This document shows positions 1-64,000 of a DNA stretch of 64,000 nt, piece by piece. A program made the position numbers and the translations under genes. The notes beneath the pieces were generated by a model. It worked only from the letters and a program-made list of their open reading frames with translations, was not told the DNA's origin and ran no database searches. Within the stretch, counting starts at the first letter, position 1; each line of letters starts with the position of its first letter. The stretch is from Candidatus Altiarchaeales archaeon. GTDB lineage: Archaea; Altiarchaeota; Altiarchaeia; IMC4; SCGC-AAA252-I15. The stretch is taken from assembly GCA_014727915.1 (NCBI GenBank), contig WJMO01000007.1, forward strand, positions 33,773 through 97,772, written 5' to 3'.

Positions 1-366
1 GTTGCGCTCCAGGTACTTCACCCTCTTGTTCACGATGCTCTTAGGGTAGCCGAGCATGTAAACGAAGAACACGCCGGATACGACAACGCCTATCGCCGGG
101 CCGAACTCCGGGTTTGCAGCCCCCCCGGACACGAGTATGAAGGAGAGTATGCCGCCCAATCCTATGAGGATGAAAGTGGACATGAAGAAGCAGACCGCCA
201 GGTACTCACGGGTTGTTATGTCATACTGGTCCCTGACGCCGGACTGATCGATGGCATCACGCATGAAAGGGAATAGATGGGTTAATATGGCCCCTACACC
301 TATGAACAGGCGTGAGCCCCCTCTCACAAACTTTGACTCAAGGACAGGTATCTTGGCCTCAGTCAT
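1..366 (-). CDS. Type IV pilus/T2SS platform membrane protein (TadB/TadC/FlaJ-like), runs off the window edge
   Basis: Hand translation MTEAKIPVLESK...two TM helices...YPKSIVNKRVKYLERN; directly downstream of the secretion ATPase; absent from the ORF track. Confidence 0.75.
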   Translation of the reverse strand, partial: MTEAKIPVLESKFVRGGSRLFIGVGAILTHLFPFMRDAIDQSGVRDQYDITTREYLAVCFFMSTFILIGLGGILSFILVSGGAANPEFGPAIGVVVSGVFFVYMLGYPKSIVNKRVKYLERN

Positions 367-400
367 CAAATAGAATTAGTAATAGGTATTAAAGAGGGTG

Positions 401-1966
401 TCACGCGCCCTCCTCCTCTTCCCTATCTCCGAGCAGCGCCTCAGGACCCTCGTCGGACAGCACGACTTTGACCACTGTCTTACGGTCGATGTAGTAGCGG
501 TTGAGTATCCTCCCTACTTCGTCGACCTTGCGTATATCGTGCTTGACCATCCAGTTGAGTATGTTCTTCTTGAGGTTGATGTCCTCCACGACCTCGGCCC
601 TCGTCAAACCCGTGTGCCGGTATAACTCGGTGAACAACCTCATGGGCTCCACGTTGGGGACTATCTCGTCCTCCCGCGCATCCCACCGGTATATGATGTT
701 AGGCTTGTACCGCACTTCCCCGGACCTCCGCTTCTCCTCGTCCATCAGGAACTCCCCGACCTCGAATATGCGCCTTATGTTACGCCTCCGGTCCCGGAAC
801 ATCACGACGTTGAGGTGAACCGCCTCCAACATGCTGTGGGGCACCTCTATCGGGGGGTTGGTTATCCTCGTTATGGTCTGCTCGCAGGTGTCCGCGTGTA
901 TCGTGCAGTATACCGAGTGCCCTGTGTGCATCGCCTCGAACAGCACCTCAGCCTCCCGCTTCTTACGTATCTCGCCCATGACTATCCGGTCCGGCCGCAT
1001 CCTAAGAGAGTTAACCAGCAGGTCCAGCATGCTGACCTCGCCCTTCCCCTCGGGGTTGGGTTCCCGGGTCGTGAGGGGACACCAGTAGAGGTACTCTGGG
1101 AGCTGCAGCTCCCTGGTGTCCTCGATGCTGATTATGCGGTGGTTGGGCGGCATGAAGGGCATGCAGATGTTCAGGAAGCTCGTCTTCCCCGACCCTGTCC
1201 CTCCGCTGACGACTATGTTCATCTCGTATTGTATCATCAGCCAGATGAGAGCCAGCACCTCGGGGGTGGCGGTACCCGTCTTTATGAAGTCGGGGGCGGT
1301 CCACGGGTCCCTCGCGAACTTACGGATGGTTATCGTATTCCCCTTGGTCGCTATGGGCGTCAGGATGGCGTTGGCACGGTCTTTGCTCACGAGATGGGCG
1401 TCCAATAGGGGGCTGAGGGTGGTTATCTCCCGGCCGACCCGCCTGCCGATGGTGTTGGCATAGTTTTGGATGCGCATCTCGTTCTGTGGTGTGATGTTCG
1501 ACTTGAGCCATCCGAACTTCTTGTGGTATACTCTTATGGGCTCTGACGCGGAGTTTATTACTATCTCCTCCAGGTTCGGGTCGTTCAGGAAGAACTCTAT
1601 CTCGTCTAGGCCGAGTAGCTCGTGCAGCATGCTCAGCACGAAGTGGGTCTTCATCTCCGGGTCCAATCCGGGAAGCTCCTCGTCCAGTATAACCCCGGCT
1701 TTCTGCTCGAACTCCCCCTTCAACTGGCCCAGCAGCTTGGGGTCGAGTATCTCGCTGGTGCTCATCTCTACGCCGGCTATCAGGCGGTCTTTTATGTCGT
1801 CCAACAGGGCCATCGTAGCGACGTCCACCTCGGGAAGTATGAGCTTGTAGTAGGGTACGAAGTCCCTCATGATTATCTGAACGTGCGTTTCAACGCCTTC
1901 AGACTGTATCGTGTAGGAGTCCAGTACTTCGCCGTCAGCGGCCTTCTCACTTTTTTCCTTTGCCAT
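401..1966 (-). CDS. Type IV pilus assembly ATPase (VirB11/TadA/FlaI family)
   Basis: Walker A GGTGSGKT, SIEDTRE Asp box, LRMRPDRIVMGEIR Walker B, TGH..TIHA His box. Confidence 0.95.
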   Translation of the reverse strand: MAKEKSEKAADGEVLDSYTIQSEGVETHVQIIMRDFVPYYKLILPEVDVATMALLDDIKDRLIAGVEMSTSEILDPKLLGQLKGEFEQKAGVILDEELPGLDPEMKTHFVLSMLHELLGLDEIEFFLNDPNLEEIVINSASEPIRVYHKKFGWLKSNITPQNEMRIQNYANTIGRRVGREITTLSPLLDAHLVSKDRANAILTPIATKGNTITIRKFARDPWTAPDFIKTGTATPEVLALIWLMIQYEMNIVVSGGTGSGKTSFLNICMPFMPPNHRIISIEDTRELQLPEYLYWCPLTTREPNPEGKGEVSMLDLLVNSLRMRPDRIVMGEIRKKREAEVLFEAMHTGHSVYCTIHADTCEQTITRITNPPIEVPHSMLEAVHLNVVMFRDRRRNIRRIFEVGEFLMDEEKRRSGEVRYKPNIIYRWDAREDEIVPNVEPMRLFTELYRHTGLTRAEVVEDINLKKNILNWMVKHDIRKVDEVGRILNRYYIDRKTVVKVVLSDEGPEALLGDREEEEGA

Positions 1967-3968
1967 CCGAGCCCTCCTTGGTAGACTTATCAGAGTGTAT
2001 GCTTATTATCTCAGGTTCGCCGATGGTTGGGTACCTGAGCTCCAGCAGGTTGTGCTCTTCCAGTATCATGGCCCAGGCCTCTATCTGGGTCTTGCTGACC
2101 TTCATCTTCTTCGCCAAGGCCTCATTTATCTTCAGCCTCCCCTTGGACTCCACCATCTCATAGAGCAGGTCTATGTTCGTGTGTATCTTCTTGCCCTCCT
2201 CCACACGCTTGTTGAAGCCCTTGCCGTCCTTGCCCAATGTTATCTTCGGCGCATCCCTGAGACGCCTTATCTCGTCCTTCCGCTTCTCCTTCGCCAAAAT
2301 GTCTCCCGCCGATGATATGGGAGATGATCCGCCACCAGACCGCTGCATCTTCAGCTCTTCGAGCCTCGCGGACTTTCTCTCATCGACCTGCTTCTCGCCT
2401 GTCCCGGCGCCGCCATCCTTTGTCTTCCGGAGCTCCGCGTATCTTTGGGCTTTGACAGGGTCAAGGTTGAGGTTTCTCGCGAAGTCTATCAGGTTGAATC
2501 CGCCACCTATCTTCTTGACCTTCCTCTTCTCCTTCAGCATCTTCCTGCGCTCTTCCTTCGCTGCGTCAGATCCTCCGGAGAAGACGCTCTTAAGACCGGA
2601 CATCACGGATTTCTTCTCCTTCTCGCCCGGTTCCGGCCTGAGCCGGGATTTGATCTTTATCTTCAGGGTTGAGAGTTTCACCGGCTTGGACAGCATGTAG
2701 TTTATGTTGGTGCGGACGGACTCGTTCAGGTCGTCCTCTGTCATCTCGAATATCTCGAGGTCTCCCTTGGTCCCGACGAACTCCGTCTGTATCTCGGAGA
2801 GGGCCTCATCACCGAATGTGACCTCCGCCTGGTCCATGTGCTCGAAAGATGCCGCTACTATCTCGCCCTTGTCTATGAGCAGGCCGGCGGTGTAGGCTTG
2901 GTCGTCGAGTTCCGCGTACAGCCTCATCGCGCCCACGAACTCGGTGGCAAGGCTCTTGCACACGTTCCTGAACTCCTCCTCCGTCTCCGGCATTACCTTG
3001 TCGCCGCTGACGACCATCTTGGACGAATCCCGGCCTTTATCCCCATCCTGCCGGGCAGGCTCTGGCTCTGACCCGCCCTGGGATCCGGTTCCTGAGACAG
3101 CGGATGTTTCGGGTTTGCCCACATCCCCTGCCGTGGGCTCTTCTGCAGGGGTTTCAGCTGTTGTTGTGGGGGGAGCTTCCTGGCCGGACTCCGAGGGCTC
3201 TTGAGACGTTGAAAACCCGGTTTCGGGAGTCGGGGTCCCGGACTCGACCGGGATTTCAGGTGTCGTAGGTGAGGGTTCGGGCTCTGAATGCTCGGGGGGT
3301 GAAGTGGGATGTTCGGTCGGGGTTGGAGATTCGGATGTTGAGGGTGATATTTCCTGCGAGGATGAACTGCTGGTTTCAGGTGTTTCAGCCGCAGGCTCCT
3401 GTTCGGACTCCGGTGTAGGCGAAGGCGCAGGCTCGGGGGTTGCGGCGGGTGTGGGCTGGGATTCGGGTTGGGGGATAGGTGGGGGTTCAGGCGGTGTTGT
3501 GTCTGGGGCGGACTGGACAGGCTCGGTTGCGGGGATTGGCTCTGCCGTGGCAGGGGTCTCCGGAGACGCAGCCGCTGTTCCCTGCGCTCCCCCAGAAGTG
3601 GGGGGTGTCTGCTGGCCATCAGATGGCGTTTCCGGCTCGCCTGAGGGGTCGGATGGAATGCCAGGGTCGGGGGAGGGAGTAGGTGCGTGCGGTTCCTTGT
3701 GTTCGTGGGATTTCAGCACCGCACCGCCGGATATGCTGTATTCGGTCTTGCCGAGGAACTTCTTCTTGACCTTGATTATGCCCTTATCCTTCAGGTAGGA
3801 GGTGTAGCGGCCCAGTTCCTTCTTGTCGATTCCCGTAGAGGATGAAAGCTCCTTGTCCGAGACCACACCCCGGCGTTTTATCTCGTCTAAGACGCGTTTA
3901 AGGCGTAATGCCCCCTGTTTCTTCCGTTCTTCAACGCCCCCGTGAAGCCGGTTCTTAACGTCGGACAT
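1947..3968 (-). CDS. Pilus-locus protein: N-terminal wHTH, long Pro/Glu/Thr disordered linker, DUF2226/PATAN-like domain, C-terminal wHTH
   Basis: Likely start MSDVKNR at 3968; HTH-like ends (ELSSSTGIDKKELGRY; TNIDLLYEMV...IEAWAMILEEHNLLELRYP); central GLLIDKGEIVAASF...FGDEAL...LEIFEM. Confidence 0.65.
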   Translation of the reverse strand: MSDVKNRLHGGVEERKKQGALRLKRVLDEIKRRGVVSDKELSSSTGIDKKELGRYTSYLKDKGIIKVKKKFLGKTEYSISGGAVLKSHEHKEPHAPTPSPDPGIPSDPSGEPETPSDGQQTPPTSGGAQGTAAASPETPATAEPIPATEPVQSAPDTTPPEPPPIPQPESQPTPAATPEPAPSPTPESEQEPAAETPETSSSSSQEISPSTSESPTPTEHPTSPPEHSEPEPSPTTPEIPVESGTPTPETGFSTSQEPSESGQEAPPTTTAETPAEEPTAGDVGKPETSAVSGTGSQGGSEPEPARQDGDKGRDSSKMVVSGDKVMPETEEEFRNVCKSLATEFVGAMRLYAELDDQAYTAGLLIDKGEIVAASFEHMDQAEVTFGDEALSEIQTEFVGTKGDLEIFEMTEDDLNESVRTNINYMLSKPVKLSTLKIKIKSRLRPEPGEKEKKSVMSGLKSVFSGGSDAAKEERRKMLKEKRKVKKIGGGFNLIDFARNLNLDPVKAQRYAELRKTKDGGAGTGEKQVDERKSARLEELKMQRSGGGSSPISSAGDILAKEKRKDEIRRLRDAPKITLGKDGKGFNKRVEEGKKIHTNIDLLYEMVESKGRLKINEALAKKMKVSKTQIEAWAMILEEHNLLELRYPTIGEPEIISIHSDKSTKEGSDGKGKK

Positions 3969-4018
3969 AATCCACCAATATACATTTACCCCCAGTAGAT
4001 TAAAATTAAAAGGGGGGT

Positions 4019-6607
4019 TCAGGAGCATGTGACGTTGAAGTCGTCCACGTAGAAGCCGTACTGGGTGAAGATGTCATTGTTCGAATCCAGCCTGAACCGA
4101 ACCCAAAGGCTGCCGCCGGCGTAGGAGCTCAGGTCATAGGAGTGCTGGGTCCAGACGTCCTCCCTCCAGCTGCCGCTCATCAGCTCGTCCCAGCTGTTTC
4201 CGTCAGATGAAGCCTCGACATAAACCTCATCACCGGCGCCCAGGACAACCCAGTACTTGTCCATGAAGTAGAGTGTGACAGGCCCTGCGACACCTGACAG
4301 GTCGATCTCTGGGCTCTCCAGCCACTCGTTGGCGTTCTTGTTGTAGTCGTGGCTTAGGTCAGTCGCCCAGCAGCTGCTCCCAGAGTATGCATTGCCCCAC
4401 CAGGGGTCGCCAAGCTCCCACTCGTCCTGGGGGCCTCCGTGTGTCCAAAGGCCTTCCCCGGATTCCATGTCGTCGAAGAAGCCGCAAACGGAAGGCGGGG
4501 AAGTCGTGGAAGTTGTTGAGGAGGTCGTTGTCGTGGAGGTGGTGGTCGGCCCGGAAATGCATGCTGGATTGCCCGCGTCCAGGTCCGCCCGGAAGGTGTA
4601 GGATCCGTTGTATCCGAAGCGTGGAGCGTCAACGTCCAATGCGATTATGTATGTTTCGCCCCCGATTACACAGTAGGATTCAAGGTTGACAGGCTCCATG
4701 TTCAACCTCACCTCAGGAGATGACGTGCACATGCCGTCGAGGGAGTAGTTGTAGATTATTATGTCTGTCCGGTCGTCGCCTGTCACGTTGCTGGTTCCCG
4801 TGAACGTCAGGTCTAGCAGCCCGTCAGAGGAGGGAGTGAACTGGTAGAAGTGCCATTCGCTGGTGTTATACCCGTAGTAGTCGCATGTGACCTGGTTACC
4901 GTCGGTTAGCCCCGGGGGTAGGGGCGAGTCACAGGTGGTGCAGAAGTCGAGGTCGTCGTAGTCGCAGTCGTGTATCTCGCCGCAGCCTGTGAAGTATATG
5001 AGGCAGTCGTAGTCGAGCCAGTCGGGCTGTCCGTCCAGGTCGTCGTCGGCGCCGTCCACACAGACCTCAGTGGAGCCGGGGCAGCCGGTGACGTTCACGC
5101 AGACCGTGTCCACGTCTAATACCTCGGCGTGGGCATCGTCCAAACGCATCACAAATTCGTCGGATGGGCAGACACCTTTCACGGCGCAGCCTTCGACCCC
5201 CTTCCAGTAGAGGTAGTCCACCCAGGTGGCGTTTTCGGTCACTGTTATCCCATGGTAGTCCAGGTAGAATGGGTCGACCAGCGTCTCCAACCCTATGTCG
5301 GAGGTGTTGAAGAAGTGCATGCTCTGTGTGGCGTACTTGTCTGAGAGGTTGTATCGGCCGTCCAAGCGGTCGAAGAAGGAAGGTCCGTCGAAGCCGCCGA
5401 ATGCGCTGGCGTTGCTGACCTGGTAGCATGTGGTGTTGATGGAGTTCGAGGCGATCCCTATAAGAACCTGGTGTATGTCGCAGTCATCGTTGTTCAGTAT
5501 CTGGATGCACGCCCCCTCCGAGAACTCGCCCTCGTCGCACCCTGCCGGCCGGTCCCATCCTGGGACCTGCGGCGGTTCGGTGTCCATGTCCCCCGTCGCA
5601 GTGATCCAGGGTATGGTGAGGTTGCATTTCTTTGCGAAGCTCTCGGGGGCGTTCTTCTGGTAGTTGATTATGCCCGCGAACGAGTTCGGGTGGCTTGAGT
5701 TGAAGCAAACATGCTCCTCGTACTGGTTGCATCCTCCGAAGCCCTGGTCCAACACGAGTATCAAACCGCTGATGACATCAGGGTCCTCGTTGATGCAGTA
5801 GTCAGCTAAGCTCCCATAGTCCGCCTTTATGGTGGAGTGGAAGACCACGTCACCTGTCGCCTGGCCGACTCCGGGGGACTCGGTCATTATGCTGCAGCCG
5901 GCTATCATCTCGTTGTCGATGAATGTGGTGCAGTTGTTGATGTACTTTATCACGAACGAGTTCGTGTTCAGGGGGAATAGGGGATCCTCCAGTCCGATGA
6001 TGGACGTTGGGGAAGCCACGAGGACACTGTCCCCGACGTAGTAGCATGTGCCCGCCTCGTCGTATACGTTGAAGGACGTGTTGGCGATGGCCATGAAAGT
6101 CCACGGGTCCCTGGGGATCAGGTGGAGCGTGTTCAGGGATATGTTCACGACGAAGTGCATGTCCCTCCCCTGACTTTCTATGCGGTCAAGCCACTGTGAG
6201 AGGGTGTGGTTTACCATGTAGCTGATGTTCTGGTCGTGTAGTGTGCCGCACATTATGAGCTCGGTCAGCGCGGCCTCGCTGCCATTCACGCCCATCCGGA
6301 ACCTGTCACAGTTCACATGGCATGAGGGAGTGCATTTGAAGGAGTAATCCTGGAGGTCGTCGCCGGACAGAACAACATCGTCTATGGCGTAGATGGTCGC
6401 TCGCCTTCCGAATATGACCAGGGCCCGCTCCAGGTCTCCGCGGACGTCCTCGACGAAGTAGTGGAGCTCATCGCATCTTATCTTGGATATGGTGTCGTCT
6501 GTCTTGGTCTTGGAGACCGTCGCATAGTATGACACGAAGAGTATCAGGGGTATGACTAGCAGGACGACGGCTATCGTGAAGAATAGTCCTCGCTTTTCCT
6601 TTTTCAT
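4019..6607 (-). CDS. Large minor pilin/adhesin with class III signal peptide, Cys/Asp-rich modules, Thr linker and C-terminal MAM/jelly-roll-like domain
   Basis: KKEKRG|LFFTIAVVLL prepilin site; CVDGADDDLDGQPDWLDYDC; FFDDMESG...WLESPEIDLS...GFYVDDFNV; ATGA overlap with upstream gene. Confidence 0.75.
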   Translation of the reverse strand: MKKEKRGLFFTIAVVLLVIPLILFVSYYATVSKTKTDDTISKIRCDELHYFVEDVRGDLERALVIFGRRATIYAIDDVVLSGDDLQDYSFKCTPSCHVNCDRFRMGVNGSEAALTELIMCGTLHDQNISYMVNHTLSQWLDRIESQGRDMHFVVNISLNTLHLIPRDPWTFMAIANTSFNVYDEAGTCYYVGDSVLVASPTSIIGLEDPLFPLNTNSFVIKYINNCTTFIDNEMIAGCSIMTESPGVGQATGDVVFHSTIKADYGSLADYCINEDPDVISGLILVLDQGFGGCNQYEEHVCFNSSHPNSFAGIINYQKNAPESFAKKCNLTIPWITATGDMDTEPPQVPGWDRPAGCDEGEFSEGACIQILNNDDCDIHQVLIGIASNSINTTCYQVSNASAFGGFDGPSFFDRLDGRYNLSDKYATQSMHFFNTSDIGLETLVDPFYLDYHGITVTENATWVDYLYWKGVEGCAVKGVCPSDEFVMRLDDAHAEVLDVDTVCVNVTGCPGSTEVCVDGADDDLDGQPDWLDYDCLIYFTGCGEIHDCDYDDLDFCTTCDSPLPPGLTDGNQVTCDYYGYNTSEWHFYQFTPSSDGLLDLTFTGTSNVTGDDRTDIIIYNYSLDGMCTSSPEVRLNMEPVNLESYCVIGGETYIIALDVDAPRFGYNGSYTFRADLDAGNPACISGPTTTSTTTTSSTTSTTSPPSVCGFFDDMESGEGLWTHGGPQDEWELGDPWWGNAYSGSSCWATDLSHDYNKNANEWLESPEIDLSGVAGPVTLYFMDKYWVVLGAGDEVYVEASSDGNSWDELMSGSWREDVWTQHSYDLSSYAGGSLWVRFRLDSNNDIFTQYGFYVDDFNVTCS

Positions 6608-9600
6608 AGCCACACCATCAACTTGAATTTCGCAGGCCCCCAGAGGGACTGGACTCCGCCCGCGCTCGATATCTCGAACTCTATCATGTTGGGGTCGAAC
6701 AGCAGGTCGACTTCGCCGTCGTCGTCCAGGTCCAGCTGGTCCATCAGCCTGAAAACGGCATCGTTGACCGCATCCCCCGCAACATATGATTTGTTCATAG
6801 GACTATTAAGTCCAGGGGTGTAAAAGCAGTTAGACGAGCCCCCGTATGCCGTCGGTATGGGAGCGTTGAAGCTCGTCCCGTCCTCGAACTCTATCTCCCA
6901 GTTGCAGCCCAGGTTGTCGTCGAAGACCCCACCGTATCCTACCATGCTCTGCAGGCGGATAGTGTATATTGCCCTGTCGTCAGGCGAGCAACCGGTACGG
7001 TTGTCCTCGGAATCCCCGGTTTCGATCGTGAGCGTCGTGTTGCCGCCGATCAGTATCTTCTCAGGGGGTATTTGAACTATGTAGGGGTCTCCCAGTAGGG
7101 CGTAGTCGGAGCCCCAGTCTGAAAGCTGATAGACTATCTCCCCCCCTCCAGAGTCCACGTCCAGGTAGTCCGTCCAGTGCTCTCCAGAATAGGAGGTCAC
7201 CCTGGCAGATGAGACGACGACATCAGGCGGTATCTCGACCACCCCCCTGCAGTTGAGGGTGTCGTCGAAGCGGTCGGTGGACTGTGTGATCGAGACCGTC
7301 CCATAGTCGGACAGGTTCAAGGGCATGTAGTCGATTTCAAGGTATGAGTCGGGGAAAAGCTGGGACTCCCTGAGCTCTCCGCCGTAGAATACTGTCTGGC
7401 TCTCCAGGCTGGACTCGTAGATGTCCTTTGAGAAGTTGAGGTAGCAGTCAACCGCGGCAGTGGAGTTGCCTCCGGGGCAGAAAGCTCCGTCGCCGCATTC
7501 CGCAGAGTGTATGAGGGTCAGCTCGGAATTTAAGCAGCCAAGTGTCGCAGGCCCGAACCCGATGGTGCGGACTTCGGCACCCAAGTCGTTTTGGGCGCGT
7601 TGGGAAGCGCATATCGCATCATAGACTGCGGGAAGGCAGTAGGTGTTCTCGCAGTCGCCCGTGGTGGCCCCGCAGCTCCTGTCGCCTGTCGTCTGAGTGC
7701 ACGACCCCGTGCAGTCACCGCATCCGCTGGTCTCAGGCGGTACGAGGACCTCCAGGTCGTCTATCATTATGTGCTCGCTGTCGGTTGACGTGGAACCCCA
7801 GAATTGAAGCACGAGGTCGTTTAAGGAGTCGGGTATGTCGGCTTCCGCGACCGCCCAGGTGAGCTGCCCGCTTCCTATGTCGGGCGACAGGACCTCCACT
7901 ATGGGCTCCCATCCGCTGCCGTCCCAGTAGTACAGTCCCATCTCGTCAGAGTCCTCCGTGTCCTCGTAGCTGTACCAGACCCTGACCTTGACGTCGTTGT
8001 GGGCTGAGATGTCGATGGGAGTCCTGTTCAAAGCCACATACTCGGGGTTGAAACCGCCCCATATCCCAAAGTAGGACGATCCGCTGTGAGGGCCGTATGA
8101 GCCTGCGCTCGCCTTCCCATAGAGGTAGCCTCCTGGCGCGGTTGTGCGCTCACCGTCCACCGTCCACTCGGCTATCTCGGAGTCGGCTTCGAAGTCTGTG
8201 GTGAACAGCACGGTTCGGTTCTGGTAGTTGCAGCTGCCGCAGTTATAGCCTGTTATGCCGTCGGTCATCACGATGATGTAGTTGCTCCTAGTCGGGCTCC
8301 AAACGTCGTCGAGTAGGTTGTAGGCCTGGTTTATAGCGCAGCAGACGCAGGTTCCTCCCGAGGGGTCGTTGCTGTATCCCATAACATGGGAGACCATGCT
8401 TTCGTTGTCCTGGGGGTCGCTGAATCTGTAGGAAGAGCCGCCGTCTGCTTCGGCCTCGGTGTCAAATGAGACCAGGGCCATCCGGTTCCCGGTGTGGTTC
8501 ATGACCGTGTTTATGAAGTCCCTCGCCAGGCATTTGGCGAGGCTTATGCGCTTGGTGTCGTCGTCGAACAGGTCCGGGCTGTCGCACCCCCGCTCCTCCC
8601 CTTCAGAGCCGGTGTTGTCGCCTATCCGGAAGTCCATGCTCCCGGAGACGTCGGTTATCAGCACCACGTCCGCGTTGCCTGAAGCGACCACCTCGGACAT
8701 GTTACCCGTGCCCATCCGGAGCGGCACGTTGTTCTGGTCCAGGTCCGGGTGGTATATCAAACCTATGGGGGCGCCCTGGATCTCAGCGTCCGAGAGGGTT
8801 ATGAACTGTTCGCTCTCGTTCCCGTCGGCTGAGAAGACGGTGGTGCCGCCTATGTTCAGGTATGTGGAGTAGTTGCTCATGTAATGGAGGTAGAGGCCGA
8901 TGGACTCAACGCGTCCTGGCACGTAGAAGGAGTCGTAGAGGTTTATTATGCCGTTGATTCCCGGGAAGTGATACCATGTGGTCCGGGCGACCTCGTCAGT
9001 GTCCATCTCCGAGGTGTTGTATAGTATGTGTATGAACCCTCCGCCGATGTAGTGGTCTTCTATGGTTCCCTCAGTGAACATTAGGGTGAAGTTGTTGGGA
9101 GCCCCCAGGATGATGTTGGACAGGTCCGCTTCCGCGACGCACCCGTTGCCCGGGCCGGCTGGCAATCCCTCCCGTAGGTTGGCGCTCATGTTGCCTCCGA
9201 TGGGCTCGAACGCGCCCGCGAAGTTCTCGTTTATGTAGAGGTTAAAGTCCGAGGGGGAGTTAAGCTCGAAGCAGCAGCGTTGTATGGTCGCATCAGAGGG
9301 GAGACCCCGCACGAACACTGTTATGTTGCCCTGGCCGGTGTAGCCGCCGAAGTACGTGTAGGATGACGTCTCCTTCTCCCTTATGTTCGCGAGGAACGCC
9401 CTCGCGACATTGCCCCTTGTGGGCAGCCCCCGGCCGTAGCCGACGAGCAGCCGGGTGGAGTGGGTCAACGTAGTTGCCTGGCCAGGGGGTATGCGGGTGT
9501 TGTTGGCTACCATCTCGCCGTCTATCGTCAGCGCCCATCCGACATTCGTGGGGAGCAGCTGGTTTATGTGGTGGGCTGACAGGTTGGATGCGTTCAGCCA

Positions 9601-9834
9601 GTGGGGGCTGGTCTGGTTCCCGTTCGCTGCAGCCCACTCCTCCCCTATCTGGTCCAAGACGCCTATCTTGTTCAGCACGTCCATGGTGTCTTCGGAGACG
9701 TAGTGAAGACGTTTGACCGAGATGTCGGATGCGGATGACCCGCTATATCGCAAGCCCATCAAAGCCGTCAATATGACCATGACCACCGTCAACGCGACGA
9801 CCGCATCCAACAATATCGCATATCCCCTCTTCAT
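6604..9834 (-). CDS. Pilin-like adhesin with vWA (MIDAS) domain
   Basis: MKRG|YAILLDAVVAL prepilin site; DVVLITDVSGSM, GGT and IIVMTDG MIDAS motifs; many Cys. Confidence 0.8.
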   Translation of the reverse strand: MKRGYAILLDAVVALTVVMVILTALMGLRYSGSSASDISVKRLHYVSEDTMDVLNKIGVLDQIGEEWAAANGNQTSPHWLNASNLSAHHINQLLPTNVGWALTIDGEMVANNTRIPPGQATTLTHSTRLLVGYGRGLPTRGNVARAFLANIREKETSSYTYFGGYTGQGNITVFVRGLPSDATIQRCCFELNSPSDFNLYINENFAGAFEPIGGNMSANLREGLPAGPGNGCVAEADLSNIILGAPNNFTLMFTEGTIEDHYIGGGFIHILYNTSEMDTDEVARTTWYHFPGINGIINLYDSFYVPGRVESIGLYLHYMSNYSTYLNIGGTTVFSADGNESEQFITLSDAEIQGAPIGLIYHPDLDQNNVPLRMGTGNMSEVVASGNADVVLITDVSGSMDFRIGDNTGSEGEERGCDSPDLFDDDTKRISLAKCLARDFINTVMNHTGNRMALVSFDTEAEADGGSSYRFSDPQDNESMVSHVMGYSNDPSGGTCVCCAINQAYNLLDDVWSPTRSNYIIVMTDGITGYNCGSCNYQNRTVLFTTDFEADSEIAEWTVDGERTTAPGGYLYGKASAGSYGPHSGSSYFGIWGGFNPEYVALNRTPIDISAHNDVKVRVWYSYEDTEDSDEMGLYYWDGSGWEPIVEVLSPDIGSGQLTWAVAEADIPDSLNDLVLQFWGSTSTDSEHIMIDDLEVLVPPETSGCGDCTGSCTQTTGDRSCGATTGDCENTYCLPAVYDAICASQRAQNDLGAEVRTIGFGPATLGCLNSELTLIHSAECGDGAFCPGGNSTAAVDCYLNFSKDIYESSLESQTVFYGGELRESQLFPDSYLEIDYMPLNLSDYGTVSITQSTDRFDDTLNCRGVVEIPPDVVVSSARVTSYSGEHWTDYLDVDSGGGEIVYQLSDWGSDYALLGDPYIVQIPPEKILIGGNTTLTIETGDSEDNRTGCSPDDRAIYTIRLQSMVGYGGVFDDNLGCNWEIEFEDGTSFNAPIPTAYGGSSNCFYTPGLNSPMNKSYVAGDAVNDAVFRLMDQLDLDDDGEVDLLFDPNMIEFEISSAGGVQSLWGPAKFKLMVWL

Positions 9835-10385
9835 CGCCACACCGTAAAGTAGAGCCTCGTTATCTCACCGTCCAAGACCGCAGTCCTGGTTATCGTCATC
9901 GCCTCCGTGTCGTTGGACGGAACCCTCCCAACTCCCATAGCCTCGCCGTCGACTTCAACCACGGACCCGTTAAGGTATGTAAGGTTGAAGTAAAAATCGT
10001 ATCCTCCGATCCCGAGTAGGTATAGGTTGCATTCGTAGTTGCTGCCCCCCGGCAGGCTGCACAGGTCAGTCTGCCCATGGTCCATGAAGTGCTTGAACTC
10101 CAGCAGCTTGTAGGGGACTAGGACGCGGCTCTTGTTGGACAGGCCCAGCGAGGTCACATTGTCCAGAACCCAGTTCTCAGGGGTTCCGGGCGTGCGTATC
10201 AGCTTCTCAGCAGCTTCAACGCCGAATTCTGCCATGGTCCTCTGGTCTTCTGCCTGGAAGAGGTCCCGGGTGGATAGGTCCCACAGGTGCAGTATCAGCA
10301 TCAGACCCGCCATGAAGAGCATGAACGCTATGAGGAACTCTCCGCTGAAAACCTGGCCTTTGGATTGCGCCTTCATTTTGGTCAT
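9831..10385 (-). CDS. Pilin-like protein (class III signal peptide)
   Basis: SKG|QVFSGEFLIAFMLF plus hydrophobic helix; LIRTPGTPENW motif. Confidence 0.8.
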   Translation of the reverse strand: MTKMKAQSKGQVFSGEFLIAFMLFMAGLMLILHLWDLSTRDLFQAEDQRTMAEFGVEAAEKLIRTPGTPENWVLDNVTSLGLSNKSRVLVPYKLLEFKHFMDHGQTDLCSLPGGSNYECNLYLLGIGGYDFYFNLTYLNGSVVEVDGEAMGVGRVPSNDTEAMTITRTAVLDGEITRLYFTVWR

Positions 10386-11080
10386 ATGGTCTTGGTTACG
10401 TTGTTGTCGGTTTCTATGCTCTCGTTCACCGTGTCCAGGTAGTCTACGGTGACCGTTACGAACTCTCCGAACGTCGAGTTGAAGCTCAATGTGAGCGAAT
10501 CATATGCTTTAAGGGAGGATGTGCTGACGTTCAAGGTGGTGTCGTTCGTCAGCAGGGAGGTTTTGAAGTATGGTGAGTCGACGTGGGCGTCGTTGACTAT
10601 CTCCACCCAGGTGGTGTTGTCCACTATCACAAGGGAGCCGGGCACCACCTTCAGGTTGGGCAAGTGACATGTGACCTCAATGCCGGCTTTGTTGTTCTTT
10701 ATCCGGTTCCTCGTGTTCAACCCCTTGCTGAGGCAGTGGACTGATATGTTGGAGTCCATGACACGGGTCGTCCACGTCCTCTCACCCCACATCATCTCCA
10801 GCACGTTGCCCCGTATCACGATATCATATTCATAGTCGCCGTGGAGCCTGTTGGGCAGTGAGAAGTAGGAGTAGTATCCTGGACCCTGCTGGCCTATCAT
10901 GTTCACGTTGTCCTTCACGCTGGTGGCGACACGCCGAGCGTCGAGGAGCGTCTTTATCCTGCTGCTCTCGGCGGTCTTCTCCATGGCGATCAGGACTATC
11001 ACGCAGAATATCATGAGCAGGACCGATATGCCGATGATCAACTCCAAGCCTGTCTGCCCCCTTAGTCCGCGGCGTTCCAT
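10382..11080 (-). CDS. Pilin-like protein with C-terminal CARDB-like domain
   Basis: Start MERRGLRG|QTGLELIIGI at 11080; LPNLKV...VDYLDTVNESIETDNN. Confidence 0.8.
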   Translation of the reverse strand: MERRGLRGQTGLELIIGISVLLMIFCVIVLIAMEKTAESSRIKTLLDARRVATSVKDNVNMIGQQGPGYYSYFSLPNRLHGDYEYDIVIRGNVLEMMWGERTWTTRVMDSNISVHCLSKGLNTRNRIKNNKAGIEVTCHLPNLKVVPGSLVIVDNTTWVEIVNDAHVDSPYFKTSLLTNDTTLNVSTSSLKAYDSLTLSFNSTFGEFVTVTVDYLDTVNESIETDNNVTKTI

Positions 11081-11115
11081 CCCACTATAAATATGGTCAC
11101 ACATATCTTTAATTA
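11081..11115. promoter_or_regulatory. 35-bp divergent promoter region
   Basis: CTATAAATA on + and TTAATTAAAG on -, each about 25 nt before the respective start codon. Confidence 0.5.
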
Positions 11116-14100
11116 ATGAGGAAACTGGCTTTTGCACTCGCATTTCTAGCTTTAACCAATGTCGTGTGGTCCCAGAGCTGGGAGACGTTCAGGGGGGACT
11201 ACCTGCGCACTGGTGAGTCCACCGCAGAGTCGTCCTTCAGCTTCGACGACTTCAACATACTATGGCATTTCCAGACCGGGGAGGCGGTCAGGGGCCCTCC
11301 GAGCGTGGCCGACATAGACGGGGATGGGGTCCGCGACATAGTATTCGGTTCGGACGACGACCACCTCTATGTGCTGGACGACCGTGGCAGGCTGAAGTGG
11401 GAGTATGAGACAGGCGGCAACGTCCGCTCAGCGCCCACATTGGTTGACGCTGACGGTGACGGCAGCGTTGACGTGTTGTTCGGTTCGGATGACGGGTACC
11501 TTTACATGCTGGACAACGAAGGCAATCTGACGTGGAAGTATGAGACAGGGGGGATGGTCCGTAGTTCCCCCCTAGTCGAGGACCTTGGCGGCACGACCGT
11601 CAAGGAGATCGTCTTCGGTTCGGGAGACAGCAGGGTATACTGCCTGAACCCGTCCGGTGAGAAGCTGTGGGAGTACAAGACTGCAGAGTCTGTGTACTCG
11701 TCTCCTGCCCTCTATGACATGGACAATGACGGGGAGGACGAGATCGTGTTCGGGTCGGACGATAACATAGTATACATAATCAAGCACCCCCCGCATAAGG
11801 TCTGGACCTACCAGACATCGGGGGACATAAGCTCTACGCCCGCGATAGACAGGTCGGGGAATGTCGTGGCGGGGTCGGGGGATAAGAGGCTTTACAGGCT
11901 CCACATAACCAGCCGTGGAGTTTCCGAGTCCAGGAGGGTTTGGAGCGGGACTGAATGGACGACCGAGAGGATAAGCATAACGGGGCTGGTGCAGATGTGG
12001 AACCACACGCTAGGGGGGAAGGTATCGACTTCGCCGGCGTTGGGCAACATTTACAACACGGACGGCACATATGGGGCTTTCGTCGGCGGCGACGACGGTG
12101 TGCTGTACATGGTCTACATAAACGGCAGCAGAAGCAGAATATACAGCGTCTCAAAGCCCATAGAATCCTCCCCCGCTGTGGGGGACCTGAACGGCGACAA
12201 CATAACAGACATCGTCTTCGGCACAAACGACAATAAAGTTTTCATAATAAATCATCCGGGTAGGAGCGTGTTCACATTCGAGACTGGCGGCCCGGTGAGG
12301 TCCTCCCCCGCGCTGGCAGACCTTGTGGGCGACGGCACATTGGAGGTTATGGTAGGCTCCGACGACGGTAAGCTATACATATTCGGCGACTCCAGGAGCA
12401 TGAGCGTGCACGTCGGCTACACATACTACCAGACCGCGCTGAAATACTATGGGGTGGGGGACATAGAAAACGCGAAAAGGTTCATTGAAGGGGCGAAGAC
12501 CAGGTTCAACCGGGCTGACTACACTGAGGGCATAAGCGAATGCAACAGCTTGCTGGGCAGGATAGAGGGGGACAGCCACTATAACAAAGCCCAGGACCTG
12601 TACTTGGACGGGGACTTGAGGGGAGCTCGCGAGGAGGTCGAGACCGCGGCGGAGGTTTACTTCAGAGCCGGGGACGAATATGGGTTTGAGCGTGCGGACC
12701 GGCTTTTCATAAGGATAGAGGCCGACACATACTACGAGGAAGCCCAGTACTACTACAATCTTGGACTGTACCAGAACGCTTCAGAGTACATCGAGGCTGC
12801 CCGGAGATACTATGCGAGCATAAACTACACAGAGGGGGTTGAGATGTCAACGCAGATGTACAACGTATCACAGACTCATGGGAAAGCGGACATATACTTC
12901 GAGGACGGGATAACATCCCGGAAGGAGGGGAAATACGACGTTGCGGAGATGTACTTCGGGCTTGCGAGGCTGTCATACGAGCTTGCCGGGGACATGGAGA
13001 ACGCCAACATAACAAGCCATTACATAAACACCGTGAAAGGCGACCAGTACTTCCAGAACGCCATGGAATACCTTAACGCAGGGGACTATGCCAGGGCTGT
13101 CGAAGAGGCTGAAGTGGCGATGCGGTACTTCCGCAACGGAAGCGGGGAGGACACCAACAAGGTTGACGTGCTCTATGAGAGGGTGAAATGGCTCGCTCAA
13201 GCAAATGACCTTTATGAGAAGGCGGAGAAGCATTATACTGCGGCAGACTTCGAGGCAGCCATCGAATACGCGGACAAGGCCATGGTCTTATACAACACCT
13301 CGGGAGACTTGGAAGGCTACACAAGATCTGAGAGGCTATACCAGCGCGCTTCCAGGGCGGCGGGTTCGGGAGGGGGCGGGATATTCCCTGAGGACCTTCC
13401 GCTGGTTCCTGCCCTCATGATCGTGTCATCTCTGGCTGCAATAGGGTACATGCTGTCAAAGAGGAGGAAGCCGCGCAGGTGGTTCATAGGAGGGTGGCGC
13501 AGGTACGGGCGATTCATAGCAGCATACACTATTGTCCCGGCAGGCAGGAGCATAAGCCTAATACCCCCGAAGAGGCTTGCGGAGAAGCTCAGCAGGAGAA
13601 GCGTCCTATTGGAGGGAGGAGCAGGGGATCGTGCGAAGGTGGACGTCGCAGGCGCAAAGCCGACGAAGAGGCCATCACCTATCGGGGCGCAAACACAAGA
13701 ACATGGCAAACAGACAACACCAGCCATACCGCAAACGCCGAGACCGCCATTACCCCCAAGCAGGAGAAGGCCGCCCTCCACCAAAGAGAGGATAAGACAC
13801 AAACTCAGAAAGATACTAGGAATAAAACCCAAACACCCCAGACCACCACAGCCAAGAACACCGCCAAAGAGGGGAATAACAGCACCTCAACATCAGATGA
13901 GACCATCAGGCCCTCCAACCCACAGGAGAAGGCCGCCCTCCACCAAAGAGAGGATAAGACACAAACTCAGAAAGATACTAGGAATAAAACCCAAACACCC
14001 CAGACCACCACAGCCAAGAACACCGCCAAAGCCTGCAGGAATTAAACAGCCAGCCGGGCATCCTGGTGTCAAACCCCAGGCCAAGGCCAGCAAGCCCAAG

Positions 14101-14502
14101 AGGATTCTTCCGCCCAAGCCGACAGATTCTCTTCCCAAGTCAGAGCCTGAAAACGCCTTCAAGCCTCCCCGAACATCGGATGCGGCAGGAGAAGAAAAGG
14201 AGGGGAAAAAGGCGAGGGCAGGCAGGGAGGCCAGGATAGGGTTGGAACATAGGATACAGCTCATGGACAGGGAGAAGACAGAAGAACCCCCGGCGGAAGA
14301 GGAGGAGACCGAAGAGAAGCACAAGGAGAGAAAAGATGACGCGGGGAAGAGCCTGTTCACATCAGAAGACGACAGGTTCGCTGTGATGCTCTGGAACATC
14401 AGGGACACCCTCCGGAACCTGCTGGGAGGAGCCAAGAAGGAGAAGAGGCGCAAACACAGGGTAGTGCTGCTGCCAAGAGACAAGAAAGACAGAGTAGACT
14501 AA
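11116..14502 (+). CDS. Membrane-anchored FG-GAP/PQQ-like beta-propeller + TPR protein with basic Pro-rich cytoplasmic tail
   Basis: Signal peptide; repeated WxYETGGxVRSSP...DxDGDG..DIVFGSDD blades; TPR-like helices; TM LVPALMIVSSLAAIGYML. Confidence 0.8.
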   Translation: MRKLAFALAFLALTNVVWSQSWETFRGDYLRTGESTAESSFSFDDFNILWHFQTGEAVRGPPSVADIDGDGVRDIVFGSDDDHLYVLDDRGRLKWEYETGGNVRSAPTLVDADGDGSVDVLFGSDDGYLYMLDNEGNLTWKYETGGMVRSSPLVEDLGGTTVKEIVFGSGDSRVYCLNPSGEKLWEYKTAESVYSSPALYDMDNDGEDEIVFGSDDNIVYIIKHPPHKVWTYQTSGDISSTPAIDRSGNVVAGSGDKRLYRLHITSRGVSESRRVWSGTEWTTERISITGLVQMWNHTLGGKVSTSPALGNIYNTDGTYGAFVGGDDGVLYMVYINGSRSRIYSVSKPIESSPAVGDLNGDNITDIVFGTNDNKVFIINHPGRSVFTFETGGPVRSSPALADLVGDGTLEVMVGSDDGKLYIFGDSRSMSVHVGYTYYQTALKYYGVGDIENAKRFIEGAKTRFNRADYTEGISECNSLLGRIEGDSHYNKAQDLYLDGDLRGAREEVETAAEVYFRAGDEYGFERADRLFIRIEADTYYEEAQYYYNLGLYQNASEYIEAARRYYASINYTEGVEMSTQMYNVSQTHGKADIYFEDGITSRKEGKYDVAEMYFGLARLSYELAGDMENANITSHYINTVKGDQYFQNAMEYLNAGDYARAVEEAEVAMRYFRNGSGEDTNKVDVLYERVKWLAQANDLYEKAEKHYTAADFEAAIEYADKAMVLYNTSGDLEGYTRSERLYQRASRAAGSGGGGIFPEDLPLVPALMIVSSLAAIGYMLSKRRKPRRWFIGGWRRYGRFIAAYTIVPAGRSISLIPPKRLAEKLSRRSVLLEGGAGDRAKVDVAGAKPTKRPSPIGAQTQEHGKQTTPAIPQTPRPPLPPSRRRPPSTKERIRHKLRKILGIKPKHPRPPQPRTPPKRGITAPQHQMRPSGPPTHRRRPPSTKERIRHKLRKILGIKPKHPRPPQPRTPPKPAGIKQPAGHPGVKPQAKASKPKRILPPKPTDSLPKSEPENAFKPPRTSDAAGEEKEGKKARAGREARIGLEHRIQLMDREKTEEPPAEEEETEEKHKERKDDAGKSLFTSEDDRFAVMLWNIRDTLRNLLGGAKKEKRRKHRVVLLPRDKKDRVD
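13761..14031 (+). repeat. 109-bp exact direct repeat (13761-13869 and 13923-14031), in frame
   Basis: Both copies encode RRRPPSTKERIRHKLRKILGIKPKHPRPPQPRTPPK; period 162 bp. Confidence 0.95.
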
Positions 14503-14831
14503 CGGTTGGGGTTCTTCTCACGCGCATAGGGCAGGTATGAGACATAACCGCATCTGAGGCATTTCACCTCTAAACGCTTCTCCCGGGAATTCAGCCTCTT
14601 ACGGCTGTTATTAGAGGCCAGGTAGGATTTGCACCTCCGACAGTACCTCATCTTCAGCTCCCGGGGCATCCGCACATTGCACCTCAAGCCTATGATATGC
14701 GCCTGACGAACCCTGGAGGTCGCAGAGTCATAGTCTCCATCGGCCGCCAGCTCACCGGCCTGGTCGAAGAGGATGCGTATCCGCTCCAACGCGATCTTTT
14801 TTTGATCGGCTTTGTCCCTCGGACGCGCCAT
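14499..14831 (-). CDS. rnp4: RNase P protein component Rpp21
   Basis: IALERIRILF, YCRRC...CLRCG zinc ribbon. Confidence 0.93.
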   Translation of the reverse strand: MARPRDKADQKKIALERIRILFDQAGELAADGDYDSATSRVRQAHIIGLRCNVRMPRELKMRYCRRCKSYLASNNSRKRLNSREKRLEVKCLRCGYVSYLPYAREKNPNR

Positions 14832-14875
14832 GTTTATTTATAGCAGGAGGTGAAGATAATAAAAGGGATGGGAGA

Positions 14876-15052
14876 ATGCCTGCACCAACGACCGAAAGGA
14901 AAAGAGAAAACGTGGGGGGAGACGAGCTGGTATCGCCCATAGGCGAGCCAGAACTGGAAGTGATGCAGAGCCTGAACGTGCTAGCCAGCCCAGCCAGCAG
15001 ATACGGTATCGAAAGGATAAGAAAGGCAGGGTTCAAAACAGAGCAAAGATGA
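14876..15052 (+). CDS. Small hypothetical protein (58 aa)
   Basis: MPAPTTERKREN...GFKTEQR; stop overlaps the next ATG (ATGA); below the ORF-track cutoff. Confidence 0.45.
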   Translation: MPAPTTERKRENVGGDELVSPIGEPELEVMQSLNVLASPASRYGIERIRKAGFKTEQR

Positions 15053-15351
15053 CAGAAGACCTAAAGCCCATATTCTCAGATGAAAGGGTTGATGAACTTC
15101 TACGGAGATACGGGTCAAGACTCAGGAGGATACCATTCACAGTGGATGGGATACCGTCCGATGAGGAGGTGAAGCTGACAAAGGACATATGGGCGGCGCT
15201 CACCGACGGGGAGAGAGGACATGCGTTGGATAACATAAGCCATATGGTCTCGGAAGAGGAGGGCATACCCTTAGAGGACCTGCCAGACCAGACACCCTAT
15301 GCTATGAGGCTGACACACCGGTTCCTAAGGATAGAATCCACCGAAGACTAA
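15049..15351 (+). CDS. Hypothetical protein
   Basis: 100-aa ORF with plausible composition, fills the gap. Confidence 0.6.
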   Translation: MTEDLKPIFSDERVDELLRRYGSRLRRIPFTVDGIPSDEEVKLTKDIWAALTDGERGHALDNISHMVSEEEGIPLEDLPDQTPYAMRLTHRFLRIESTED

Positions 15352-16382
15352 GTAAGTTTCTTGCAGCCTCTCCTCGTCAGCAATACCGTATCCTCGAAGC
15401 GCACCCCAAATCGTCGGGGCAGGTATATGCCAGGCTCGACCGTGAACACCATCCCCGGCTTCAAGCGCACGTTAGCGCCGGGCCTGAAGTTCGGGCCTTC
15501 GTGTATCTCCAAACCCACGCCATGGCCTGATAGGTGGTGGAAGTTATAACCTGCCGCCTTGATACTCTCATCCACGTACTTGTGAACGGAAGAGGCTTGG
15601 ATCCCGGGGCGTATCAAGTCTATGGTCTCGTCCCTCAGCCTGCGGATTAGATCCGAGACCCTCCGCTCATCCGAGTTCAACGATCCTGCCGAGAGGGTGC
15701 GGGTCATGTCAGAATGGTATCCACGGTACACCGCTCCCAAGTCCACAACAACCGGCCCCCTGCTTATCCGCTTATTGGATGGCCGGGCATGGATGTCGGC
15801 ACTGCGTTTACCCGAAGCCAATAGCATCCCACAGTCGAATGGGGGGCGTTCGGAACCGCGGCGCCGGAGCTCAGCCTCGATTTCTGCTACGGCATCCAAC
15901 TCCCTGACCCCCACGTCAACCACCTCCCGCGCCTTCCGCATCCCAAGCTTGGCTATCCTAGCGGACCTTCTTATGCGGTCAATCTCCTCTTTGGTCTTGA
16001 CCGACCGGGCCGACTTCGCCGAAGCAGAGACGACCACCTTCTTCCGTGAGGCCTTCCTAATGGGAGCCACATATTCCGCCGAGGACACGCCAATGCTCTT
16101 GGAGCGGAGACACCTCAAAGTCCGCTTAAGATCGGATTCATCGTGGACGCGGACCTCCAGGGGATACCCGCGCATGGAATATGTGGATTCATAGAGTTCA
16201 TAGTAGACGTCCTTGACCCACAGTATCGCAGAGTCTTTCGTTATGAGAATGCGGCCTGTATCCTTCCCTGAGAGGTAGAATGCGTCAAAGTCCTTGTTGA
16301 CGTACAATGCCGTCAACCTCTCCCTTCGCATTTCACCCCGGACCTTGGAAAGGCGACGCCTCAACTCCGCAGACTTTATCAT
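15348..16382 (-). CDS. Xaa-Pro aminopeptidase/prolidase (M24B)
   Basis: VVDLGA..GYHSDMTRT, HLSGHGVGLEIHE, FTVEPGIY, GVRFED. Confidence 0.93.
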   Translation of the reverse strand: MIKSAELRRRLSKVRGEMRRERLTALYVNKDFDAFYLSGKDTGRILITKDSAILWVKDVYYELYESTYSMRGYPLEVRVHDESDLKRTLRCLRSKSIGVSSAEYVAPIRKASRKKVVVSASAKSARSVKTKEEIDRIRRSARIAKLGMRKAREVVDVGVRELDAVAEIEAELRRRGSERPPFDCGMLLASGKRSADIHARPSNKRISRGPVVVDLGAVYRGYHSDMTRTLSAGSLNSDERRVSDLIRRLRDETIDLIRPGIQASSVHKYVDESIKAAGYNFHHLSGHGVGLEIHEGPNFRPGANVRLKPGMVFTVEPGIYLPRRFGVRFEDTVLLTRRGCKKLT

Positions 16383-16481
16383 AGTATATTAATAGGAACA
16401 TGGAATAAGAACCTTGTTCTGTTTTTAAGGCCTACCGACAATAACTTACCATATTGTTTTTTAAAATTACAGGTGTTTTTT

Positions 16482-16697
16482 ATGAAACCTGCGAAACCAC
16501 TTGATGCCTTAAAGGAATTGAACGAAACACAGATCCTGGTTAGATTGAAGAATGGCATGGAGATACAGGGCAAGCTGAAAGCCTATGACATACACATAAA
16601 TCTCGTGCTTGAAGACGCTGAATTCCAAGACGGAGACGTCAACAAGAAATTCAAGCACCTCTTCCTGCGGGGAGACATGGTATTGTTCATAAGCTGA
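16482..16697 (+). CDS. Sm-like archaeal protein (SmAP/Lsm)
   Basis: VRLKNG..IQGKLKAYDIHINLVL, LRGDMV; conserved position upstream of rpl37e. Confidence 0.93.
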   Translation: MKPAKPLDALKELNETQILVRLKNGMEIQGKLKAYDIHINLVLEDAEFQDGDVNKKFKHLFLRGDMVLFIS

Positions 16698-16739
16698 TAG
16701 GCCTTTTTTATATGCGGATACCGTATATTGTAGGTTGAG

Positions 16740-16910
16740 ATGACTAAGGGAACCCCAAGCCTAGGCAAGCGCGGGAAGAGGAAGACCCACGTTAATTGCC
16801 CCCGTTGCGGAGGCAAAAGCTACCATCAACGGAAGAAGGAATGCGCATCCTGCGGATTCGGAAGGAGCAAGCGGATGAAGTCCAAAAACCCGCCAAAACG
16901 GAAGAGATAG
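16740..16910 (+). CDS. rpl37e: 50S ribosomal protein L37e
   Basis: Hand translation [46 protein letters not shown]; 56 aa, missed by the ORF track. Confidence 0.97.
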
Positions 16911-16916
16911 GTTTCT

Positions 16917-18827
16917 TCAGCTTTCCATTATCAGCTTACCGTCCCTGAACCGGAACTTGTACTTGGACAGCATGTGAACGGTCACCCAAGCCGTCATCAG
17001 CGCCAACAGTACGGGTATCTTCAGGTGGTCCGCGATCTTAGCCTCCCGGAACCTGTCGAGGGTGTCAACTCCGGAATCGCATTTCACATCGAGCTGAAGG
17101 TTGTTGCGGGCGAATGTCCCCCAGACCATCTGGTTGGCGACCCACTCATCACGGGCGCATAAATCGTCGAATACACTCTCCAGGTAGGCCTTTGACCTGA
17201 ATAGCATGTCCGTGCACTGTCTTGTGTCGTTGAACAGCAGGGTCGTGTAATGTCGGACGTGCTTCACATCCCTGAACGTCGGGAGGTAGATGACACAGTA
17301 CCTGCCGGCCACCGACCTGTCCAATATGTTGAAGGCGTGCATTATCTGCGTGTCATAGGACTTGGGGCTTATGAATATCATACCGTACTTGCCAGACGAT
17401 ATCTCATCCGCCAGCTGCTCCTCCAAAGCCGTCGAGTCGGAGTAGGTGCCTTCAGATGCGTTATAGTGCTTCAAGCCGGGCACGAAACCCAAGTCTATGC
17501 TGCGCTCTTCCTCTGGAGGGTTGTTGCGGCTGTCGACGAGGGACATGTCCAGGTTGGGGGTGCGTTCCGAAAGCAGGTCGCGCATCTCCCGGTCTGCCAG
17601 CACCCAGCCCGTGTTAGGGGGGATCAGGAAATACACTCCGTCAATCCTATCCTCCATCAGTGCGACATCAGAGGCCAGGCCGCGGGTGTAGGGGGTGTAG
17701 AGGGATATCATCTTCCTTGTCGGAGGCTGGCCATAGAGGTGGAATTCACCGTAGAAGACTGCAGCCAACAGCATTATGAAAGCCGCCTGAATACGGAGGT
17801 CCTCCTTGCGCAGCGAGTTGAGATATCTGCCGGAGATTATCATCAGGAAGAACAGGGGGAATATGACGTAATGGGATGCGAACAGGTAGGAGGTGGTGGC
17901 AACCGGCTTATACCTTGAGACGAATGTTGTGGCAGATGCGATAACATATACCAAGGCGGTAGGGTCACGCGACCGTAGATAATATAATATAGAGGCTAGG
18001 ACGAGAACGTAGAATATCATCGTGTTACCCTCTGCCAGGGGGTTGGTGAGGATTATGTCACGCGCCGCCTGGGCATAGCTCATCTCCTCGCTGTGAACGT
18101 GGCTGAACAGGGTGTAGACGAATATCTGAGGGTATAAGAGCTTCAAAGCAAGGACCGCCACTAGAAAAGGGAATAGCAGGGCAGCAGCGTTCTTGAAGAA
18201 GGAGCTGTCGACTTCGAAGCTCACGTCCAAGCCCCTCCTACCCCCTATCGAAAGGCTGAAGTGGGATATGAAATAGACCACCAGTATCCCAGCCAAACCG
18301 GACAATGCGACGACCTTGCTTGCCAGAGAAAGCATGAATAGGAGGGACGCGACAGCCACCCTGCGAACCCCCATGCCCGATTTTAGGATGTGATAGCCGG
18401 ACATCATGAAAGCCGCGGCCAGTAGGGTGGCAAGGTTCCCCACGGTAAGGGGCAGTATGACCAGACAGTACATTGCAGACAATGTGTGGTTTACCTCGTC
18501 TCTCCCGGATTTCACAAGCGATAGTATGAAAACCAGGCACATGATGTTAAGTGCTATTGAGAGCAGGGTTGATGCCGCCTGGAGGTGGCCGAACGAGATT
18601 AAAGAAAGCACTGCACCGACCGCGTAGACCACCGGGGGCTGGGCGCACTCCGGCTGGCCCCCGTAGAGGCTGCCATCGAGGAAGTGGTCTATGCACCGGA
18701 CCCACCGGTACTGGTAGCCGGCAACCTGGAAATAGCTCACAATGGAAAACGAGAGCAGAACCGCCAAAACAGCGAAAACCAAGGCGGACCTGCGAACATG
18801 CAATTGCAAACCAGCCAGCGAACCCAT
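16917..18827 (-). CDS. Polytopic membrane protein, GT-C glycosyltransferase-like; paralog of 21063-22907
   Basis: About 10-12 TM segments; GSLYGGQPECAQPPVVY loop; SLASK helix; Cys-containing C-terminal extracellular domain. Confidence 0.6.
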   Translation of the reverse strand: MGSLAGLQLHVRRSALVFAVLAVLLSFSIVSYFQVAGYQYRWVRCIDHFLDGSLYGGQPECAQPPVVYAVGAVLSLISFGHLQAASTLLSIALNIMCLVFILSLVKSGRDEVNHTLSAMYCLVILPLTVGNLATLLAAAFMMSGYHILKSGMGVRRVAVASLLFMLSLASKVVALSGLAGILVVYFISHFSLSIGGRRGLDVSFEVDSSFFKNAAALLFPFLVAVLALKLLYPQIFVYTLFSHVHSEEMSYAQAARDIILTNPLAEGNTMIFYVLVLASILYYLRSRDPTALVYVIASATTFVSRYKPVATTSYLFASHYVIFPLFFLMIISGRYLNSLRKEDLRIQAAFIMLLAAVFYGEFHLYGQPPTRKMISLYTPYTRGLASDVALMEDRIDGVYFLIPPNTGWVLADREMRDLLSERTPNLDMSLVDSRNNPPEEERSIDLGFVPGLKHYNASEGTYSDSTALEEQLADEISSGKYGMIFISPKSYDTQIMHAFNILDRSVAGRYCVIYLPTFRDVKHVRHYTTLLFNDTRQCTDMLFRSKAYLESVFDDLCARDEWVANQMVWGTFARNNLQLDVKCDSGVDTLDRFREAKIADHLKIPVLLALMTAWVTVHMLSKYKFRFRDGKLIMES

Positions 18828-18894
18828 GGTAAACCAGAATTAAGATGTTTTAAAAGATAAAAGCATAAGAGATATACTCCTGAGAGAACACCAG

Positions 18895-18969
18895 GGGCTC
18901 GTGGTCTAGTCCGGTTATGACATCGCCTTGACGTGGCGAGGATCCCCGGTTCGAATCCGGGCGAGCCCA
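18895..18969 (+). tRNA. tRNA-Val(GAC)
   Basis: Acceptor GGGCTCG/CGAGCCC; anticodon arm TCGCC-TTGACGT-GGCGA; T-loop GGTTCGAATCC; CCA not encoded. Confidence 0.97.
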
Positions 18970-19003
18970 CTCATCTGGAATCGTTAGCCACATAATATCA
19001 CAT

Positions 19004-19117
19004 ACTCGCACGGATAAGCGAGTCCGACAGGACGAGCAGGATCCGGGCGAGCCCAAGAACGGCCCGCTCCGTTCACACGCGGAGCGGATGGAGGGGTTTC
19101 GTTTCACTCAACCCCTC
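19004..19117 (+). repeat. Duplicated tRNA 3' end (19041-19055) among three hairpins
   Basis: ATCCGGGCGAGCCCA equals 18955-18969; stems ACTCGC/GCGAGT, CCGCTCCG/CGGAGCGG, GAGGGGTT/AACCCCTC. Confidence 0.8.
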
Positions 19118-19438
19118 ATGCACTTCATCATTTGTTTAAAGTACCTTTCAGGACAAAAAAGGCGGGAAAGCACATGCATGATCGGCTATTTTCGGTTATA
19201 TAGTAAGCAGAGGGAAGGACAGAGTAAAGGATGGGAACCGTAGGTGCCCTGCCCTTATTTTTAATTTTTTTGTGTTTTTTTATGAACTATTGTTATTTTT
19301 TGTCGATATTTGGGGTTGATCGTTTTCTTGTTTTTTTGTTGGTGTGGGTTTTCCCTGGTTTCCGCTGGGTTGCTGTGTATTTTTAATGCTTGTTTCCCGT
19401 AGTATATGACAACATTTTAGATTATAGGTGTTTTTAAG

Positions 19439-20731
19439 ATGGCAGAGGAATCTACGAGTGCAGGTGAGTCAGCTTCAACTGCGAAGAAAAAGAAGAGCAA
19501 GCGAAAGAGGAAGAAGACGACCAGGAAGAAAACGACGAAGCATGTTAGTGATGGTGTTCACAGCAGGAAGTCCAGTGAGAATAGCGTATCAATCGACACT
19601 TTGCTGGCTGTGATATTGGTAATCTCCTTGATCGCGAACTTTGTGCTTTTCCTGCAGAACAACAGCTTAAGGGACGAGGTCAGCGATTTGAAGGGAGTCA
19701 TCCTAGAGCAGGATTCCAGCGGTTCAGGCGCCGGCAGCCAGGGCGGGGGAAGCGGTTCAGGAACCCAGCCCGCTGTTCCAAGCGGTGACTTGACAGCAAT
19801 AATATTGAACGATGAGCGGTGCAGCGAATGCGACACGACATACTTGGAGACCCGGTTGGAGGCGGTCTTCCCAGGCATCAAGTTCGTGAAGTACGACTAC
19901 AGCAGCGCCGACGGAAAGAAGCTATACAAGGACACTAACATACAGTATCTGCCCGCTGTGCTTTTCACCGACTCGGTGAAATCAGCGGAAGGGTACAGCA
20001 CTGTCCAGCAGTACCTTGTGGACGCAGGCAACTACCTAAGCCTTAGGATAGGAGCCCAGTTCGACCCTGCGGCGGAGATATGCGACAACGGGAAGGACGA
20101 CACAGGCAACGGAAAGGTGGACTGTGAGGACGAGACCTGCGCTGTCAAGCTGGTTTGCAGAGAGGAGAAGGATGGCAAACTGGACGTGTTCGTGATGAGC
20201 CAGTGCCCCTACGGTACGAGGGCCTTGGACGCCATGAAGGAAGTGCTTGAGGCGTTCCCGGAGATGGACTTCGACATACACTACATCGCAAGCTATGACG
20301 AGAGCAGCGGCACGTTCAACGCCCTCCACGGGCAGCCGGAAGTCGATGAGAACATCAGGCAGCTGTGCGTTATGAAGTACTACCCGGACGACTACGAGTA
20401 CATGGAGTACATCTGGTGCAGGAACCCGGACATAACTAGCACGGACTGGGAGGGTTGCGCCACCGACAACGGCATGGACGCTGAGAAGATAAAGGAGTGC
20501 GCCGAGGGCGAGGAAGGCAAGCAGCTGCTCATAGAGAGCATAAAGCTGCCGAACGAGCTGGGTATCGGAGCCAGCCCAACATGGTTGGCCAACAACAGGT
20601 ACGACTTCGGAGGCATAACCCCAGAGGCTGTGAGGCAGAAGTACTGCCAGTACAACGAGGGCCTCGACGGGTGCGAGGGGACTGCTGCCTTGAGCAATGA
20701 AGCGGACGTTCCGGCCGGCGGATGCGGATAA
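19439..20731 (+). CDS. Membrane-anchored extracytoplasmic thioredoxin-fold protein (DsbA/GILT-like)
   Basis: Basic N-tail plus TM; RCSEC and YLP domain; VFVMSQCPYG, ALHGQPEVDEN, GIGASPT cis-Pro loop. Confidence 0.7.
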   Translation: MAEESTSAGESASTAKKKKSKRKRKKTTRKKTTKHVSDGVHSRKSSENSVSIDTLLAVILVISLIANFVLFLQNNSLRDEVSDLKGVILEQDSSGSGAGSQGGGSGSGTQPAVPSGDLTAIILNDERCSECDTTYLETRLEAVFPGIKFVKYDYSSADGKKLYKDTNIQYLPAVLFTDSVKSAEGYSTVQQYLVDAGNYLSLRIGAQFDPAAEICDNGKDDTGNGKVDCEDETCAVKLVCREEKDGKLDVFVMSQCPYGTRALDAMKEVLEAFPEMDFDIHYIASYDESSGTFNALHGQPEVDENIRQLCVMKYYPDDYEYMEYIWCRNPDITSTDWEGCATDNGMDAEKIKECAEGEEGKQLLIESIKLPNELGIGASPTWLANNRYDFGGITPEAVRQKYCQYNEGLDGCEGTAALSNEADVPAGGCG

Positions 20732-20737
20732 GTGACA

Positions 20738-21049
20738 ATGGTAAAGGAGTTGGATGAGGGAGGCTTCGACGGGGCCGTAGGTTCAGGCCTCGTCGTTGTT
20801 GACCTCTGGGCGCCATGGTGCATGCCATGCAAGATGATAGCCCCCATAGTGGAGGAGCTGTCGGAAGAGTATGAGGGCAGGATATCCTTCTACAAGCTGA
20901 ACATAGACGAGCACCAGGGCCCAGCAGCCAAATACCAGGTCATGAGCATACCCACCCTGCTGATCTTCAAGGAAGGGGAGGTCGTGGACAAGGTGGTGGG
21001 CGCCCTGCCAAAGGAGAAGATAAAGGAGAAGCTTGAAGCCCAGCTTTAG
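20738..21049 (+). CDS. trxA: Thioredoxin
   Basis: WAPWCMPCK, VMSIPTL. Confidence 0.95.
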   Translation: MVKELDEGGFDGAVGSGLVVVDLWAPWCMPCKMIAPIVEELSEEYEGRISFYKLNIDEHQGPAAKYQVMSIPTLLIFKEGEVVDKVVGALPKEKIKEKLEAQL

Positions 21050-21062
21050 CTTTTCCCACTAC

Positions 21063-22907
21063 CTATTTCTTTTTTTTATTTTCATCCGCGGCAGTCAAGA
21101 GCATGTGCGTTGGGGGGAGGATTATCAGGAATATCAGCAGGTCTGATGCCCTGACGTTGTGCCTCAGCCGCTCACGGTATCTGAAGTCTTCTGTGACAGG
21201 GCAGCTTTCGGCTATCCTAATGTTGTTCCAGCGGAGCACACGTTTGACTATGTAGGCTGCGTTCCCGCCGAGGGAGCAGATGTCATCGTATCTTTCACGG
21301 TAGTATCTGCCCATGTCCTCCGCCATCATCCTGCATTTTGTCCTGTTACGGAAGTATATCTGGGTGTTTGTGCGGCCCCTGCCCTCGTACATGTAGCTTG
21401 GGTTGAATATGAGGCAGTAGTTCTGGTCTATGTGGTGTCCTGCGGCGTCGATGACCCGGAGCATCGTCGACCAGGAGGGAGGGCCTTCGATTATGAGGGA
21501 GTACTTGTCCGCCATTATCTCCTCTGCCAGGAGCTTTTCCATCGGCTTCAGCTCTCCGTCGCGGTCTGAGTAGCTTACGGTGAGGTTAAGGGAGTCGCGG
21601 ACCAGAGGAGCCCATGTGGTGTCCTCGTGGACCGTGAATTCCTTTGAGTCGGGATTCACAACATATACCTGGGAGGGTTCGATCGGTGTGTTGAAGCGCT
21701 CGAAAACAGTCTCCCAGCCCTCGGGACCCTCCGTCAGCACCATCCCATCCTGGGCTGGGATGTAGTGGAAGCCGTACTCGATCATCTCGATCGCCTCTCT
21801 ACGGGCCTCGTCGAATCCTGCCCGGGAATGTTCTAGCAGGGGGCTTCCGAACATGGAGGGGAATACCAGTGTGGCAGTGAACAGGAACGTGAAAAGCCTG
21901 CGGTCCCTCTCCCATACTACAAGGTAGGTTACTGCGAGGAGGGGGTATGCGGGCATCATGTAGTGGGATCCTATCCGCGTGTCCCCCATTGAAAGAAGGA
22001 ATATGATCGAGTATATCAGGAGTGAAAGCTGTGTGAAAGGGTAGATGAAAGTCTCCCTGTCGTAGTATTCCATGCCCATGGCGTATCCGACGGATGCTAT
22101 CAGGGCTAGGAAGGCCAGGGTCTGGACTTTGACACCTTCGTCGTATAGGGATCTCAGCTTTGAAAGGTCGTATTCGACCTGGCCTCCATGGCCTGTGAGG
22201 GTGTATTGGACGAAGTTAGGGTAGAATAGTGTGAATGACGCGAGAAGCAGGGCTATGGCCGCTGCTGTGGCTGTGAGGTCCTTCAGGGGTCCTGTGTCCA
22301 AGAGTTCAGCCTGGAGCTTCCTGCCTAAGACTATCCTGAAGGAGCGGGTCAGAGCCCGGTAGGACAGGATCAGGGCTATGGGGAGTATGGCGGTGTATTT
22401 TGTGTAGACCGAGAGCGCGAATAGCAAGGAGGACTTCAGGGCCCTGTTATCTTTGGCGGATAGTAGGGTGTAGTATCCTGCTATGAGGAAGAAAGTGGAG
22501 AATGTGCTGACGAAGTTGCTTATGAACCTGTATACCATCAGCAAGTAGAGGAGGGGCGATATGACCGGGTGGTGGAGTCTGTGGCCTTTTAGTATCTGCT
22601 CTATCATCAGGTATCCTGCTATGTTCGCCGAGACCACGAGCACGTAGGTCACGGGCAGTAGCAGGCGTTCCCCGACAACGTACCGTAGTATGTAGCCGAT
22701 GTAGTAGATGATGGGGGTTTGGGCGCAGTATGGTTGGCCCCCGTATAGTGTGCCTTCGCCAACGTAGTCGAGGCACATCCACCATCCGCCGCCGCCTATG
22801 TTGAAGCTGGAGGGTATGTTAGCGTGGGTGACGTATATGAAGCCGGCTAGGACCACCGCCTTGTAGAACAGTTCTAGATGCTTATTCCGGGTTTTCCGGG
22901 GTGGCAT
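21063..22907 (-). CDS. Polytopic membrane protein, GT-C glycosyltransferase-like
   Basis: GTLYGGQPYCAQTPIIY, SVYTKY, HYMMPAYP; same architecture as 16917-18827. Confidence 0.6.
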   Translation of the reverse strand: MPPRKTRNKHLELFYKAVVLAGFIYVTHANIPSSFNIGGGGWWMCLDYVGEGTLYGGQPYCAQTPIIYYIGYILRYVVGERLLLPVTYVLVVSANIAGYLMIEQILKGHRLHHPVISPLLYLLMVYRFISNFVSTFSTFFLIAGYYTLLSAKDNRALKSSLLFALSVYTKYTAILPIALILSYRALTRSFRIVLGRKLQAELLDTGPLKDLTATAAAIALLLASFTLFYPNFVQYTLTGHGGQVEYDLSKLRSLYDEGVKVQTLAFLALIASVGYAMGMEYYDRETFIYPFTQLSLLIYSIIFLLSMGDTRIGSHYMMPAYPLLAVTYLVVWERDRRLFTFLFTATLVFPSMFGSPLLEHSRAGFDEARREAIEMIEYGFHYIPAQDGMVLTEGPEGWETVFERFNTPIEPSQVYVVNPDSKEFTVHEDTTWAPLVRDSLNLTVSYSDRDGELKPMEKLLAEEIMADKYSLIIEGPPSWSTMLRVIDAAGHHIDQNYCLIFNPSYMYEGRGRTNTQIYFRNRTKCRMMAEDMGRYYRERYDDICSLGGNAAYIVKRVLRWNNIRIAESCPVTEDFRYRERLRHNVRASDLLIFLIILPPTHMLLTAADENKKKK

Positions 22908-22952
22908 AGTGTAATATACCTTTTATTTAATTAAACACTATTTGGTTCTACC

Positions 22953-24980
22953 ATGGGTGGCGACAGGTATTTGGTCACTGCGGCTTTGCCCTATGCGAAC
23001 GGGCCCATACACATAGGCCATGCCATAGGCTGCTATATCCCCGCGGACGTTTACACACGCTATCGCCGGCTTAGGGGAGATGACGTGGTCTATATCTGCG
23101 GGACCGACGAGCACGGGACTCCCATAACAGTATCGGCTGAGAAGGAGGGTGTGAGCCCCCGTGAGATAGTGGACAAATATCATGGGATGCACTTGGAGGC
23201 TTTCAAGGCGGCGGGTGTGGAGTTCGACAATTTCTCAGGCACTGCGAGAGAGATCCACTATGAGCTTTCGCAGGCGTTCTTCAGGAAGGTGGACGAGAAC
23301 GGTTACATCCACCGTGAGACGGTGGAGCGGCCCTACTGTCCCAGCTGCGGTCGGTTCCTCCCGGACAGGTATGTTAAGGGCAGGTGCCCGGACTGCGGCA
23401 GCGAGGATGAGAGGGGAGACCAGTGCGAGGCCTGCGGGAAGCAGTTGGAGCCGCATGAGCTGGTGGACCCCTACTGTGACATCTGCCGTGAGACGCCGGA
23501 GATGAGGGAGACCGAACACTGGTTCTTCGAGCTGAGCGAATTGAGCGATAAGCTTGGTGAGTGGCTGAGGAGCGGTAAGCTGAGTTCCAGCCTCCCGAAC
23601 AACGCGCGTAACTTCGCATTGGGTTGGATCAAGGAGGGTTTGAAGGACCGTGCCATCACACGGGACATGACCTGGGGGATTCCCGTACCCGTTGAGGGTG
23701 CGGACGGGAAGGTGTTGTATGTCTGGTTCGACGCTCCCATAGGGTATATCAGCTCGACGAAGGAGTGGAGTGAAGGCAGGGGAGAGCCCGGCCTTTGGAA
23801 GGATTATTGGCTGGGGGAGAACGACTGTAAGGTCGTGCATTTCATAGGGAAGGACAACATCCCCTTTCACATCGTCATATGGCCTGCGATGCTCATGGCC
23901 GAGGGAAGCTATAACCTCCCGTGGCAGGTCGCGTCCAATGAGTTCCTGAACCTGGAGGGCAGGAAGATGAGCACCAGCAGGGGTTGGGTGATATGGTTGC
24001 ATGACATACTCGAGGAGTTCGAGGCCGACGCGGTGAGGTATTATCTGCTTTCTATCGCGCCGGAGACCAGCGACAGCGACTTCAAACTCGAAGAATTCCA
24101 GGACAAGGTGAACAAGGAATTGATAGGGACCTTGGGGAACTTCATCAACCGGACTTTGACGTTCATAAAATCCAAAAAAGACGGTGTAGTGCCTAACATG
24201 GGGGTCTTGGAGGATCTGGACAAGGATTTCATGAACGACATCAAAGCCTGCAGCAAGGACGTTGGAGGAGAGTTGGAGCGCTTCAAGTTAAAACACGCCC
24301 AAGACACCCTGCTCCATTACGCTCAGAAGGGGAACGTATACTTCCAGAATCGGGAGCCGTGGAAGGGGGAGAACGACACCAGCTTGTACCTGTGCGCGAA
24401 CCTGTGCCGTAGCCTGGCGATACTCATGCACCCTTTCCTCCCGTTCTCGGCGGAGAAGGTGTGGAAGATGCTCGGCTTGGAAGGTGGCGTGGCGGAGCAG
24501 ACCTGGGATTCGGCCGGCGAGCTACGGTTGGAAGGAAGACACCGTATCGGCGAGGTAAGCGCCTTGTATTCGAAGATCGAGGATGATAGTATCGCAGAGT
24601 TCAAGAAGAGATACCTCCCCATCGGGGAGGGCAGAGGTAAGGAGGAGGTGAAGGAAATGGTTGACTACGAGGAATTCAACAAGGTGGACCTTAGGGTCGC
24701 GACCGTCAAGAAGATCGAAGACCACCCCAACGCGGACAAGCTGGTGCTGCTGACCATCGACGTCGGCAGTTTGGGTGAACGGCAGATTGTGGCAGGCATC
24801 AAGGAAGCCTACAAGTCAGAAGACCTGGTTGGCAGACAGATAATCGTCGTGGCGAACCTCAAGCCCGCGAAGATACGCGGCGTCGAGAGCAACGGCATGC
24901 TGTTGGCGGCAGACGAGGACGGGAACCCCATACTCCTGCAGCCGGACAGGAAGGTCAAGCCAGGCAGCAGGATACACTAA
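22953..24980 (+). CDS. metG: Methionine--tRNA ligase with C-terminal tRNA-binding domain
   Basis: ALPYANGPIHIGH, zinc knuckles, KMSTS, IVVANLKPAKIRGVESNGM. Confidence 0.98.
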   Translation: MGGDRYLVTAALPYANGPIHIGHAIGCYIPADVYTRYRRLRGDDVVYICGTDEHGTPITVSAEKEGVSPREIVDKYHGMHLEAFKAAGVEFDNFSGTAREIHYELSQAFFRKVDENGYIHRETVERPYCPSCGRFLPDRYVKGRCPDCGSEDERGDQCEACGKQLEPHELVDPYCDICRETPEMRETEHWFFELSELSDKLGEWLRSGKLSSSLPNNARNFALGWIKEGLKDRAITRDMTWGIPVPVEGADGKVLYVWFDAPIGYISSTKEWSEGRGEPGLWKDYWLGENDCKVVHFIGKDNIPFHIVIWPAMLMAEGSYNLPWQVASNEFLNLEGRKMSTSRGWVIWLHDILEEFEADAVRYYLLSIAPETSDSDFKLEEFQDKVNKELIGTLGNFINRTLTFIKSKKDGVVPNMGVLEDLDKDFMNDIKACSKDVGGELERFKLKHAQDTLLHYAQKGNVYFQNREPWKGENDTSLYLCANLCRSLAILMHPFLPFSAEKVWKMLGLEGGVAEQTWDSAGELRLEGRHRIGEVSALYSKIEDDSIAEFKKRYLPIGEGRGKEEVKEMVDYEEFNKVDLRVATVKKIEDHPNADKLVLLTIDVGSLGERQIVAGIKEAYKSEDLVGRQIIVVANLKPAKIRGVESNGMLLAADEDGNPILLQPDRKVKPGSRIH

Positions 24981-25092
24981 ACCCAGGTGAAACCCCGGGA
25001 ACATGAGAAGAACCAGGCAGGGATATGCATTGGGTGACTAATGTCATTAACCTGGGGAGGGAGTAAACCTGCTTTAATTTGCCCCTTCATTA

Positions 25093-25551
25093 TTGGTTAC
25101 TGTGAAAGTCCATCATGTCACGATTAGCGCTTTCTCCAGCGTGGAAGAAGCCGACGCGCTCAAGGGGGTTATCTCAGGGATGCTCCCGGAGGGCGTGGAG
25201 GTTGAGGATAGGCGGATCGAGCCCGAAGAGGAGGGGGGAGTGTTCAACCACGAGCTAGTGGAGTTGAAGGCGGTAGTGAAGAAGCAGAAGCGGATAAGGG
25301 AGTTCGTATCCAAGGTTTTGGGTTCATTGGACGACTACGACGCCCGGAAGCTGAGGGAAGGCCCGGATGACTTCATCGACGACAGGTGCAACCTGTACAT
25401 GCGACTGAGCAAAACCGAAGCAGAGGATGGGAACTTCGTGTTCGAGTCCGGAGACTGCATACACGTCAGGTTGAAACTAGCAGCATACCCTGCCAAGAAG
25501 GAGAAGGCATTGCCAATAGCAAGGGAGTTGATCGAAGATGCACTACGTTAA
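25093..25551 (+). CDS. Archaeal RNA-binding protein (DUF54/COG1325-like)
   Basis: LYMRLSK...GDCIHVRLK; usual neighbour of Rpp30. Confidence 0.7.
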   Translation: MVTVKVHHVTISAFSSVEEADALKGVISGMLPEGVEVEDRRIEPEEEGGVFNHELVELKAVVKKQKRIREFVSKVLGSLDDYDARKLREGPDDFIDDRCNLYMRLSKTEAEDGNFVFESGDCIHVRLKLAAYPAKKEKALPIARELIEDALR

Positions 25552-26251
25552 CCTCTTCACCAGCCCAGACGCCGTTGAAACGAGCAAAAAACTCGGATGG
25601 GATATCGTATGCTCGGTCGCCGAATACAGCAGGGGACTAAAGAAGTCGGAGGCGGAAGTCCTGTCCGGGGCGCTGATATCGGACAGCATACGGAAGAACA
25701 GCAGGAAGGCTTTGGATTCGGGAGCAGACATCATAATAGCAGAAGGCAGCGGGGAAAAAGGGGGCAGGGAGGCTAGCGAATGCTGGGAGGTCGACTTGAT
25801 CGTGAATCTGGAGTCCGTCAGGGAACGCGACAGAGTGAACCAGAGGAGCTCCGGATTGGACCATGTGATGGCATCCTATATGGCGGAGCGAAACACGGGA
25901 TACTGCATCAACCTGGAGAACATACTGAACACACGGGGTGTTAGGAGGGCGCAGACCCTGGGGCGGATAGGGCAGAACATCAGATTATGCAGGAAATACG
26001 GTGTCAAGACGGTGTTCGGAACAGGCAGAAGTGACCGGTGGAGTGCAAGGAGCCCCCATGACCTGATCCTGTTCGCACGCCTGCTGGGCATGGGAGACGT
26101 AGAGGCTAAGAGGACGGTGACAGATAACCCAATGCACTTCCTCAGGAAGAGCGAAGCCCGTAACGACCCGGACAGGATGATGAAGGGGTTGGAAGTGGTC
26201 CGGTGGGGCTCTGGCAAGCCCAAGCCTAACAGGAAATACGGGTGGTACTAG
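25538..26251 (+). CDS. rnp3: RNase P protein component Rpp30
   Basis: VDLI, GLDHVMA, NIRLCRKYGV, RSPHDL. Confidence 0.88.
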   Translation: MHYVNLFTSPDAVETSKKLGWDIVCSVAEYSRGLKKSEAEVLSGALISDSIRKNSRKALDSGADIIIAEGSGEKGGREASECWEVDLIVNLESVRERDRVNQRSSGLDHVMASYMAERNTGYCINLENILNTRGVRRAQTLGRIGQNIRLCRKYGVKTVFGTGRSDRWSARSPHDLILFARLLGMGDVEAKRTVTDNPMHFLRKSEARNDPDRMMKGLEVVRWGSGKPKPNRKYGWY

Positions 26252-26863
26252 TTGAACGATCCCTACCTCCTATTCCTAGGTTTCATAGTCGGCCTGAGCG
26301 GGGCCATGATACCCGGACCGCTGCTTGTGTACACAATCGCAGAATCGCTGAGGAAAGGGTGGAAGACAGGGTTCTACGTGATAGTAGGCCACGCCATCGT
26401 CGAAGTTGGGATAATGGCGTTTCTGATCATGGGGGTGAGCGCGCTCATGACCTCCGAACTTTTCGTAAAGTCGGTTAGCTTAGTCGGCGGCGCCTTCATG
26501 GCATACACAGCAGTGACCCTCTTCAAGAGCAGCTGGGAGATAGGGGAGACGAAGGACGCTCTGAGATACGGGACAGTAGCGGGGGGAATGCTCTTCACCG
26601 CCTTGAACCCCAGCTTCCCGGTCTGGTGGGCTACCGCGGGAGCTAGGCTGCTGGTGGAAGGCTTCAAAAACGCAGGGTTGACAGGCGCGCTGATGGTATT
26701 CATCGGCCACTGGATGGCAGACTTCGGATACTTCATGGTAGTGTCCTCCCTCGTCACAAGGGGAAGGGAAAAGCTCATCAGCAGATACGTGAACACCGTC
26801 AAGAACATCCTGGCAGCGCTTCTACTGGCCATAGGAGCCTATTTCATCACCACAGGCCTATAA
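26252..26863 (+). CDS. LysE-family transporter
   Basis: SGAMIPGPL, GHAIVE, LNPSFPVWW. Confidence 0.88.
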   Translation: MNDPYLLFLGFIVGLSGAMIPGPLLVYTIAESLRKGWKTGFYVIVGHAIVEVGIMAFLIMGVSALMTSELFVKSVSLVGGAFMAYTAVTLFKSSWEIGETKDALRYGTVAGGMLFTALNPSFPVWWATAGARLLVEGFKNAGLTGALMVFIGHWMADFGYFMVVSSLVTRGREKLISRYVNTVKNILAALLLAIGAYFITTGL

Positions 26864-26890
26864 ATAAGATGAGGGGGAATAACTAAGACG

Positions 26891-27571
26891 ATGCATGCAA
26901 GGAAGTCCACGGGAATACCCGACGTTGACGAGATGATAGAGGGCGGATTCAGGGAAGGCAGCATAAACATGGTCGACGGAGACGCGGGAACCGGGAAGTC
27001 CACGTTCGCGGTGCAGTTCATGATGGCCGGGCTGGCAGCGGGGGAGTCCGCCATATACATGAGCGTAGAAGAGAGCAAGGAGAGCTTCTACACGAACATG
27101 CTCAGGTTCGGGTTCAACCTGGAAGAGTACGAGAAGGCGGGGACGCTGTTCTTCTACGAGGCCAACGCAGCCCAGCTGAAGGAGTTCCTGGACAAGGGAG
27201 GCATAGGCATAGAGGACAGGATAATGCAGATGAAACCGCAGAGGTTCGTCCTGGACAGCATCTCAGCGTTCGCATTGCTCTATGAGACCGGGATGAAGCA
27301 GCGGACTGCGGTACAGAGGTTCATAGAGAAGCTGAAGGCCTGGAACCTGACCACACTGCTCATATCCGAGGCGACACAGGACTACACCCGCTTCGGCCTC
27401 GAATTCCTCGTGGACGGCGTGGTGAAGCTATGGTACAGGAAGGTGGGCCATGAGAGGGTGCGGACTATAGAGATAATGAAGATGAGGGGCACAAAGCACA
27501 AGATCGCCGAGACCGTCTACCGGATCGAAGAGAACGGGATAGTACTATACCCGAGCGAGACCATATTCTAG
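26891..27571 (+). CDS. KaiC/RAD55-family ATPase (single domain)
   Basis: STGIPDVDEMIEGG, GDAGTGKS, VLDSI, KMRGT. Confidence 0.92.
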   Translation: MHARKSTGIPDVDEMIEGGFREGSINMVDGDAGTGKSTFAVQFMMAGLAAGESAIYMSVEESKESFYTNMLRFGFNLEEYEKAGTLFFYEANAAQLKEFLDKGGIGIEDRIMQMKPQRFVLDSISAFALLYETGMKQRTAVQRFIEKLKAWNLTTLLISEATQDYTRFGLEFLVDGVVKLWYRKVGHERVRTIEIMKMRGTKHKIAETVYRIEENGIVLYPSETIF

Positions 27572-28023
27572 AACTGGTAGATGAGGGCTGCCTCGTCGCA
27601 GTCGGGGTATTTTGGACAGTAGATGCACTCACCCCATATCTTCATGGGAAGCTCGTCCTTGGGCACAAGCTCGAACCCGTTCCTGACGAAGAAGTCCTTC
27701 TCCAGGGTCAACGTGAAGACCCGGGGGATGCCCATCTCCCGCGCCTCCTTCAACGCAGCCTCCAGCAGCGCCTTGCCCACGCCCTTCCCGATGCGATCCT
27801 CCCGGACGGCAAGGCTCTTCACCTCGGCGAGATCCCTCCAGGACACATGCAACGCGCAGCAGCCAAGCACCTCCCCATCCTCTCGGACGACAAAATAGTC
27901 CCTGATGTTCTCGTAGATGTAGCTGAGGCTCCTTAACAGCATCTTCCCGTTGGCGGCGTGATATTCGATAAGCGACCGTATGGCCTCCACATCATCCAAT
28001 GAAGCCTTCACAACGTCCATCAT
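27568..28023 (-). CDS. GNAT N-acetyltransferase (short ArgA-like)
   Basis: LAEVKSLAV, GKGVGK, KIWGECIYCPKYPDCDE. Confidence 0.88.
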   Translation of the reverse strand: MMDVVKASLDDVEAIRSLIEYHAANGKMLLRSLSYIYENIRDYFVVREDGEVLGCCALHVSWRDLAEVKSLAVREDRIGKGVGKALLEAALKEAREMGIPRVFTLTLEKDFFVRNGFELVPKDELPMKIWGECIYCPKYPDCDEAALIYQF

Positions 28024-28065
28024 CCCAAGATACTAATGCGGACAGGTTATTAAACCCGGCTCCCA

Positions 28066-31000
28066 CTATGCTGCCGAGCCTTCAGGGGACTCCTCCCCGT
28101 TGAACCGCACACCCACTATCTGGCTCACGCCCTTCACCATCGAGACCCCGATAGCAGAGTCCATGTACTTTAGCATGTTGTTGTTGTGGGTGACCATGAA
28201 GAACTGGCTGTTGGATGCTGAGAGCATCTGAGCCAACCTTATGCTGTTACGATGGTCCAATGCGGCGTCCAGCTCGTCCACTATGTAGAAGAACGCCGGC
28301 TTGTACTGTTGTATCGCCAATAGGAACGCGCTGGATGTGAGGACCTTCTCGCCGCCGCTCATCGCATCCAATGACATCAGCCTCTTGCCCCCGGGTGACG
28401 CGTTTATCATTAGGCCGCTCTCGGATATGTTCATGGGATTGTCCAACACCAGCGTCCCGCGGCCGTCGGAGAGGTCTGCGAATATGCGCTCGAAGTTCTC
28501 CTTCACCTTCTCGAACGCCTCCATGAACGTGTTCCGCTTCTTGGTCTCGATCTTGTCCATGAAGTCGAATATGCTCTGGCGCTCGGACTTCAGCGTGTCC
28601 AATTTCCCCATGATGTCGTCGAACTCCCTCTTTATCACGTCGTAGGTTTCTATGGATCGCATGTTAACCGATCCGAAAGCCACTAGGTCCGCCTCGAGCT
28701 TCTCAGCCCTCTCGGAAAGTTCCTTGACCGACTTGTCCAACAATTCAACACCCTCGTATTTCCCGAACTCCCTCTTAAGGTCCTCCAATCGGGTCTGGAT
28801 CCTGGTCTTCTCTATTATGAACTCGTTCAGCTTCTGGCTGACCCCCTCCATCCCATGCTCGATTTCGCCTATCCTAGACGACAATGCCGTAAGCTCCTCC
28901 TCCGCGGAATCCCGCTCCTTTACAAGCTCCTCTATCTCGCCTCCCACGGACTGATGAGCCTTCTCAAGAGACTCCAAACCCTTGTGGAGGTCCTTGACCT
29001 TGGTCTCAAGCGAGCCCATCTCGGATTTCACCTCCTGCCTAGCGGACCTGACCTGATCCACCCTAGACTTCAGCTCGCCCATCTGCTGGAGTATGAAGGT
29101 CTTCTTCTCGTTCAACTTGGTCTTCTCCACCTCCAAGTCCCTTAGATCGTCCTTCAACGAGTCGAGTTTGGTTGTCTCCCCCTTCCCCCTCTTCTCCAAA
29201 AGACCCGCCAACGCCTTCTCATCATGCACTACAGACTTCTCCAGCTTCTTGACCTCCATAGAATTCTCGGATATCTGGCCCGACAGGGACTCTATGGAAC
29301 CCACTATGCCATCCAACTTTTCCCTGAGGTTCCCCCTCCGCTCGGATAGTATGTTCTTGTCGAATGTTGTGTTGTCCAGTGCTTCCTTGCTCTGGCGAAG
29401 GTTCTCCCTCAGCTTCGCCAGAGTCTGGTCCAACCTGCTCCTAACCCTGGACTTCTCGTCGTATTCAGCCTGCAAGGAACCTATGCCAGAATCCAAAGCC
29501 CCGATCTCCTTCTCCAACTCCTCGATGTTGCTGAATGTGATCTCAAACCTTTCTGGAGTGTGGCCGCCCGTCATAGCGCCCGACAGCTCCAGGAGGTCGC
29601 CGTCCAAGGTGACCATCCTCCAGGAACCTACGCCTATCTTCTTGGCGGCTGCTATGTCCTTCACCAGTATCGTGTCGCCGAACACGTACTCGAACACCTT
29701 CTTGAACTTTGCTGATGACTTGATGTAATCCCGTGCGAAACCGAGCGAACCCGCGGGAGGCTTGCCAGCCGGTTTGAAGCCTATCTTGTCTAACGGCAGG
29801 AACGTGCACCTCCCGATCTCCTTCTTCCTAAGGTAGTCTATGCACTTGGCTGCATCATCGACCTTTGAGACGACGACATGGTGCATCCGCGCCCCGGCCG
29901 CCACCTGAAGGGGCAGGTTGTACTCGGGATTAGCCACCTCACCCAACTGCATTACCGGCCCCTGTATGCCGGGTATGACCTTCTTCAAGCCCACAACCGC
30001 CCTGGCAGCCTTCTGAAGACCTCCGGAGGCGCGCATGATAGTCTGCAATTCACTCTCCTTCTTGCCCAGTAGTATGCGCTGTTCCTCCAGCCTCGCCTGC
30101 AAACCCGTTATCTCCCGGTTGGCCCTGGAATACTCCTCCTCGAATCCTTTGAAGTCCTGCAAGGCCTTGTCATAGTCGCGTTTGAGCTTGGCCACGTCCT
30201 TTATCTTCCCCTGCTCCTCCATGGACCAGTTCTTCAGCTTGGACTCAAGGGACTCCCGCTCCATCTCAAGCGTCTTCTTCTCCTCGGACTTCCTGACGTT
30301 CAGCTCAGTCAATGCCTTTATCCTCGACCTGGCCTCGTAGACCCTGTTCTTGGCCTCGTCAAGCTCGGATTCGACGGCTGGGTCTGCTGATTTCCCGGCT
30401 TCAGACTCCAGCTCCTTACCCAGCGAGGCGGTCCTCTTTTCCACGGACTCCATCTGCTCCCTCACCTTCCGCTCCTCCTCAGCCAAGAGGCTTACACGCT
30501 CCTTCTTCTCCTTCTCCTCGGACTCTAGGGAGCCCAGCTGCTCGGCTAGGATGCTCATCCTGTCCTCGTGGCGGAGTATCTCGCCCCTGGTCTCGGTTAT
30601 CTTGGTGCCGCGCTTCTCCTCCTCCAAACGCAGCACCTCGGAGTTGATCTCCCTCAGCCGCTGGTTCTTGGATTGTATCTCAGATTTGATGTCCGATATC
30701 CTCTTCAGGTTCTCCTCCCTGCCCCGTGTCATCTCCCCTGTGAGCTCGTCGATCTTCTCGTCCCGGCGCTCCAGGCTCTGGATCTCCTTGTCCAGCAGCG
30801 TGGCCTTGCAGCTTCGGAGCTCGTCGCGGATGTCAACGTACTTAATCGCCTCGTCACGCTCCTTCTTCAGCTCCCGCATGTAACCCTGCTTCTCCCCGAG
30901 TATTAGGTGGGTCTGGCCTATCCGCTCCTCCACCTTCTCCAGCTCCCGGAGGGCCTTGTCCCTTTTCTCGTCGTAGACCCCTATCCCGCAGAGGTCGTCT

Positions 31001-31443
31001 ATTATCTTTCGCCGGTCCTTGGGCCGCATCTCCACGACCTTCGTGACGTCGTCCTGCAGGATTATGTTGTATTCGCTGTCCCCCACAAGTTCCACTATCC
31101 TCTGACGGGTAGTCCGCTTGTCGTTCAACTTGTATAGGGACGTGCCATCCCGGTCGACTATCCGGGTTATCTTGTGTTTGCGGCCCTCATCATCCTTCAG
31201 GGTCAGGGAAACCACAGCCTTCGTGGCGGGTTGACCGCCCACTCCACCGTTGAATATCAGTTCCTGGAGGTTAGCAGCCCTCAAACCCCTGCTCTTCCCC
31301 AGGACGAAGCAGATGGCCTCGGTTATGTTGCTCTTACCGCTGCCGTTTGGGCCCACTACGCCTGTGAACTTGTCAGGGAACTCTAGGACGGTCTTGTCCC
31401 TGAAACTCTTGAATCCTTTCAGCTCCAACCGGGTTAAGCGCAT
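28066..31443 (-). CDS. smc: Chromosome segregation protein SMC
   Basis: GFKSF, GPNGSGKSN, coiled coils, hinge GRCTFLPL/GAMTGG, MSGGEK, VDELDAALD. Confidence 0.98.
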   Translation of the reverse strand: MRLTRLELKGFKSFRDKTVLEFPDKFTGVVGPNGSGKSNITEAICFVLGKSRGLRAANLQELIFNGGVGGQPATKAVVSLTLKDDEGRKHKITRIVDRDGTSLYKLNDKRTTRQRIVELVGDSEYNIILQDDVTKVVEMRPKDRRKIIDDLCGIGVYDEKRDKALRELEKVEERIGQTHLILGEKQGYMRELKKERDEAIKYVDIRDELRSCKATLLDKEIQSLERRDEKIDELTGEMTRGREENLKRISDIKSEIQSKNQRLREINSEVLRLEEEKRGTKITETRGEILRHEDRMSILAEQLGSLESEEKEKKERVSLLAEEERKVREQMESVEKRTASLGKELESEAGKSADPAVESELDEAKNRVYEARSRIKALTELNVRKSEEKKTLEMERESLESKLKNWSMEEQGKIKDVAKLKRDYDKALQDFKGFEEEYSRANREITGLQARLEEQRILLGKKESELQTIMRASGGLQKAARAVVGLKKVIPGIQGPVMQLGEVANPEYNLPLQVAAGARMHHVVVSKVDDAAKCIDYLRKKEIGRCTFLPLDKIGFKPAGKPPAGSLGFARDYIKSSAKFKKVFEYVFGDTILVKDIAAAKKIGVGSWRMVTLDGDLLELSGAMTGGHTPERFEITFSNIEELEKEIGALDSGIGSLQAEYDEKSRVRSRLDQTLAKLRENLRQSKEALDNTTFDKNILSERRGNLREKLDGIVGSIESLSGQISENSMEVKKLEKSVVHDEKALAGLLEKRGKGETTKLDSLKDDLRDLEVEKTKLNEKKTFILQQMGELKSRVDQVRSARQEVKSEMGSLETKVKDLHKGLESLEKAHQSVGGEIEELVKERDSAEEELTALSSRIGEIEHGMEGVSQKLNEFIIEKTRIQTRLEDLKREFGKYEGVELLDKSVKELSERAEKLEADLVAFGSVNMRSIETYDVIKREFDDIMGKLDTLKSERQSIFDFMDKIETKKRNTFMEAFEKVKENFERIFADLSDGRGTLVLDNPMNISESGLMINASPGGKRLMSLDAMSGGEKVLTSSAFLLAIQQYKPAFFYIVDELDAALDHRNSIRLAQMLSASNSQFFMVTHNNNMLKYMDSAIGVSMVKGVSQIVGVRFNGEESPEGSAA

Positions 31444-31524
31444 CTAATTCCTCCCCAAGACTCGCCTGCAACCAGCCAACCCTTCATTCCAATTAATTAG
31501 ATGTAGGCGTTTAAATTTAACAGC

Positions 31525-32079
31525 ATGATAGCCGTAACCTACAATGTAGAGAGGTACAGGAGTCTGCTCGCCGACACCGTCCGTGCGGGGGATGTCGTGC
31601 TGGAGATCGGCCCCCACAGGTGCAAGAGCACCGAGGAATACGTCGCCAAGGCAGGCAAGGCCATACTGGTCGACAAGGGCCACGACTGCAGTTCAAAGCT
31701 GGAGGAATACGCCGACGAGCGTGAGAATGTCACCTTCGTCTTCGGGGACGTGCGCGGCTTCGACGCCGTGAAGCTCGTCCTACATCACATCAGCGAATGC
31801 GATGTGATGGCCGTGGACCTGGGCGGGGGCAGGTTCCCGGACACGGTGTTCAAGGTCTGGGCCACCTGGTCAGGGATATTCAAGCCAAGGGACTCTATAA
31901 TAAGGTGCCGTGGGCTGGCGGAGTTCCTGAAAAGGGCGGAGATACGGGATGAGAGCCTCCCAGGAAAATTCAGGGATAGCGGGTGGCTGGAGGACTACGG
32001 GCGGAAGACACCCTACAACCTGAAGAAGCAGTTGGACGAGATAGGCCACTGGGTCGACATAAACCAACCACTGGATTGA
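31525..32079 (+). CDS. Class I SAM-dependent methyltransferase-like protein
   Basis: VVLEIGPH motif I, VDK, FGDV, DLGGGR. Confidence 0.7.
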   Translation: MIAVTYNVERYRSLLADTVRAGDVVLEIGPHRCKSTEEYVAKAGKAILVDKGHDCSSKLEEYADERENVTFVFGDVRGFDAVKLVLHHISECDVMAVDLGGGRFPDTVFKVWATWSGIFKPRDSIIRCRGLAEFLKRAEIRDESLPGKFRDSGWLEDYGRKTPYNLKKQLDEIGHWVDINQPLD

Positions 32080-32140
32080 CTTTTTTTTCTTAAACTATTT
32101 TGAAAAATTTCAAAATAATTTAAAAAGGCGGGTGGGTGAT

Positions 32141-34459
32141 TCACCCGCCGAATATCATCTTCCGCAGGCGTGCCAGTATGCCCTTCGGCTCCTCCTCCTG
32201 GGTCCGGACAGTGGAGGTGCTGCCTTGCCTGACGCACTCGCACTTGGCTGCTCCGCTGTCGTCCACCATGTAATCACATGTGTAGCCTCTCGGGCAATCT
32301 CCCTCGACGCACGTGTTAGGAGATGCGTACTCTATCGCCTCGCATCGTATCGTCTCCAACGTGGTGGTGGGCGACGTCTCCCTGCACTTGCAGTAGTTCA
32401 CGCCCGCACTGTCGGTCACGACCGTGCATGTGTATCCTGGCGGGCACGCTGCCATCTTGCAGCTTTCTGCCGTGGGGTCTGTCACGTCGCTGCACTTCCT
32501 CCCTGGGACAGTCGAGGGTGGCACTCCCTGGATGCACCTGCAAACTCCCGCAGCTCCTGCCGCCTCCTGGACGTGCTTGCACTTGTGCTGTGGCGGGCAG
32601 AGGCCCTCGACGCACCGGTCATCGGAGGCTGGGTATATGCCCTCGCACTTCATCTGACCTGGCAATGTGGTGGAAGTGGGTGATACGCACCTGCACATGC
32701 CCGAGTCCGCGGAGGTTGCTCCTGGTATGAACCTGCACTTGCTATCCTCCGGGCAGAGGCCTTCGGCGCACTTTTCAGCTGATGCCGGGTATACGCCGTC
32801 GCATTTCACCTGGCCGGGCAGTGTGGTTGTGGTGGGCGTCTCATAGCCTACGCACACGCACTTGGACACCTGGGCGCTGCCGAACGTGTAGGTAATGACC
32901 CTGCACTTCTGTTCCGGCGGGCACAGGGCTGCCTTGCAGGACTCGGGGGTCGCGTAGTCGACGGCCTCGCACTTCTCCTGGGTTGGCAGGGTGGTTGAGG
33001 TTGCTCCCGGCCCTTCAGCGCAGACACAGCCGGAAACCTGGGTGCTGCCGAACGTGTAGGTAATGAGGCTGCAGCTCTGGCCGGGCGGGCATGAGGCTGG
33101 CTTGCAGGTCTCATGTGACGGGTATGCCACATCCTCGCATGGCCCTGGCTCCATCGTTGTTGTCGTCACAGGTATGCACTTGCAGTAGTTCGCATCTGCG
33201 GCGGTCGGGTTGATGACCATCCTGCACTCGTGGCCTGGAGGACATGGGCCCTCCTTGCATCTCGCAGCCGATGCTGGATAGATGGCCTCGCACCTCACCT
33301 GCCCTGGCAGTGTTGTTGTTGTGGTCTCCTTGAGTACGCACTTGCACCTGCCAGCGTTAGCTGCCGACGCCAGTTGGACGTACTTGCACTCGTAGTCCGT
33401 CGGGCACTCGGCTGCTTCGCACCTGTCCGGGGACGGGTACTGCTGGGCCTCGCACCTCCGGGAGGGGATGGTCGTCGTGGGCGTCTCGCAGACGCACCTC
33501 GCGGGTGTCTGCAATGCGGCAAGCGAAGCTGAGGATACGGTTCCCGGCTTGTAGACGCATCTCTGCCCTGGCGGGCATCTTCCACTGCACGTGTTCGGCG
33601 ACGGGCGGTCTATCGCCTCGCACCGTGTTTGTAGGGTGGTGGTCGTTGCCGTGTCGTCAGGTTCGCATGAGCACTTGAGCACGCACGAGTACCCGGGGGG
33701 GCAGTAGCCGCTTAGACAATTAGACCTGGTAGGGGCGTATATCCCAGAACACCTTGTCGTGGCGGGCTGGGTGGTGGTGGTCGCCTGCACGCACTGGCAC
33801 TTCCCCGTGTTGGCTGCCGCAGCCGAGGGCACGTACCTGCATGTGTAGTCTGTGGGGCAGACGCCGACCGCGCACCTGTCGGGGGACGCGTAGGCGAGCG
33901 CCTCGCACCTCTGGGATGAGGGTATTGTAGTGGTTGTGTCGCAAACGCATTTTCCGGCTATGTTGGCTGCCAGGTATCCGGGGGATGTCCCGGCCTTGTA
34001 CACGCAACTGGTCCCGGCGGGGCATACTCCGCTGCAGGTGTTCGGGGTCGGGTTGGAGACGTCCTCGCACCTCCGTAACGTGGAGGTCATTGTAGTGGTT
34101 GTGGTCTCCCTGCATTTGCAGGAGCCGGCATTCGCGGTCGTGACCGAGGGCACGTACGCGCATGTGAGGCCGTCATCGCAGACGCCGACCGCGCATCGTG
34201 CGTCGCTGTTGTACTGGAGACGCTCGCAGGGTGTGCCGGACTGGGTCGTGGTTGTCCGCAGGGTCAGCCCGTCGGGATCATATGCGGTTATGTGAGGCTG
34301 TCTTAGGGTGGTTGTCGTGATCGTTATGTCGGAGACCCTTTTGATGTTGTCTGTGCCCAATGTCGCGGCAGCCGCCAAACCCACAACGAGGAGTAAGATA
34401 AAAGAGACAGTTGCCAGCCTAGATTTTGAAATATGGTTTGCCATAGAAGACAATGACAT
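32141..34459 (-). CDS. Secreted protein with 13 six-Cys modules separated by Thr-rich linkers
   Basis: Signal peptide; repeat C-x10-C-x3/4-C-x5-C-xn-C-x-C counted by hand; amphipathic C-terminus GILARLRKMIFGG. Confidence 0.85.
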   Translation of the reverse strand: MSLSSMANHISKSRLATVSFILLLVVGLAAAATLGTDNIKRVSDITITTTTLRQPHITAYDPDGLTLRTTTTQSGTPCERLQYNSDARCAVGVCDDGLTCAYVPSVTTANAGSCKCRETTTTTMTSTLRRCEDVSNPTPNTCSGVCPAGTSCVYKAGTSPGYLAANIAGKCVCDTTTTIPSSQRCEALAYASPDRCAVGVCPTDYTCRYVPSAAAANTGKCQCVQATTTTQPATTRCSGIYAPTRSNCLSGYCPPGYSCVLKCSCEPDDTATTTTLQTRCEAIDRPSPNTCSGRCPPGQRCVYKPGTVSSASLAALQTPARCVCETPTTTIPSRRCEAQQYPSPDRCEAAECPTDYECKYVQLASAANAGRCKCVLKETTTTTLPGQVRCEAIYPASAARCKEGPCPPGHECRMVINPTAADANYCKCIPVTTTTMEPGPCEDVAYPSHETCKPASCPPGQSCSLITYTFGSTQVSGCVCAEGPGATSTTLPTQEKCEAVDYATPESCKAALCPPEQKCRVITYTFGSAQVSKCVCVGYETPTTTTLPGQVKCDGVYPASAEKCAEGLCPEDSKCRFIPGATSADSGMCRCVSPTSTTLPGQMKCEGIYPASDDRCVEGLCPPQHKCKHVQEAAGAAGVCRCIQGVPPSTVPGRKCSDVTDPTAESCKMAACPPGYTCTVVTDSAGVNYCKCRETSPTTTLETIRCEAIEYASPNTCVEGDCPRGYTCDYMVDDSGAAKCECVRQGSTSTVRTQEEEPKGILARLRKMIFGG

Positions 34460-34477
34460 AGCACGGTATATAAGCTT

Positions 34478-35131
34478 TCAGATCACTGCCTTCTCGTATT
34501 CCTTTACCTCGTCCCAGGTTATGGCGCATCCGGAGAACTTGAGCGCTGACAATGCCGCGCCAAGTACGTCCTTGTCAGCCACCCCATGCATCCGAGTCAG
34601 TATGCCCTTCTCATACGCCACCGCAGTGACCTCCGCAGACCTGATGACCGGTATGTCCGGCATAAGCTCCTTGATTTCCCTGAGGGCCTGGTCGTCCATG
34701 TTCACCTCCTTCTTGTTGCGGTGGGAGAGGAGCTTCCTTAGCTCATAGGGGTCTTCCATCAGGAGGCGGGTGGTCCTCTCGTCTATCAACAGGGCCTTGG
34801 CGTTCATCTCTCCCGCAAGGCCTATAGCCTCTGACTCCGCGGCATGGATTATCTTAAGGTTCTTGCCTTTTATACTGTATATTTTGTTGGCTGCTGAGAG
34901 TATCCTGTCCCCCAGGTCAGACTCGCATTTCCTGACGACCAGCGAACCGGATTTTATGAGCTGGTTTATCCGCATGGACTCCAACGCGAACCTCTTGCTC
35001 CCCGAGGGCTTGGAGATGATCTCCTCGTACACCTTCGGTGTTATTGTGAACTCCACGCCCAACTTGCCAATAACCGGGCAGAGGCAGTTGACTGCCATGG
35101 ATATTATGCTGCTCGAGTCTACTACGATCAT
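34478..35131 (-). CDS. PIN-domain protein
   Basis: IVVDSSSII, KVYEEI, AESEAI, LLIDER acidic residues. Confidence 0.8.
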   Translation of the reverse strand: MIVVDSSSIISMAVNCLCPVIGKLGVEFTITPKVYEEIISKPSGSKRFALESMRINQLIKSGSLVVRKCESDLGDRILSAANKIYSIKGKNLKIIHAAESEAIGLAGEMNAKALLIDERTTRLLMEDPYELRKLLSHRNKKEVNMDDQALREIKELMPDIPVIRSAEVTAVAYEKGILTRMHGVADKDVLGAALSALKFSGCAITWDEVKEYEKAVI

Positions 35132-35168
35132 TGTTTATTAATGGTAACATTATAAGATATACAGCAGA

Positions 35169-35717
35169 ATGGCGGTCCCTGTTAAGATAGAGAATATCGT
35201 CTCAGCCATCACCCTCGGAATCCGGATCGACCTCAGGAAATTCGTGGACAAGGTCAGGGGCGTCGAGTATAACCCTGAGAACTTCCCTGGAGTAGTGTAT
35301 AGGGTACATGAGCCCAAGGTTTCGATGCTCATATTCAGCAGCGGCAAGGTGATATGCACTGGTGCGAGGGGTGAGGAGGACATTGACGCGGCGGTGGACC
35401 AGTTGAAGGTCAAACTGGGAGAGGGCGGTGTTAGGGTCAAGGGAGCTCCCGTTATAGAGATACAGAATATTGTGGCAAGCAGCAGCGTGGACGTGAAGGT
35501 GAACCTGGACCAGCTGGCCATAGAATGCTTCAACACAGAATACGAGCCCGAGCAGTTCCCTGGCCTCGTCTACAGGCTTGAGCAGCCCAAGACGGTGATG
35601 CTCATATTCAGAAGTGGGAAGATGATAATCACGGGCGCCAAGAACACCGAGGACATAAGGGTCGCAGCCGAGAAGACAAGGGATATGATACACGAGTACA
35701 AGGCTATAATTGAGTGA
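35169..35717 (+). CDS. tbp: TATA-box binding protein
   Basis: Two repeats NIV...YxPExFPGxVYR...LIFxSGKxIxTGA. Confidence 0.98.
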   Translation: MAVPVKIENIVSAITLGIRIDLRKFVDKVRGVEYNPENFPGVVYRVHEPKVSMLIFSSGKVICTGARGEEDIDAAVDQLKVKLGEGGVRVKGAPVIEIQNIVASSSVDVKVNLDQLAIECFNTEYEPEQFPGLVYRLEQPKTVMLIFRSGKMIITGAKNTEDIRVAAEKTRDMIHEYKAIIE

Positions 35718-35840
35718 AAATCAGCCGCTTAGGGTGCACTGTGCTAATTTAGGGGCAAAAACAGAACCAAATGGTTTTTAAAGTATGAAAAGAAAGATAT
35801 AATCTGAAAACTAATTTTTTATATAAACGAGGGGGAAAAC

Positions 35841-36449
35841 ATGAAGAAACTAGGAAATAAAGGTTTGATGGGAATCGGGACGCTGATAATATTTATTGCG
35901 GTGATCCTGGTTGCCGCCGTAGCCGCTGCCGTTCTGGTTTCGACCTCTGGCAGCCTACAGCAGAGGTCGTTAACGACCGGATCCCAGGCGGAAGAAGGTG
36001 TCTCAACGGGCGCTGAGGCCGTTTCAGTCATGGCGACTGACGGTTCCACAGGCCACGACCTCGAGCACTTCGAGGTTCTTTTGAGGCTCCAGGCTGGAAG
36101 CGAAGCACTGAACTTGAACAACACGGTTGTCCTCGTGGACACTGCGACCACATCGCAGAGCCTTGACTACGGCGGTGCCGTGGCCGATGGTACGGAGTCG
36201 AGCAACACTTACTCGTACGCCGTTACGTACGTGAAGCAGGGCCCCGACTACGAGCAGGACTACCTGAGCCGTGGTGACGTCATAAAGATGAAGTTCAGGT
36301 GCGACGACTGCACGTCAGGTGACACCGGCGGCATCGGCGAGAACAAGAAGGTGCGGATAAAGATTATCCCACGTGTCGGAACGACCTCGATCATCGAGTT
36401 CACGACACCGGACGTTGTCACCGACCAGAGAATAACGCTCTGGCCGTAG
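35841..36449 (+). CDS. flaB: Archaellin (FlaB/ArlB family)
   Basis: NKG|LMGIGTLIIFIAVILVAAVAAAVLV...LQQRS. Confidence 0.92.
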   Translation: MKKLGNKGLMGIGTLIIFIAVILVAAVAAAVLVSTSGSLQQRSLTTGSQAEEGVSTGAEAVSVMATDGSTGHDLEHFEVLLRLQAGSEALNLNNTVVLVDTATTSQSLDYGGAVADGTESSNTYSYAVTYVKQGPDYEQDYLSRGDVIKMKFRCDDCTSGDTGGIGENKKVRIKIIPRVGTTSIIEFTTPDVVTDQRITLWP

Positions 36450-36463
36450 ACGATTAACCCATC

Positions 36464-36503
36464 GGGGGCATAAGCCCCCAAAACTTCTCTTTTTCTATTT
36501 TTT
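36464..36503 (+). terminator. Hairpin plus T-tract terminator of the archaellin gene
   Basis: GGGGGC-ATAA-GCCCCC followed by pyrimidine/T runs. Confidence 0.7.
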
Positions 36504-36557
36504 CTCAAAAACCCAGCTAAGGCTATTTATTCCCGTTCTTCCAGATAATCGTATAAG

Positions 36558-37463
36558 ATGAGCAAGCCAGCCAGGGACATCCGGACCGCGGAGATACTCG
36601 ACCGGGAGGAGATCGCCAGGGCTATGAGAGGTCAAGTCGATGAAAAAGTTGCTGACGTTGGTGTTGACCGTGGTCTGGAGGGCCACATAGTTGCTGTTAA
36701 GCGGTTGAACGACGAGGCTGTCACCAGGTTCAGGGGCTTGGACAGCAGGTTCTACGTGGTCACCGCGGGGCACCCTACTAGGGAACAAAAGGATTTTGGA
36801 TTGGTGAATGGTGAGAGACGGGAAGTGGTAAGGACTGTCGACAGCCCCCATGACCTGATCGTCTTTGATGTTAAGGGCGTGCTGGACGTTCCGAACCGTG
36901 ACCGTGAGGATAACGAGCCTGTGAGGGCTGTCACAGGGGTTGTGTTGGATGGGCAGAGCTGCGCGGTGAAGCACACCTGTCTTGTGCTGGGAGTCGCTCC
37001 AGACGATTTCAAGCTTCCGGGGCCGAGATTATCGGATGATGATGTCGATTCATTAGGCCGTCTGGGAGTATTCCCTCCGAAAAGCAGGGACCTTAACATG
37101 TTAAAGGGGAGGAGGCTTGCTTTTTTGATGTACCGGCATCCGCTGCAGGAGGGCATGCCCGTTGGCTTCTTCAACCAGGATGGTAGCACGGACAGTTTCT
37201 TTGGGAACCTGACAGTTAACGTGAGCCCGGCCATTACGGACGTTGAGGCGAGGGTTGACGTGGGGGCGGATACAAGCACCGTTATGATCAGGAAGGGTGC
37301 TAGGGAGGTTGACAGGAGACTAGAGAGCGTTTTAGCGGGTGATACCAGGAACCCCAACGACATAGCGGGCATATTGGACGACCTCCGGGGGGTTTCAGGA
37401 GAGAGCAGGAGATGGCACAATCAGAGGGAGGTGAGAGACAGCGGGATAATTCCGGGGAGATGA
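36558..37463 (+). CDS. Hypothetical protein
   Basis: 301-aa ORF, no motif recognised. Confidence 0.6.
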   Translation: MSKPARDIRTAEILDREEIARAMRGQVDEKVADVGVDRGLEGHIVAVKRLNDEAVTRFRGLDSRFYVVTAGHPTREQKDFGLVNGERREVVRTVDSPHDLIVFDVKGVLDVPNRDREDNEPVRAVTGVVLDGQSCAVKHTCLVLGVAPDDFKLPGPRLSDDDVDSLGRLGVFPPKSRDLNMLKGRRLAFLMYRHPLQEGMPVGFFNQDGSTDSFFGNLTVNVSPAITDVEARVDVGADTSTVMIRKGAREVDRRLESVLAGDTRNPNDIAGILDDLRGVSGESRRWHNQREVRDSGIIPGR

Positions 37464-37468
37464 TAGTT

Positions 37469-37870
37469 TCATTTGAGTATTGATAGTTTGCAGTTTTCCA
37501 CGCCGCGTATGGCGCTCAGTCCGCCGTAGAGTTCCCGTATCTTTACTGCTTCGCCTTCGACTATCAGGACTTCCACGCATTCTGCGTGTGTTATGTGACT
37601 GTGCATCGTGGATTTGATGCTGGTTTCGTGTTTGTGCTGCAATTCCACCAGTTTCTTGTTCACGTCGGAGACGTGATGGTCGTATAGGTAGGATATCGTT
37701 CCGGTAGCCTTGCCGTTCGACCTGGGACGCTTCTGCGTTATGAATTCGCGCACTGCGTCGGCTATGGCTTTGCTGCGGTTGGAGTAGCCCAGGTCTTCTA
37801 TGAGCCTGTCAAACCTCTCGACCAGCTTGCCGGGGAGGGAGACCCCGAATCGTGTCACCCTGTCAGCCAT
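37469..37870 (-). CDS. nikR: Nickel-responsive regulator NikR
   Basis: RFGVSL ribbon-helix-helix, YSNRSKAI, YDHH, QH, HSH...C Ni site. Confidence 0.95.
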   Translation of the reverse strand: MADRVTRFGVSLPGKLVERFDRLIEDLGYSNRSKAIADAVREFITQKRPRSNGKATGTISYLYDHHVSDVNKKLVELQHKHETSIKSTMHSHITHAECVEVLIVEGEAVKIRELYGGLSAIRGVENCKLSILK

Positions 37871-37895
37871 CCAATGTCACCATGCTTTTATATGT

Positions 37896-37922
37896 GTAAC
37901 ACAAATTTAAAAAGAGTGTTAT
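37896..37922. promoter_or_regulatory. Putative NikR operator GTAACAC-N13-GTGTTAT
   Basis: Perfect TAACAC/GTGTTA inverted repeat flanking TTTAAAA in the divergent intergenic region. Confidence 0.7.
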
Positions 37923-37931
37923 GGTGATTGT

Positions 37932-38222
37932 ATGTGGTTGATTGTCTCGTCTGTGGCGGCTGTTGCGGTGACCGCATTGTGGGCCTTTACTCCGAAGAAG
38001 TACAAGCTGGGCAGCCTTGCCATAATGCTGTGGGGGCTTTCGCTGATGATATTCGTGGATCATGCCCTGGGATATGAGGGAGGTCCGTTCATCGAGATGG
38101 AAACCGACGGACTGATTGAGAGCGGGACAGTATTGGGGATCGCGATGATCATGCCGTTATTTATTATCTGGGAGATCCAACTAGTTATTTCAAAGATGAG
38201 AGGAGAGCTAAATACGAGGTGA
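37932..38222 (+). CDS. Small 3-TM membrane protein, putative Ni-transporter subunit
   Basis: KYKLG...WGLSLMIFVDH. Confidence 0.75.
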   Translation: MWLIVSSVAAVAVTALWAFTPKKYKLGSLAIMLWGLSLMIFVDHALGYEGGPFIEMETDGLIESGTVLGIAMIMPLFIIWEIQLVISKMRGELNTR

Positions 38223-38228
38223 AATAGG

Positions 38229-38564
38229 ATGGCATGTTTTTCAGCACCGTTGGCTGTGGGCATGATAACCACGGCATGCAGGAAGAGGATACCGGAAAAA
38301 TACCATATCGGATGGTTCAACACCCTTGTGCTTGGTGGTTCAGCAGGTCTGCTACTGGAGCACCTGGCAAGCGGGGAGATAGTGCCTTACCCGCCCTTTC
38401 TCACGGCGATGGCAAGCCCCGCCGAGACTGCGGTGATGGTCGCGGAGATAATGTCCATAGGCGTTCCGATGCTCCTCGCATGCGTTGGAGTATGGGGTGC
38501 TATGGTGTTAGCCGCCAACTACTTCGAGCACACGGCAAATTCCAGGGCAGAACACAGGGCGTGA
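38229..38564 (+). CDS. Small membrane protein, putative Ni-transporter subunit
   Basis: MACF N-terminus; KYHIG...GGSAGLLLEH..GEIVPYPPFLTAM. Confidence 0.75.
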   Translation: MACFSAPLAVGMITTACRKRIPEKYHIGWFNTLVLGGSAGLLLEHLASGEIVPYPPFLTAMASPAETAVMVAEIMSIGVPMLLACVGVWGAMVLAANYFEHTANSRAEHRA

Positions 38565-38611
38565 ACTGGGCATCACAGGTAAAGTTTGGCGTTTGAAAGC
38601 TGGCCTAGAGG

Positions 38612-38941
38612 TCAGATCCTTTCGAGTATCTGCTTTACCCTTCTGTCTTTTATCCTGTAGAATGCGAGCTTGCCTTTGCCGTAGCTCTCGATTATGTCAT
38701 TGTCCTTAAGTTTGGTCAGGTGTTGGCTGATGTTCGGCTGGCTCTTGCCCATAGCCTCGGATAGGACGCAGACGCAGAGGTCTTTTTCGGACAGTAGGTT
38801 GAGTATCTGGATTCTTGTGGGGTTTGCGAGTACCTTCAGGTAGTCAGCCTTCTCCCTCGCCATCTCAGGTCGGATCATGCGCTTCTTTGCTGGAGAGACC
38901 TCACACTTGCACTTTCGCATCTCCTCTTCGGTGATTGTCAT
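38612..38941 (-). CDS. arsR: ArsR/SmtB-family repressor
   Basis: KVLANPTRIQIL, LCVC alpha3 site, SQPNISQHL. Confidence 0.9.
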   Translation of the reverse strand: MTITEEEMRKCKCEVSPAKKRMIRPEMAREKADYLKVLANPTRIQILNLLSEKDLCVCVLSEAMGKSQPNISQHLTKLKDNDIIESYGKGKLAFYRIKDRRVKQILERI

Positions 38942-38967
38942 GGTAACCACTAGGTTTTTATTATATA

Positions 38968-39005
38968 AATTCATATTATCATATTCGAAATTTATTATAT
39001 GAATT
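38968..39005. promoter_or_regulatory. Putative ArsR operator
   Basis: AATTCATAT-N20-ATATGAATT, with nested TCATAT-N12-ATATGA. Confidence 0.6.
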
Positions 39006-39015
39006 GGTGGTTTTT

Positions 39016-39156
39016 ATGTCGGACGAAAAAAAAGAGGGCTTCCTGACCCGGATATTGGGTAAACTGGATAGGAAGCTGGAGGAGAAGTCAAAGGAAGGCT
39101 GCGGTTGCGAATGTGAATGCAAGGAAAAAGACGATAAGGGGTCGTGCTGCGAATGA
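39016..39156 (+). CDS. 46-aa Cys-rich putative metal(loid)-binding peptide
   Basis: MSDEKKEGFLTRILGKLDRKLEEKSKEGCGCECECKEKDDKGSCCE; ATGA overlap with the permease. Confidence 0.75.
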   Translation: MSDEKKEGFLTRILGKLDRKLEEKSKEGCGCECECKEKDDKGSCCE

Positions 39157-40097
39157 TAGAAGAGGCTGTCAACGTACTGGTATACGATATTGGGGGATTG
39201 GAAGCCCAGTCAACATTGGGGGAGACCGTGCACTTCTTCATCTACGACAGCGTGAAGATATTGCTACTGCTCTACTTCATGATAGCATTCATCGGAGTGT
39301 TCAGAACGTTCATATCCCCGTCGAGGATACGGGATTGGATGACCACCCAAACCCACGGATTAAGCTATGTGGCAGCCTCGCTCCTGGGGATCTTGACCCC
39401 TTTCTGCTCCTGCTCTTCGATCCCGATCTTCATGAGCTTCATAAAGGCCGGAGTACCCCTTGGACCCTCCTTCTCCTTCCTAGTGACCTCCCCCTTGATA
39501 AACGAGTACCTTGTCGTTTTGATGGTGGGGTTCTTCGGGTTGAGGATAACCGGGATGTACATCCTGTTCGGGATGGTCTTGGGCGTTTCAGCCGGTATGC
39601 TGGCAGGCAGACTGAACCTCGAGAAGTACATCGTGGAGGATATCAGAGGCGACAGAGACTTGGATGAGAAGAAGTACCAGGGCGTAGGAGAGAGGATTTC
39701 ATACGGAATGGAGGAGGCATCCTCCATCGTCAGGAAGCTGTGGATGTGGGTGCTGTTAGGCGTTGGGGTGGGCGCCGTGATACACGGTTACGTTCCCGAG
39801 GAGATGATCCACAACGTCCTGGAGAGGACGGGGGTGTTCTCCGTGCCCTTTGCCACGGTCGTGGGAGTGCCCATATACGCCAACTGCAGCGCGGTCGTCC
39901 CAGTAGCCGTTGTACTGTTCCAGAAGGGCGTTCCATTGGGGACGGCCCTCGCCTTCATGATGGCCACCGCAGCCCTAAGCCTTCCGGAAGCTGTGATACT
40001 CAGGAGGGTGATGAAGCTGCCGCTCATCGCGGTCTTCTTCACGATGGTGGCGGCGGGGATAATGCTAATAGGATACCTGTTCAATTTCATACAGTGA
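39153..40097 (+). CDS. ArsP/DUF318-family permease
   Basis: TPFCSCSSIP, SPLIN, GVPIY, ALSLPE. Confidence 0.92.
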   Translation: MIEEAVNVLVYDIGGLEAQSTLGETVHFFIYDSVKILLLLYFMIAFIGVFRTFISPSRIRDWMTTQTHGLSYVAASLLGILTPFCSCSSIPIFMSFIKAGVPLGPSFSFLVTSPLINEYLVVLMVGFFGLRITGMYILFGMVLGVSAGMLAGRLNLEKYIVEDIRGDRDLDEKKYQGVGERISYGMEEASSIVRKLWMWVLLGVGVGAVIHGYVPEEMIHNVLERTGVFSVPFATVVGVPIYANCSAVVPVAVVLFQKGVPLGTALAFMMATAALSLPEAVILRRVMKLPLIAVFFTMVAAGIMLIGYLFNFIQ

Positions 40098-40099
40098 AG

Positions 40100-40651
40100 A
40101 TGGCTGCCGACTTCATAGCACCGTTCATCGCCGTTGGTCTGGCAGAGTTGGGAGACAAGACCCAGTTGGCTCTGATACTGCTCTCCACCAGGACCAAAAG
40201 GCGGGTTCTACTGCTATCAGGTGCTGTGCTAGGGTTCCTCCTGGTTGATGGGGTCGCGGTGGCTGCCGGCTCATGGGTTGGCGACGCCCTCCCGAGGGAT
40301 GTTGTGAAAGCAGCGGCGGGGCTTGCGTTCATCCTATTCGGGGCGGTGATGTTGATGTCCGGTGGAGAGAACGACAGGGAGAGGATAAGGCCAGGGAACC
40401 CGTTCATTTCCTCATTCCTGCTGATCTCATTGACCGAGTTCGGAGACAAGACCCAGATAGCAGCCGGACTGTTCGCCGCACGATATAATCCCCTGATGGT
40501 GCTGGCGGGCGCGATGGCATCGTTGACGCTGCTGTCAGCAGCTGCCATAGCGTTGGGGAGCGGGCTATCTGCCAGGGTTAACCCCGAGAAGGCCAGCAGG
40601 ATAGCAGGAATGACATTCATCATCATAGGCGTTGGAACCGTCATCATCTGA
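40100..40651 (+). CDS. TMEM165/GDT1 (UPF0016) Ca/Mn exporter
   Basis: Two ExGDKTQ motifs; true start MAADF at 40100. Confidence 0.93.
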   Translation: MAADFIAPFIAVGLAELGDKTQLALILLSTRTKRRVLLLSGAVLGFLLVDGVAVAAGSWVGDALPRDVVKAAAGLAFILFGAVMLMSGGENDRERIRPGNPFISSFLLISLTEFGDKTQIAAGLFAARYNPLMVLAGAMASLTLLSAAAIALGSGLSARVNPEKASRIAGMTFIIIGVGTVII

Positions 40652-40726
40652 AACCCGCGTATGGAATCGATAAACAGGTTATCCGAGCCACAACGGATAT
40701 AAAAGAGGGGAATACCAAATCAATTT

Positions 40727-40969
40727 GTGAAATCAAGGGTGTTGATAATCTTGCTCGTATTGTCTCTTTCCCACGGGTGTATTGACATATCCGTTGGCAC
40801 GAAACCTCCGAGGGGCGATGTTGACCTGGAGAACTGCGAGCTTGTCAGGTGCTCCTATCACTTCCCCCGCCTGGACCCGTGCCTGGCGGACTCATGCTGT
40901 GAACCAGCGTACAACAAGACTGGAGATTACGTGAACTGCCGGATAAAAGCCAAGGATAATGAGGGCTGA
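40727..40969 (+). CDS. Small secreted/lipoprotein-like Cys-rich protein
   Basis: Hydrophobic N-terminus ending in GC, followed by six more Cys. Confidence 0.55.
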   Translation: MKSRVLIILLVLSLSHGCIDISVGTKPPRGDVDLENCELVRCSYHFPRLDPCLADSCCEPAYNKTGDYVNCRIKAKDNEG

Positions 40970-40971
40970 CC

Positions 40972-41931
40972 ATGGACCTTGACAAGTTGGACAGGAGGAT
41001 ACTCTACCACCTTAGCCTGGATTCCAGGAAGTCCGCAAGGGAGATCGGCAGGGAAGTGCGCGCATCCAAGGAGACCGTTAACTACCGGATAAAACGACTG
41101 GTAAATAAGGGAGTCATCAATAATTTCTTCACGTTGATGAACCTCTCATCGCTTGGATACGAGTACTACCAGGTCTTCCTGAAGATGCGCGACAACACCC
41201 CAACCACTGACAAACGCATTATAAGATTCCTCGTGGAAGACAGTAATTGCTGGAATGTTAGGTCGCTTGAGGGCGTATACGAGGTTTCCTTCACCTTCAT
41301 CGCTGAGAACCCCGGGTCGATGTGGGATTTCCTCCGGAGGTTGAACGAGAAGTTCGGAGACCACATAACAGAGGATTCAACACATACCATATTAGAGACG
41401 TATAAGATGCACCAGGTATTCTACGCTAGCAGGACGTCTAGGATGACGTCCATGAGACACTATGACATCGAAAAGAACGATTGTGACGGTCTGGACATGA
41501 GGATCATCGAGCTCACATCCAACAACGCCAGGGTTAAGGTGTCAGATATAGCAGACAGGTTAGGGGAGCCAAGCCAGAAGATCGCCTATCGGATGGAACG
41601 TCTGAGGGATGAGGGGGTGATCGTCCTTTATTCGTTCGACATGAACTACCATATGCTGGACATGGAGTCGATAATGATATGCATCTCCCTCAAGGACATG
41701 GGGTCATTCGATAACATACTCCATTTCTTTGACGCAACTAACACTTCCAGCTACGGGTACAAGCTGCTGGGCAGATACGACATATCCGTTGAGTTGCAGA
41801 TCAGGAACCCAAAGATGTTCAGGGACATCATCGGCGAATTCAAGAGAAGGTTCAACGGCGCATACTCGGATTATGACATATTCAGGACGACCCAGAGATT
41901 CCTCCTAGAGAAACCGATAATGCCTGCGTGA
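40972..41931 (+). CDS. Tandem (duplicated) Lrp/AsnC transcription regulator
   Basis: Two HTH+RAM units: LDKLDRRIL...VNYRIKRL and LDMRIIE...IAYRMERL; GxY[DE] motifs. Confidence 0.9.
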   Translation: MDLDKLDRRILYHLSLDSRKSAREIGREVRASKETVNYRIKRLVNKGVINNFFTLMNLSSLGYEYYQVFLKMRDNTPTTDKRIIRFLVEDSNCWNVRSLEGVYEVSFTFIAENPGSMWDFLRRLNEKFGDHITEDSTHTILETYKMHQVFYASRTSRMTSMRHYDIEKNDCDGLDMRIIELTSNNARVKVSDIADRLGEPSQKIAYRMERLRDEGVIVLYSFDMNYHMLDMESIMICISLKDMGSFDNILHFFDATNTSSYGYKLLGRYDISVELQIRNPKMFRDIIGEFKRRFNGAYSDYDIFRTTQRFLLEKPIMPA

Positions 41932-41972
41932 GCAGTAGTATAGTTTAAGCACCGTGGCAGCCAAGACACTAT

Positions 41973-42065
41973 TTGAAAAATATTCAACATAAAATCTATC
42001 ATTTTTTGTTTATTTTATAAAAAAATTTGTTTTTGATAAAAAATCAACCCGAAAGGTTTTTATAT
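41973..42065 (+). promoter_or_regulatory. Lrp-type 15-bp palindromes plus BRE/TATA of the large operon
   Basis: TTGAA-AAATA-TTCAA (41973-41987), TTGAT-AAAAA-ATCAA (42033-42047), then CGAAAGGTTTTTATAT about 20 nt before ATG 42086. Confidence 0.7.
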
Positions 42066-42085
42066 CGTTGGTCGTTACTCCCTAA

Positions 42086-42757
42086 ATGGTGACAGAGATG
42101 CTACGTAGTATCGAAAGCTTGAAGGGAGAAACGCTTGAGGCGGTCGACGGGCCCATAGGAACCGTCAAAGAATGCTACTTTGAAGACGACACATGGAATA
42201 TAAGATACCTTGTGGCAGACACGAGAAAATGGCTGCCTGGGAGGAAAGTCCTGATAATACCGGATGCGCTCAAGGTTGCTGAAATCGACTCCGAAAGGAT
42301 GCCCGTGAAGATGACGAAGGAACAGATCGAGAACAGCCCGGGAATAGAAGCCGACAAGCCGGTCTCACGGCAGGACGAGGAGAGGATAAGCGAATACTAC
42401 AAGTGGCCGCCCTATTGGAGCAACGGAGATGACCCGAACCTCAGGAGCACCGACGAGATAGTCGGTTATGACGTGTTCTCAAAAGAGGGGAAGTCCGGGG
42501 TGGTCGACGACCTAATAATAGACCTGAGAGATGGGATCATCAGGTATTTCGTGGTCGTCTTGGATGGTGCCAGCGGAAAGAGGGTGCTCTTATCCCCGGC
42601 ATGGGACAGCATAGAACACAACAAGAAGAAGGTGGTCTTAGATGTCGAGAGGGAGAAGATGTTGAAGGCAAGGGAGTACATGCCTGACACCGCAGTTAAC
42701 CGGGAATACGAGGAGGCGCTGTTCGACTACTACGGAAGGCTAAAGTATTGGATATGA
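42086..42757 (+). CDS. Tandem PRC-barrel protein (copy 1)
   Basis: AVDGPIG...WNIRYLVADT..WLPGRKVLI; LRS..EIVGY; FDYYG..YW. Confidence 0.9.
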   Translation: MVTEMLRSIESLKGETLEAVDGPIGTVKECYFEDDTWNIRYLVADTRKWLPGRKVLIIPDALKVAEIDSERMPVKMTKEQIENSPGIEADKPVSRQDEERISEYYKWPPYWSNGDDPNLRSTDEIVGYDVFSKEGKSGVVDDLIIDLRDGIIRYFVVVLDGASGKRVLLSPAWDSIEHNKKKVVLDVEREKMLKAREYMPDTAVNREYEEALFDYYGRLKYWI

Positions 42758-42769
42758 AAGAGGGAAGAG

Positions 42770-43135
42770 GTGGAAACGATGAAGAAAGGGAATAGGAAGG
42801 ATGAGAATCGAAGGACCAGAGTGGGGAAATACATCAGGCAAGTCCAGCATAGGCTAGGATATGACAGCTGGCGTAAGGCCTACGTGGCATTCAGAGCCGT
42901 GATAATGGCTTTGAACGACCGTGAAGCGGTCAGGACGAAGAAGAGCTTCTTGGAAGAGGTAGACAGGAACATAGGCGATAGCATGGAAACTGAGCATGTG
43001 GTTTCGGGAGTGTTCAACGTGTTGGAAGAGAAGATAGCGAACGGGGAGGTCATGGATTTCACCCCAAACCTTTCAAGCGACCTATCAGAGTACTGGCCGA
43101 TAATTGAGAACAGAGAAGGAGGTGTTTGCGCATGA
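42770..43135 (+). CDS. DUF2267-like protein, apparently internally shortened
   Basis: AY.AFRAV..AL.DR; VFNVLEEKIANGEV...L..YWP. Confidence 0.6.
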   Translation: METMKKGNRKDENRRTRVGKYIRQVQHRLGYDSWRKAYVAFRAVIMALNDREAVRTKKSFLEEVDRNIGDSMETEHVVSGVFNVLEEKIANGEVMDFTPNLSSDLSEYWPIIENREGGVCA

Positions 43136-43476
43136 GAAGCACGGTGGAGTACATAGGTTGGATATCCGAACTTGAGAAGAGCGCCAGGAACAGGATCTCA
43201 AAGGATGACAGACCCCGAAGAAAGGGGATTTTGCAGCACACCTGGGAGGGGATACCCTTCCTCCGGAAGAACAACGGGGAAAAGCTGCAGATCAGAAGAC
43301 CCACAAAGATCCTCTGGAGGATATGCGACGGAAAGCGGAACGTCAGGGAGATATCAGAGGACCTGGCCACGTCGATCGGAATTTCCGACAAGCCAGGAGA
43401 GGTCGAGTCCGCAGTAATAGAGAGCATAAGGAAGCTGAACAGAGCAGGGCTGATCGAAGTCGGTAAAAACAGTTAA
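43132..43476 (+). CDS. PqqD/RRE-like winged-helix protein
   Basis: ILWRICDGKRNVREISEDL...IRKLNRAGLIE. Confidence 0.75.
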   Translation: MRSTVEYIGWISELEKSARNRISKDDRPRRKGILQHTWEGIPFLRKNNGEKLQIRRPTKILWRICDGKRNVREISEDLATSIGISDKPGEVESAVIESIRKLNRAGLIEVGKNS

Positions 43477-43491
43477 AAAAGAGGTGAGATA

Positions 43492-43785
43492 ATGGCAAAC
43501 GTAAAGAAGAGGAACGGTTCAACAGAACCATATGATGCGGAGAAGGTGAAGGCGTCCGTAAAGAAGGCCTTCATCGACGCTGGAGAGACGATCGAGGACA
43601 GGAAGGATCTGATAGAGAAGATCGCGAAGGAAGTGACGGACGACGTTAAGGAGAAGGGCGAGGAGACAACGGAGGCAATAAAGGACAAGGTAGTCTCGTC
43701 CCTGGACGGTGCTGAGTCCAAGGCAGGTGAAGCCTGGAGGAAGTTCGACAAGAAGTACAAGTCCGTAAAAAATGAGGAGAGATAA
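43492..43785 (+). CDS. Stand-alone ATP-cone protein
   Basis: VKKRNGSTEPYDAEKV...TTEAIKDKV. Confidence 0.88.
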   Translation: MANVKKRNGSTEPYDAEKVKASVKKAFIDAGETIEDRKDLIEKIAKEVTDDVKEKGEETTEAIKDKVVSSLDGAESKAGEAWRKFDKKYKSVKNEER

Positions 43786-43996
43786 CGTTTTGCGGTGCAG
43801 CGAGCTCACCGGCCTCTCATGCCCCTACGTGGCGGTGGGAAGCGCCAGCAAGGTGAAGCATGACGTTTTGGCCCACGCCAACGAAGAACACCCTGACATC
43901 GCGAGTACGATGAGCAGTAGAGGGGTCGATAACATGATGGAGAAGGCAGAGAGGATTCTCGGAAAGGGAGGTGATGAAGGTGTTAAGGAGCCTTAA
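43772..43996 (+). CDS. DUF1059-like small metal-binding protein
   Basis: C-x7-C ... HANEEH. Confidence 0.65.
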   Translation: MRRDNVLRCSELTGLSCPYVAVGSASKVKHDVLAHANEEHPDIASTMSSRGVDNMMEKAERILGKGGDEGVKEP

Positions 43997-44667
43997 GGAC
44001 CTGGAAGGGCATGTGATGGAGGCAAAGGACGGCGAAGTAAGGTCTGTGGATGACTTCCTCTTCGACGATCTTGCGTGGACTGTGAGGTACCTGGTGGCGA
44101 ACACGGGAGAGTGGCTTCCGGAGAGGCAGGTGCTGATATCGCCGGTCGCGCTGGGCAAGCCCCCCAAGGGGGGGGTGGTACCAGAGGAAGCTGCCTGTGA
44201 ATCTCACGAAGGAGCAGATAGAGAAGAGCCCAAGCATAGAGGCGGATAAGCCGGTCAGCCGCCAGTACGAGGCGGAGCTGATACCCTATTACGGTTGGCC
44301 CATCTACTGGCAGACTGAGGAGGGAGACCCCCATCTTAGGAGCATGAAGGAGGTATTCGGCTACAACCTCAAAGCCTTGGACGGGGAGATCGGCCATGCC
44401 GAAGACCTGATAATCGATGACGAGACCTGGACTGTCAGGTACATGGCAGTGGACACGAGCAACTGGAACCCCCTGAGCAAGAGCGTTCTGATCTCGACGG
44501 GATGGATAACCGGGATAGACGCGAACTCAAGGTTCGTAAACGTGGACGTGACAAAAGAGCAGGTCGAGAATTCTCCGGAGTACGACCCAGGGCAGCCGAT
44601 AAACCGGGAGAATGAGACGGTACTGTTCGACTACTATGGCAGAGCCAGATACTGGGAGGGTAAGTGA
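43980..44667 (+). pseudogene. Tandem PRC-barrel protein (copy 2), frameshifted at a C6-AA-G8 tract
   Basis: ORFs 43971-44249 and 44197-44667 are consecutive parts collinear with copy 3; frame breaks at 44160-44175. Confidence 0.85.
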
Positions 44668-44672
44668 ATAGG

Positions 44673-45182
44673 ATGAAAGCTTTGATAATGAGCGAGGAAG
44701 GTTTCGAAGACAGTGAAGTGCTGGCCCCATACTACCGCCTACTTGAGGCGGGTTTGGAGGTGGACGTGGCTGCCATCAGCAAAGGCCCGATAACCGGGAA
44801 ACACGGGTACCAGGTGGAAGCGAACACGACCTTCAAGAAGGTCAGGCCTGGAGATTATTCGGCCCTCATAATACCGGGAGGCAGGGCTCCTGAGAGGGTG
44901 CGGATCTCCAAGGATGCTCTGAGGACCGTGAAACAGTTCATGAAGGACGATATGCTGGTGGCCAGCATATGCCACGGACCCCAGGTGATGATCTCAGCGG
45001 GCGTGTTGGACGGCCGTAAGGGCACCGGGTGGAAGGGGATACAGGACGACATGAAGGCCGCGGGGGTGCGAGTCATGGACAAGGAGGTCGTGGTCGACGG
45101 GAACTGGATCTCGTCAAGGCAGCCCGAGGACCTGCCCGCCTTCAACCGAGAAATAATGAACGCAATAGGAATCGTAAAATAA
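44673..45182 (+). CDS. pfpI: PfpI/DJ-1 family protease/glyoxalase
   Basis: GFEDSE, IIPGG, ASICHGP, SRQPEDLPAF. Confidence 0.95.
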   Translation: MKALIMSEEGFEDSEVLAPYYRLLEAGLEVDVAAISKGPITGKHGYQVEANTTFKKVRPGDYSALIIPGGRAPERVRISKDALRTVKQFMKDDMLVASICHGPQVMISAGVLDGRKGTGWKGIQDDMKAAGVRVMDKEVVVDGNWISSRQPEDLPAFNREIMNAIGIVK

Positions 45183-45203
45183 AAGGATATGAGGTGATTT
45201 GAA

Positions 45204-45398
45204 ATGTTTGACAACCACACGTACAATCTGATGGCTCAGATCGTGGAGGAGCATCAGAGCCTGTGGAGGATAAAGAACCACTACAAGAACGAAGCGGGAG
45301 ACTGCGACGACTGCAAGAGGTTCTGGGATAAGATGGAGAAGGACAAGGAAGGCCACATACGGGAGATAGCAGAGCTCCTGAAAACCCACTTAGGATAA
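45204..45398 (+). CDS. Small two-helix ferritin-like protein
   Basis: EEH..LWRI...Y..EA..CDDC...DKEGH. Confidence 0.65.
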   Translation: MFDNHTYNLMAQIVEEHQSLWRIKNHYKNEAGDCDDCKRFWDKMEKDKEGHIREIAELLKTHLG

Positions 45399-45408
45399 GG
45401 AGGAGGGC

Positions 45409-46086
45409 ATGGTTTTTAAATACGCGAGGATCAGCCGCGTGGAAAGGCAGGTGTTGGAAGTCCCGGAAGAGCCCAGGCTATTGGATGTGATAAAGCGCAG
45501 GAGGAGCGTTAGGGAGTTCGAGCCCACTGCGAGGTTGTCGGATTATGATCTGGACTATCTTATTGAGGCTGCCAGGTGGGCTCCCTCCGCCAGGAACCTG
45601 CAGCCGATAGAGTATGTCATAATAAGATCCCCGGATAGGAAGGGGATGCTGGCCGAAGCTTCGAGACAGTCTCAGCCGGAGCAGGCCTCAGCCTGCATAC
45701 TTGCGGTGGGGGATTTATGGAGGGCCAGCATGGTAGGGGATGTGAGCTCCCATGACGTCACGACAAGGGAGAAGGGGTTGAACTGGTTCATATACATGGA
45801 CTGTGCTGCGGCGGTGCAGAACATGCTCTTGGCTGCGAACTCAAGGGACATCGATTCCCTTTGGATCAGCAGCTTCGACGACAGCAGGGTAAAAGAGGAT
45901 TTCGGGCTGCCTGAAAGGTTCCACCCCCTTGCGATAGTATGCCTGGGTAGCAGGAGACAGGAGCCGGAAACCCCCCCAAAGAGGGATAAAGAGGAGATAG
46001 TCCACTTCGAGGAGTGGAAGCCCAAGGAAGTGGACGATGCTTACCTTGAGTATAGCGGAAGTATAAACGAGGACAGTGCACGATGA
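45409..46086 (+). CDS. Nitroreductase family protein
   Basis: RRSVREF, WAPSARNLQP, AAVQNMLLAA. Confidence 0.92.
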   Translation: MVFKYARISRVERQVLEVPEEPRLLDVIKRRRSVREFEPTARLSDYDLDYLIEAARWAPSARNLQPIEYVIIRSPDRKGMLAEASRQSQPEQASACILAVGDLWRASMVGDVSSHDVTTREKGLNWFIYMDCAAAVQNMLLAANSRDIDSLWISSFDDSRVKEDFGLPERFHPLAIVCLGSRRQEPETPPKRDKEEIVHFEEWKPKEVDDAYLEYSGSINEDSAR

Positions 46087-46874
46087 GCAACGCAGAAGGG
46101 ACGGAGGAGATAGGAAAGGCTTTGGCCAAGGGTAGGAGGCAGGTGCTGATGTCGATCATCTTGTGGGGAGGGTTTCTGCTGTCAATATTCGTGGTCTTTG
46201 GTCTGATAATGGCGGGTAGGGGGGAGGGACCGCCTGGAACACGCGAGGTTGTGACCTCTACTACGATCAATGATAAGAGTACAACGACTACGGCAGAATA
46301 TGATAAGGGCACGGATTCGGAATTTGATGAAGATAATGGAACAGAGGATGTCAACACTCTTGGAGACACTGGAGTGAACGCGCCATGCTGCGAGACGGAC
46401 GCCGACTGCATCGCGGTTAAAGCAGACTGCTGCGGATGCCAGTTGGGTGGCAGGCAGAAGGCGGTATCCAGGTTCGAGCGTGCGGAATACCTGAATGATT
46501 TGAACGGAAGATGCGATATCACGGAATGCCCTTTCGTGAACTCGACTCACAGGACCTGCTATTCGACGCCCATGTGCATAAACGGATCCTGTGTGATGGT
46601 GTTCCAGGAGGATGCCGTGAGGGGCTTGGAGAGGGATAGCTGCCGTTTCCAGTGCATGATCAAAGGATATGATAACGGTTTCTGCAGGGACAACGGGATG
46701 GAATGCAGGATGAACGACGAGATAGTATACGAGTACGGTAACAGGTTCTGCGAGGACCGGCGGTTGGACATATGCTGCTGCAGCAACAGAACCTATGCGG
46801 GGGAGGTCGACGTGGAGTATGCTATCGAGGCCGCTCAGCAGAGGTACTATGAAAAGCCGAGCGTAGAACCATAG
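46083..46874 (+). CDS. Membrane-anchored Cys-cluster protein
   Basis: TM, Thr linker, CETDADC...DCCGC..GG module and a second Cys module ending CCC. Confidence 0.75.
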   Translation: MSNAEGTEEIGKALAKGRRQVLMSIILWGGFLLSIFVVFGLIMAGRGEGPPGTREVVTSTTINDKSTTTTAEYDKGTDSEFDEDNGTEDVNTLGDTGVNAPCCETDADCIAVKADCCGCQLGGRQKAVSRFERAEYLNDLNGRCDITECPFVNSTHRTCYSTPMCINGSCVMVFQEDAVRGLERDSCRFQCMIKGYDNGFCRDNGMECRMNDEIVYEYGNRFCEDRRLDICCCSNRTYAGEVDVEYAIEAAQQRYYEKPSVEP

Positions 46875-46903
46875 ACAATTCGCTAAAAGATGGAGGTGAT
46901 ATT

Positions 46904-47542
46904 ATGGCGACCGAGAAGCAGAAGAAGGCAGCCAAGAAGAACATAGAGAAGGCACAGAAGAAGTGGCAGACCATGAGCAAGAAGGCTAGGAGCAGGGCTC
47001 AGCCGACCGGCAGGTCAAGGGCCAAACCAGGATCCAATGAGGATACCGGAGACTACTACCACGTGGAAGTCAGGGACAAGAACCAGTTCACATCGTTCAG
47101 GACCCACGACATAGGACGTAAGGGCCACACGCAGAGGGTCGCGGGAAGGCGCAGGAGCGGAAGCTGGGACACCCAGAAATGGCTCATAAGCAAGGAAGAC
47201 GCCCATTTGAGAGGCAATAAGCTTGTGGCCGACGACGATGACGTGAAGGATGTCTTCGACAACCTGGGGTCAACCCCGAAGAAGGTGGGAGGCGACCGGT
47301 TCAAGGCCAAGCCAAGGCCTGACGTGCCAGAGAAGGAAAAGCCGACGAAAGCCCAGAGGAAAGCCAGGCGGCAGAACATCAGGAAGGCTCAGAAGAGCTC
47401 CTCTGACAGGAGGGAATACGAGAAGAGGACTAAGAAGGAGTTGAACGCCCTGGCCAGGAAGCGAGGCATCGAAGGCTACACCCACATGGGCAAGAAGGAG
47501 CTCATACGGGAGTTGAGGAAGATGACAAGAGTTAGAGGCTAA
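46904..47542 (+). CDS. Very basic protein with C-terminal Rho-N/HeH nucleic-acid-binding domain
   Basis: Lys/Arg-rich; KKNIEKAQ and RQNIRKAQ repeats; TKKELNALARKRGIEGYTHMGKKELI. Confidence 0.75.
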   Translation: MATEKQKKAAKKNIEKAQKKWQTMSKKARSRAQPTGRSRAKPGSNEDTGDYYHVEVRDKNQFTSFRTHDIGRKGHTQRVAGRRRSGSWDTQKWLISKEDAHLRGNKLVADDDDVKDVFDNLGSTPKKVGGDRFKAKPRPDVPEKEKPTKAQRKARRQNIRKAQKSSSDRREYEKRTKKELNALARKRGIEGYTHMGKKELIRELRKMTRVRG

Positions 47543-47569
47543 TAAAAAAAAGATATGAGGTGATTTGAA

Positions 47570-48247
47570 ATGTTTAGAAGCATGAACGATTTGAACGGGT
47601 ATATGGTAGAGGCGATAGACGGGGAGGTCCGGTCCGTCGACGACATCCTCTTCGACGATATCCTGTGGAATGTAAGGTACCTGGTGGCGAACACGGGAGA
47701 GTGGCTTCCGGGAAGGCAGGTGCTTATAGCGCCTGAAGCGAGCCAGCAACCCGACTGGCGGTCTAGGAAGATACCCGTGGCTCTGACGAAGGAGCAGATA
47801 GAGAACAGCCCCCCGTTGGAGATGGACAAGCCGGTCAACAAGCAGTGGGAGCAGAAGTTCGTCCCATACTACGGTTGGACCACTTACTGGCTGGACATCG
47901 ACGGGGACCCGCATCTGAGGAGCATGAGCGAGGTCAAAGGGTATGATATCATGGCCTTGGACGGAGAGATCGGCAAGGTAGAAGACCTCATAGTCGACGA
48001 CGAAGACTGGAGGATAGGGTATATGGTGGTTGACACCAGCAGCTGGAACCCGCTGAGCAGGAAGACCATGATACCGCCGGAGTGGATAACCGGGATAGAC
48101 GAGAAGGAGGATACCGTCCTGGTGGACGTGAAGCAATCCCAGGTGAAGGACGCGCCCGAATACAACGCATCCGAACCTATCAACAGGGAGGTGGAGACCG
48201 TATTGTACGACTACTACGGGAAACCACACTACTGGGCCAACCTATGA
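47570..48247 (+). CDS. Tandem PRC-barrel protein (copy 3)
   Basis: Collinear with copies 1 and 2; 37-bp identity to copy 2 (47675-47711 vs 44085-44121). Confidence 0.9.
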   Translation: MFRSMNDLNGYMVEAIDGEVRSVDDILFDDILWNVRYLVANTGEWLPGRQVLIAPEASQQPDWRSRKIPVALTKEQIENSPPLEMDKPVNKQWEQKFVPYYGWTTYWLDIDGDPHLRSMSEVKGYDIMALDGEIGKVEDLIVDDEDWRIGYMVVDTSSWNPLSRKTMIPPEWITGIDEKEDTVLVDVKQSQVKDAPEYNASEPINREVETVLYDYYGKPHYWANL

Positions 48248-48417
48248 GCGGGAAAATGCCCTGGTCGAAGAGCGACTATCCGGATTCCATGAAGAACCTG
48301 GATGTTAAAACGAGGGAGAAGGCTATCGAGATAGCCAACTCCCTTCTCGAAGACGGATACGAGGAGGGTCGGGCGATCTCGATAGCCATATCAAAAGCAA
48401 AAGAAAAGAAGAGGTGA
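48244..48417 (+). CDS. YdaT-like (DUF2188-associated) small stress protein
   Basis: MPWSKSDYPDSMKNL...REKAIEIANSLLEDGYEEGRAISIAIS. Confidence 0.8.
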   Translation: MSGKMPWSKSDYPDSMKNLDVKTREKAIEIANSLLEDGYEEGRAISIAISKAKEKKR

Positions 48418-48424
48418 AAAAAAC

Positions 48425-49051
48425 ATGGATATCAAACAGATGGTATACGCGGCGGTCTTACTGTCAGCACTGTCTCTGTTCATGAGTACAGTGACTTTTT
48501 TTGAGATAACCGGCGTGGACGAGACAACAGTCAAGGAGCTGAAGGACGTTAGGAAGAAGACGAGAGAGGATGTTATGGAAGCAAACCAGGAGATAAGGGA
48601 GGATATAGCCTTGACGCAGGCCAGGATACGCCTTATGGCCTTGAGGGCTGAAGTCGCCGCGGAAGGGTCCTACGATGAGACCGTTGACGAGGTTGAGAGC
48701 ATAAGGCGGAGCCTTAACCGCGCCTACGCTAACGCTGCGGAGGAATCCTATGAGGCCTACTTGGAAGTGGATTCGGACCTTGAGACCTTGGAGAACCAGC
48801 TGAGAGAGGGAAGCGCGGAGTCGGTGAACAGCCTCGAGAACAGCATAGGAACGATCGAGGGGCATATCGAACCGAATGAGATGCAGGAGTGCATCGAGGC
48901 GGGAGGCGCCTGGGTGCAGTTCCCGAACGCATGCGCGGACTCATGCGCCTACGAGAGGAATGAAGGCATAATGTGCGCGCAGGTCATAACGGACGGTTGC
49001 GAATGCGGAGAGAACATGTGCTGGAACGGGTACACCTGCACGCCAAACTAA
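48425..49051 (+). CDS. Membrane-anchored helical-bundle protein with C-terminal 8-Cys module
   Basis: N-terminal TM, acidic helices, CIEAGG.W..FPNACADSC...CWNG. Confidence 0.75.
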   Translation: MDIKQMVYAAVLLSALSLFMSTVTFFEITGVDETTVKELKDVRKKTREDVMEANQEIREDIALTQARIRLMALRAEVAAEGSYDETVDEVESIRRSLNRAYANAAEESYEAYLEVDSDLETLENQLREGSAESVNSLENSIGTIEGHIEPNEMQECIEAGGAWVQFPNACADSCAYERNEGIMCAQVITDGCECGENMCWNGYTCTPN

Positions 49052-49067
49052 AGGAGGTGAACAGGAA

Positions 49068-49565
49068 ATGGATAAGCGAAACATGGAGCTTATGATGTAT
49101 TTTTCAGCCATAACAGCAGTTCTTGCTCTGGCCCTGGCGGTAACCGCCCATACGAGCAACGGAAACATCCAAGAAGACTTTTCAACGTCTTTGACTGAGT
49201 TGAAGATGGACGTTGATGATGTGAAAGTGGGCTTGAACGCCACCCAGGCAGGCCTAGCTGACCTGCAGTCCAGTGTCTCGACCCTGGAGGACATGGACAT
49301 AAGCAGAAGAGTGGATGAGATCGAAGCAAGGTTGACAGACATAGGGGGTAAGGTCTCAGGCCCTGGCTCTGGGATAGTGGAGGTCCCGGGCGAGCAGACG
49401 GCTTGCGCGGTAGCGGGAGGCGTTTGGAAGCAGTTCCCGAACGCATGCGCGGACTCATGCGCACACCAGAGGAATCCTGAGGTTATGTGCGCGCAGGTCA
49501 TAACGGACGGTTGCGAATGCGGAGAGAACATGTGCTGGAACGGAGCATCATGCGAACAGATATAA
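49068..49565 (+). CDS. Membrane-anchored coiled-coil protein with the same 8-Cys module
   Basis: 59-bp identity 49485-49543 vs 48971-49029. Confidence 0.75.
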   Translation: MDKRNMELMMYFSAITAVLALALAVTAHTSNGNIQEDFSTSLTELKMDVDDVKVGLNATQAGLADLQSSVSTLEDMDISRRVDEIEARLTDIGGKVSGPGSGIVEVPGEQTACAVAGGVWKQFPNACADSCAHQRNPEVMCAQVITDGCECGENMCWNGASCEQI

Positions 49566-49580
49566 AAAAGGAGGTGATAT

Positions 49581-50252
49581 TTGATGAAACCTGACGAGTC
49601 GGTCAAGAAGGACGTGGTGGACCAGCTCAGCTGGGACACCAGGTTGGACGCGAGCAGCATACTGGTCAAGGTCGACGGCAATGCCGTTACCCTGACCGGG
49701 GAGGTTCCGAACTACTCGAACAAGATGGGTGCTGAGAGGGTAGTCCATGCCATCAGGGGAGTGGAGTCGGTCGAGAACCTGATCGAGGTGAGATTCCCCG
49801 AAGGCTTCAAGGTCCCGGATAACGTCGGTTTGCAGACCACGGTGAAGACCTTCCTCGACCTTAACACCCGCGTGGACGACAGAAACATCGGGGTGAAAGC
49901 GGAAGACGGAAGGCTCTATTTGGAAGGCACCGTGCCGACCTTATACGAGAAGATAGTGGCTGAGAAGGAGGCCAAGTCGATAGTGGGGGTGTTGGACGTG
50001 GTAAACAAGCTTGCCGTGACACCCACGGAAAAGATTGCTGACGAGCTGGTAGGAGAGCATGTAATGCGCCGTATAGAGAAGAACTCCATCGCAGAAGTAG
50101 ACGGGATAAACGTGACCGTCTCCAACGGCAAAGTGGGGTTGACCGGGACAGTGCCCAGTTGGAGCCAGTGGATGTCGGTGATCGAAGCCGCCAGGCACAC
50201 GAAAGGCGTGGTGGACATAGAGGACAGGCTGAGCATCAGATACAACACATGA
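49581..50252 (+). CDS. Triple BON-domain (OsmY-like) protein
   Basis: Three repeats of V.L.G.VP...GV..V.N.L. Confidence 0.92.
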   Translation: MMKPDESVKKDVVDQLSWDTRLDASSILVKVDGNAVTLTGEVPNYSNKMGAERVVHAIRGVESVENLIEVRFPEGFKVPDNVGLQTTVKTFLDLNTRVDDRNIGVKAEDGRLYLEGTVPTLYEKIVAEKEAKSIVGVLDVVNKLAVTPTEKIADELVGEHVMRRIEKNSIAEVDGINVTVSNGKVGLTGTVPSWSQWMSVIEAARHTKGVVDIEDRLSIRYNT

Positions 50253-50273
50253 AATAAGGGGAGGTGATAGAAG

Positions 50274-50492
50274 ATGAAAACGGTTAAGGTGATAGAGGTC
50301 ATAGGGACCTCGGAGAAGAGCTGGGAGGAAGCCGCGGAGAACGCGGTCAAAACATCCTCGGGCACCATAGAGAACATTACAGGAGTGGAAGTTGTAGCGC
50401 AGACCGCGAAGGTGAAGGATGGCAGCATAGTCGAGTACAGGGCTGACGTGAAACTGGCCTTCATATACGACAAGAAACTCAAGGAGAGGTGA
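50274..50492 (+). CDS. Dodecin
   Basis: KVIEVIGTSEKSWEEAAENAV...EYRADVKLAF. Confidence 0.93.
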   Translation: MKTVKVIEVIGTSEKSWEEAAENAVKTSSGTIENITGVEVVAQTAKVKDGSIVEYRADVKLAFIYDKKLKER

Positions 50493-50495
50493 TCC

Positions 50496-50759
50496 ATGGT
50501 GGACGAAGGCAGGATTGAACCGGGCAGCCTGGCATTAGCGGGAGGGCTGCTGACGGCGGCGGGGATGTTCATAGTTACGTGGATGTCCATAGCCACAGGG
50601 TACATGAGGGAAATCCTGGAACTCATCGGAACAGCATACATAGGATATACCATCACCCCAGTGGGCAGCATCATAGGCGCAGTATTGGGATTCATCGACG
50701 CATACGCAGGCCTATACCTGCTAGCATGGATTTACAACAGGTTGAACCTGACAGGATAA
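50496..50759 (+). CDS. Small holin-like membrane protein
   Basis: YIGYTIT..GSIIG...GFID...AWIYN. Confidence 0.65.
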   Translation: MVDEGRIEPGSLALAGGLLTAAGMFIVTWMSIATGYMREILELIGTAYIGYTITPVGSIIGAVLGFIDAYAGLYLLAWIYNRLNLTG

Positions 50760-50910
50760 AGCGAATGATGAGATGAGCCGGTTAAGCGTCGGATGATGAC
50801 TGAGTTGTATGGACTTTTGTAGGCATGGACCTAGCCGGCAACGGAGTTCGAGATACTCTTGAGCAGTGATATGCAGTGCCAAGCTATAAAAGAAGGAGGT
50901 GAATGACAGA

Positions 50911-51687
50911 TTGCCGGAACTGCCGGAGGTGGAGGTATTCAAGAGATACCTTTCGAGGACGGGATTGAAGAAGGAGATAAAAGGATTCAGCGTAGATGAA
51001 GAGAGGATATTGAAGAAATCGATTTCGACGTTCAGAAGGCACCTTAAAGGCAACAAGTTGACGGGTACTGGGCGCCACGGGAAATACCTGTTCGCCCCCA
51101 TATCCGGCGGGCATGAGCTGGTTTTCCACTTTGGCATGACAGGGTATCTCGCCTATTTCAAGGAGGAAGAGCCGGAGCATTCAAGGGCTGTCATAAGGTT
51201 CCCCCAAGGCAGGAATCTGACATACGTGTCCCAGCGCATGCTCGGCCACCTGGACATCACAAAGGACAGGGAGAGATTCATAGCGGACAAACATCTGGGA
51301 CCGGACGCACTTGATATCGGATTGGGAGAATTCAAGGAGCGGCTTTCGAATAGGCGGGGCCATCTGAAAACCGCGCTCATGAACCAGGAGCTGATAGCGG
51401 GGATCGGCAACATCTACTCTGATGAAATACTATTCCACGCGGGACTCCACCCTAAAACCAGCGCGAAGAAACTGGACGACACGCAAATTGGGATTTTGCA
51501 CAGGAAAATGAGAAAGGTCTTGGATAAGGCTATCGAAAAGCACGCCGACGAGAATGAGATGCCAGAATCCTACCTGCTGCCGCACCGCAGCAAAGGAGAA
51601 GAATGCCCGAACGACGGGTCTAAGTTGAAGACAGTGAAGGTGAACCAGAGGACAGCATACTACTGCCCCAAACACCAGAAAAGATGA
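50911..51687 (+). CDS. mutM: Fpg/Nei DNA glycosylase
   Basis: TTG start giving M-PELPEVE; RHGKYL, HFGMTG, LGPDAL, AGIGNIYSDEIL; C-terminal finger CPND...CPKHQ. Confidence 0.92.
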   Translation: MPELPEVEVFKRYLSRTGLKKEIKGFSVDEERILKKSISTFRRHLKGNKLTGTGRHGKYLFAPISGGHELVFHFGMTGYLAYFKEEEPEHSRAVIRFPQGRNLTYVSQRMLGHLDITKDRERFIADKHLGPDALDIGLGEFKERLSNRRGHLKTALMNQELIAGIGNIYSDEILFHAGLHPKTSAKKLDDTQIGILHRKMRKVLDKAIEKHADENEMPESYLLPHRSKGEECPNDGSKLKTVKVNQRTAYYCPKHQKR

Positions 51688-51733
51688 GATTCGACCAATC
51701 GTTGACTTTTAAGGACTTCATGGAGGTGATAAG

Positions 51734-52924
51734 ATGGAAGGGCTGATGAATCTATGGGGTGAAGCTGCTATAACCTCCCTGGGGTTCTTCTGGAAGTCGG
51801 GTTGGGCGTTCATCCTGGGATACTCCATAAGCGCGATGATACAGGCTTTCGTTCCAAGGTCCCGGTTGACAAGGCACATGGGATCAGATGACATAAAGAG
51901 CATATCGCTCTCGACGGTATTCGGCGCTGCCTCATCATCCTGCTCCTTCGCCGCATTGGCGACTGCAAGGTCCCTGTTCCAGAAAGGGGCTCATTTCATA
52001 ACAGCGGTCGCGTTCATGTTCGCCTCCACCAACCTTGTGATAGAGCTGGGAATCCTGATACTCGTGTTCCTGGGATGGCAGTTCCTGGCAGCTGAGATAA
52101 TAGGGGGGCTAGTGCTGATAGTCATAAGCAGCGTCTTGATACGCCTGACCTACCCCCGGAAGTGGGTCAGAGAAGCGCGAGAGAAGCTTGAGGTGCGGTC
52201 ACATGGTGGAGATGAAGACTTTGACTGGAAGAAAAGGATAGGGAACATGAGCGGCTGGTATCTCGCAGGTGACAAGTTCATAGGAGAATGGAGGATGGTA
52301 TGGGAGGACATACTGATAGGGTTCACCATCGCAGGGTTCGTGGCGGTTTTCGTCCCGGCCGGGTTCTGGGGTGACCTTTTCCTCACGGACCAGGTGGGCG
52401 TGCTCCCACAGTGGGCGATCACATTGGAAAACGCGATGATAGCCCCGATCGTGGCTGCCGCGACATTCATAGGCTCCATGGGGAACATACCCTTGGCCAC
52501 GGTACTGAACTCCAACGGGGTCTTGTTCGCCGGGATAATGGGTTTCATATACTCCGACCTCATGGTCCCACCCCTGGTGAGGGTTAACGCGAAATACTAC
52601 GGTTGGGGGCTGGCCTTGTACGTCGCGGGCATAATGTACGTGAGCATCGTGGCAACCGCACTCATACTTCACGGCATATTCGCATTTTTCTCTCTGACAC
52701 CGGAGAGCGCGAAGGAGGTTTCCGATATCGTGACTTTCAAGGTCGACTACACCTTCTGGCTTAACATCCTGTTCATCCTGGTGGCTGTAGCGTGGGCGGC
52801 GCTCGCCGGGAGGCACGAAGGAGAGGGCATGGAGATGGAAACGTCGGGTAAGCTAAAGAACGCCGTGTCGCTGGCGGCTGGTCTGACAGTAGTCGGGGGT
52901 GTTATCATATACCTTATGATCTAG
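51734..52924 (+). CDS. DUF318-family permease (second subfamily)
   Basis: GAASSSCSFAA, FASTNLVIELG, SMGNIPLA. Confidence 0.88.
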   Translation: MEGLMNLWGEAAITSLGFFWKSGWAFILGYSISAMIQAFVPRSRLTRHMGSDDIKSISLSTVFGAASSSCSFAALATARSLFQKGAHFITAVAFMFASTNLVIELGILILVFLGWQFLAAEIIGGLVLIVISSVLIRLTYPRKWVREAREKLEVRSHGGDEDFDWKKRIGNMSGWYLAGDKFIGEWRMVWEDILIGFTIAGFVAVFVPAGFWGDLFLTDQVGVLPQWAITLENAMIAPIVAAATFIGSMGNIPLATVLNSNGVLFAGIMGFIYSDLMVPPLVRVNAKYYGWGLALYVAGIMYVSIVATALILHGIFAFFSLTPESAKEVSDIVTFKVDYTFWLNILFILVAVAWAALAGRHEGEGMEMETSGKLKNAVSLAAGLTVVGGVIIYLMI

Positions 52925-52925
52925 G

Positions 52926-53783
52926 ATGGAATACGATAATCCAAGAGGGGGCAGGGACATTGTCTATGTCCTTAAGGAGACGGCAGTGAATGCCGTTGAG
53001 AACCAGATTCCAATGCTTTCCGCAGCCCTCAGCTTCTATATCCTGGTCTCTCTCGCACCGCTCATGCTGATACTCTTGAACCTTATGGGATACGTCTTCA
53101 ACCTTGAAGACCCTGAGAACGCGATCCTGGCATTCTTCAAGGAGTACATGATATCCTCCGGGGAACTGCCCTTCATGACCGTGGGCGAGAACTACGAGCT
53201 TTTGCAGGGCAACACCGCATTCACGCTGTTAGGTTTGGGTATCTTATTCTGGACCTCGACCAGGGTGTTCAACCACCTCCAATACTCGCTGAACAGGATA
53301 TGGGACGTTGACGAGCGGGCCAGGCTAGGACTACTAGTAAAGAAGAGGCTACTGTCTTTCCTCCTCATATTGGCACTGGGTTCGGCGATCTTCGTGTTCT
53401 CAACCGTCCAGGGAGTTCTGATAGAATTCGAAGGACATGCCTCGGAATACCTCGGCATGAACGCATACAGTTTGCAGTTCCTGTCCAATATCATCTCCAT
53501 GGCTATGACAGCAGCCCTTTTCTACATGCTCTTCAAGTTCATACCGGACGCGCACGTACCTGGCAAGAGCGCCCTCTGGGGGGGCCTGATAGCTTCTATG
53601 CTCTTCTTCGCGGGGCAGATCATCGCAGCATACTATTTCAGCCTTGCAGGCATAGCATCCGCCTATGGGGCTGCGGGCTCCCTGATAGTGTTCCTCCTGT
53701 GGGTGTACTATTCATCACAGATATTCCTGGTCGGAGCCCAGTTCACAAGGTCGTATTCCTCATCCAGTGAGGTGAAGTCATGA
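52926..53783 (+). CDS. YihY/BrkB family membrane protein
   Basis: AALSFY..SLAP, SLNRIW, YGAAGSLIVFLLWVYYS. Confidence 0.92.
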   Translation: MEYDNPRGGRDIVYVLKETAVNAVENQIPMLSAALSFYILVSLAPLMLILLNLMGYVFNLEDPENAILAFFKEYMISSGELPFMTVGENYELLQGNTAFTLLGLGILFWTSTRVFNHLQYSLNRIWDVDERARLGLLVKKRLLSFLLILALGSAIFVFSTVQGVLIEFEGHASEYLGMNAYSLQFLSNIISMAMTAALFYMLFKFIPDAHVPGKSALWGGLIASMLFFAGQIIAAYYFSLAGIASAYGAAGSLIVFLLWVYYSSQIFLVGAQFTRSYSSSSEVKS

Positions 53784-55162
53784 GGAACCTGCTCCCCCAC
53801 ATAGGATTCATGCTGAAGACAGCAGGGTTTTCCACCATGATTCCAGTGGCAGCAGCCATAGTCCATGGCGAGAACTCTTCTTTTATGGGACTGGCAGCCA
53901 CCGCCCTGGCATTCGTGGCTCTTGGATACTCATTCGACGTATTCGATAAGAAGAAGGATCTCACGTACTGGGACGCCTGCAGGATAGCGACAGTAACATA
54001 CGTGCTTTTAGGGTTTGTCGGAGCCATGCCGTATATGCTCTCTGTCGGATCTGATGAGCCAATACTATCGCCTTCGGACTCGGTGTTCGAAAGCATATCA
54101 GGGTTCACGACAACCGGGCATACGATGATAGAAGAGCCCGGACGAATGAGCCGTTCTACCGCCCTTTACAGGGACATGACACAGTACCTTGGGGGGGTGA
54201 TAATAATACTCGTATTCATCGTGTTCTTCACGCCAAAGCATGGGAGGTTCGACCTGGAGAAGGCGTTCGGTCTGGAACAAGCCAAGAACGTGCTGAGGAA
54301 GACTTTCGTGAAGGTGCTCAACATATACCTGATTTTGTTACTCATGCTATCAGTCATGCTGGTAGTGACAGGTCAAGGCATCTTAGATTCTTTCTCTTAC
54401 ATCCTGGGCGGGCTATCCACTGGGGGCTTCACCCCTGGCGAGTCCGATATCGGGATAATGGAGGGAACCGTGCTCTTGACGGCCATGGTGGCTGGTTCCG
54501 TTAACTTCCTGGTCTTCCACCACGTCACGAGTGGAAAGATCAAGGAAGCGCTCAGGGAGGAGCTGCCATACCTGATTGGGATCATCCTAGCAGCGTCGAT
54601 CCTGTCATACGCGGCCTTCGGCTACGGGTTCTTCACTTCCCTGTTCCAGAACACAAGCGCCGCAACAACGACAGGCTTCTCCGCCCTCGACGTCTCGGTT
54701 CAGCCGGAAGGCTTCAAGGCACTCCTCATACTCCTCATGATAGTGGGCGGTTCAAGCCTTTCGACTTCGGGCGGGATAAAGATATGGCGCGCCATACTGC
54801 TCGCTAAGGCAGCCTATGTTAGCTTGCATAACAGATTCGGCAAAAAGCAGAGGAAAGTCATGCTATGGAACAAACCCGTGAAAGGGGAGATGGCCGGGAG
54901 AGCGAGGAACCTCTTCGCAGCGATGATGGGAGTGGTGTTCTTTTCATCGGTGCTTTTCGCCCTGCAAGGATACGATCCCGTCGATTCCGTTTTCGAGACG
55001 GTCAGCGCGGTCTCGACCACGGGGTTAACCGCAGGCATCACCAACCCAGCCATGGCAGCGCATCTGAAATGCGTTATGGTGGCCCTAATGATATTGGGCA
55101 GACTCGAGATTATGCCCTTTCTAATCGTTTTAAACAAGAATCCAGCGGGTGGAAAGGGTTGA
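53780..55162 (+). CDS. trkH: TrkH potassium-uptake membrane protein
   Basis: FESISGFTTTG, STGGF, TTTGF, STSGGIK, STTGL, LGRLE. Confidence 0.92.
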   Translation: MRNLLPHIGFMLKTAGFSTMIPVAAAIVHGENSSFMGLAATALAFVALGYSFDVFDKKKDLTYWDACRIATVTYVLLGFVGAMPYMLSVGSDEPILSPSDSVFESISGFTTTGHTMIEEPGRMSRSTALYRDMTQYLGGVIIILVFIVFFTPKHGRFDLEKAFGLEQAKNVLRKTFVKVLNIYLILLLMLSVMLVVTGQGILDSFSYILGGLSTGGFTPGESDIGIMEGTVLLTAMVAGSVNFLVFHHVTSGKIKEALREELPYLIGIILAASILSYAAFGYGFFTSLFQNTSAATTTGFSALDVSVQPEGFKALLILLMIVGGSSLSTSGGIKIWRAILLAKAAYVSLHNRFGKKQRKVMLWNKPVKGEMAGRARNLFAAMMGVVFFSSVLFALQGYDPVDSVFETVSAVSTTGLTAGITNPAMAAHLKCVMVALMILGRLEIMPFLIVLNKNPAGGKG

Positions 55163-55196
55163 TTATGAAAGTGTCGATTTTTTTGAGGTGATTTGT

Positions 55197-56288
55197 ATGA
55201 TAGAGGATGTTTTGGGACGGGTTAAGCAGCAGTATCAGGCTGTCCAATCTGATACAAGAGTGAGCGAGGTAGTGGGCGTAATGTCCAAGCAGGGACTGTA
55301 TGCTGTCCCGGTCTTGGACGGTAATACGTATGTGGGTTTGATAACGGCATCAGATATCGTGGCCTCAAGGAATCCGACCAGCACCAAGGCCAGGACCATC
55401 GCGTCAAGGGTTCCGTTAGTACCTAAGGACTCCGGAGTCGGGGAGGTCTGCGAGCGCATGTGGAGGAACAGCCTCATCGCCGTGCCGGTCGGTGAAGGTG
55501 ACAGGATCGAGGGGTTGATAACATTCTGGGACATCCTCGAGTGGGCGGTCGGAAAGGAGGATTTAAAAGACTATCTTATCTCTGACGTGGACATTGGTGA
55601 ATTCCCTGAGATACCCGCTGACGAGGACCTGGACTCCGCGCGTGTGAATCTTAGGACGGAGGACATAAGCAAGCTGGTAGTCGGGGACGAGCGCATGAAA
55701 CGGCTCATTGACGAGAAGGAATACGCAGAGAGGATATCCAGGATACCCAAGAGGAGGGCCAAGACTGGTGAGAGGAGGGGCGAGAAGGTCAAGATGCTGG
55801 CGTCGGATGCGAAAAACATTTCCGAGAGGATACTGGTGCACGCCAGAAGAACCGACGAGCTAGGCGGGGTATTGGAGAGGATGATAGGGAACCGTGTGAC
55901 ACACGCAAAGGTGGATGAGGGGATAGTCACATACCGGGACATCCTAAGGTTCCTGGCCGACACCGAAGAGGAAGACAAGACCCGGAGCCAGAAGGTCAAG
56001 GTGATATGCAAACATCAGCTGCCGGAGAGTGTCAAATCCCGCATGGACTCGGAGCTGCGTGATTTCGCCGGATACTATGCGGATAAGCACGGCCTAGAGA
56101 GCCTGAAGGAGCTGAAGATAAACGTGAAGGAGACCAACCGAGGGGGTTCGAACCGCACCTATGAGATGAAGGCTAACATGGTGACCGACAGGGGAAGGCT
56201 TCACGCTAAAAAGACGGGGTGGGATGCGATAAACGTGTTCAACGAGCTCGTTGCCGCTCTGAAGAAGTCAATAAGGAGAGGTGATTGA
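55197..56288 (+). CDS. CBS-domain protein with C-terminal HPF/RaiA-like domain
   Basis: Four CBS-like repeats; C-terminal LKINVKE...YEMKANM...LHAKKTGWD...FNEL...LKKSI; GAGGTGA RBS before ATG 55197. Confidence 0.75.
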   Translation: MIEDVLGRVKQQYQAVQSDTRVSEVVGVMSKQGLYAVPVLDGNTYVGLITASDIVASRNPTSTKARTIASRVPLVPKDSGVGEVCERMWRNSLIAVPVGEGDRIEGLITFWDILEWAVGKEDLKDYLISDVDIGEFPEIPADEDLDSARVNLRTEDISKLVVGDERMKRLIDEKEYAERISRIPKRRAKTGERRGEKVKMLASDAKNISERILVHARRTDELGGVLERMIGNRVTHAKVDEGIVTYRDILRFLADTEEEDKTRSQKVKVICKHQLPESVKSRMDSELRDFAGYYADKHGLESLKELKINVKETNRGGSNRTYEMKANMVTDRGRLHAKKTGWDAINVFNELVAALKKSIRRGD

Positions 56289-56815
56289 ATATGAAGTATC
56301 TGAGCGAGATAGCGGGTAAGAAAGTCTGCGACGTGAACGGCGTGGACGTTGGAGAGGCAGAGGATTTGGAGATATCATTGAGCGAGGACGATATATTCCT
56401 GAGGGTTAAAGGCGAGGCGATGAAGGAGCTGAGAGGCCGCAAGACGGAGTTCATCCCCATAAGGGAGATAGACTACGTCAAGGACCGTGTGTACCTGTAC
56501 AAGCGTCTCAAAGAGCTGAAGGGAATCGTCGAGGAGGTCTTCATGAGCAACACACCATCGTACAAGTGCATGGACCTCATAGGAAGGCTGGTCACATCGG
56601 ACAATGAGAAGGTAGGGAAGGTCGTGGACTTCGGAGTGGATAAGCAGGCGAACGAGGTCATGATGCTCATCGAAGGCCTCAAGGTCGAGGATGTGAGGGG
56701 CAAGAAGAAGGAGAAGATACCGGTGTTCGAGATCTCGGAGATCACCAGCAACATACGGTTGCAGCACGACTTCGAGACGCTTTCCAAGAGGATCGTGGAA
56801 AAAAGGAGAAGATGA
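56285..56815 (+). CDS. Tandem PRC-barrel protein (distinct type)
   Basis: LSEIAGKKV.D.NG..VG...D; DLIGRLV...KVGKVVD. Confidence 0.8.
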   Translation: MNMKYLSEIAGKKVCDVNGVDVGEAEDLEISLSEDDIFLRVKGEAMKELRGRKTEFIPIREIDYVKDRVYLYKRLKELKGIVEEVFMSNTPSYKCMDLIGRLVTSDNEKVGKVVDFGVDKQANEVMMLIEGLKVEDVRGKKKEKIPVFEISEITSNIRLQHDFETLSKRIVEKRRR

Positions 56816-58050
56816 AGGAGGGAGGATTGGCAGAGGATGATAAAAGACTTAGGAGAGACCTGGGGCTGAAGGAGGTCGTGTTCTTCGGGGTTGGAGTCAC
56901 GTTGGGCGCCGGGATATATGCGATTATAGGGGAGGCGGCTCTGGTCTCGGGCAACATGGTGTGGCTCTCGTTCCTGGTGGCTTCGTTCGTGGCGCTGCTG
57001 AGCGCGTTCTCATACGCTGAGCTGAGCTCACGGTACCCTGACGCGGGTGGCGAGTTCGAGTACGTCAACCAGGTTTTCGGCCGTTCGCCCGCGTTTGTGA
57101 TCGGGTTTCTGGTCGCTGTCACGGGCATAGTGGCAAGCGCCGCCATATCCATAAGCTTCGCAGAATACCTATCCGTAGTCTATCCATTGAACCGGACGGC
57201 AGCGGCTATCGGAATCATGCTGCTGATGGCGGCGGTCAACATCTCGGGGATAAAGCACTCCTCCAAGACCAACATGATAGCGACCGCGATAACGCTTGCG
57301 GGTCTGGTGCTGGTCGTTCTCTTCTCCATTCCAGACTTGGGAAGCGTCGACTATCTTGAGATGCCACCCTCGGGTTCAGTGGGCATACTGTCCGCGGGGG
57401 CTCTCATCTTCTTCGCCTACGTGGGTTTTGAAGACGTGGTCAAACTGGCGGAGGAGACCGAGAACCCCAGGGAGAACATACCAAAAGGCCTGATATTATC
57501 CAATCTGATAGTCATGGTTATCTACCTCATGGTGTCGCTCAGCCTCGTCAGCGTCATCGAATGTGAGGGTCTGGGAGGTGTTGAAGGGCCTCTGAGCCAT
57601 CTTATGAGGTCTAAAACAGGTTTTGTGGGAGCGTCTTTGATGGCGGTTTTCGCATTGTTCGCCACGTCCAACAGCATACTAACCAACGTGATAGCCACGT
57701 CCAGGATAGTCTTCGACATGGGCCGGGAGAGCACGATCCTTAAGCCTTTGACTTATCTGACTCCCGGGCTTGGCACCCCCTTGACAGGCACCCTGCTAAC
57801 TTCCGCGGCTATACTGGCGTTCATACTCATAGGGGACCTGAAGACCGTGGCTGCGTTGAGCAACATGTTCATATTCGCCGTCTTTTTCACCATAAACGTG
57901 ACAGCCATAGCCTCGAGGTTCAGGCCCGGGGAGGAGGCCAGGTTCAAAATGCCGCTTAACATCGGGAAGTTTCCGTTGATCAGCGTGGTGGGTGCTTTTT
58001 CAATACTAATGCTATTCATTTATAACCTGGGTAACCTGGGTTTTCCATGA
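56812..58050 (+). CDS. APC-family amino-acid permease
   Basis: GAGIY, YAELSSRYPDAGG, FFAYVGFE, EETENP. Confidence 0.93.
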   Translation: MKEGGLAEDDKRLRRDLGLKEVVFFGVGVTLGAGIYAIIGEAALVSGNMVWLSFLVASFVALLSAFSYAELSSRYPDAGGEFEYVNQVFGRSPAFVIGFLVAVTGIVASAAISISFAEYLSVVYPLNRTAAAIGIMLLMAAVNISGIKHSSKTNMIATAITLAGLVLVVLFSIPDLGSVDYLEMPPSGSVGILSAGALIFFAYVGFEDVVKLAEETENPRENIPKGLILSNLIVMVIYLMVSLSLVSVIECEGLGGVEGPLSHLMRSKTGFVGASLMAVFALFATSNSILTNVIATSRIVFDMGRESTILKPLTYLTPGLGTPLTGTLLTSAAILAFILIGDLKTVAALSNMFIFAVFFTINVTAIASRFRPGEEARFKMPLNIGKFPLISVVGAFSILMLFIYNLGNLGFP

Positions 58051-58056
58051 GGTCGG

Positions 58057-59088
58057 ATGGGTATGGTCGGGAAGAGGTCTGAGAGGCGGCGTTTCGGCAA
58101 GCTGGGTTTGGGCGTCAGCGCGGCATTGATACTGTTGGTGTTGTACTTCCTGACACCCTACGTTAACGGGTTCTTCCAAGCGCTCATACTATACGTCATA
58201 CTCAAACCGTCATATGACTGGCTGACGTTGAAGAGGGGGCAGGGGAGGAGCCTGTCAGCTTATATTGTTATAATGCTCTCCGTCTTCTTGATAATCATAC
58301 CGTTTTTCTTAGCTGCCAGCCTCGTCTTCAACGAGGTCCGGAACGCGGAGGAGACGATAGTCGCGGTTTTCAACGAGGCCTCGGACTACTTGGAGGTGGT
58401 GGATTCCGCCCTGGTTTCCGTCGACGTTACAGGTTTGTTGAGGGGGCAGATAGACTCGACCGCGTCCTTCATGAAGGGCATGCTCTCATCCTTTGTGGAG
58501 AGCCTCGCTCATTTCTTCATAAACATAACCATAACCTATTTCCTGCTCTATTATTTCCTGGTTGACGGAGGGAGGATAGGGGAGGAGATCCGGTCCATCA
58601 TACCCTTCAGCAAGAGGGACACCGAAGGCTTCATAACGGAGTTCAAGAACGTGACCTATTCGACGGTTATCGGCACTGGGGTGATAGCCTTCATACAGGG
58701 GTCCCTGCTGACGGTGGTGTTCTACCTTTTCGGCCTGCCTGCCGCGTTCTTCTGGGGTTTCATATGCTTCATACTGTCGGTCATGCCCGTCGTGGGAGCT
58801 CCCATCATATGGCTTCCCGCGGCGGTATCCCAGTTCCTGATAGGGGAGAACGTGGCTGGTCTGGGGGTGCTGGTGGGAGGCCTCATAATAAGCAGCGTGG
58901 ACAACTTCATAAGGCCGTTCATACAGAACAAGATCGGCAGGCTGCACCCGCTCACCACCCTTCTAGGGGTCATAATAGGCGTTCCCAACTTCGGCGTGAT
59001 CGGCGTCATCGTGGGGCCGCTGATAATATCCTACTCGATGATAACTATGAAGATCATCAGGGAAGAGTACATACAGGGAGACGCGTGA
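58057..59088 (+). CDS. AI-2E family transporter
   Basis: PVVGA..IWLP, VDNFIRP, LHP, GVIVGPL. Confidence 0.93.
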   Translation: MGMVGKRSERRRFGKLGLGVSAALILLVLYFLTPYVNGFFQALILYVILKPSYDWLTLKRGQGRSLSAYIVIMLSVFLIIIPFFLAASLVFNEVRNAEETIVAVFNEASDYLEVVDSALVSVDVTGLLRGQIDSTASFMKGMLSSFVESLAHFFINITITYFLLYYFLVDGGRIGEEIRSIIPFSKRDTEGFITEFKNVTYSTVIGTGVIAFIQGSLLTVVFYLFGLPAAFFWGFICFILSVMPVVGAPIIWLPAAVSQFLIGENVAGLGVLVGGLIISSVDNFIRPFIQNKIGRLHPLTTLLGVIIGVPNFGVIGVIVGPLIISYSMITMKIIREEYIQGDA

Positions 59089-59150
59089 AAAACCATCTCG
59101 AGAACATTTTTATATATTTTAAAAATTTTTTTGAATAGTCAATAATTTGT

Positions 59151-59663
59151 TCATATTTTTCTCGGGTCGTACGCCCAGTGCAGGATTGCCTGCCTCTGCT
59201 TTCTCCTGCAGTTCAGGTCGCCCTTCGGGCAGTTCTTCTTGACTGCGGCGATGTGCCTTCTGATGGCCTTCCACCTGCTTATCTGCCGGCTGTCGTCTTC
59301 GATCCTACGGCCCATGTAGTACCGGCAGTACCACTGGAACCACCCCCTCGGATCCGCGGGGTTTATCCACCCCTTCCGCTCCCACTCGCTGAGGGGCAGG
59401 GAAGCGTCCACGCCTAAGAGATTTATTTTAGGGTCTTTGCGTTCGGGGCTGAGCCTGGCGTGCCTGAACCATGATCTGGGGAACTCAGCCTGGCAGTCCG
59501 TCATGTACTTGCCCCCGAACACCCCGAGTTCCAGCATCTCCTTAGGCGTCAGCTCCGGGTTGAACTCCGGGTGGAAGTTGCGGCCTTCAGGCTCCGTGAG
59601 ATGGTAGACGTAGCCCTTCTGCATCCGGTCGTTGACGACCACCTTCACAGGCTTGGATCTCAT
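59151..59663 (-). CDS. Conserved hypothetical protein
   Basis: TPKEMLELGVFGGKY, DPRGWFQWYCRYYMGRR..DD.RQI.RW, RQAILHWAYD. Confidence 0.85.
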   Translation of the reverse strand: MRSKPVKVVVNDRMQKGYVYHLTEPEGRNFHPEFNPELTPKEMLELGVFGGKYMTDCQAEFPRSWFRHARLSPERKDPKINLLGVDASLPLSEWERKGWINPADPRGWFQWYCRYYMGRRIEDDSRQISRWKAIRRHIAAVKKNCPKGDLNCRRKQRQAILHWAYDPRKI

Positions 59664-59734
59664 AGTAGAGTATGTGCATTGGGAGCTAATAATATTCCCC
59701 GCCCTTATTACCCTGTCCTTCCGGTATTTTATTC

Positions 59735-61147
59735 ATGGGTGAGAGGGCCATCCCAAAGGAGCGGTTGAAGGAATTGAGGAGGCGTTATGGGGATGTCCCG
59801 GAGAGGGAGCTTGTCGAGGAGTGGGAGATAGCAGATCCTCGGCTGAAGGCAGCGAGGAAGCAGCATGGGAGCTTGGACGACAGGGACATAGTGCTGTTCG
59901 GCCACAGGATACGGAGGATGCCCGGGGATTCGGAACAGGACCTCATAGTCCGGACGACGAACCAGCACGCTGGAAGCCTTGTGAGAAAGGTCGTTGAAAA
60001 GGTGGAGAGCGCGAATCGCATTCGTTCAGCGAGGCGTGACAGCGGTAGGGAACCACCACCACATGACCCAAAACAGGAAAGGCATGTTGGGCTAACAAGT
60101 GCAACGCTGGCCCAGCATAGCAGCCGCGTCGGCCCGGCACCAACGGAGTCTGCCCTTGCAGCCGCGATCGAGAACGAACGCAGAGCTGTTGAAGACCGTG
60201 AAGTCCAGGAGTACCGTTTGAGGCCAATCGAAGCTTACGCTCTGGGCAGGAGGGTGGTTGTAATGGTGGAGGAGAGGGGGGTGGATTTCCCGTTCTTTTA
60301 CAGGGCACTGCTCGAACAGCAAGCGGAGAGCAACAACGAGGAACCCATCCATAGTGTTGGCCATCACCTGCGCAAGATGGGCATAGACCCGAACGTCGCC
60401 GATGAAACACTGCAGTCATGGGCGAGCCAGACCTCGCCGGTGGATGCGTGCAAGATCATAATGGAGCTTCAAGGCCTCGGGATCAACCAGATGGACCTCT
60501 TCCTTACAGGCATCAAGGGCGGTAGGTTGGATCTTGCCCATCTCATAGACGAGAACCGGAAGGACGTTTTCAAACCATTGCCTGCTGAACTGGTTGACAC
60601 GGCAAGAAGGGCATTGTCCAGGAGCAAAGCAAGGGGTGGGGGAGAATCATTCCACCGGCTGGGGCCGGTCATAGAGAGGGCCAGGGAGGACGAGAGGAAC
60701 TTTGACGTGGCCCGGAGATTCCCATACTTCAAGGTCACTGTGAAGAGGGTTGCCGGCGGAGATGCTGAAGGGAAGATTCACGCGATCGACAGGGCGGTGG
60801 CCAGGTTCAACCAGGAGGTCCAGATGCCGAACATAGAATTGGGCGTCTCACATGCCTGCGCACTCGATGACGAGTTCGTGATGACGCCCCGGACGTTGGC
60901 TGTGAGCCTCAGACAGCTCGAATTCGGAGGTTCAATGTATTCGAAATACCTTGGAGACCAGCTTGAAGGCGAGGGCATAACAAGGCAGAACATCTCGGAG
61001 TTCCGAGAGCTGGTGGATGATAGGTTAAGGGTGCGGTACAAAGGTGAGAGTTACCGTATGGAGGATGACCAGATAATCTTCACCCAAGTCTCAAAGGGAA
61101 GGCTGACCCTGGTGCCCAACATCCAACTGGGGGAGAGAGCGGACTAG
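59735..61147 (+). CDS. Hypothetical protein
   Basis: 470-aa charged ORF, no motif recognised. Confidence 0.65.
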   Translation: MGERAIPKERLKELRRRYGDVPERELVEEWEIADPRLKAARKQHGSLDDRDIVLFGHRIRRMPGDSEQDLIVRTTNQHAGSLVRKVVEKVESANRIRSARRDSGREPPPHDPKQERHVGLTSATLAQHSSRVGPAPTESALAAAIENERRAVEDREVQEYRLRPIEAYALGRRVVVMVEERGVDFPFFYRALLEQQAESNNEEPIHSVGHHLRKMGIDPNVADETLQSWASQTSPVDACKIIMELQGLGINQMDLFLTGIKGGRLDLAHLIDENRKDVFKPLPAELVDTARRALSRSKARGGGESFHRLGPVIERAREDERNFDVARRFPYFKVTVKRVAGGDAEGKIHAIDRAVARFNQEVQMPNIELGVSHACALDDEFVMTPRTLAVSLRQLEFGGSMYSKYLGDQLEGEGITRQNISEFRELVDDRLRVRYKGESYRMEDDQIIFTQVSKGRLTLVPNIQLGERAD

Positions 61148-61193
61148 AGCTTCCCTTTTTTTAATGATCATCTTGTCGTGTGAGTAGGGCGAC

Positions 61194-61748
61194 TCATTTG
61201 ATCCACGCTGTCACGTCGGGTTTGTTCCGTTCCCCGGGTGGCTGCTCGCCTTTGGGATGTCCGAGTATCAGGGGGACCATGAGCTCCAACCCATCTGGGA
61301 CGCCTATCGTCCCCAATATCCCCGGTTTCTGTTTTAGTAATGCGACGAAGCCCATGTAGCAGGTTCCGAGGCCCAGTTCATGGGCTTTCAGGAACATGTT
61401 CTGGGCTGCCAATACGCTGTCAAGCAGGTTCACCTGACTCCATCTCTCATCTGACTCGGCGCATATGAGTATGAGGACCGGAGCCCTATAGCATATGACA
61501 TCGTCTTCGGAATCCATCATCTCCGCCATGTTGGGCATCACCTCTGAAACGAGCTTCTTGGCCTCGTCGGAGACCAGCTTTATGACGTCCTTGTCCTCGA
61601 CTACTATGAACTTCCACGGTTGCCTGTTCATCCCCGTGGGCGCCCAGACACCAGCCTCCAAAACAGCCTCGATATGGTCCTTGGACACCGGCTCATCGCT
61701 GTAATGCCGTACACTACGCCTGCCCCTGATGCACTCTTCAATCTCCAT
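61194..61748 (-). CDS. Nitroreductase family protein
   Basis: RRSVRHY, WAPTGMNRQPW, AQNMFLKAHELGLGTC. Confidence 0.93.
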   Translation of the reverse strand: MEIEECIRGRRSVRHYSDEPVSKDHIEAVLEAGVWAPTGMNRQPWKFIVVEDKDVIKLVSDEAKKLVSEVMPNMAEMMDSEDDVICYRAPVLILICAESDERWSQVNLLDSVLAAQNMFLKAHELGLGTCYMGFVALLKQKPGILGTIGVPDGLELMVPLILGHPKGEQPPGERNKPDVTAWIK

Positions 61749-61992
61749 AACAGAAGTAATAGAACCGACGATTATTAATTCGGTTCAATTGGTCTTCCGT
61801 TCTTAGTCGCTGTCCCTAGACCCATATCAACTGCTCTATCTTGCCTAGTCCAACAACATGCGATTATAGACTATCTTTTTAATTTTGGAGGGTATACGGG
61901 GGGGTTTTTAAGCTTTTCGACCCTAATCAGTATTGGGTGTTCCAGCGGTTTATTCAGATGTGCTGTGGGAATCCATTTTAAGGCGGGTAAAG

Positions 61993-63552
61993 ATGAAAAG
62001 GACAAATCAGTTTTTGGGGATTTTGGTTGCGTTGTTGGTTGTTTCGTTGTTGGTGGCTGCGTCCACAGCCGAGAAGCATAGGGTTTATGTTAAGGGATCC
62101 CCTGCTGCGAGGGGGTTGGCGAAGGGTTTGGTTGAAGCAAGGCACGAGTTCAAGGGAGCGTTCTCCGCTGAGGCCTCAGCCTCTAAGATCGAGGTATTGA
62201 ATGCCATACCAGGCATCGAGATAGAGCCTGTGCCTGTGTATCATATTACCGCTCCGCCCTTCAGCAAATGCGGGGATGGAGAATGCCAAGGATTTGAATC
62301 GCCTGACACCTGTCCAGCCGACTGTGGTGGCGGAGGAGGAGAATGCTACCCAGACAATGCGATACCCTGGGGCGTCCAGAAGGTCAACGGAGGAACCGGA
62401 GGCTCAGGAGTGATAGTAGCAGTCTTGGACACTGGATTGGACCAGGACCACCCCGACCTAGTAGGCAATCTAGTCGCTTGTGAGGGCCTCAGGTTTGGGA
62501 CCTGCGCGGACGGCCACGGCCACGGAACCCACGTTGCAGGCACGGTCCTGGCAAACGGGAAGATCAAGGGCGTAGCACCCGACGCTGGTTTGATGGCTGT
62601 TAAAGTCTGCACCGACTCAGGCTCATGCTATGCTGACGACGTTGCTGCAGGAGTCGACTATGCAGTCGCCAACGGGGCGAACATCATCTCCATGAGCTTC
62701 GGAGGACCCGATTTGGCATCCGTCGAGAAGACAGCATATGATAATGCAGCGGCTAGTGGAGTCCTCTTGATTGCCGCGGCAGGCAACAGCGGACCTGGAA
62801 CAGACACCATCGAATACCCGGGAGCATACTATAAGGTTATGGCGGTTGCCGCTATCGACTCGTCTGAGAATGTGGCTTCATTCAGTTCCAGGGGATTAAG
62901 TGATGGAGACAGCGATGTTGAAGAGAGGGAGTTGGATGTTGCAGCGCCTGGTGTCAGCGTGGAGTCAACGACAAATGACGGCTGCTACGGGTACAGCAGC
63001 GGCACCTCGATGGCGACACCCCATGTGTCGGGGCTCGCAGCCAAGCTATGGCAGGGCAGTGCACAAGCTACAAGAGACTACCTGGACTTCACGGTTGTGA
63101 AAGACCTCAGCCCAGCAGGCCATGACATATACACAGGATTTGGACTGCCCATAGCGCCAGGCTGCACATCAGACACGGACTGCAGTAGTGGAGAGCTATG
63201 CTGCAGCGGCCAATGCAGGGCAGCGGCGTGCGACAGCGACATAAGCTGCGATGATGGGATTGCGTGCACGGTAGACTCTTGCACCTTTGCCGGGACATGT
63301 GATGCCAGCTGCAGCCACACGGAAATAACCCAATGCGTTGGAGGCGACGGGTGCTGCCCGGCAAATTGCGACTTCGGAAACGACTCCGACTGCTCAGCCA
63401 CAACCTGCGGCAACGGAGTGTGCGAGGGCAACGGAGAGGACTGCCACAGCTGCCCAGGAGACTGCGCGTGCGTGGGCAGAAACTGCGAGAGAGGCTGCTG
63501 CGGAGACGGCATATTCCAGGATATGGACAACAAGAAATGCCAGACCATCTGA
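61993..63552 (+). CDS. Secreted subtilisin (S8) protease with Cys-rich C-terminal modules
   Basis: Signal peptide; VAVLDTG, HGTHVAG, AAAGN, GTSMATPHV; CGDG.C and CGNGVC repeats. Confidence 0.95.
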   Translation: MKRTNQFLGILVALLVVSLLVAASTAEKHRVYVKGSPAARGLAKGLVEARHEFKGAFSAEASASKIEVLNAIPGIEIEPVPVYHITAPPFSKCGDGECQGFESPDTCPADCGGGGGECYPDNAIPWGVQKVNGGTGGSGVIVAVLDTGLDQDHPDLVGNLVACEGLRFGTCADGHGHGTHVAGTVLANGKIKGVAPDAGLMAVKVCTDSGSCYADDVAAGVDYAVANGANIISMSFGGPDLASVEKTAYDNAAASGVLLIAAAGNSGPGTDTIEYPGAYYKVMAVAAIDSSENVASFSSRGLSDGDSDVEERELDVAAPGVSVESTTNDGCYGYSSGTSMATPHVSGLAAKLWQGSAQATRDYLDFTVVKDLSPAGHDIYTGFGLPIAPGCTSDTDCSSGELCCSGQCRAAACDSDISCDDGIACTVDSCTFAGTCDASCSHTEITQCVGGDGCCPANCDFGNDSDCSATTCGNGVCEGNGEDCHSCPGDCACVGRNCERGCCGDGIFQDMDNKKCQTI

Positions 63553-63570
63553 CCTGAACAAACAAGTAGT

Positions 63571-63615
63571 GGGGGGGAAACCCAACCTCCCCCCCAAAAA
63601 AAAACATTCTTTTTA
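63571..63615. terminator. G/C hairpin with A/T tracts after the protease gene
   Basis: G7 ... C7 stem followed by an A run and TTCTTTTT. Confidence 0.55.
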
Positions 63616-64000
63616 ATTACGCTGATAATTTGAAGAATCTCCCATATAATGTGAAATTGTCAGGCGAAAAACAGCCAAAAAAAAGCTTGTTTGGATTGTT
63701 TTATAAACTCTGTGGCGTGCTATGTTCTTATCACTGGTTGAGACAAACACCAAAATCCCTGTGTTCCTGCTGCTTTTGATACGCTCAAAACCCTTTGGGT
63801 TTTGGCGCCCCAAAACTGTCAAACGGTTTTGAGGGACACCTTGTGTTAGCTAATACACAGTGTTATCAAACTAAGTTTTTAGTATTTACCTGGTTATTCA
63901 TGAGGAGATATATTTTAGGTTCTCCTTTAGATAATTGAGTTATATAGGATGGTAATAAACAATCAAGGTGTTCAGGGCAAGGTTATTTCTCCTGAGGCTC

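Follow-up and report, generated by a model that had tools for sequence, protein, structure and literature searches.

A candidate two-subunit nickel uptake permease of small paralogous membrane proteins linked to NikR

Two small membrane proteins encoded divergently from nikR in a Candidatus Altiarchaeales archaeon, here called A and B, are probably the two subunits of a nickel uptake permease that NikR represses and that belongs to an undescribed family. Judged by gene neighbourhoods, operator sequences and distribution across genomes, the pair most likely represents a new kind of importer, one that takes the place of the customary nickel transporters in numerous uncultured archaea and bacteria.

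Results

A predicted nikR gene is divergent from two small membrane protein genes

We analysed a stretch of 64,000 nt from Candidatus Altiarchaeales archaeon (GCA_014727915.1, contig WJMO01000007.1, positions 33,773 to 97,772), hereafter the window. The initial annotation of this DNA had placed nikR divergent from the genes of a 96-aa and a 111-aa membrane protein, and all of these elements were recovered (Table 1). The nikR product matches NCBIfam NF003381 (NikR, E 5.8e-39, 133.4 bits for a cut-off of 105) and displays the two domains required for assignment as a predicted NikR, namely an N-terminal DNA-binding RHH_1 domain (Pfam, E 8.1e-07) and a C-terminal nickel-binding NikR_C domain (E 6.4e-27). 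The window is a mixed metal island in which arsR, an ArsP-type permease and GDT1 are also present.

Table 1. Features of the nikR/A-B locus, numbered from the first base of the window
Feature	Position	Strand	Description	Basis
nikR	37469-37870	-	133 aa ribbon-helix-helix protein, predicted nickel-responsive repressor	NCBIfam and Pfam matches
Divergent intergenic region between nikR and the A-B operon	37871-37931		61 bases, putative promoter roles	
TTTTATAT	37886-37893		directly 5' of the NikR box	sequence reading
Predicted NikR operator	37896-37922		GTAACAC-N13-GTGTTAT	published signal, conservation, uniqueness
Ribosome-binding site of A	37923-37928		GGTGAT, directly 3' of the NikR box	
Subunit A	37932-38222	+	96 aa ORF	three predicted helices
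Ribosome-binding site of B	38216-38222		GAGGTGA, overlaps the stop codon of A	
Subunit B	38229-38564	+	111 aa ORF	three predicted helices

A and B are paralogous and belong to an apparently undescribed family

A and B had been proposed to align with each other. As single sequences they give a weak BLASTP alignment (E 0.002, 26% over 61 residues), and with family profiles the alignment is clear (hhalign probability 96.7%, E 3.6e-10, 81 columns): the two proteins are paralogous. The shared motif described earlier was also found, although one of its spacings had been off by one; with x7 in place of x8 it reads KY[KH][LI]G-x7-G-x-S-x5-[DE]H. Hydropathy and charge predict three helices in each protein, with the N-terminus outside and the C-terminus inside, and the AlphaFold model of B has helices at 2-16, 28-47 and 64-105 (pLDDT 68.5). 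In both proteins the acidic-His pair noted at the end of a transmembrane helix is located at the predicted outer end of helix 2. Conserved residues of A (alignment A1) are D43-H44, Y48-E49-G50-G51, E55, G60, P75 and W80. Those of B (alignment A2) are the N-terminal M-A-C-F, W29, G36-G37, E44-H45, E50, P56-F57-L58, E73 and W89. It is B that starts with MAC, as had been pointed out for one of the two proteins; Cys3 is at least 90% conserved, and the strictly conserved extreme N-terminus of B should, by the predicted topology, face outward.

The searches recovered 102 relatives of A, every one unnamed or 'hypothetical', and 51 of B. No relative of either protein was found in Pfam, NCBIfam or PDB sequences, and a profile search of the PDB returned nothing better than E 2. 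When the model of a natural B-A fusion (see below) was compared to the PDB with Foldseek, nothing was found at E <=0.001 (best E 1.1), and its best VIA-align hits (Z 6.6) were on receptor-like helix bundles, in a range common for helical models; such misses of the structure search show neither a new fold nor a difference from known folds. Every one of the nearest Protein Atlas clusters is labelled 'hypothetical', and no usable match came from the clusters with names. A full-text literature search, with subscription-only papers outside its coverage, found no description of the family. In agreement with the initial proposal, the family thus appears undescribed.

The proteins had also been said to be unlike NikABCDE, NikMNQO, NiCoT and HupE/UreJ, and this held. 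CbiM (PF01891), CbiN (PF02553) and PDGLE (PF13190) gave no match at E up to 1 with A, B and 30 family members, nor at E up to 0.01 among 68 distant members. Pfam matches to NiCoT (PF03824) and HupE/UreJ (PF04955) are likewise absent from A and B; only the D-H or E-H of the NiCoT TM2 signature is present, without the full HX4DH, and the HPXXGXDH signature of HupE/UreJ is missing from alignments A1 and A2.

A and B are adjacent, and sometimes fused, across genomes

The genes for A and B lie side by side in 79 of 80 loci, the lone exception being cut off by a contig end, and in an independent scan of a distant branch they are adjacent in 78 of 80. The gene order is A-B in 68 and B-A in 13 of the 81 loci studied. 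An exhaustive profile search recovered nine natural B-A fusions, and a word search for longer forms gave none that scored; all nine are without the first helix of A, exactly as the predicted topology requires. One B-A fusion was modelled as a single helical bundle (pLDDT 79.3, pTM 0.72). A complex prediction for separate A and B, based on alignments A1 and A2, scored 0.13 for a mark of 0.32 and was counted neither way. The conserved adjacency in the two scans and the fusions support the earlier view that A and B would work together as two subunits. Five to six helices is small for a transporter, which we counted against the permease reading.

A NikR box overlaps the predicted promoter and recurs upstream of the pair

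A TAACAC-N13-GTGTTA palindrome straddling the TATA box had been reported upstream of A. The palindrome is present (37897-37921) and extends to a 7-base form (Table 1) with an A/T-rich 13-base spacer, AAATTTAAAAAGA, which occurs a single time in the 1,808,974-base genome. It would overlap the core promoter whichever A/T stretch serves as TATA box. In its account of the signal, Rodionov 2004 (PMC545781) gives the reversed NikR signal as GTAACAC-[N13/14]-GTGTTAC, to which 13 of 14 bases are identical here; the site fits the definition of a NikR operator and is referred to as a predicted operator.

Boxes with at most two mismatches were counted across the 81 loci. Upstream of the pair, 23 of them fall within 36,070 nt, compared to 5 in 613,786 nt elsewhere, an enrichment of about 79-fold, and 100 shuffles gave on average 0.14 loci with a box as compared to the 23 observed. 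The box therefore exceeds chance expectation. Altogether, a NikR box (at most two mismatches) is present in 33 of the 81 loci. A distinct arrangement was seen in 11 bacterial loci, where nikR is followed by one gene (an outer-membrane porin or beta-barrel protein where annotated) and then by A and B; in seven of these, a forward box lies within 200 nt upstream of nikR, and in the bacterial upstream regions that were read it follows TTGACA at the distance of a -10 element.

We also count as support that the same box appears to control a genuine nickel importer in related organisms. In a genome of the same order, a perfect GTAACAC-N13-GTGTTAC lies 47-73 nt ahead of nikM, the product of which begins MHIPDGF, and a genome of the same family has GTGTTAC-N17-GTAACAC between nikR and nikM-PDGLE. 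The earlier suggestion that the pair is under NikR is thus strengthened, and control by NikR is predicted from the match to the published signal, the recurrence of the box and of nikR, and the box in front of nikM.

The neighbours of the pair point to nickel

The nikR gene is found in 47 of the 81 loci, across phyla and in both domains of life: it is divergent and adjacent in 28, upstream with a gene between in 11, downstream in 6 and otherwise placed in 2. By clustering it is the sole widely conserved neighbour, with 45 of 81 loci when compared to nine for the next group. In the other 34 loci the fetched DNA contains no nikR, and a box is present in just three of them; we count this against the permease reading. 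Further neighbours include LarC in five loci and HypF in three, and 12 bacterial loci have porin or beta-barrel genes beside the pair (eight OprB-type, four Phenol_MetA_deg-type).

A distant branch, B2, has a different company. There, larB/larC/larE, which we label nickel-pincer cofactor genes, are located beside the pair and on the same strand in 11 of the 32 distinct groups whose downstream DNA was long enough; they lie downstream of it in 10 of these 11 groups, the gaps ranging from 2 to about 900 nt. Phmmer with the NikR of the window detected nikR in none of 80 B2 loci, which also counts against the permease reading. We count the lar linkage as a second, independent nickel context. The neighbourhood check suggested at the outset therefore returned nikR, lar genes, LarC and HypF, while a search for NiCo, B12 and other riboswitches in 29 loci without nikR found tRNAs and two unrelated small RNAs alone.

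Most carriers of the pair have a hydrogenase match and lack NikM

The genome of the window is 90.6% complete and has two [NiFe] hydrogenase large subunits, and no CbiM, NicO, HupE/UreJ or SBP_bac_5 was found in it; we count as support that it is a nickel user without a known importer. A further NikR-like gene of this genome, with a weaker match, stands divergent from the gene of a ZIP-family transporter; this transporter could offer nickel a different way in, which we count against the permease reading. Among 50 genomes carrying the pair, 48 have a hydrogenase match, although some PF00374 matches span the first 69 profile positions alone and may be related non-nickel subunits; CbiM/NikM is present in four, and NicO/NiCoT (PF03824) in none over the cut-off.

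Within the phylum (61 genomes), the distribution of the pair is complementary to that of NikM. The pair is strongly detected in 16 of the 32 genomes with hydrogenase (and weakly in two more), CbiM/NikM in eight (plus one fragment), both strongly in none and neither in five, counts that rest on related genomes and not on independent samples. The five with neither imply that other routes exist or that assemblies are incomplete. Even within a single genus some species have the pair and others CbiM/NikM. A replicate of the complementary distribution failed in the order of an Omnitrophota carrier: the pair is sporadic there, occurring in 1 of 121 sampled genomes, the carrier itself, so that no contingency could be drawn. 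Methanomassiliicoccales were left out of this test because CbiM may serve cobalt in that group. Together with the lar linkage and the LarC and HypF neighbours, the hydrogenases and the exclusion of NikM argue for the nickel function that had been claimed for the pair.

Discussion

Proposed mechanism of the pair

We infer the binding-site residues, the direction of transport, the energy coupling, the metal selectivity and the repression as follows. Each subunit would cross the membrane three times with its N-terminus outside. The acidic-His pairs with which helix 2 ends on the outer side (D43-H44 of A and E44-H45 of B), each followed by an acidic outer loop, may join the strictly conserved (M)-A-C-F N-terminus of B, exposed outside, in an outward-facing Ni(II) site. 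From there Ni(II) would travel through the interface of the two three-helix halves, and the driving force would be protons or the membrane potential, not ATP. When nickel is plentiful, nickel-bound NikR would occupy GTAACAC-N13-GTGTTAT. As the box appears to overlap the core promoter of nikR as well as that of the A-B operon, we propose that uptake and the repressor itself would be turned down.

A bolder form of this proposal is tentative and on balance somewhat doubtful. The pair might found a transporter family of its own and be smaller than any dedicated transition-metal importer known: a 3+3-helix heterodimer (five helices if fused) that would catch external Ni(II) through the Cys3 thiolate and free N-terminus of B, in the manner of a nickel hook, and through the D-H/E-H of both subunits, would work without ATP, and would have repeatedly displaced NikMNQO, in the nikR-controlled slot as well as beside lar genes, over a range from Altiarchaeota, Thermoplasmatota and DPANN to Omnitrophota, Patescibacteria and gut Clostridiales.

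Other readings of the nickel context

The pair might be nickel-related without being an importer, serving as an efflux or tolerance device, as a nickel store or chaperone in the membrane that supplies hydrogenase and LarC, or as a sensor partner of NikR. The nickel context indeed links the pair to nickel without giving a direction of transport, the proteins are very small with no transporter-like fold match, and a CsoR/RcnR-type repressor adjoins the pair in three distant-branch loci (two distinct groups); repressors of this type usually switch on efflux. We nevertheless consider this reading unlikely, as the same box stands before nikM in a relative, the pair excludes NikM, itself an importer, in hydrogenase-bearing genomes, and none of the 29 loci has a NiCo riboswitch. 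Besides, porin or beta-barrel genes accompany the pair in the 12 bacterial loci, and in the distant branch it precedes the lar genes, beside which the Lar(MN)QO importer presumably sits in Lactiplantibacillus. The position of the box, over the core promoter in archaea and after TTGACA in the bacterial regions read, also has the layout that PMC545781, where it treats uptake genes, assigns to their repressors.

Alternatively, the pair could move or bind another cation (cobalt, zinc, iron or manganese) or a non-metal, its link with NikR being partial or secondary. Such a reading would accommodate the ZIP (four loci), FeoB (three) and ABC-3 metal permease (three) neighbours, the mixed metal island of the window with its arsR, ArsP-type permease and GDT1, the 34 loci without nikR and, from what PMC7689651 says of known nickel importers, their frequent uptake of cobalt as well. 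It is nonetheless quite improbable, given that nikR alone is widely conserved next to the pair, that the additional contexts (LarB/C/E, LarC and HypF) are nickel-specific and that B12 or other riboswitches occur in none of the 29 loci.

Finally, A and B could be a split S component or a NikN/NikL/CbiN-like accessory in need of an ECF module (EcfT/CbiQ and ATPases) encoded elsewhere, an idea in line with an ECF-type alternative raised initially, with the conserved extreme N-terminus, which recalls NikM/CbiM, and with the single CbiQ/EcfT gene of the window's genome, which lies next to a fused double ABC ATPase and has no S component beside it. We regard it as very unlikely and disfavour it because CbiQ/EcfT is present in just 16 of the 50 carrier genomes (assemblies are incomplete, and absence from a single genome is not proven); besides, neither CbiQ nor CbiO is among the neighbour groups common to at least three of the 81 loci, the ABC ATPase of nine loci accompanies ABC-3 (ZnuB-type) permeases, CbiM, CbiN and PDGLE have no Pfam match at E up to 1, and, although CbiN-type partners are of similarly small size, the pair has 3+3 helices when compared to the two of CbiN (as PMC7689651 describes these partners).

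The candidate permease compared with known systems

As a nickel uptake permease, the pair would resemble NikMNQO/CbiMNQO in several ways. It fills the regulatory slot that nikM has in relatives of this archaeon, divergent from nikR behind the same GTAACAC/GTGTTAC box, and it shares with these systems, Lar(MN)QO included, the company of nikR, of hydrogenase users and, in the distant branch, of lar genes. Its strictly conserved and predicted outward-facing N-terminus is a further likeness, as NikM/CbiM binds metal with its N-terminus. In contrast, the pair consists of two 3-helix proteins and not of a 7-helix NikM with a small partner. Linkage to CbiQ/CbiO is absent, CbiQ is missing from most carrier genomes, and the conserved N-terminal residue of B is a cysteine (M-A-C) where NikM has a histidine (M-H).

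With the NiCoT permeases (HoxN/NixA/NhlF), whose genes are likewise under NikR or beside hydrogenase genes, the pair shares a probable independence from ATP; however, these are single chains of 6-8 helices with four signature motifs, while the pair has three helices per chain. HupE/UreJ proteins, encoded beside hydrogenase and urease genes, are similar in having about six helices in total, but they too are single chains, and their signature, in helix 1, is absent from the pair. In the signature descriptions of PMC7689651, the metal-binding TM2 signature of NiCoT, (R/K)HAXDADH(I/L), and the HPXXGXDH signature of HupE/UreJ both end with D-H in a helix; by analogy, the D-H/E-H at the end of helix 2 of the pair would fit this metal-binding theme. 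NikABCDE differs in that SBP_bac_5 is absent from the window's genome and that A and B are small membrane proteins. An analogy in layout is that of tandem-encoded small membrane transporters such as the paired small multidrug resistance proteins, two paralogues of about 100 residues that are always adjacent and presumed to form a joint working unit; the pair has no Pfam match to them at E up to 1, it is predicted to have three helices per subunit in parallel orientation, and its predicted substrate is an imported metal cation as opposed to an exported drug.

Organisms with nickel enzymes yet without a recognisable importer have long been reported, as noted in the part of Zhang 2009 (PMC2667541) that deals with them. 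If A and B are a nickel importer, they would fill this gap in many anaerobes that are uncultured, namely in Altiarchaeota, in Methanomassiliicoccales and other Thermoplasmatota, and in Iainarchaeota, Aenigmatarchaeota, Hadarchaeota, Patescibacteria and Omnitrophota. They would also be a new and very small architecture among metal transporters, improve the metabolic reconstruction of hydrogen-metabolising lineages and offer a compact two-gene nickel module for the heterologous production of hydrogenase, urease and LarA-type enzymes. A related branch of the family is present among bacteria of the gut and of fermenters, in species that produce the nickel-pincer cofactor.

The paired proteins A and B are paralogues with the same predicted topology

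ORFs A and B are oriented opposite to nikR, with 61 bases between nikR and ORF A, and the stop codon of A is overlapped by the ribosome-binding site of B. Searches against Pfam and NCBIfam gave no match to either protein at E up to 1. As single sequences A and B align weakly (E 0.002), while their family profiles align with a probability of 96.7% (E 3.6e-10, 81 columns); they are therefore paralogues, in agreement with the alignment proposed in the initial annotation. The common motif noticed there was also recovered, but with a different spacing, KY[KH][LI]G-x7-G-x-S-x5-[DE]H, the first gap having been given as x8. From the hydropathy and charge of both families an identical topology is predicted for A and B: the N-terminus is outside and the C-terminus inside, the first loop is inside and rich in K/R (2.9 and 4.0 K+R per sequence for A and B, respectively), and the second loop is outside and acidic (5.0 and 4.2 D+E per sequence). 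This predicted topology places the acidic-histidine pair, already noted at a helix end, at the outer end of helix 2 in both proteins ([D/E]H), and the invariant N-terminus of B, M-A-C-F, is predicted to face outward.

Nine B-A fusions of 179-233 aa were present among the proteins fetched (eight from an exhaustive profile search, and P0145). Helix 1 of A is absent from them, as expected if the C-terminus of B and the first loop of A are both inside. The fusions support the predicted topology and a putative direct assembly of B with A. AlphaFold, given an alignment of all nine, folded one of them into a single helical bundle (pLDDT 79.3, pTM 0.72), and B alone gave a pLDDT of 68.5. Fold and PDB-profile searches found no structural relatives, which proves nothing on the fold.

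nikR is the only widely conserved neighbour of the pair

Near-length relatives (102 for A and 51 for B, none with a functional name) come chiefly from assemblies of Altiarchaeota and Thermoplasmata. A pattern scan in which each species was represented by one genome detected a relative in 132 genomes, and the best 80 loci were retained. The archaeal carriers are Altiarchaeota, Thermoplasmatota including Methanomassiliicoccales, Iainarchaeota, Aenigmatarchaeota, Hadarchaeota and Freyarchaeota; the bacterial ones are Omnitrophota, Patescibacteria, WOR-3, Planctomycetes and Chloroflexota. Of 121 genomes sampled from the order of an Omnitrophota carrier, 1 has the pair, and this rarity points to sporadic transfer. 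A and B adjoin in 79 of the 80 best loci, the remaining one stopping at a contig edge, and among 81 loci, the window counted, A precedes B in 68 and follows it in 13.

Of these 81 loci, 47 carry nikR, which is divergent and adjacent in 28, upstream on the same strand in 11, downstream in 6 and otherwise placed in 2; it is absent from the DNA fetched in the other 34. In order of frequency, the neighbour groups after nikR are an ABC ATPase (9 loci), an OprB-type porin (8), DUF134 (6), the LarC nickel-insertion protein and deoxyhypusine synthase (5 each), ZIP and an outer-membrane beta-barrel (4 each), and HypF, FeoB and an ABC-3 permease (3 each). Where nikR is upstream in bacteria, a single gene separates it from A-B and encodes, where annotated, an OprB-type porin or a Phenol_MetA_deg beta-barrel. 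In seven of these 11 bacterial loci the 200 nt upstream of nikR contain a box of the classical forward type, such as a perfect GTGTTAC-N13-GTAACAC, located at -10 distance after TTGACA in the examples inspected.

A predicted NikR operator lies at the promoter of A-B

The palindrome TAACAC-N13-GTGTTA, which the initial annotation placed at the A-B promoter, occurs once across the 1.81 Mb genome. In its extended form, GTAACAC-N13-GTGTTAT, it agrees at 13 of 14 bases with the 'reversed' NikR signal GTAACAC-[N13/14]-GTGTTAC, described by Rodionov and colleagues from delta-proteobacterial nickel transporter operons (PMC545781), and no other box in the genome has as few as 1 mismatch. The box, whose spacer is A/T-rich, is flanked on one side by TTTTATAT and on the other by A's ribosome-binding site, GGTGAT. 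It thus overlaps the core promoters of A-B and, reversed, of nikR; the A/T stretches would supply the TATA boxes of the two.

Allowing 2 mismatches or fewer, the upstream regions of the pair (36,070 nt) held the reversed box 23 times, in 23 of the 81 loci, and the remaining 613,786 nt held it 5 times, 3 of the 5 adjoining nikR. In 100 shuffles of the upstream windows, the mean was 0.14 loci with a site and the maximum 2. A box in either orientation is present in 33 of the 81 loci, namely in 30 of the 47 with nikR versus 3 of the 34 without.

Two relatives place such boxes before nikM. A same-order genome has a perfect GTAACAC-N13-GTGTTAC 47-73 nt upstream of nikM, whose product starts MHIPDGF, with a PDGLE (NikN-type) gene next, and in a same-family genome GTGTTAC-N17-GTAACAC lies between nikR and a divergent nikM-PDGLE. 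Thus, the nikR-controlled slot in this lineage holds either nikMN or the A-B pair. The nikM-PDGLE boxes share half-sites and differ in layout, so that the arrangement of NikR half-sites varies within one lineage.

The pair and CbiM in genomes with hydrogenase

Two [NiFe] hydrogenase large subunits are encoded in the window's genome, and CbiM, NicO, HupE/UreJ, SBP_bac_5 and CdhC were not found in this 90.6% complete assembly. For 50 of the 80 loci, chosen before any result was known, we searched the genomes and observed a hydrogenase match in 48, CbiQ/EcfT in 16, CbiM in 4 and NicO over the cut-off in none. Within the phylum (61 genomes), the B profile matched 21 genomes (18 strongly), CbiM 15 (12 strongly), NikR_C 47 and NicO none, while 32 had a hydrogenase at E 1e-10 or better. 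Among these 32, the pair is strong in 16 (weak in 2 more) and CbiM in 8 (plus 1 fragment); both are strong in none, one carrier having a sub-threshold CbiM fragment, and 5 have neither. In the 29 genomes without a hydrogenase match, the pair occurs in 2 and CbiM in 4. Genus g18 has the pair in one species and CbiM in two. These counts carry no P value, because the genomes are related, not independent, and the assemblies incomplete.

Elsewhere in the window's genome, a ZIP-family transporter gene is divergent from a second NikR-like gene with a weaker match, and the two may represent another metal importer controlled by the NikR family. ZIP genes adjoin the A-B pair in 4 other loci. At a further locus, a CbiQ/EcfT-family gene adjoins the gene of a single 435-aa protein that combines two ABC ATPase domains; beside them no substrate-capture component was found, and this set looks like a shared ECF energising module.

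A two-subunit nickel importer is proposed

We propose that A and B form a two-subunit, ATP-independent Ni(II) importer repressed by NikR. Subunit A would contribute D43-H44 to its outward-facing site, and subunit B would contribute E44-H45 (and E50) together with its free (M)-A-C N-terminus, with the acidic outer loops assisting; binding site, direction, driving force and selectivity for nickel against cobalt are what we infer. Weighing against the proposal are the 34 loci without nikR in the DNA fetched, the lack of NikR homologues in the B2 branch described below and the CsoR/RcnR-type repressor found there, as well as the second NikR-like gene with its ZIP neighbour and the CbiQ/EcfT gene in the window's genome. 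The pair echoes the D-H theme of the metal-binding signatures reported for NiCoT, (R/K)HAXDADH(I/L), and HupE/UreJ, HPXXGXDH (PMC7689651). A and B were considered as members of these two families and rejected, showing none of the features required for membership.

A nickel importer under NikR is a well-known kind of system. The protein family and its two-gene 3+3-helix architecture are undescribed in Pfam (2025 copy), NCBIfam (June 2026) and the PDB, and no description was found in full-text searches of the literature outside subscription journals. The archaeal importers reported by Zhang 2009 are Nik/CbiMNQO, NikABCDE and NiCoT alone, and nickel users with no known transporter are mentioned there (PMC2667541).

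A distant branch adjoins lar genes in some groups

An exhaustive profile search with the merged A+B alignment returned 448 clusters at E 0.001 or better, 215 of them at 1e-10 or better, and the 68 longer clusters among the best 150 had no Pfam match over the cut-off. The B2 subfamily, a distant branch of the family, is marked by the motif EH-x-WHGE and a longer inner loop. A metagenome scan gave 581 relatives, from which 80 loci (L088-L167) were retained, many from gut and fermenter samples and one carrying a Clostridiales-1 RNA. B2 is followed by an A-like partner in 78 of the 80, and no NikR homologue was found in them with the window's NikR as query. The loci form 45 distinct groups, 32 of which include 1 kb or more of sequence downstream; in 11 of these 32 the pair has larB (AIR carboxylase-like), larC (Ni_insertion) and/or larE (PP-loop) as same-strand neighbours, 3' of it in 10 of the 11, with gaps of 2 to about 900 nt. 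The products of these genes make the nickel-pincer cofactor, and in Lactiplantibacillus the nickel importer Lar(MN)QO accompanies lar genes. The arrangement suggests that the B2 branch supplies nickel for this cofactor. A CsoR/RcnR-type repressor, whose usual target is efflux, adjoins the B2 pair in 3 loci (2 groups). In one gut-metagenome group (L120 and 10 similar loci), an ORF without a Pfam match lies directly upstream of B2-A on the same strand.

Other features of the locus

A mixed metal-homeostasis cluster (38612-40651) lies directly 3' of B. Toward the 3' end of nikR, a candidate ORF is overlapped by a 222-aa ORF on the opposite strand. A further ORF, with threonine-rich linkers, repeated cysteine modules (C-x-x-x-C-P-P-G-type) and a hydrophobic segment at its N-terminus, looks like a repetitive surface protein.

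Coordinates of the features, in the window unless a locus (L) is named; G000 is the window's genome
Feature	Position	Strand	Remarks
ORF, 772 aa	32141-34459	-	no Pfam match at E 0.001 or better
Candidate ORF, 301 aa	36558-37463	+	no Pfam/NCBIfam match at E up to 1
nikR	37469-37870	-	NCBIfam NikR E 5.8e-39; Pfam NikR_C and RHH_1
Predicted NikR box	37896-37922		reversed
ORF A	37932-38222	+	96 aa
ORF B	38229-38564	+	111 aa
ArsR/SmtB-type regulator	38612-38974	-	metal-homeostasis cluster
Cysteine-rich ORF, 50 aa	39004-39156	+	same cluster; no Pfam match
ArsP_1-family permease	39144-40097	+	weakly resembles SaoE and Cu/Zn efflux proteins
GDT1/UPF0016 cation/proton antiporter	within 39740-40651	+	same cluster
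ZIP-family transporter	L086:400-1266	-
Second NikR-like gene	L086:1339-1722	+	G000:C6; 127 aa; NikR_C E 4.2e-12
CbiQ/EcfT and double ATPase	L087:3-2160	-	G000:C7
Apparent B2-A-lar operon	L109:3992-7286
Apparent B2-A-lar operon	L126:3983-7605
ORF upstream of B2-A, 143 aa	L120:3552-3983	+
nikM-PDGLE box (relative G057)	L168:2518-2544		reversed, N13
nikM-PDGLE box (relative G095)	L169:1709-1739		forward, N17

Follow-up and report, generated by a model that had tools for sequence, protein, structure and literature searches.

A putative stress and ribosome-hibernation gene cluster beside a tandem Lrp/AsnC gene in an Altiarchaeales archaeon

Background

Archaeal Lrp/AsnC (FFRP) regulators, for instance Ss-LrpB, act at neighbouring promoters through AT-rich palindromes of 13-15 bp. 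In bacteria, the sigma-B (B. subtilis), EcfG (Alphaproteobacteria) and RpoS regulons serve multi-stress and stationary-phase survival and consist of scattered genes behind an alternative sigma-factor promoter. PRC-barrel genes are listed in an EcfG general-stress table (PMC6599016) and figure among stress-induced genes in Nostoc (PMC7660261). The archaeal HibA/AHA family of ribosome-hibernation factors was described in 2026 and is reported in 42-47% of archaeal species (PMC13324472, PMC13454478). Its members from P. abyssi, T. barophilus and Hfx. volcanii combine four CBS domains with a C-terminal HPF/RaiA domain (PMC13324472, PMC13728122), and the word "operon" is absent from the main texts of these two papers. 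The sriABCD operon of Methanosarcina acetivorans is a polycistronic unit of archaeal hibernation factor genes (PMC13454478), with four genes, all CBS-tetrad paralogues.

Here we describe an archaeal cluster likewise holding a hibernation factor gene, in which, in contrast to sri, one HibA gene stands among 25 unrelated genes and, in contrast to known HibA/AHA genes, has a PRC-barrel gene next to it in a 26-gene array. The cluster shares PRC-barrel, BON/OsmY, PfpI-type and HPF families with the bacterial stress regulons and its presumed role is alike, but its genes stand side by side downstream of a TATA/BRE promoter, and it has a candidate Lrp-type operator but no sigma factor. We think it reasonably probable that this is an accessory, co-regulated stress and hibernation cluster made up of one to three transcription units. 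A literature search limited to main texts found no description of a comparable cluster. Lying beside its own likely regulator, the present one offers a starting point for asking how a resting state might be turned on in archaea.

Organization of the gene run

The window, i.e., the whole 64-kb stretch of DNA analysed, carried an unbroken + strand series of 26 genes over 17 kb at 42086-59088, corresponding to 27 ORFs with one gene split by a frameshift, as seen from ORF listing and spacing; the Lrp gene and the small ORF that precede the run are on the same strand. Gaps between neighbours ranged from -53 to +29 nt save two, one of 46 nt before 51734 and one of 139 nt in front of the Fpg ORF, which becomes 151 nt when counted up to 50911, the likely TTG start. 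Besides this start, those of the DUF2188-like protein (ATG 48244), HibA (ATG 55197) and PRC_D (ATG 56291) were corrected. The window had 28 copies of the motif GAGGTGA, where 12.17 +/- 3.19 were expected; none of 100 shuffles reached 28. Sixteen copies lay on the + strand inside the run (43481-56284), and 15 of these were directly 5' of a start codon; the exception, at 49785, is within the BON gene. Of 29 gene rows examined, 17 had a core SD match at most 20 nt from the start, and HibA became the 18th after start correction; some genes of the run without SD join via ATGA-type overlaps. An earlier sequence-only reading had proposed about 27 consecutive genes with small gaps and recurrent GAGGTGA ribosome-binding sites, and it was borne out on both points. 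Runs of five or more T were absent from all intergenic spacers between 42086 and 55162, and an oligo-T element at 59107-59132 of the + strand (T5 and T7 runs with T4 between), within a 62-nt convergent spacer, is a likely terminator closing the run. Judging by the sequence, the run is laid out in the manner of an archaeal operon, with a TATA box, a leaderless first gene and internal genes that are SD-led or overlapping.

The same layout might also reflect chance or transfer-driven neighbours, i.e., independent operons and single genes, each under its own promoter and not sharing a regulator, for which "stress" would be a loose label; we consider this doubtful, though a serious contender. Consistent with it are a TATA-like CTATAAAAG at 50884-50892 in the 139-nt gap before Fpg, a T7 run at 55178-55184 before HibA, and A-rich TATA-like stretches 5' of several internal genes. 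However, these stretches are too near the start codons for transcription to start 5' of the SD, and most spacers are at most 29 nt or overlapping, leaving no promoter room. The gap, the TATA-like sequence before Fpg and the T7 run are why the co-regulated cluster is allowed two or three units.

Upstream region and putative operators

The gene preceding the run (40972-41931) encodes a tandem Lrp/AsnC regulator of 319 aa (Pfam HTH_AsnC-type, 3.3e-21, two stretches). Each half aligned to a full-length Lrp/AsnC structure (PDB 7fby, residues 2-141; 2dbb, residues 171-298), so that the duplicated Lrp/AsnC gene postulated earlier is a true tandem duplication, with two complete HTH plus effector-domain units in one chain. 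A small Cys-rich ORF of 80 aa with a hydrophobic N-terminus and no family match (40727-40969) ends with its stop 2 nt before the Lrp gene, and a TATA-like GATATAAAAG was found about 26 nt 5' of its GTG.

Between the Lrp gene and the start of the run lies an AT-rich spacer of 154 nt. It contains two 15-bp palindromes of the pattern TTGA-W7-TCAA, TTGAAAAATATTCAA at 41973-41987 and TTGATAAAAAATCAA at 42033-42047, located 60 bp apart, which by their sequence look like candidate operators. The pattern matched twice in the window, with 0 matches expected, and three times in the 1.81-Mb genome; the third match is within a coding ORF, so the genome has no intergenic copies besides this pair, which argues against independent operons. 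Palindrome 2 sits 3 nt 5' of an element found by inspection, a BRE-like CGAAAGG plus TATA box TTTTTATAT at 42050-42065 (+ strand). The TATA centre is about 25 nt from the ATG at 42086 and no SD is present there, which fits a leaderless first gene. An archaeal-type promoter had been proposed for the whole run; its elements are present at the first gene, whereas one unit spanning the entire run is a prediction. The resemblance to archaeal Lrp/AsnC systems lies in the HTH_AsnC and effector domains and in two TTG...CAA-type palindromes whole helical turns apart beside the TATA box of the adjacent unit; here, by contrast, two complete Lrp units are fused and the operator role is a prediction. The tandem Lrp/AsnC protein encoded next to the palindromes is their most likely binding partner.

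Gene content of the first block

The first block (42086-50759) begins with PRC_A, a PRC-barrel gene (see below), followed by genes for a DUF2267 protein (42770-43135; Pfam 4.6e-9), a 116-aa protein with weak PqqD/wHTH-like matches and a homologue in the G027 cluster (43126-43476), a stand-alone ATP-cone protein of 97 aa (43492-43785; Pfam 5.3e-10) and a putative 74-aa product with no family, whose DUF1059 likeness was seen by eye only (43772-43996). After PRC_B come a PfpI/DJ-1 family protein containing ICHGP (44664-45182; Pfam 8e-55), g64, a conserved 64-aa protein with no named family and a merely weak rubrerythrin lead in an Atlas search (45204-45398), and a nitroreductase-family protein (45409-46086; Pfam 4.6e-29). 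The next product, g263 (46083-46874), is a membrane-anchored Cys-rich protein; relatives lie directly 5' of HibA in G001 and G027, the latter matching Kazal_1 at 5.1e-8. A very basic 212-aa protein (46904-47542), with a homologue 70% identical in G005, has a C-terminal Rho_N match below threshold (Pfam 6.6e-5; 23.2 bits, cut-off 24.9).

Beyond PRC_C, whose stop overlaps the next start as ATGA, lies a DUF2188-like protein of 57 aa (48244-48417; G005 homologue 76% identical). It had been called YdaT-like, and a DUF2188/YdaT resemblance was found, but below threshold (18.9 bits against a cut-off of 22). It is followed by g208 (48425-49051), with a hydrophobic N-terminal segment, a Glu-rich middle and a Cys-rich C-terminal domain; by its paralogue g165 (49068-49565), which shares that domain; and by an OsmY-like protein with three BON domains (49581-50252; Pfam 1.8e-39, three stretches), whose N-terminus showed no hydrophobic signal-peptide stretch by eye. 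Dodecin (50274-50492; Pfam 3.1e-23) and an 87-aa membrane protein, "holin_4" (50496-50759; NCBIfam NF037947, 74.6 bits against a cut-off of 70), close the block. Flavin and metal storage had been suggested; dodecin is present and a metal-storage gene was not verified.

Second block and the hibernation factor

The second block (50911-59088) starts with an Fpg/Nei DNA glycosylase (50911-51687; Pfam Fapy_DNA_glyco 3.8e-27, H2TH 8.8e-24), whose TTG start yields M-PELPEVE and is preceded by an SD at 50895-50902. There follow an ArsP_1-type permease (51734-52924; Pfam 8.2e-53), a YihY/BrkB membrane protein (52926-53783; Pfam 1e-47), a TrkH-family cation transporter (53780-55162; Pfam 5.7e-31), HibA, PRC_D, an APC-family amino-acid permease (56812-58050; Pfam AA_permease_2 2.4e-39) and an AI-2E/PerM-family transporter (58057-59088; Pfam 5.9e-43). 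The PfpI, BON, dodecin, Fpg, YihY and TrkH assignments of the first reading all agreed with Pfam matches.

HibA (55197-56288), whose SD at 55185-55191 directly follows the T7 run, has a CBS tetrad and a C-terminal HPF/RaiA domain. Its product matched the HibA/AHA family profile at 2.3e-108 and, over the full length by phmmer, the P. abyssi HibA chain 9sr9_H (E 1.9e-17; PDB code stated in PMC13324472), and the first 35 Foldseek matches listed for the C-terminal model alone were all HPF/RaiA/pY chains. By sequence and model, the product is a HibA/AHA family member. It is divergent, with 21-29% identity to most homologues and just six library matches at E <= 1e-30; among aligned homologues, CBS was found in 60 of 60 and PF02482 in 23 of 60. 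The "HPF" noticed earlier thus has a real HPF fold, but as the C-terminal domain of a native archaeal protein and not of bacterial type. Import of this gene from bacteria was rejected, HibA/AHA being a native archaeal family, and of the presumed bacterial-type stress kit the named families are present, whereas the hibernation factor is archaeal.

PRC-barrel proteins

PRC-barrel proteins, which the first reading did not mention, are the commonest family in the run (four genes). PRC_A (42086-42757; 223 aa; Pfam PRC 2.2e-10, alignment) is a two-domain protein of the PRC225 family, with paralogues PRC_C (47570-48247; 225 aa; Pfam PRC 7.4e-10) and PRC_B (43971-44667), the latter interrupted by a shift of 1 nt in the reading frame at a C6/G8 run around 44160-44175, which leaves the ORFs 43971-44249 and 44197-44667. 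PRC_D (56291-56815; 174 aa; Pfam PRC 4.5e-12) adjoins HibA, and this adjacency recurs in metagenome locus L039, where a PRC_D copy 59% identical begins 11 nt beyond the HibA match. The surroundings, up to 2.5 kb away, of PRC225 homologues at 22 other loci held 146 ORFs, among which Pfam identified four BON, four Hsp20, three HPF, two AI-2E, and one each of PfpI, BrkB and Usp, as raw counts without a matched background, two of the three HPF cases being close kin (Acidobacteriota); a separate check upheld all three HPF ORFs. The stress theme is reinforced by these bacterial neighbourhoods with BON, Hsp20 and HPF.

Proposed function

In the co-regulated cluster that we favour, we infer co-transcription, Lrp binding and induction by stress or starvation. 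The tandem Lrp/AsnC protein would bind the two palindromes beside a single archaeal promoter (42050-42065), from which a leaderless mRNA would start at 42086 and span at least the first block. This block would supply small cytoplasmic stress proteins (three PRC-barrel paralogues, DUF2267, ATP-cone, PfpI, nitroreductase, BON and dodecin) and Cys-rich envelope proteins. Transcription would probably read on, wholly or partly, into the second block, supplying Fpg, four transporters, the YihY membrane protein, HibA and its PRC-barrel neighbour. From family knowledge, HibA may silence and protect ribosomes, Fpg repair oxidised bases, PfpI and nitroreductase detoxify or deglycate, dodecin buffer flavin, and the remaining products adjust ions, solutes and envelope. 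The stress labels of PRC225, DUF2267, BON and g64 are tentative, deriving from family names, and the transporters are not stress-specific; ArsP, APC, AI-2E and TrkH have no obligatory stress link, a point in favour of independent operons.

Genomic setting and distribution among relatives

The cluster is native-like in composition, with a GC content of 53.5% (genome 54.3%) and a tetranucleotide correlation with the genome of r 0.91 (19th percentile of 196 windows), so any transfer would be old. Its DNA was unmatched in 20 relatives save scattered pieces, and the BON protein was found in one of 41 genomes searched (G000). Many bacterial phyla contain PRC225 homologues, with identities of about 38-43% compared with 35-38% for Thermoplasmatota copies, and in the PRC225 tree archaeal and bacterial rows are mixed, with at least three label changes. 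These data would suit an island acquired mainly by lateral transfer as a mosaic, some of it from bacteria, and held together by co-transfer rather than by a common programme. We rate this as rather unlikely given the native-like composition, the archaeal HibA and a PRC225 tree with an unresolved base that indicates no donor; transfer is also compatible with co-regulation and so overlaps the favoured reading. That the segment is foreign to this genome, through an assembly or binning chimera, seems highly improbable: the genome is a 13-contig draft and PRC_B has one homopolymer frameshift, but archaeal core genes flank the cluster on the same contig (TBP at 35169-35717 upstream; downstream a 170-aa gene at 59151-59663, with DNA identity of 72-76% in four relatives and 69% in a fifth), SD usage and composition agree with the genome, and relatives of the same phylum carry homologous sub-modules.

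The whole cluster was seen in this genome only. Co-occurrence elsewhere holds for its sub-modules, in three to four of 61 genomes of the phylum, and not for the entire set. Among these 61, PRC225 was found in four, ATP-cone in five, g64 in three, tandem Lrp homologues in three, and HibA at full length in three plus one HPF-only ORF. The same few genomes share PRC225, HibA, ATP-cone and g64, rare genes whose joint occurrence speaks against independent operons. The three relatives with sub-modules, G001, G005 and G027, yielded no Lrp homologue, so Lrp control is not a conserved feature; this lack of co-distribution would favour independent operons, as would the location of the two halves of the G027 cluster on separate contigs (C39 and C7). 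With no relative holding the whole set, the latter also indicates that the parts are separable. G005 carries a partial cluster as well, and that of G001 comprises a Cys-rich protein, HibA, AKR, UDG, DUF72, a second Cys-rich protein, ATP-cone, PfpI, ferritin-like, desulfoferrodoxin and more. The relatives' versions add Hsp20, superoxide reductase, ferritin, hemerythrin and UDG, which reinforces the stress theme; Hsp20, and YbhB/PEBP in the G027 version, are further families shared with bacterial stress regulons.

Gene content and layout of the cluster

The stretch from 42086 to 59088 held an unbroken series of genes, all the credible ones in the ORF listing lying on the positive strand, as the sequence-only reading had it. 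The series comprised 26 genes, and the 27 ORFs counted in that reading resulted from a frame change that splits one of them. Pfam and NCBIfam searches gave the following content in gene order. The first gene (ATG at 42086) encodes PRC_A, of a two-domain PRC-barrel family here called PRC225, followed by DUF2267, a 116-aa wHTH-like protein, a stand-alone ATP-cone protein, a 74-aa ORF, the split paralogue PRC_B, PfpI/DJ-1, the conserved 64-aa protein g64, a nitroreductase, the Cys-rich, membrane-anchored g263 (46083-46874), a very basic protein with a sub-threshold Rho_N match, the paralogue PRC_C, a 57-aa DUF2188-like protein, the membrane-anchored paralogues g208 and g165 with a common Cys-rich C-terminal domain (48425-49565), a protein with three BON domains, dodecin and an 87-aa membrane protein (50496-50759). 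Then come Fpg/Nei (TTG start at 50911), an ArsP_1 permease, YihY/BrkB, TrkH, a CBS protein that is HibA (55197-56288), PRC_D, a separate 174-aa PRC-barrel protein ending at 56815, an APC permease and an AI-2E transporter ending at 59088. All the families named from sequence alone were present, YdaT/DUF2188 only as a weak, sub-threshold match; for the metal storage also proposed, no metal-storage protein was verified among the genes of the run.

Translation of the Fpg/Nei gene from its TTG gave M-PELPEVE, and the product matched Fapy_DNA_glyco (3.8e-27) and H2TH (8.8e-24) in Pfam. Its C-terminal finger region (51600-51687) has two cysteines only (…EECPND…YYCPKHQ…); the classical Fpg zinc finger has four. 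The one-base frame change in PRC_B lies in a C6/G8 homopolymer tract at 44150-44200 and may mark a genuine pseudogene, a site of phase variation or an assembly error. The Cys-rich domain common to g208 and g165, about 55 aa long, belongs to no family, and its copies in a relative (G027) are 56-57% identical. The product of 50496-50759 passed the NCBIfam 'bacteriophage holin' cut-off (holin_4, 74.6 vs 70 bits) and has no phage context nearby. In Atlas searches g64 fell in a nameless family of 64-aa proteins, and the Rho_N-matching protein had no firm match (best score 0.80).

A ribosome-hibernation factor within the cluster

The sequence-only reading had listed a hibernation-promoting factor (HPF) in a largely bacterial-type kit; a hibernation factor is present, and its gene belongs to the native archaeal HibA/AHA family rather than to a bacterial type. 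Pfam Ribosomal_S30AE (PF02482) matched 56019-56279, the C-terminus of the CBS protein, at 15.1 bits (E 0.053), under its cut-off. The true start is the ATG at 55197, behind a Shine-Dalgarno (SD) sequence, and the recorded 363-aa protein has the same start. In phmmer the gene product aligned over its full length with 9sr9_H (query residues 27-375, chain residues 12-368, E 1.9e-17), and the alignment included the basic loop in CBS3 with its GE-x2-GEK motif; 9SR9 is the HibA of P. abyssi (PMC13324472, data-availability statement). In a further phmmer search, 1.84 billion representatives yielded 735 matches at E <= 1e-3, of which 105 reached E <= 1e-10. Sixty full-length homologues, picked among the 150 matches listed, were aligned: CBS domains were found in all 60 and PF02482 in 23, and the resulting profile matched the HibA gene product at 2.3e-108.

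The structural models agreed with a CBS tetrad joined to an HPF-like domain. The tetrad, matched by Pfam CBS at 7.8e-17 in two stretches, resembled in the AF2 model (pLDDT 88.1) those of SriA (9znf_4), MJ1225 and AMPK-gamma, at TMt 0.60-0.78. The C-terminal domain had the element order E-H-E-E-E-H; when it was modelled alone (pLDDT 84.3), the first 35 PDB matches listed by Foldseek were all HPF/RaiA/pY/YfiA (best E 8.8e-7, TM 0.6-0.75). The whole model retrieved CBS-tetrad matches only from the PDB, HibA itself being absent from this search of a library that ends on 2026-04-08. From the full-length homology to 9sr9_H, the family profile and the HPF-like fold predicted for the isolated domain, 55197-56288 is identified as encoding a HibA/AHA ribosome-hibernation factor, with putative ribosome binding. 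Reports of 2026 describe HibA/AHA as a native archaeal family with members in 42-47% of archaeal species (PMC13324472, PMC13454478, PMC13728122).

A complex prediction of HibA with PRC_D returned no answer (score 0.00) and is evidence in neither direction. The names ARC-P and ARC-A were considered for the PRC and ATP-cone proteins and discarded, both being CBS proteins according to section 5 of the preprint.

Candidate regulator, operator and transcription units

Upstream of the run lies the tandem Lrp/AsnC gene (40972-41931) of the sequence-only reading, which was confirmed as a single gene of 319 aa, each half of whose product aligns to a whole Lrp structure. An N-terminal AsnC-type HTH was present (PF13404, 3.3e-21, two stretches), and alignments to 7fby (chain residues 11-149) and 2dbb (7-135) traversed the effector/oligomerisation (RAM-like) domain in both halves; Pfam AsnC_trans_reg itself had no match in the product. 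Between this gene and the run is an AT-rich spacer of 154 nt with one 15-bp palindrome at 41973-41987 and another at 42033-42047, 60 bp from the first. A BRE-like/TATA element follows 3 nt after the second palindrome; its TATA part is centred about 25 nt before the ATG at 42086, itself without an SD. The pattern TTGA-W7-TCAA occurs three times in the whole genome, so that the palindromes form a unique pair and a candidate operator to which Lrp may bind. The third copy was rejected as a second regulon site, as it lies inside a coding ORF of 420 aa resembling histidinol dehydrogenase by eye.

In the usual archaeal operon layout a leaderless first gene precedes internal genes that are SD-led or overlapping. 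Only the Fpg ORF and the gene after it are preceded by longer gaps (139 and 46 nt); every other spacer in the run was at most 29 nt or replaced by an overlap. The recurrent GAGGTGA motif read from the sequence held up: 28 copies occurred in the window vs 12.2 expected, a number reached in none of 100 shuffles, and all but one of the 16 copies on the positive strand of the run lie just 5' of a start codon. The genes of 42086-50759 and most of 50911-59088 are co-directional without room for internal promoters or terminators, and T5/T7 runs follow the last gene. There are two possible internal breaks. One is the gap before Fpg: a TATA-like CTATAAAAG lies there, 23 nt ahead of the start, together with a strong SD that would be lost from a transcript whose start was set by CTATAAAAG. 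The other is a T7 run in the 34-nt spacer preceding HibA. Because of these two places we infer one to three transcription units; a single 17-kb transcript, control by Lrp and induction are predictions. A sigma-70-type scan of the window found 22 sites vs 13.7 expected, nothing meaningful under a model inapplicable to archaea, and a hairpin-terminator scan, equally inapplicable, found 10 terminator-like sites vs 12.8 expected.

Antisense ORFs of 246-319 aa lie over real genes of the positive strand, at 47270-48229, 48941-49681 and 49916-50695 on the negative strand. The coding strand has a strong purine skew over 42-52 kb (GC skew +0.17 to +0.27, AT skew +0.21 to +0.29), of which these ORFs are probably artefacts. 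Near-identical sequences of some 25 nt, at 45178-45206 leading into g64 and at 47544-47572 leading into PRC_C, are A-rich at first and continue with GATATGAGGTGATTTGAA and ATG; both proteins begin MF, and the sequences look like a duplicated translation-initiation region.

Distribution among relatives

The cluster DNA was mostly without match in 20 relatives, whose genomes conserve both flanks, and its composition is native-like relative to the genome. Among the 61 genomes covered by the phylum-level search, PRC225 was found in four, g64 in three, the stand-alone ATP-cone in five and PRC_D-like proteins in nine; BON was found in the source genome (G000) alone among 41 genomes searched. Full-length HibA occurred in three of the 61 (G000, G001 and G027), G005 had an HPF-only ORF, and the remaining genomes had CBS-tetrad matches only. 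The CBS part of the HibA profile matched all 61 genomes, in ORFs of about 260-280 aa (Sri/CM-like tetrads), and the HPF part three, a pattern consistent with the published anti-correlation between hibA and sri. The double Lrp was present in three of the 61, none of them a relative holding the module; its homologue in G059 is on a 3-kb contig that gives no synteny information.

The relatives that hold the module, G001, G027 and G005, have recombined versions of it. That of G001 reads Cys-rich protein, HibA, aldo-keto reductase, UDG, DUF72, Cys-rich protein, ATP-cone, PfpI, ferritin-like, desulfoferrodoxin, rhodanese, ferredoxin and DUF2769. G027 has two: DUF2769, BofA, hemerythrin, Kazal-like Cys-rich protein, HibA, PEBP, UDG, three ORFs and Fpg on contig 7; and two ATP-cone genes, Hsp20, g116-like, SDR, ATP-cone, two PRC genes, g208-like, dodecin, ATP-cone, g64 and PfpI on contig 39. 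In G005 the order is ATP-cone, PfpI, g64, Rho_N protein, PRC and DUF2188-like. Co-occurrence in other genomes, whose absence the sequence-only reading had named among its refuting results, holds for shuffled sub-modules in these three, and the full arrangement was found in one genome only.

HibA and PRC_D are also paired on a distant metagenome contig (L039, 117-1746), where HibA is 42% and PRC_D 59% identical and 11 nt lie between them; a metagenome scan with the single HibA protein as query gave no match. In G001 and G027 the PRC_D-like gene is on another contig than HibA. A membrane-anchored Cys-rich protein related to g263 is encoded directly upstream of HibA in both (L007 10579-11262 and L034 15630-16295), the G027 copy matching Kazal-type inhibitor domains at 5.1e-8. 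The HPF-only ORF of G005 has 108 aa, 42% identical to the HibA C-terminus; on contig C269, in the segment L035 9593-11484, it is flanked on one side by a gene for a DUF5698/DUF2179 membrane protein and on the other by one for a protein with a LigD 3'-phosphoesterase domain.

PRC225 in bacteria

A scan with the PRC225 alignment pattern gave 23 loci, most of them bacterial (Ignavibacteriota, Acidobacteriota, Chloroflexota and others) and some from Thermoplasmatota. In a quick ML tree of 27 rows, which left out the frameshifted PRC_B, a truncated G005 copy, and L028 and L030 (without a single HSP of at least 190 residues), archaea and bacteria were intermixed over a base that was not resolved, and no donor was indicated. 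The neighbour set consisted of 146 ORFs within 2.5 kb of PRC225 homologues at 22 loci, after 24 PRC ORFs had been taken from an initial 170. Its commonest Pfam families were BON and Hsp20 (four each), Ribosomal_S30AE (three), and AI-2E, LigD_N, ABC1 and MCRA (two each), with PfpI, BrkB and Usp once each, a tally that is suggestive only, since it has no matched background. Of the local HMMs for bacterial HPF run on the neighbour ORFs, that built on A4 gave no match and A3c gave weak leads; under Pfam three of the 10 A3c leads were HPF, two of the three being close kin. A Fibrobacteria locus has HPF less than 2 kb from PRC225. At two Acidobacteriota loci (L015 13244-14922 and L022 9857-11566) PRC225, a 74-76-aa ORF and a 138-aa HPF lie on one strand within about 0.8 kb. 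PRC-barrel genes appear in a table of EcfG-dependent stress genes (PMC6599016) and, beside BON and CsbD, among stress-induced cyanobacterial genes (PMC7660261).

Meaning of the cluster

In a bacterial general stress regulon an alternative-sigma promoter links the genes. The likeness of the cluster to such a regulon is limited to content: its host is archaeal, with a TBP gene, its promoter is of BRE/TATA type, and no such sigma link was found. The content supports a theme of stress survival and hibernation, and so does the way in which HibA, DNA glycosylases, PfpI, Hsp20 and oxidative-stress proteins recur alongside it in shuffled order. Co-regulation in the source genome, as a predicted property, is supported by the architecture and the unique candidate operator pair.

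A reading of the cluster as an archaeal programme dedicated to dormancy is, taken as a whole, improbable. The fused double Lrp would sense nutrient or energy status and would release one or two long polycistrons; within these, hibernation factors of the HPF type would have previously unrecognised partners in the ATP-cone protein, the PRC225 paralogues and the PRC_D next to HibA, and the same PRC225-HPF link would be at work in bacteria, at the Acidobacteriota and Fibrobacteria loci. Archaeal ribosome hibernation factors were first described in 2025-2026, and the HibA/AHA papers considered here (supplements aside) deal with structure, nucleotide sensing and distribution rather than transcriptional control or gene context. 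The sequence-only reading knew of no description of such a programme, and literature searches, the main texts on HibA and AHA included (supplements aside), found none of such a cluster. Here about 25 other survival genes share an operon-like cluster with a HibA gene, beside a candidate regulator and a genome-unique candidate operator pair. This provides a concrete, testable model of how an archaeon without sigma factors might bundle a general stress or resting response, and it brings out a few families, as yet uncharacterised, that accompany hibernation factors in archaea and bacteria alike: PRC225, PRC_D, stand-alone ATP-cone, g64 and Cys-rich envelope proteins. Its scope is one uncultured organism, the only genome known with the full arrangement.

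Genome and flanks

The window comes from C4, one of the 13 contigs in a draft genome of 1.81 Mb (90.6% complete). The source genome is archaeal; the window carries a TBP gene (35169-35717), an archaellin-type gene, NikR, a FlaI-like ATPase and an SMC protein, and mcrA was not found in a search of the genome; a methanogen identity, considered as Methanomassiliicoccales, was discarded. Only 61 genomes were reached by the phylum-level search, hence the phylum is small. At 401-11143 a FlaI/VirB11-type ATPase gene is followed by several very large family-less ORFs (693-1078 aa), and this region may be a pilus or surface-structure locus. On the same strand, just upstream of a small ORF and the Lrp gene, 39144-40651 encodes another ArsP_1 permease and a cation antiporter of the GDT1 family, so that the co-directional run really begins near 39.1 kb.
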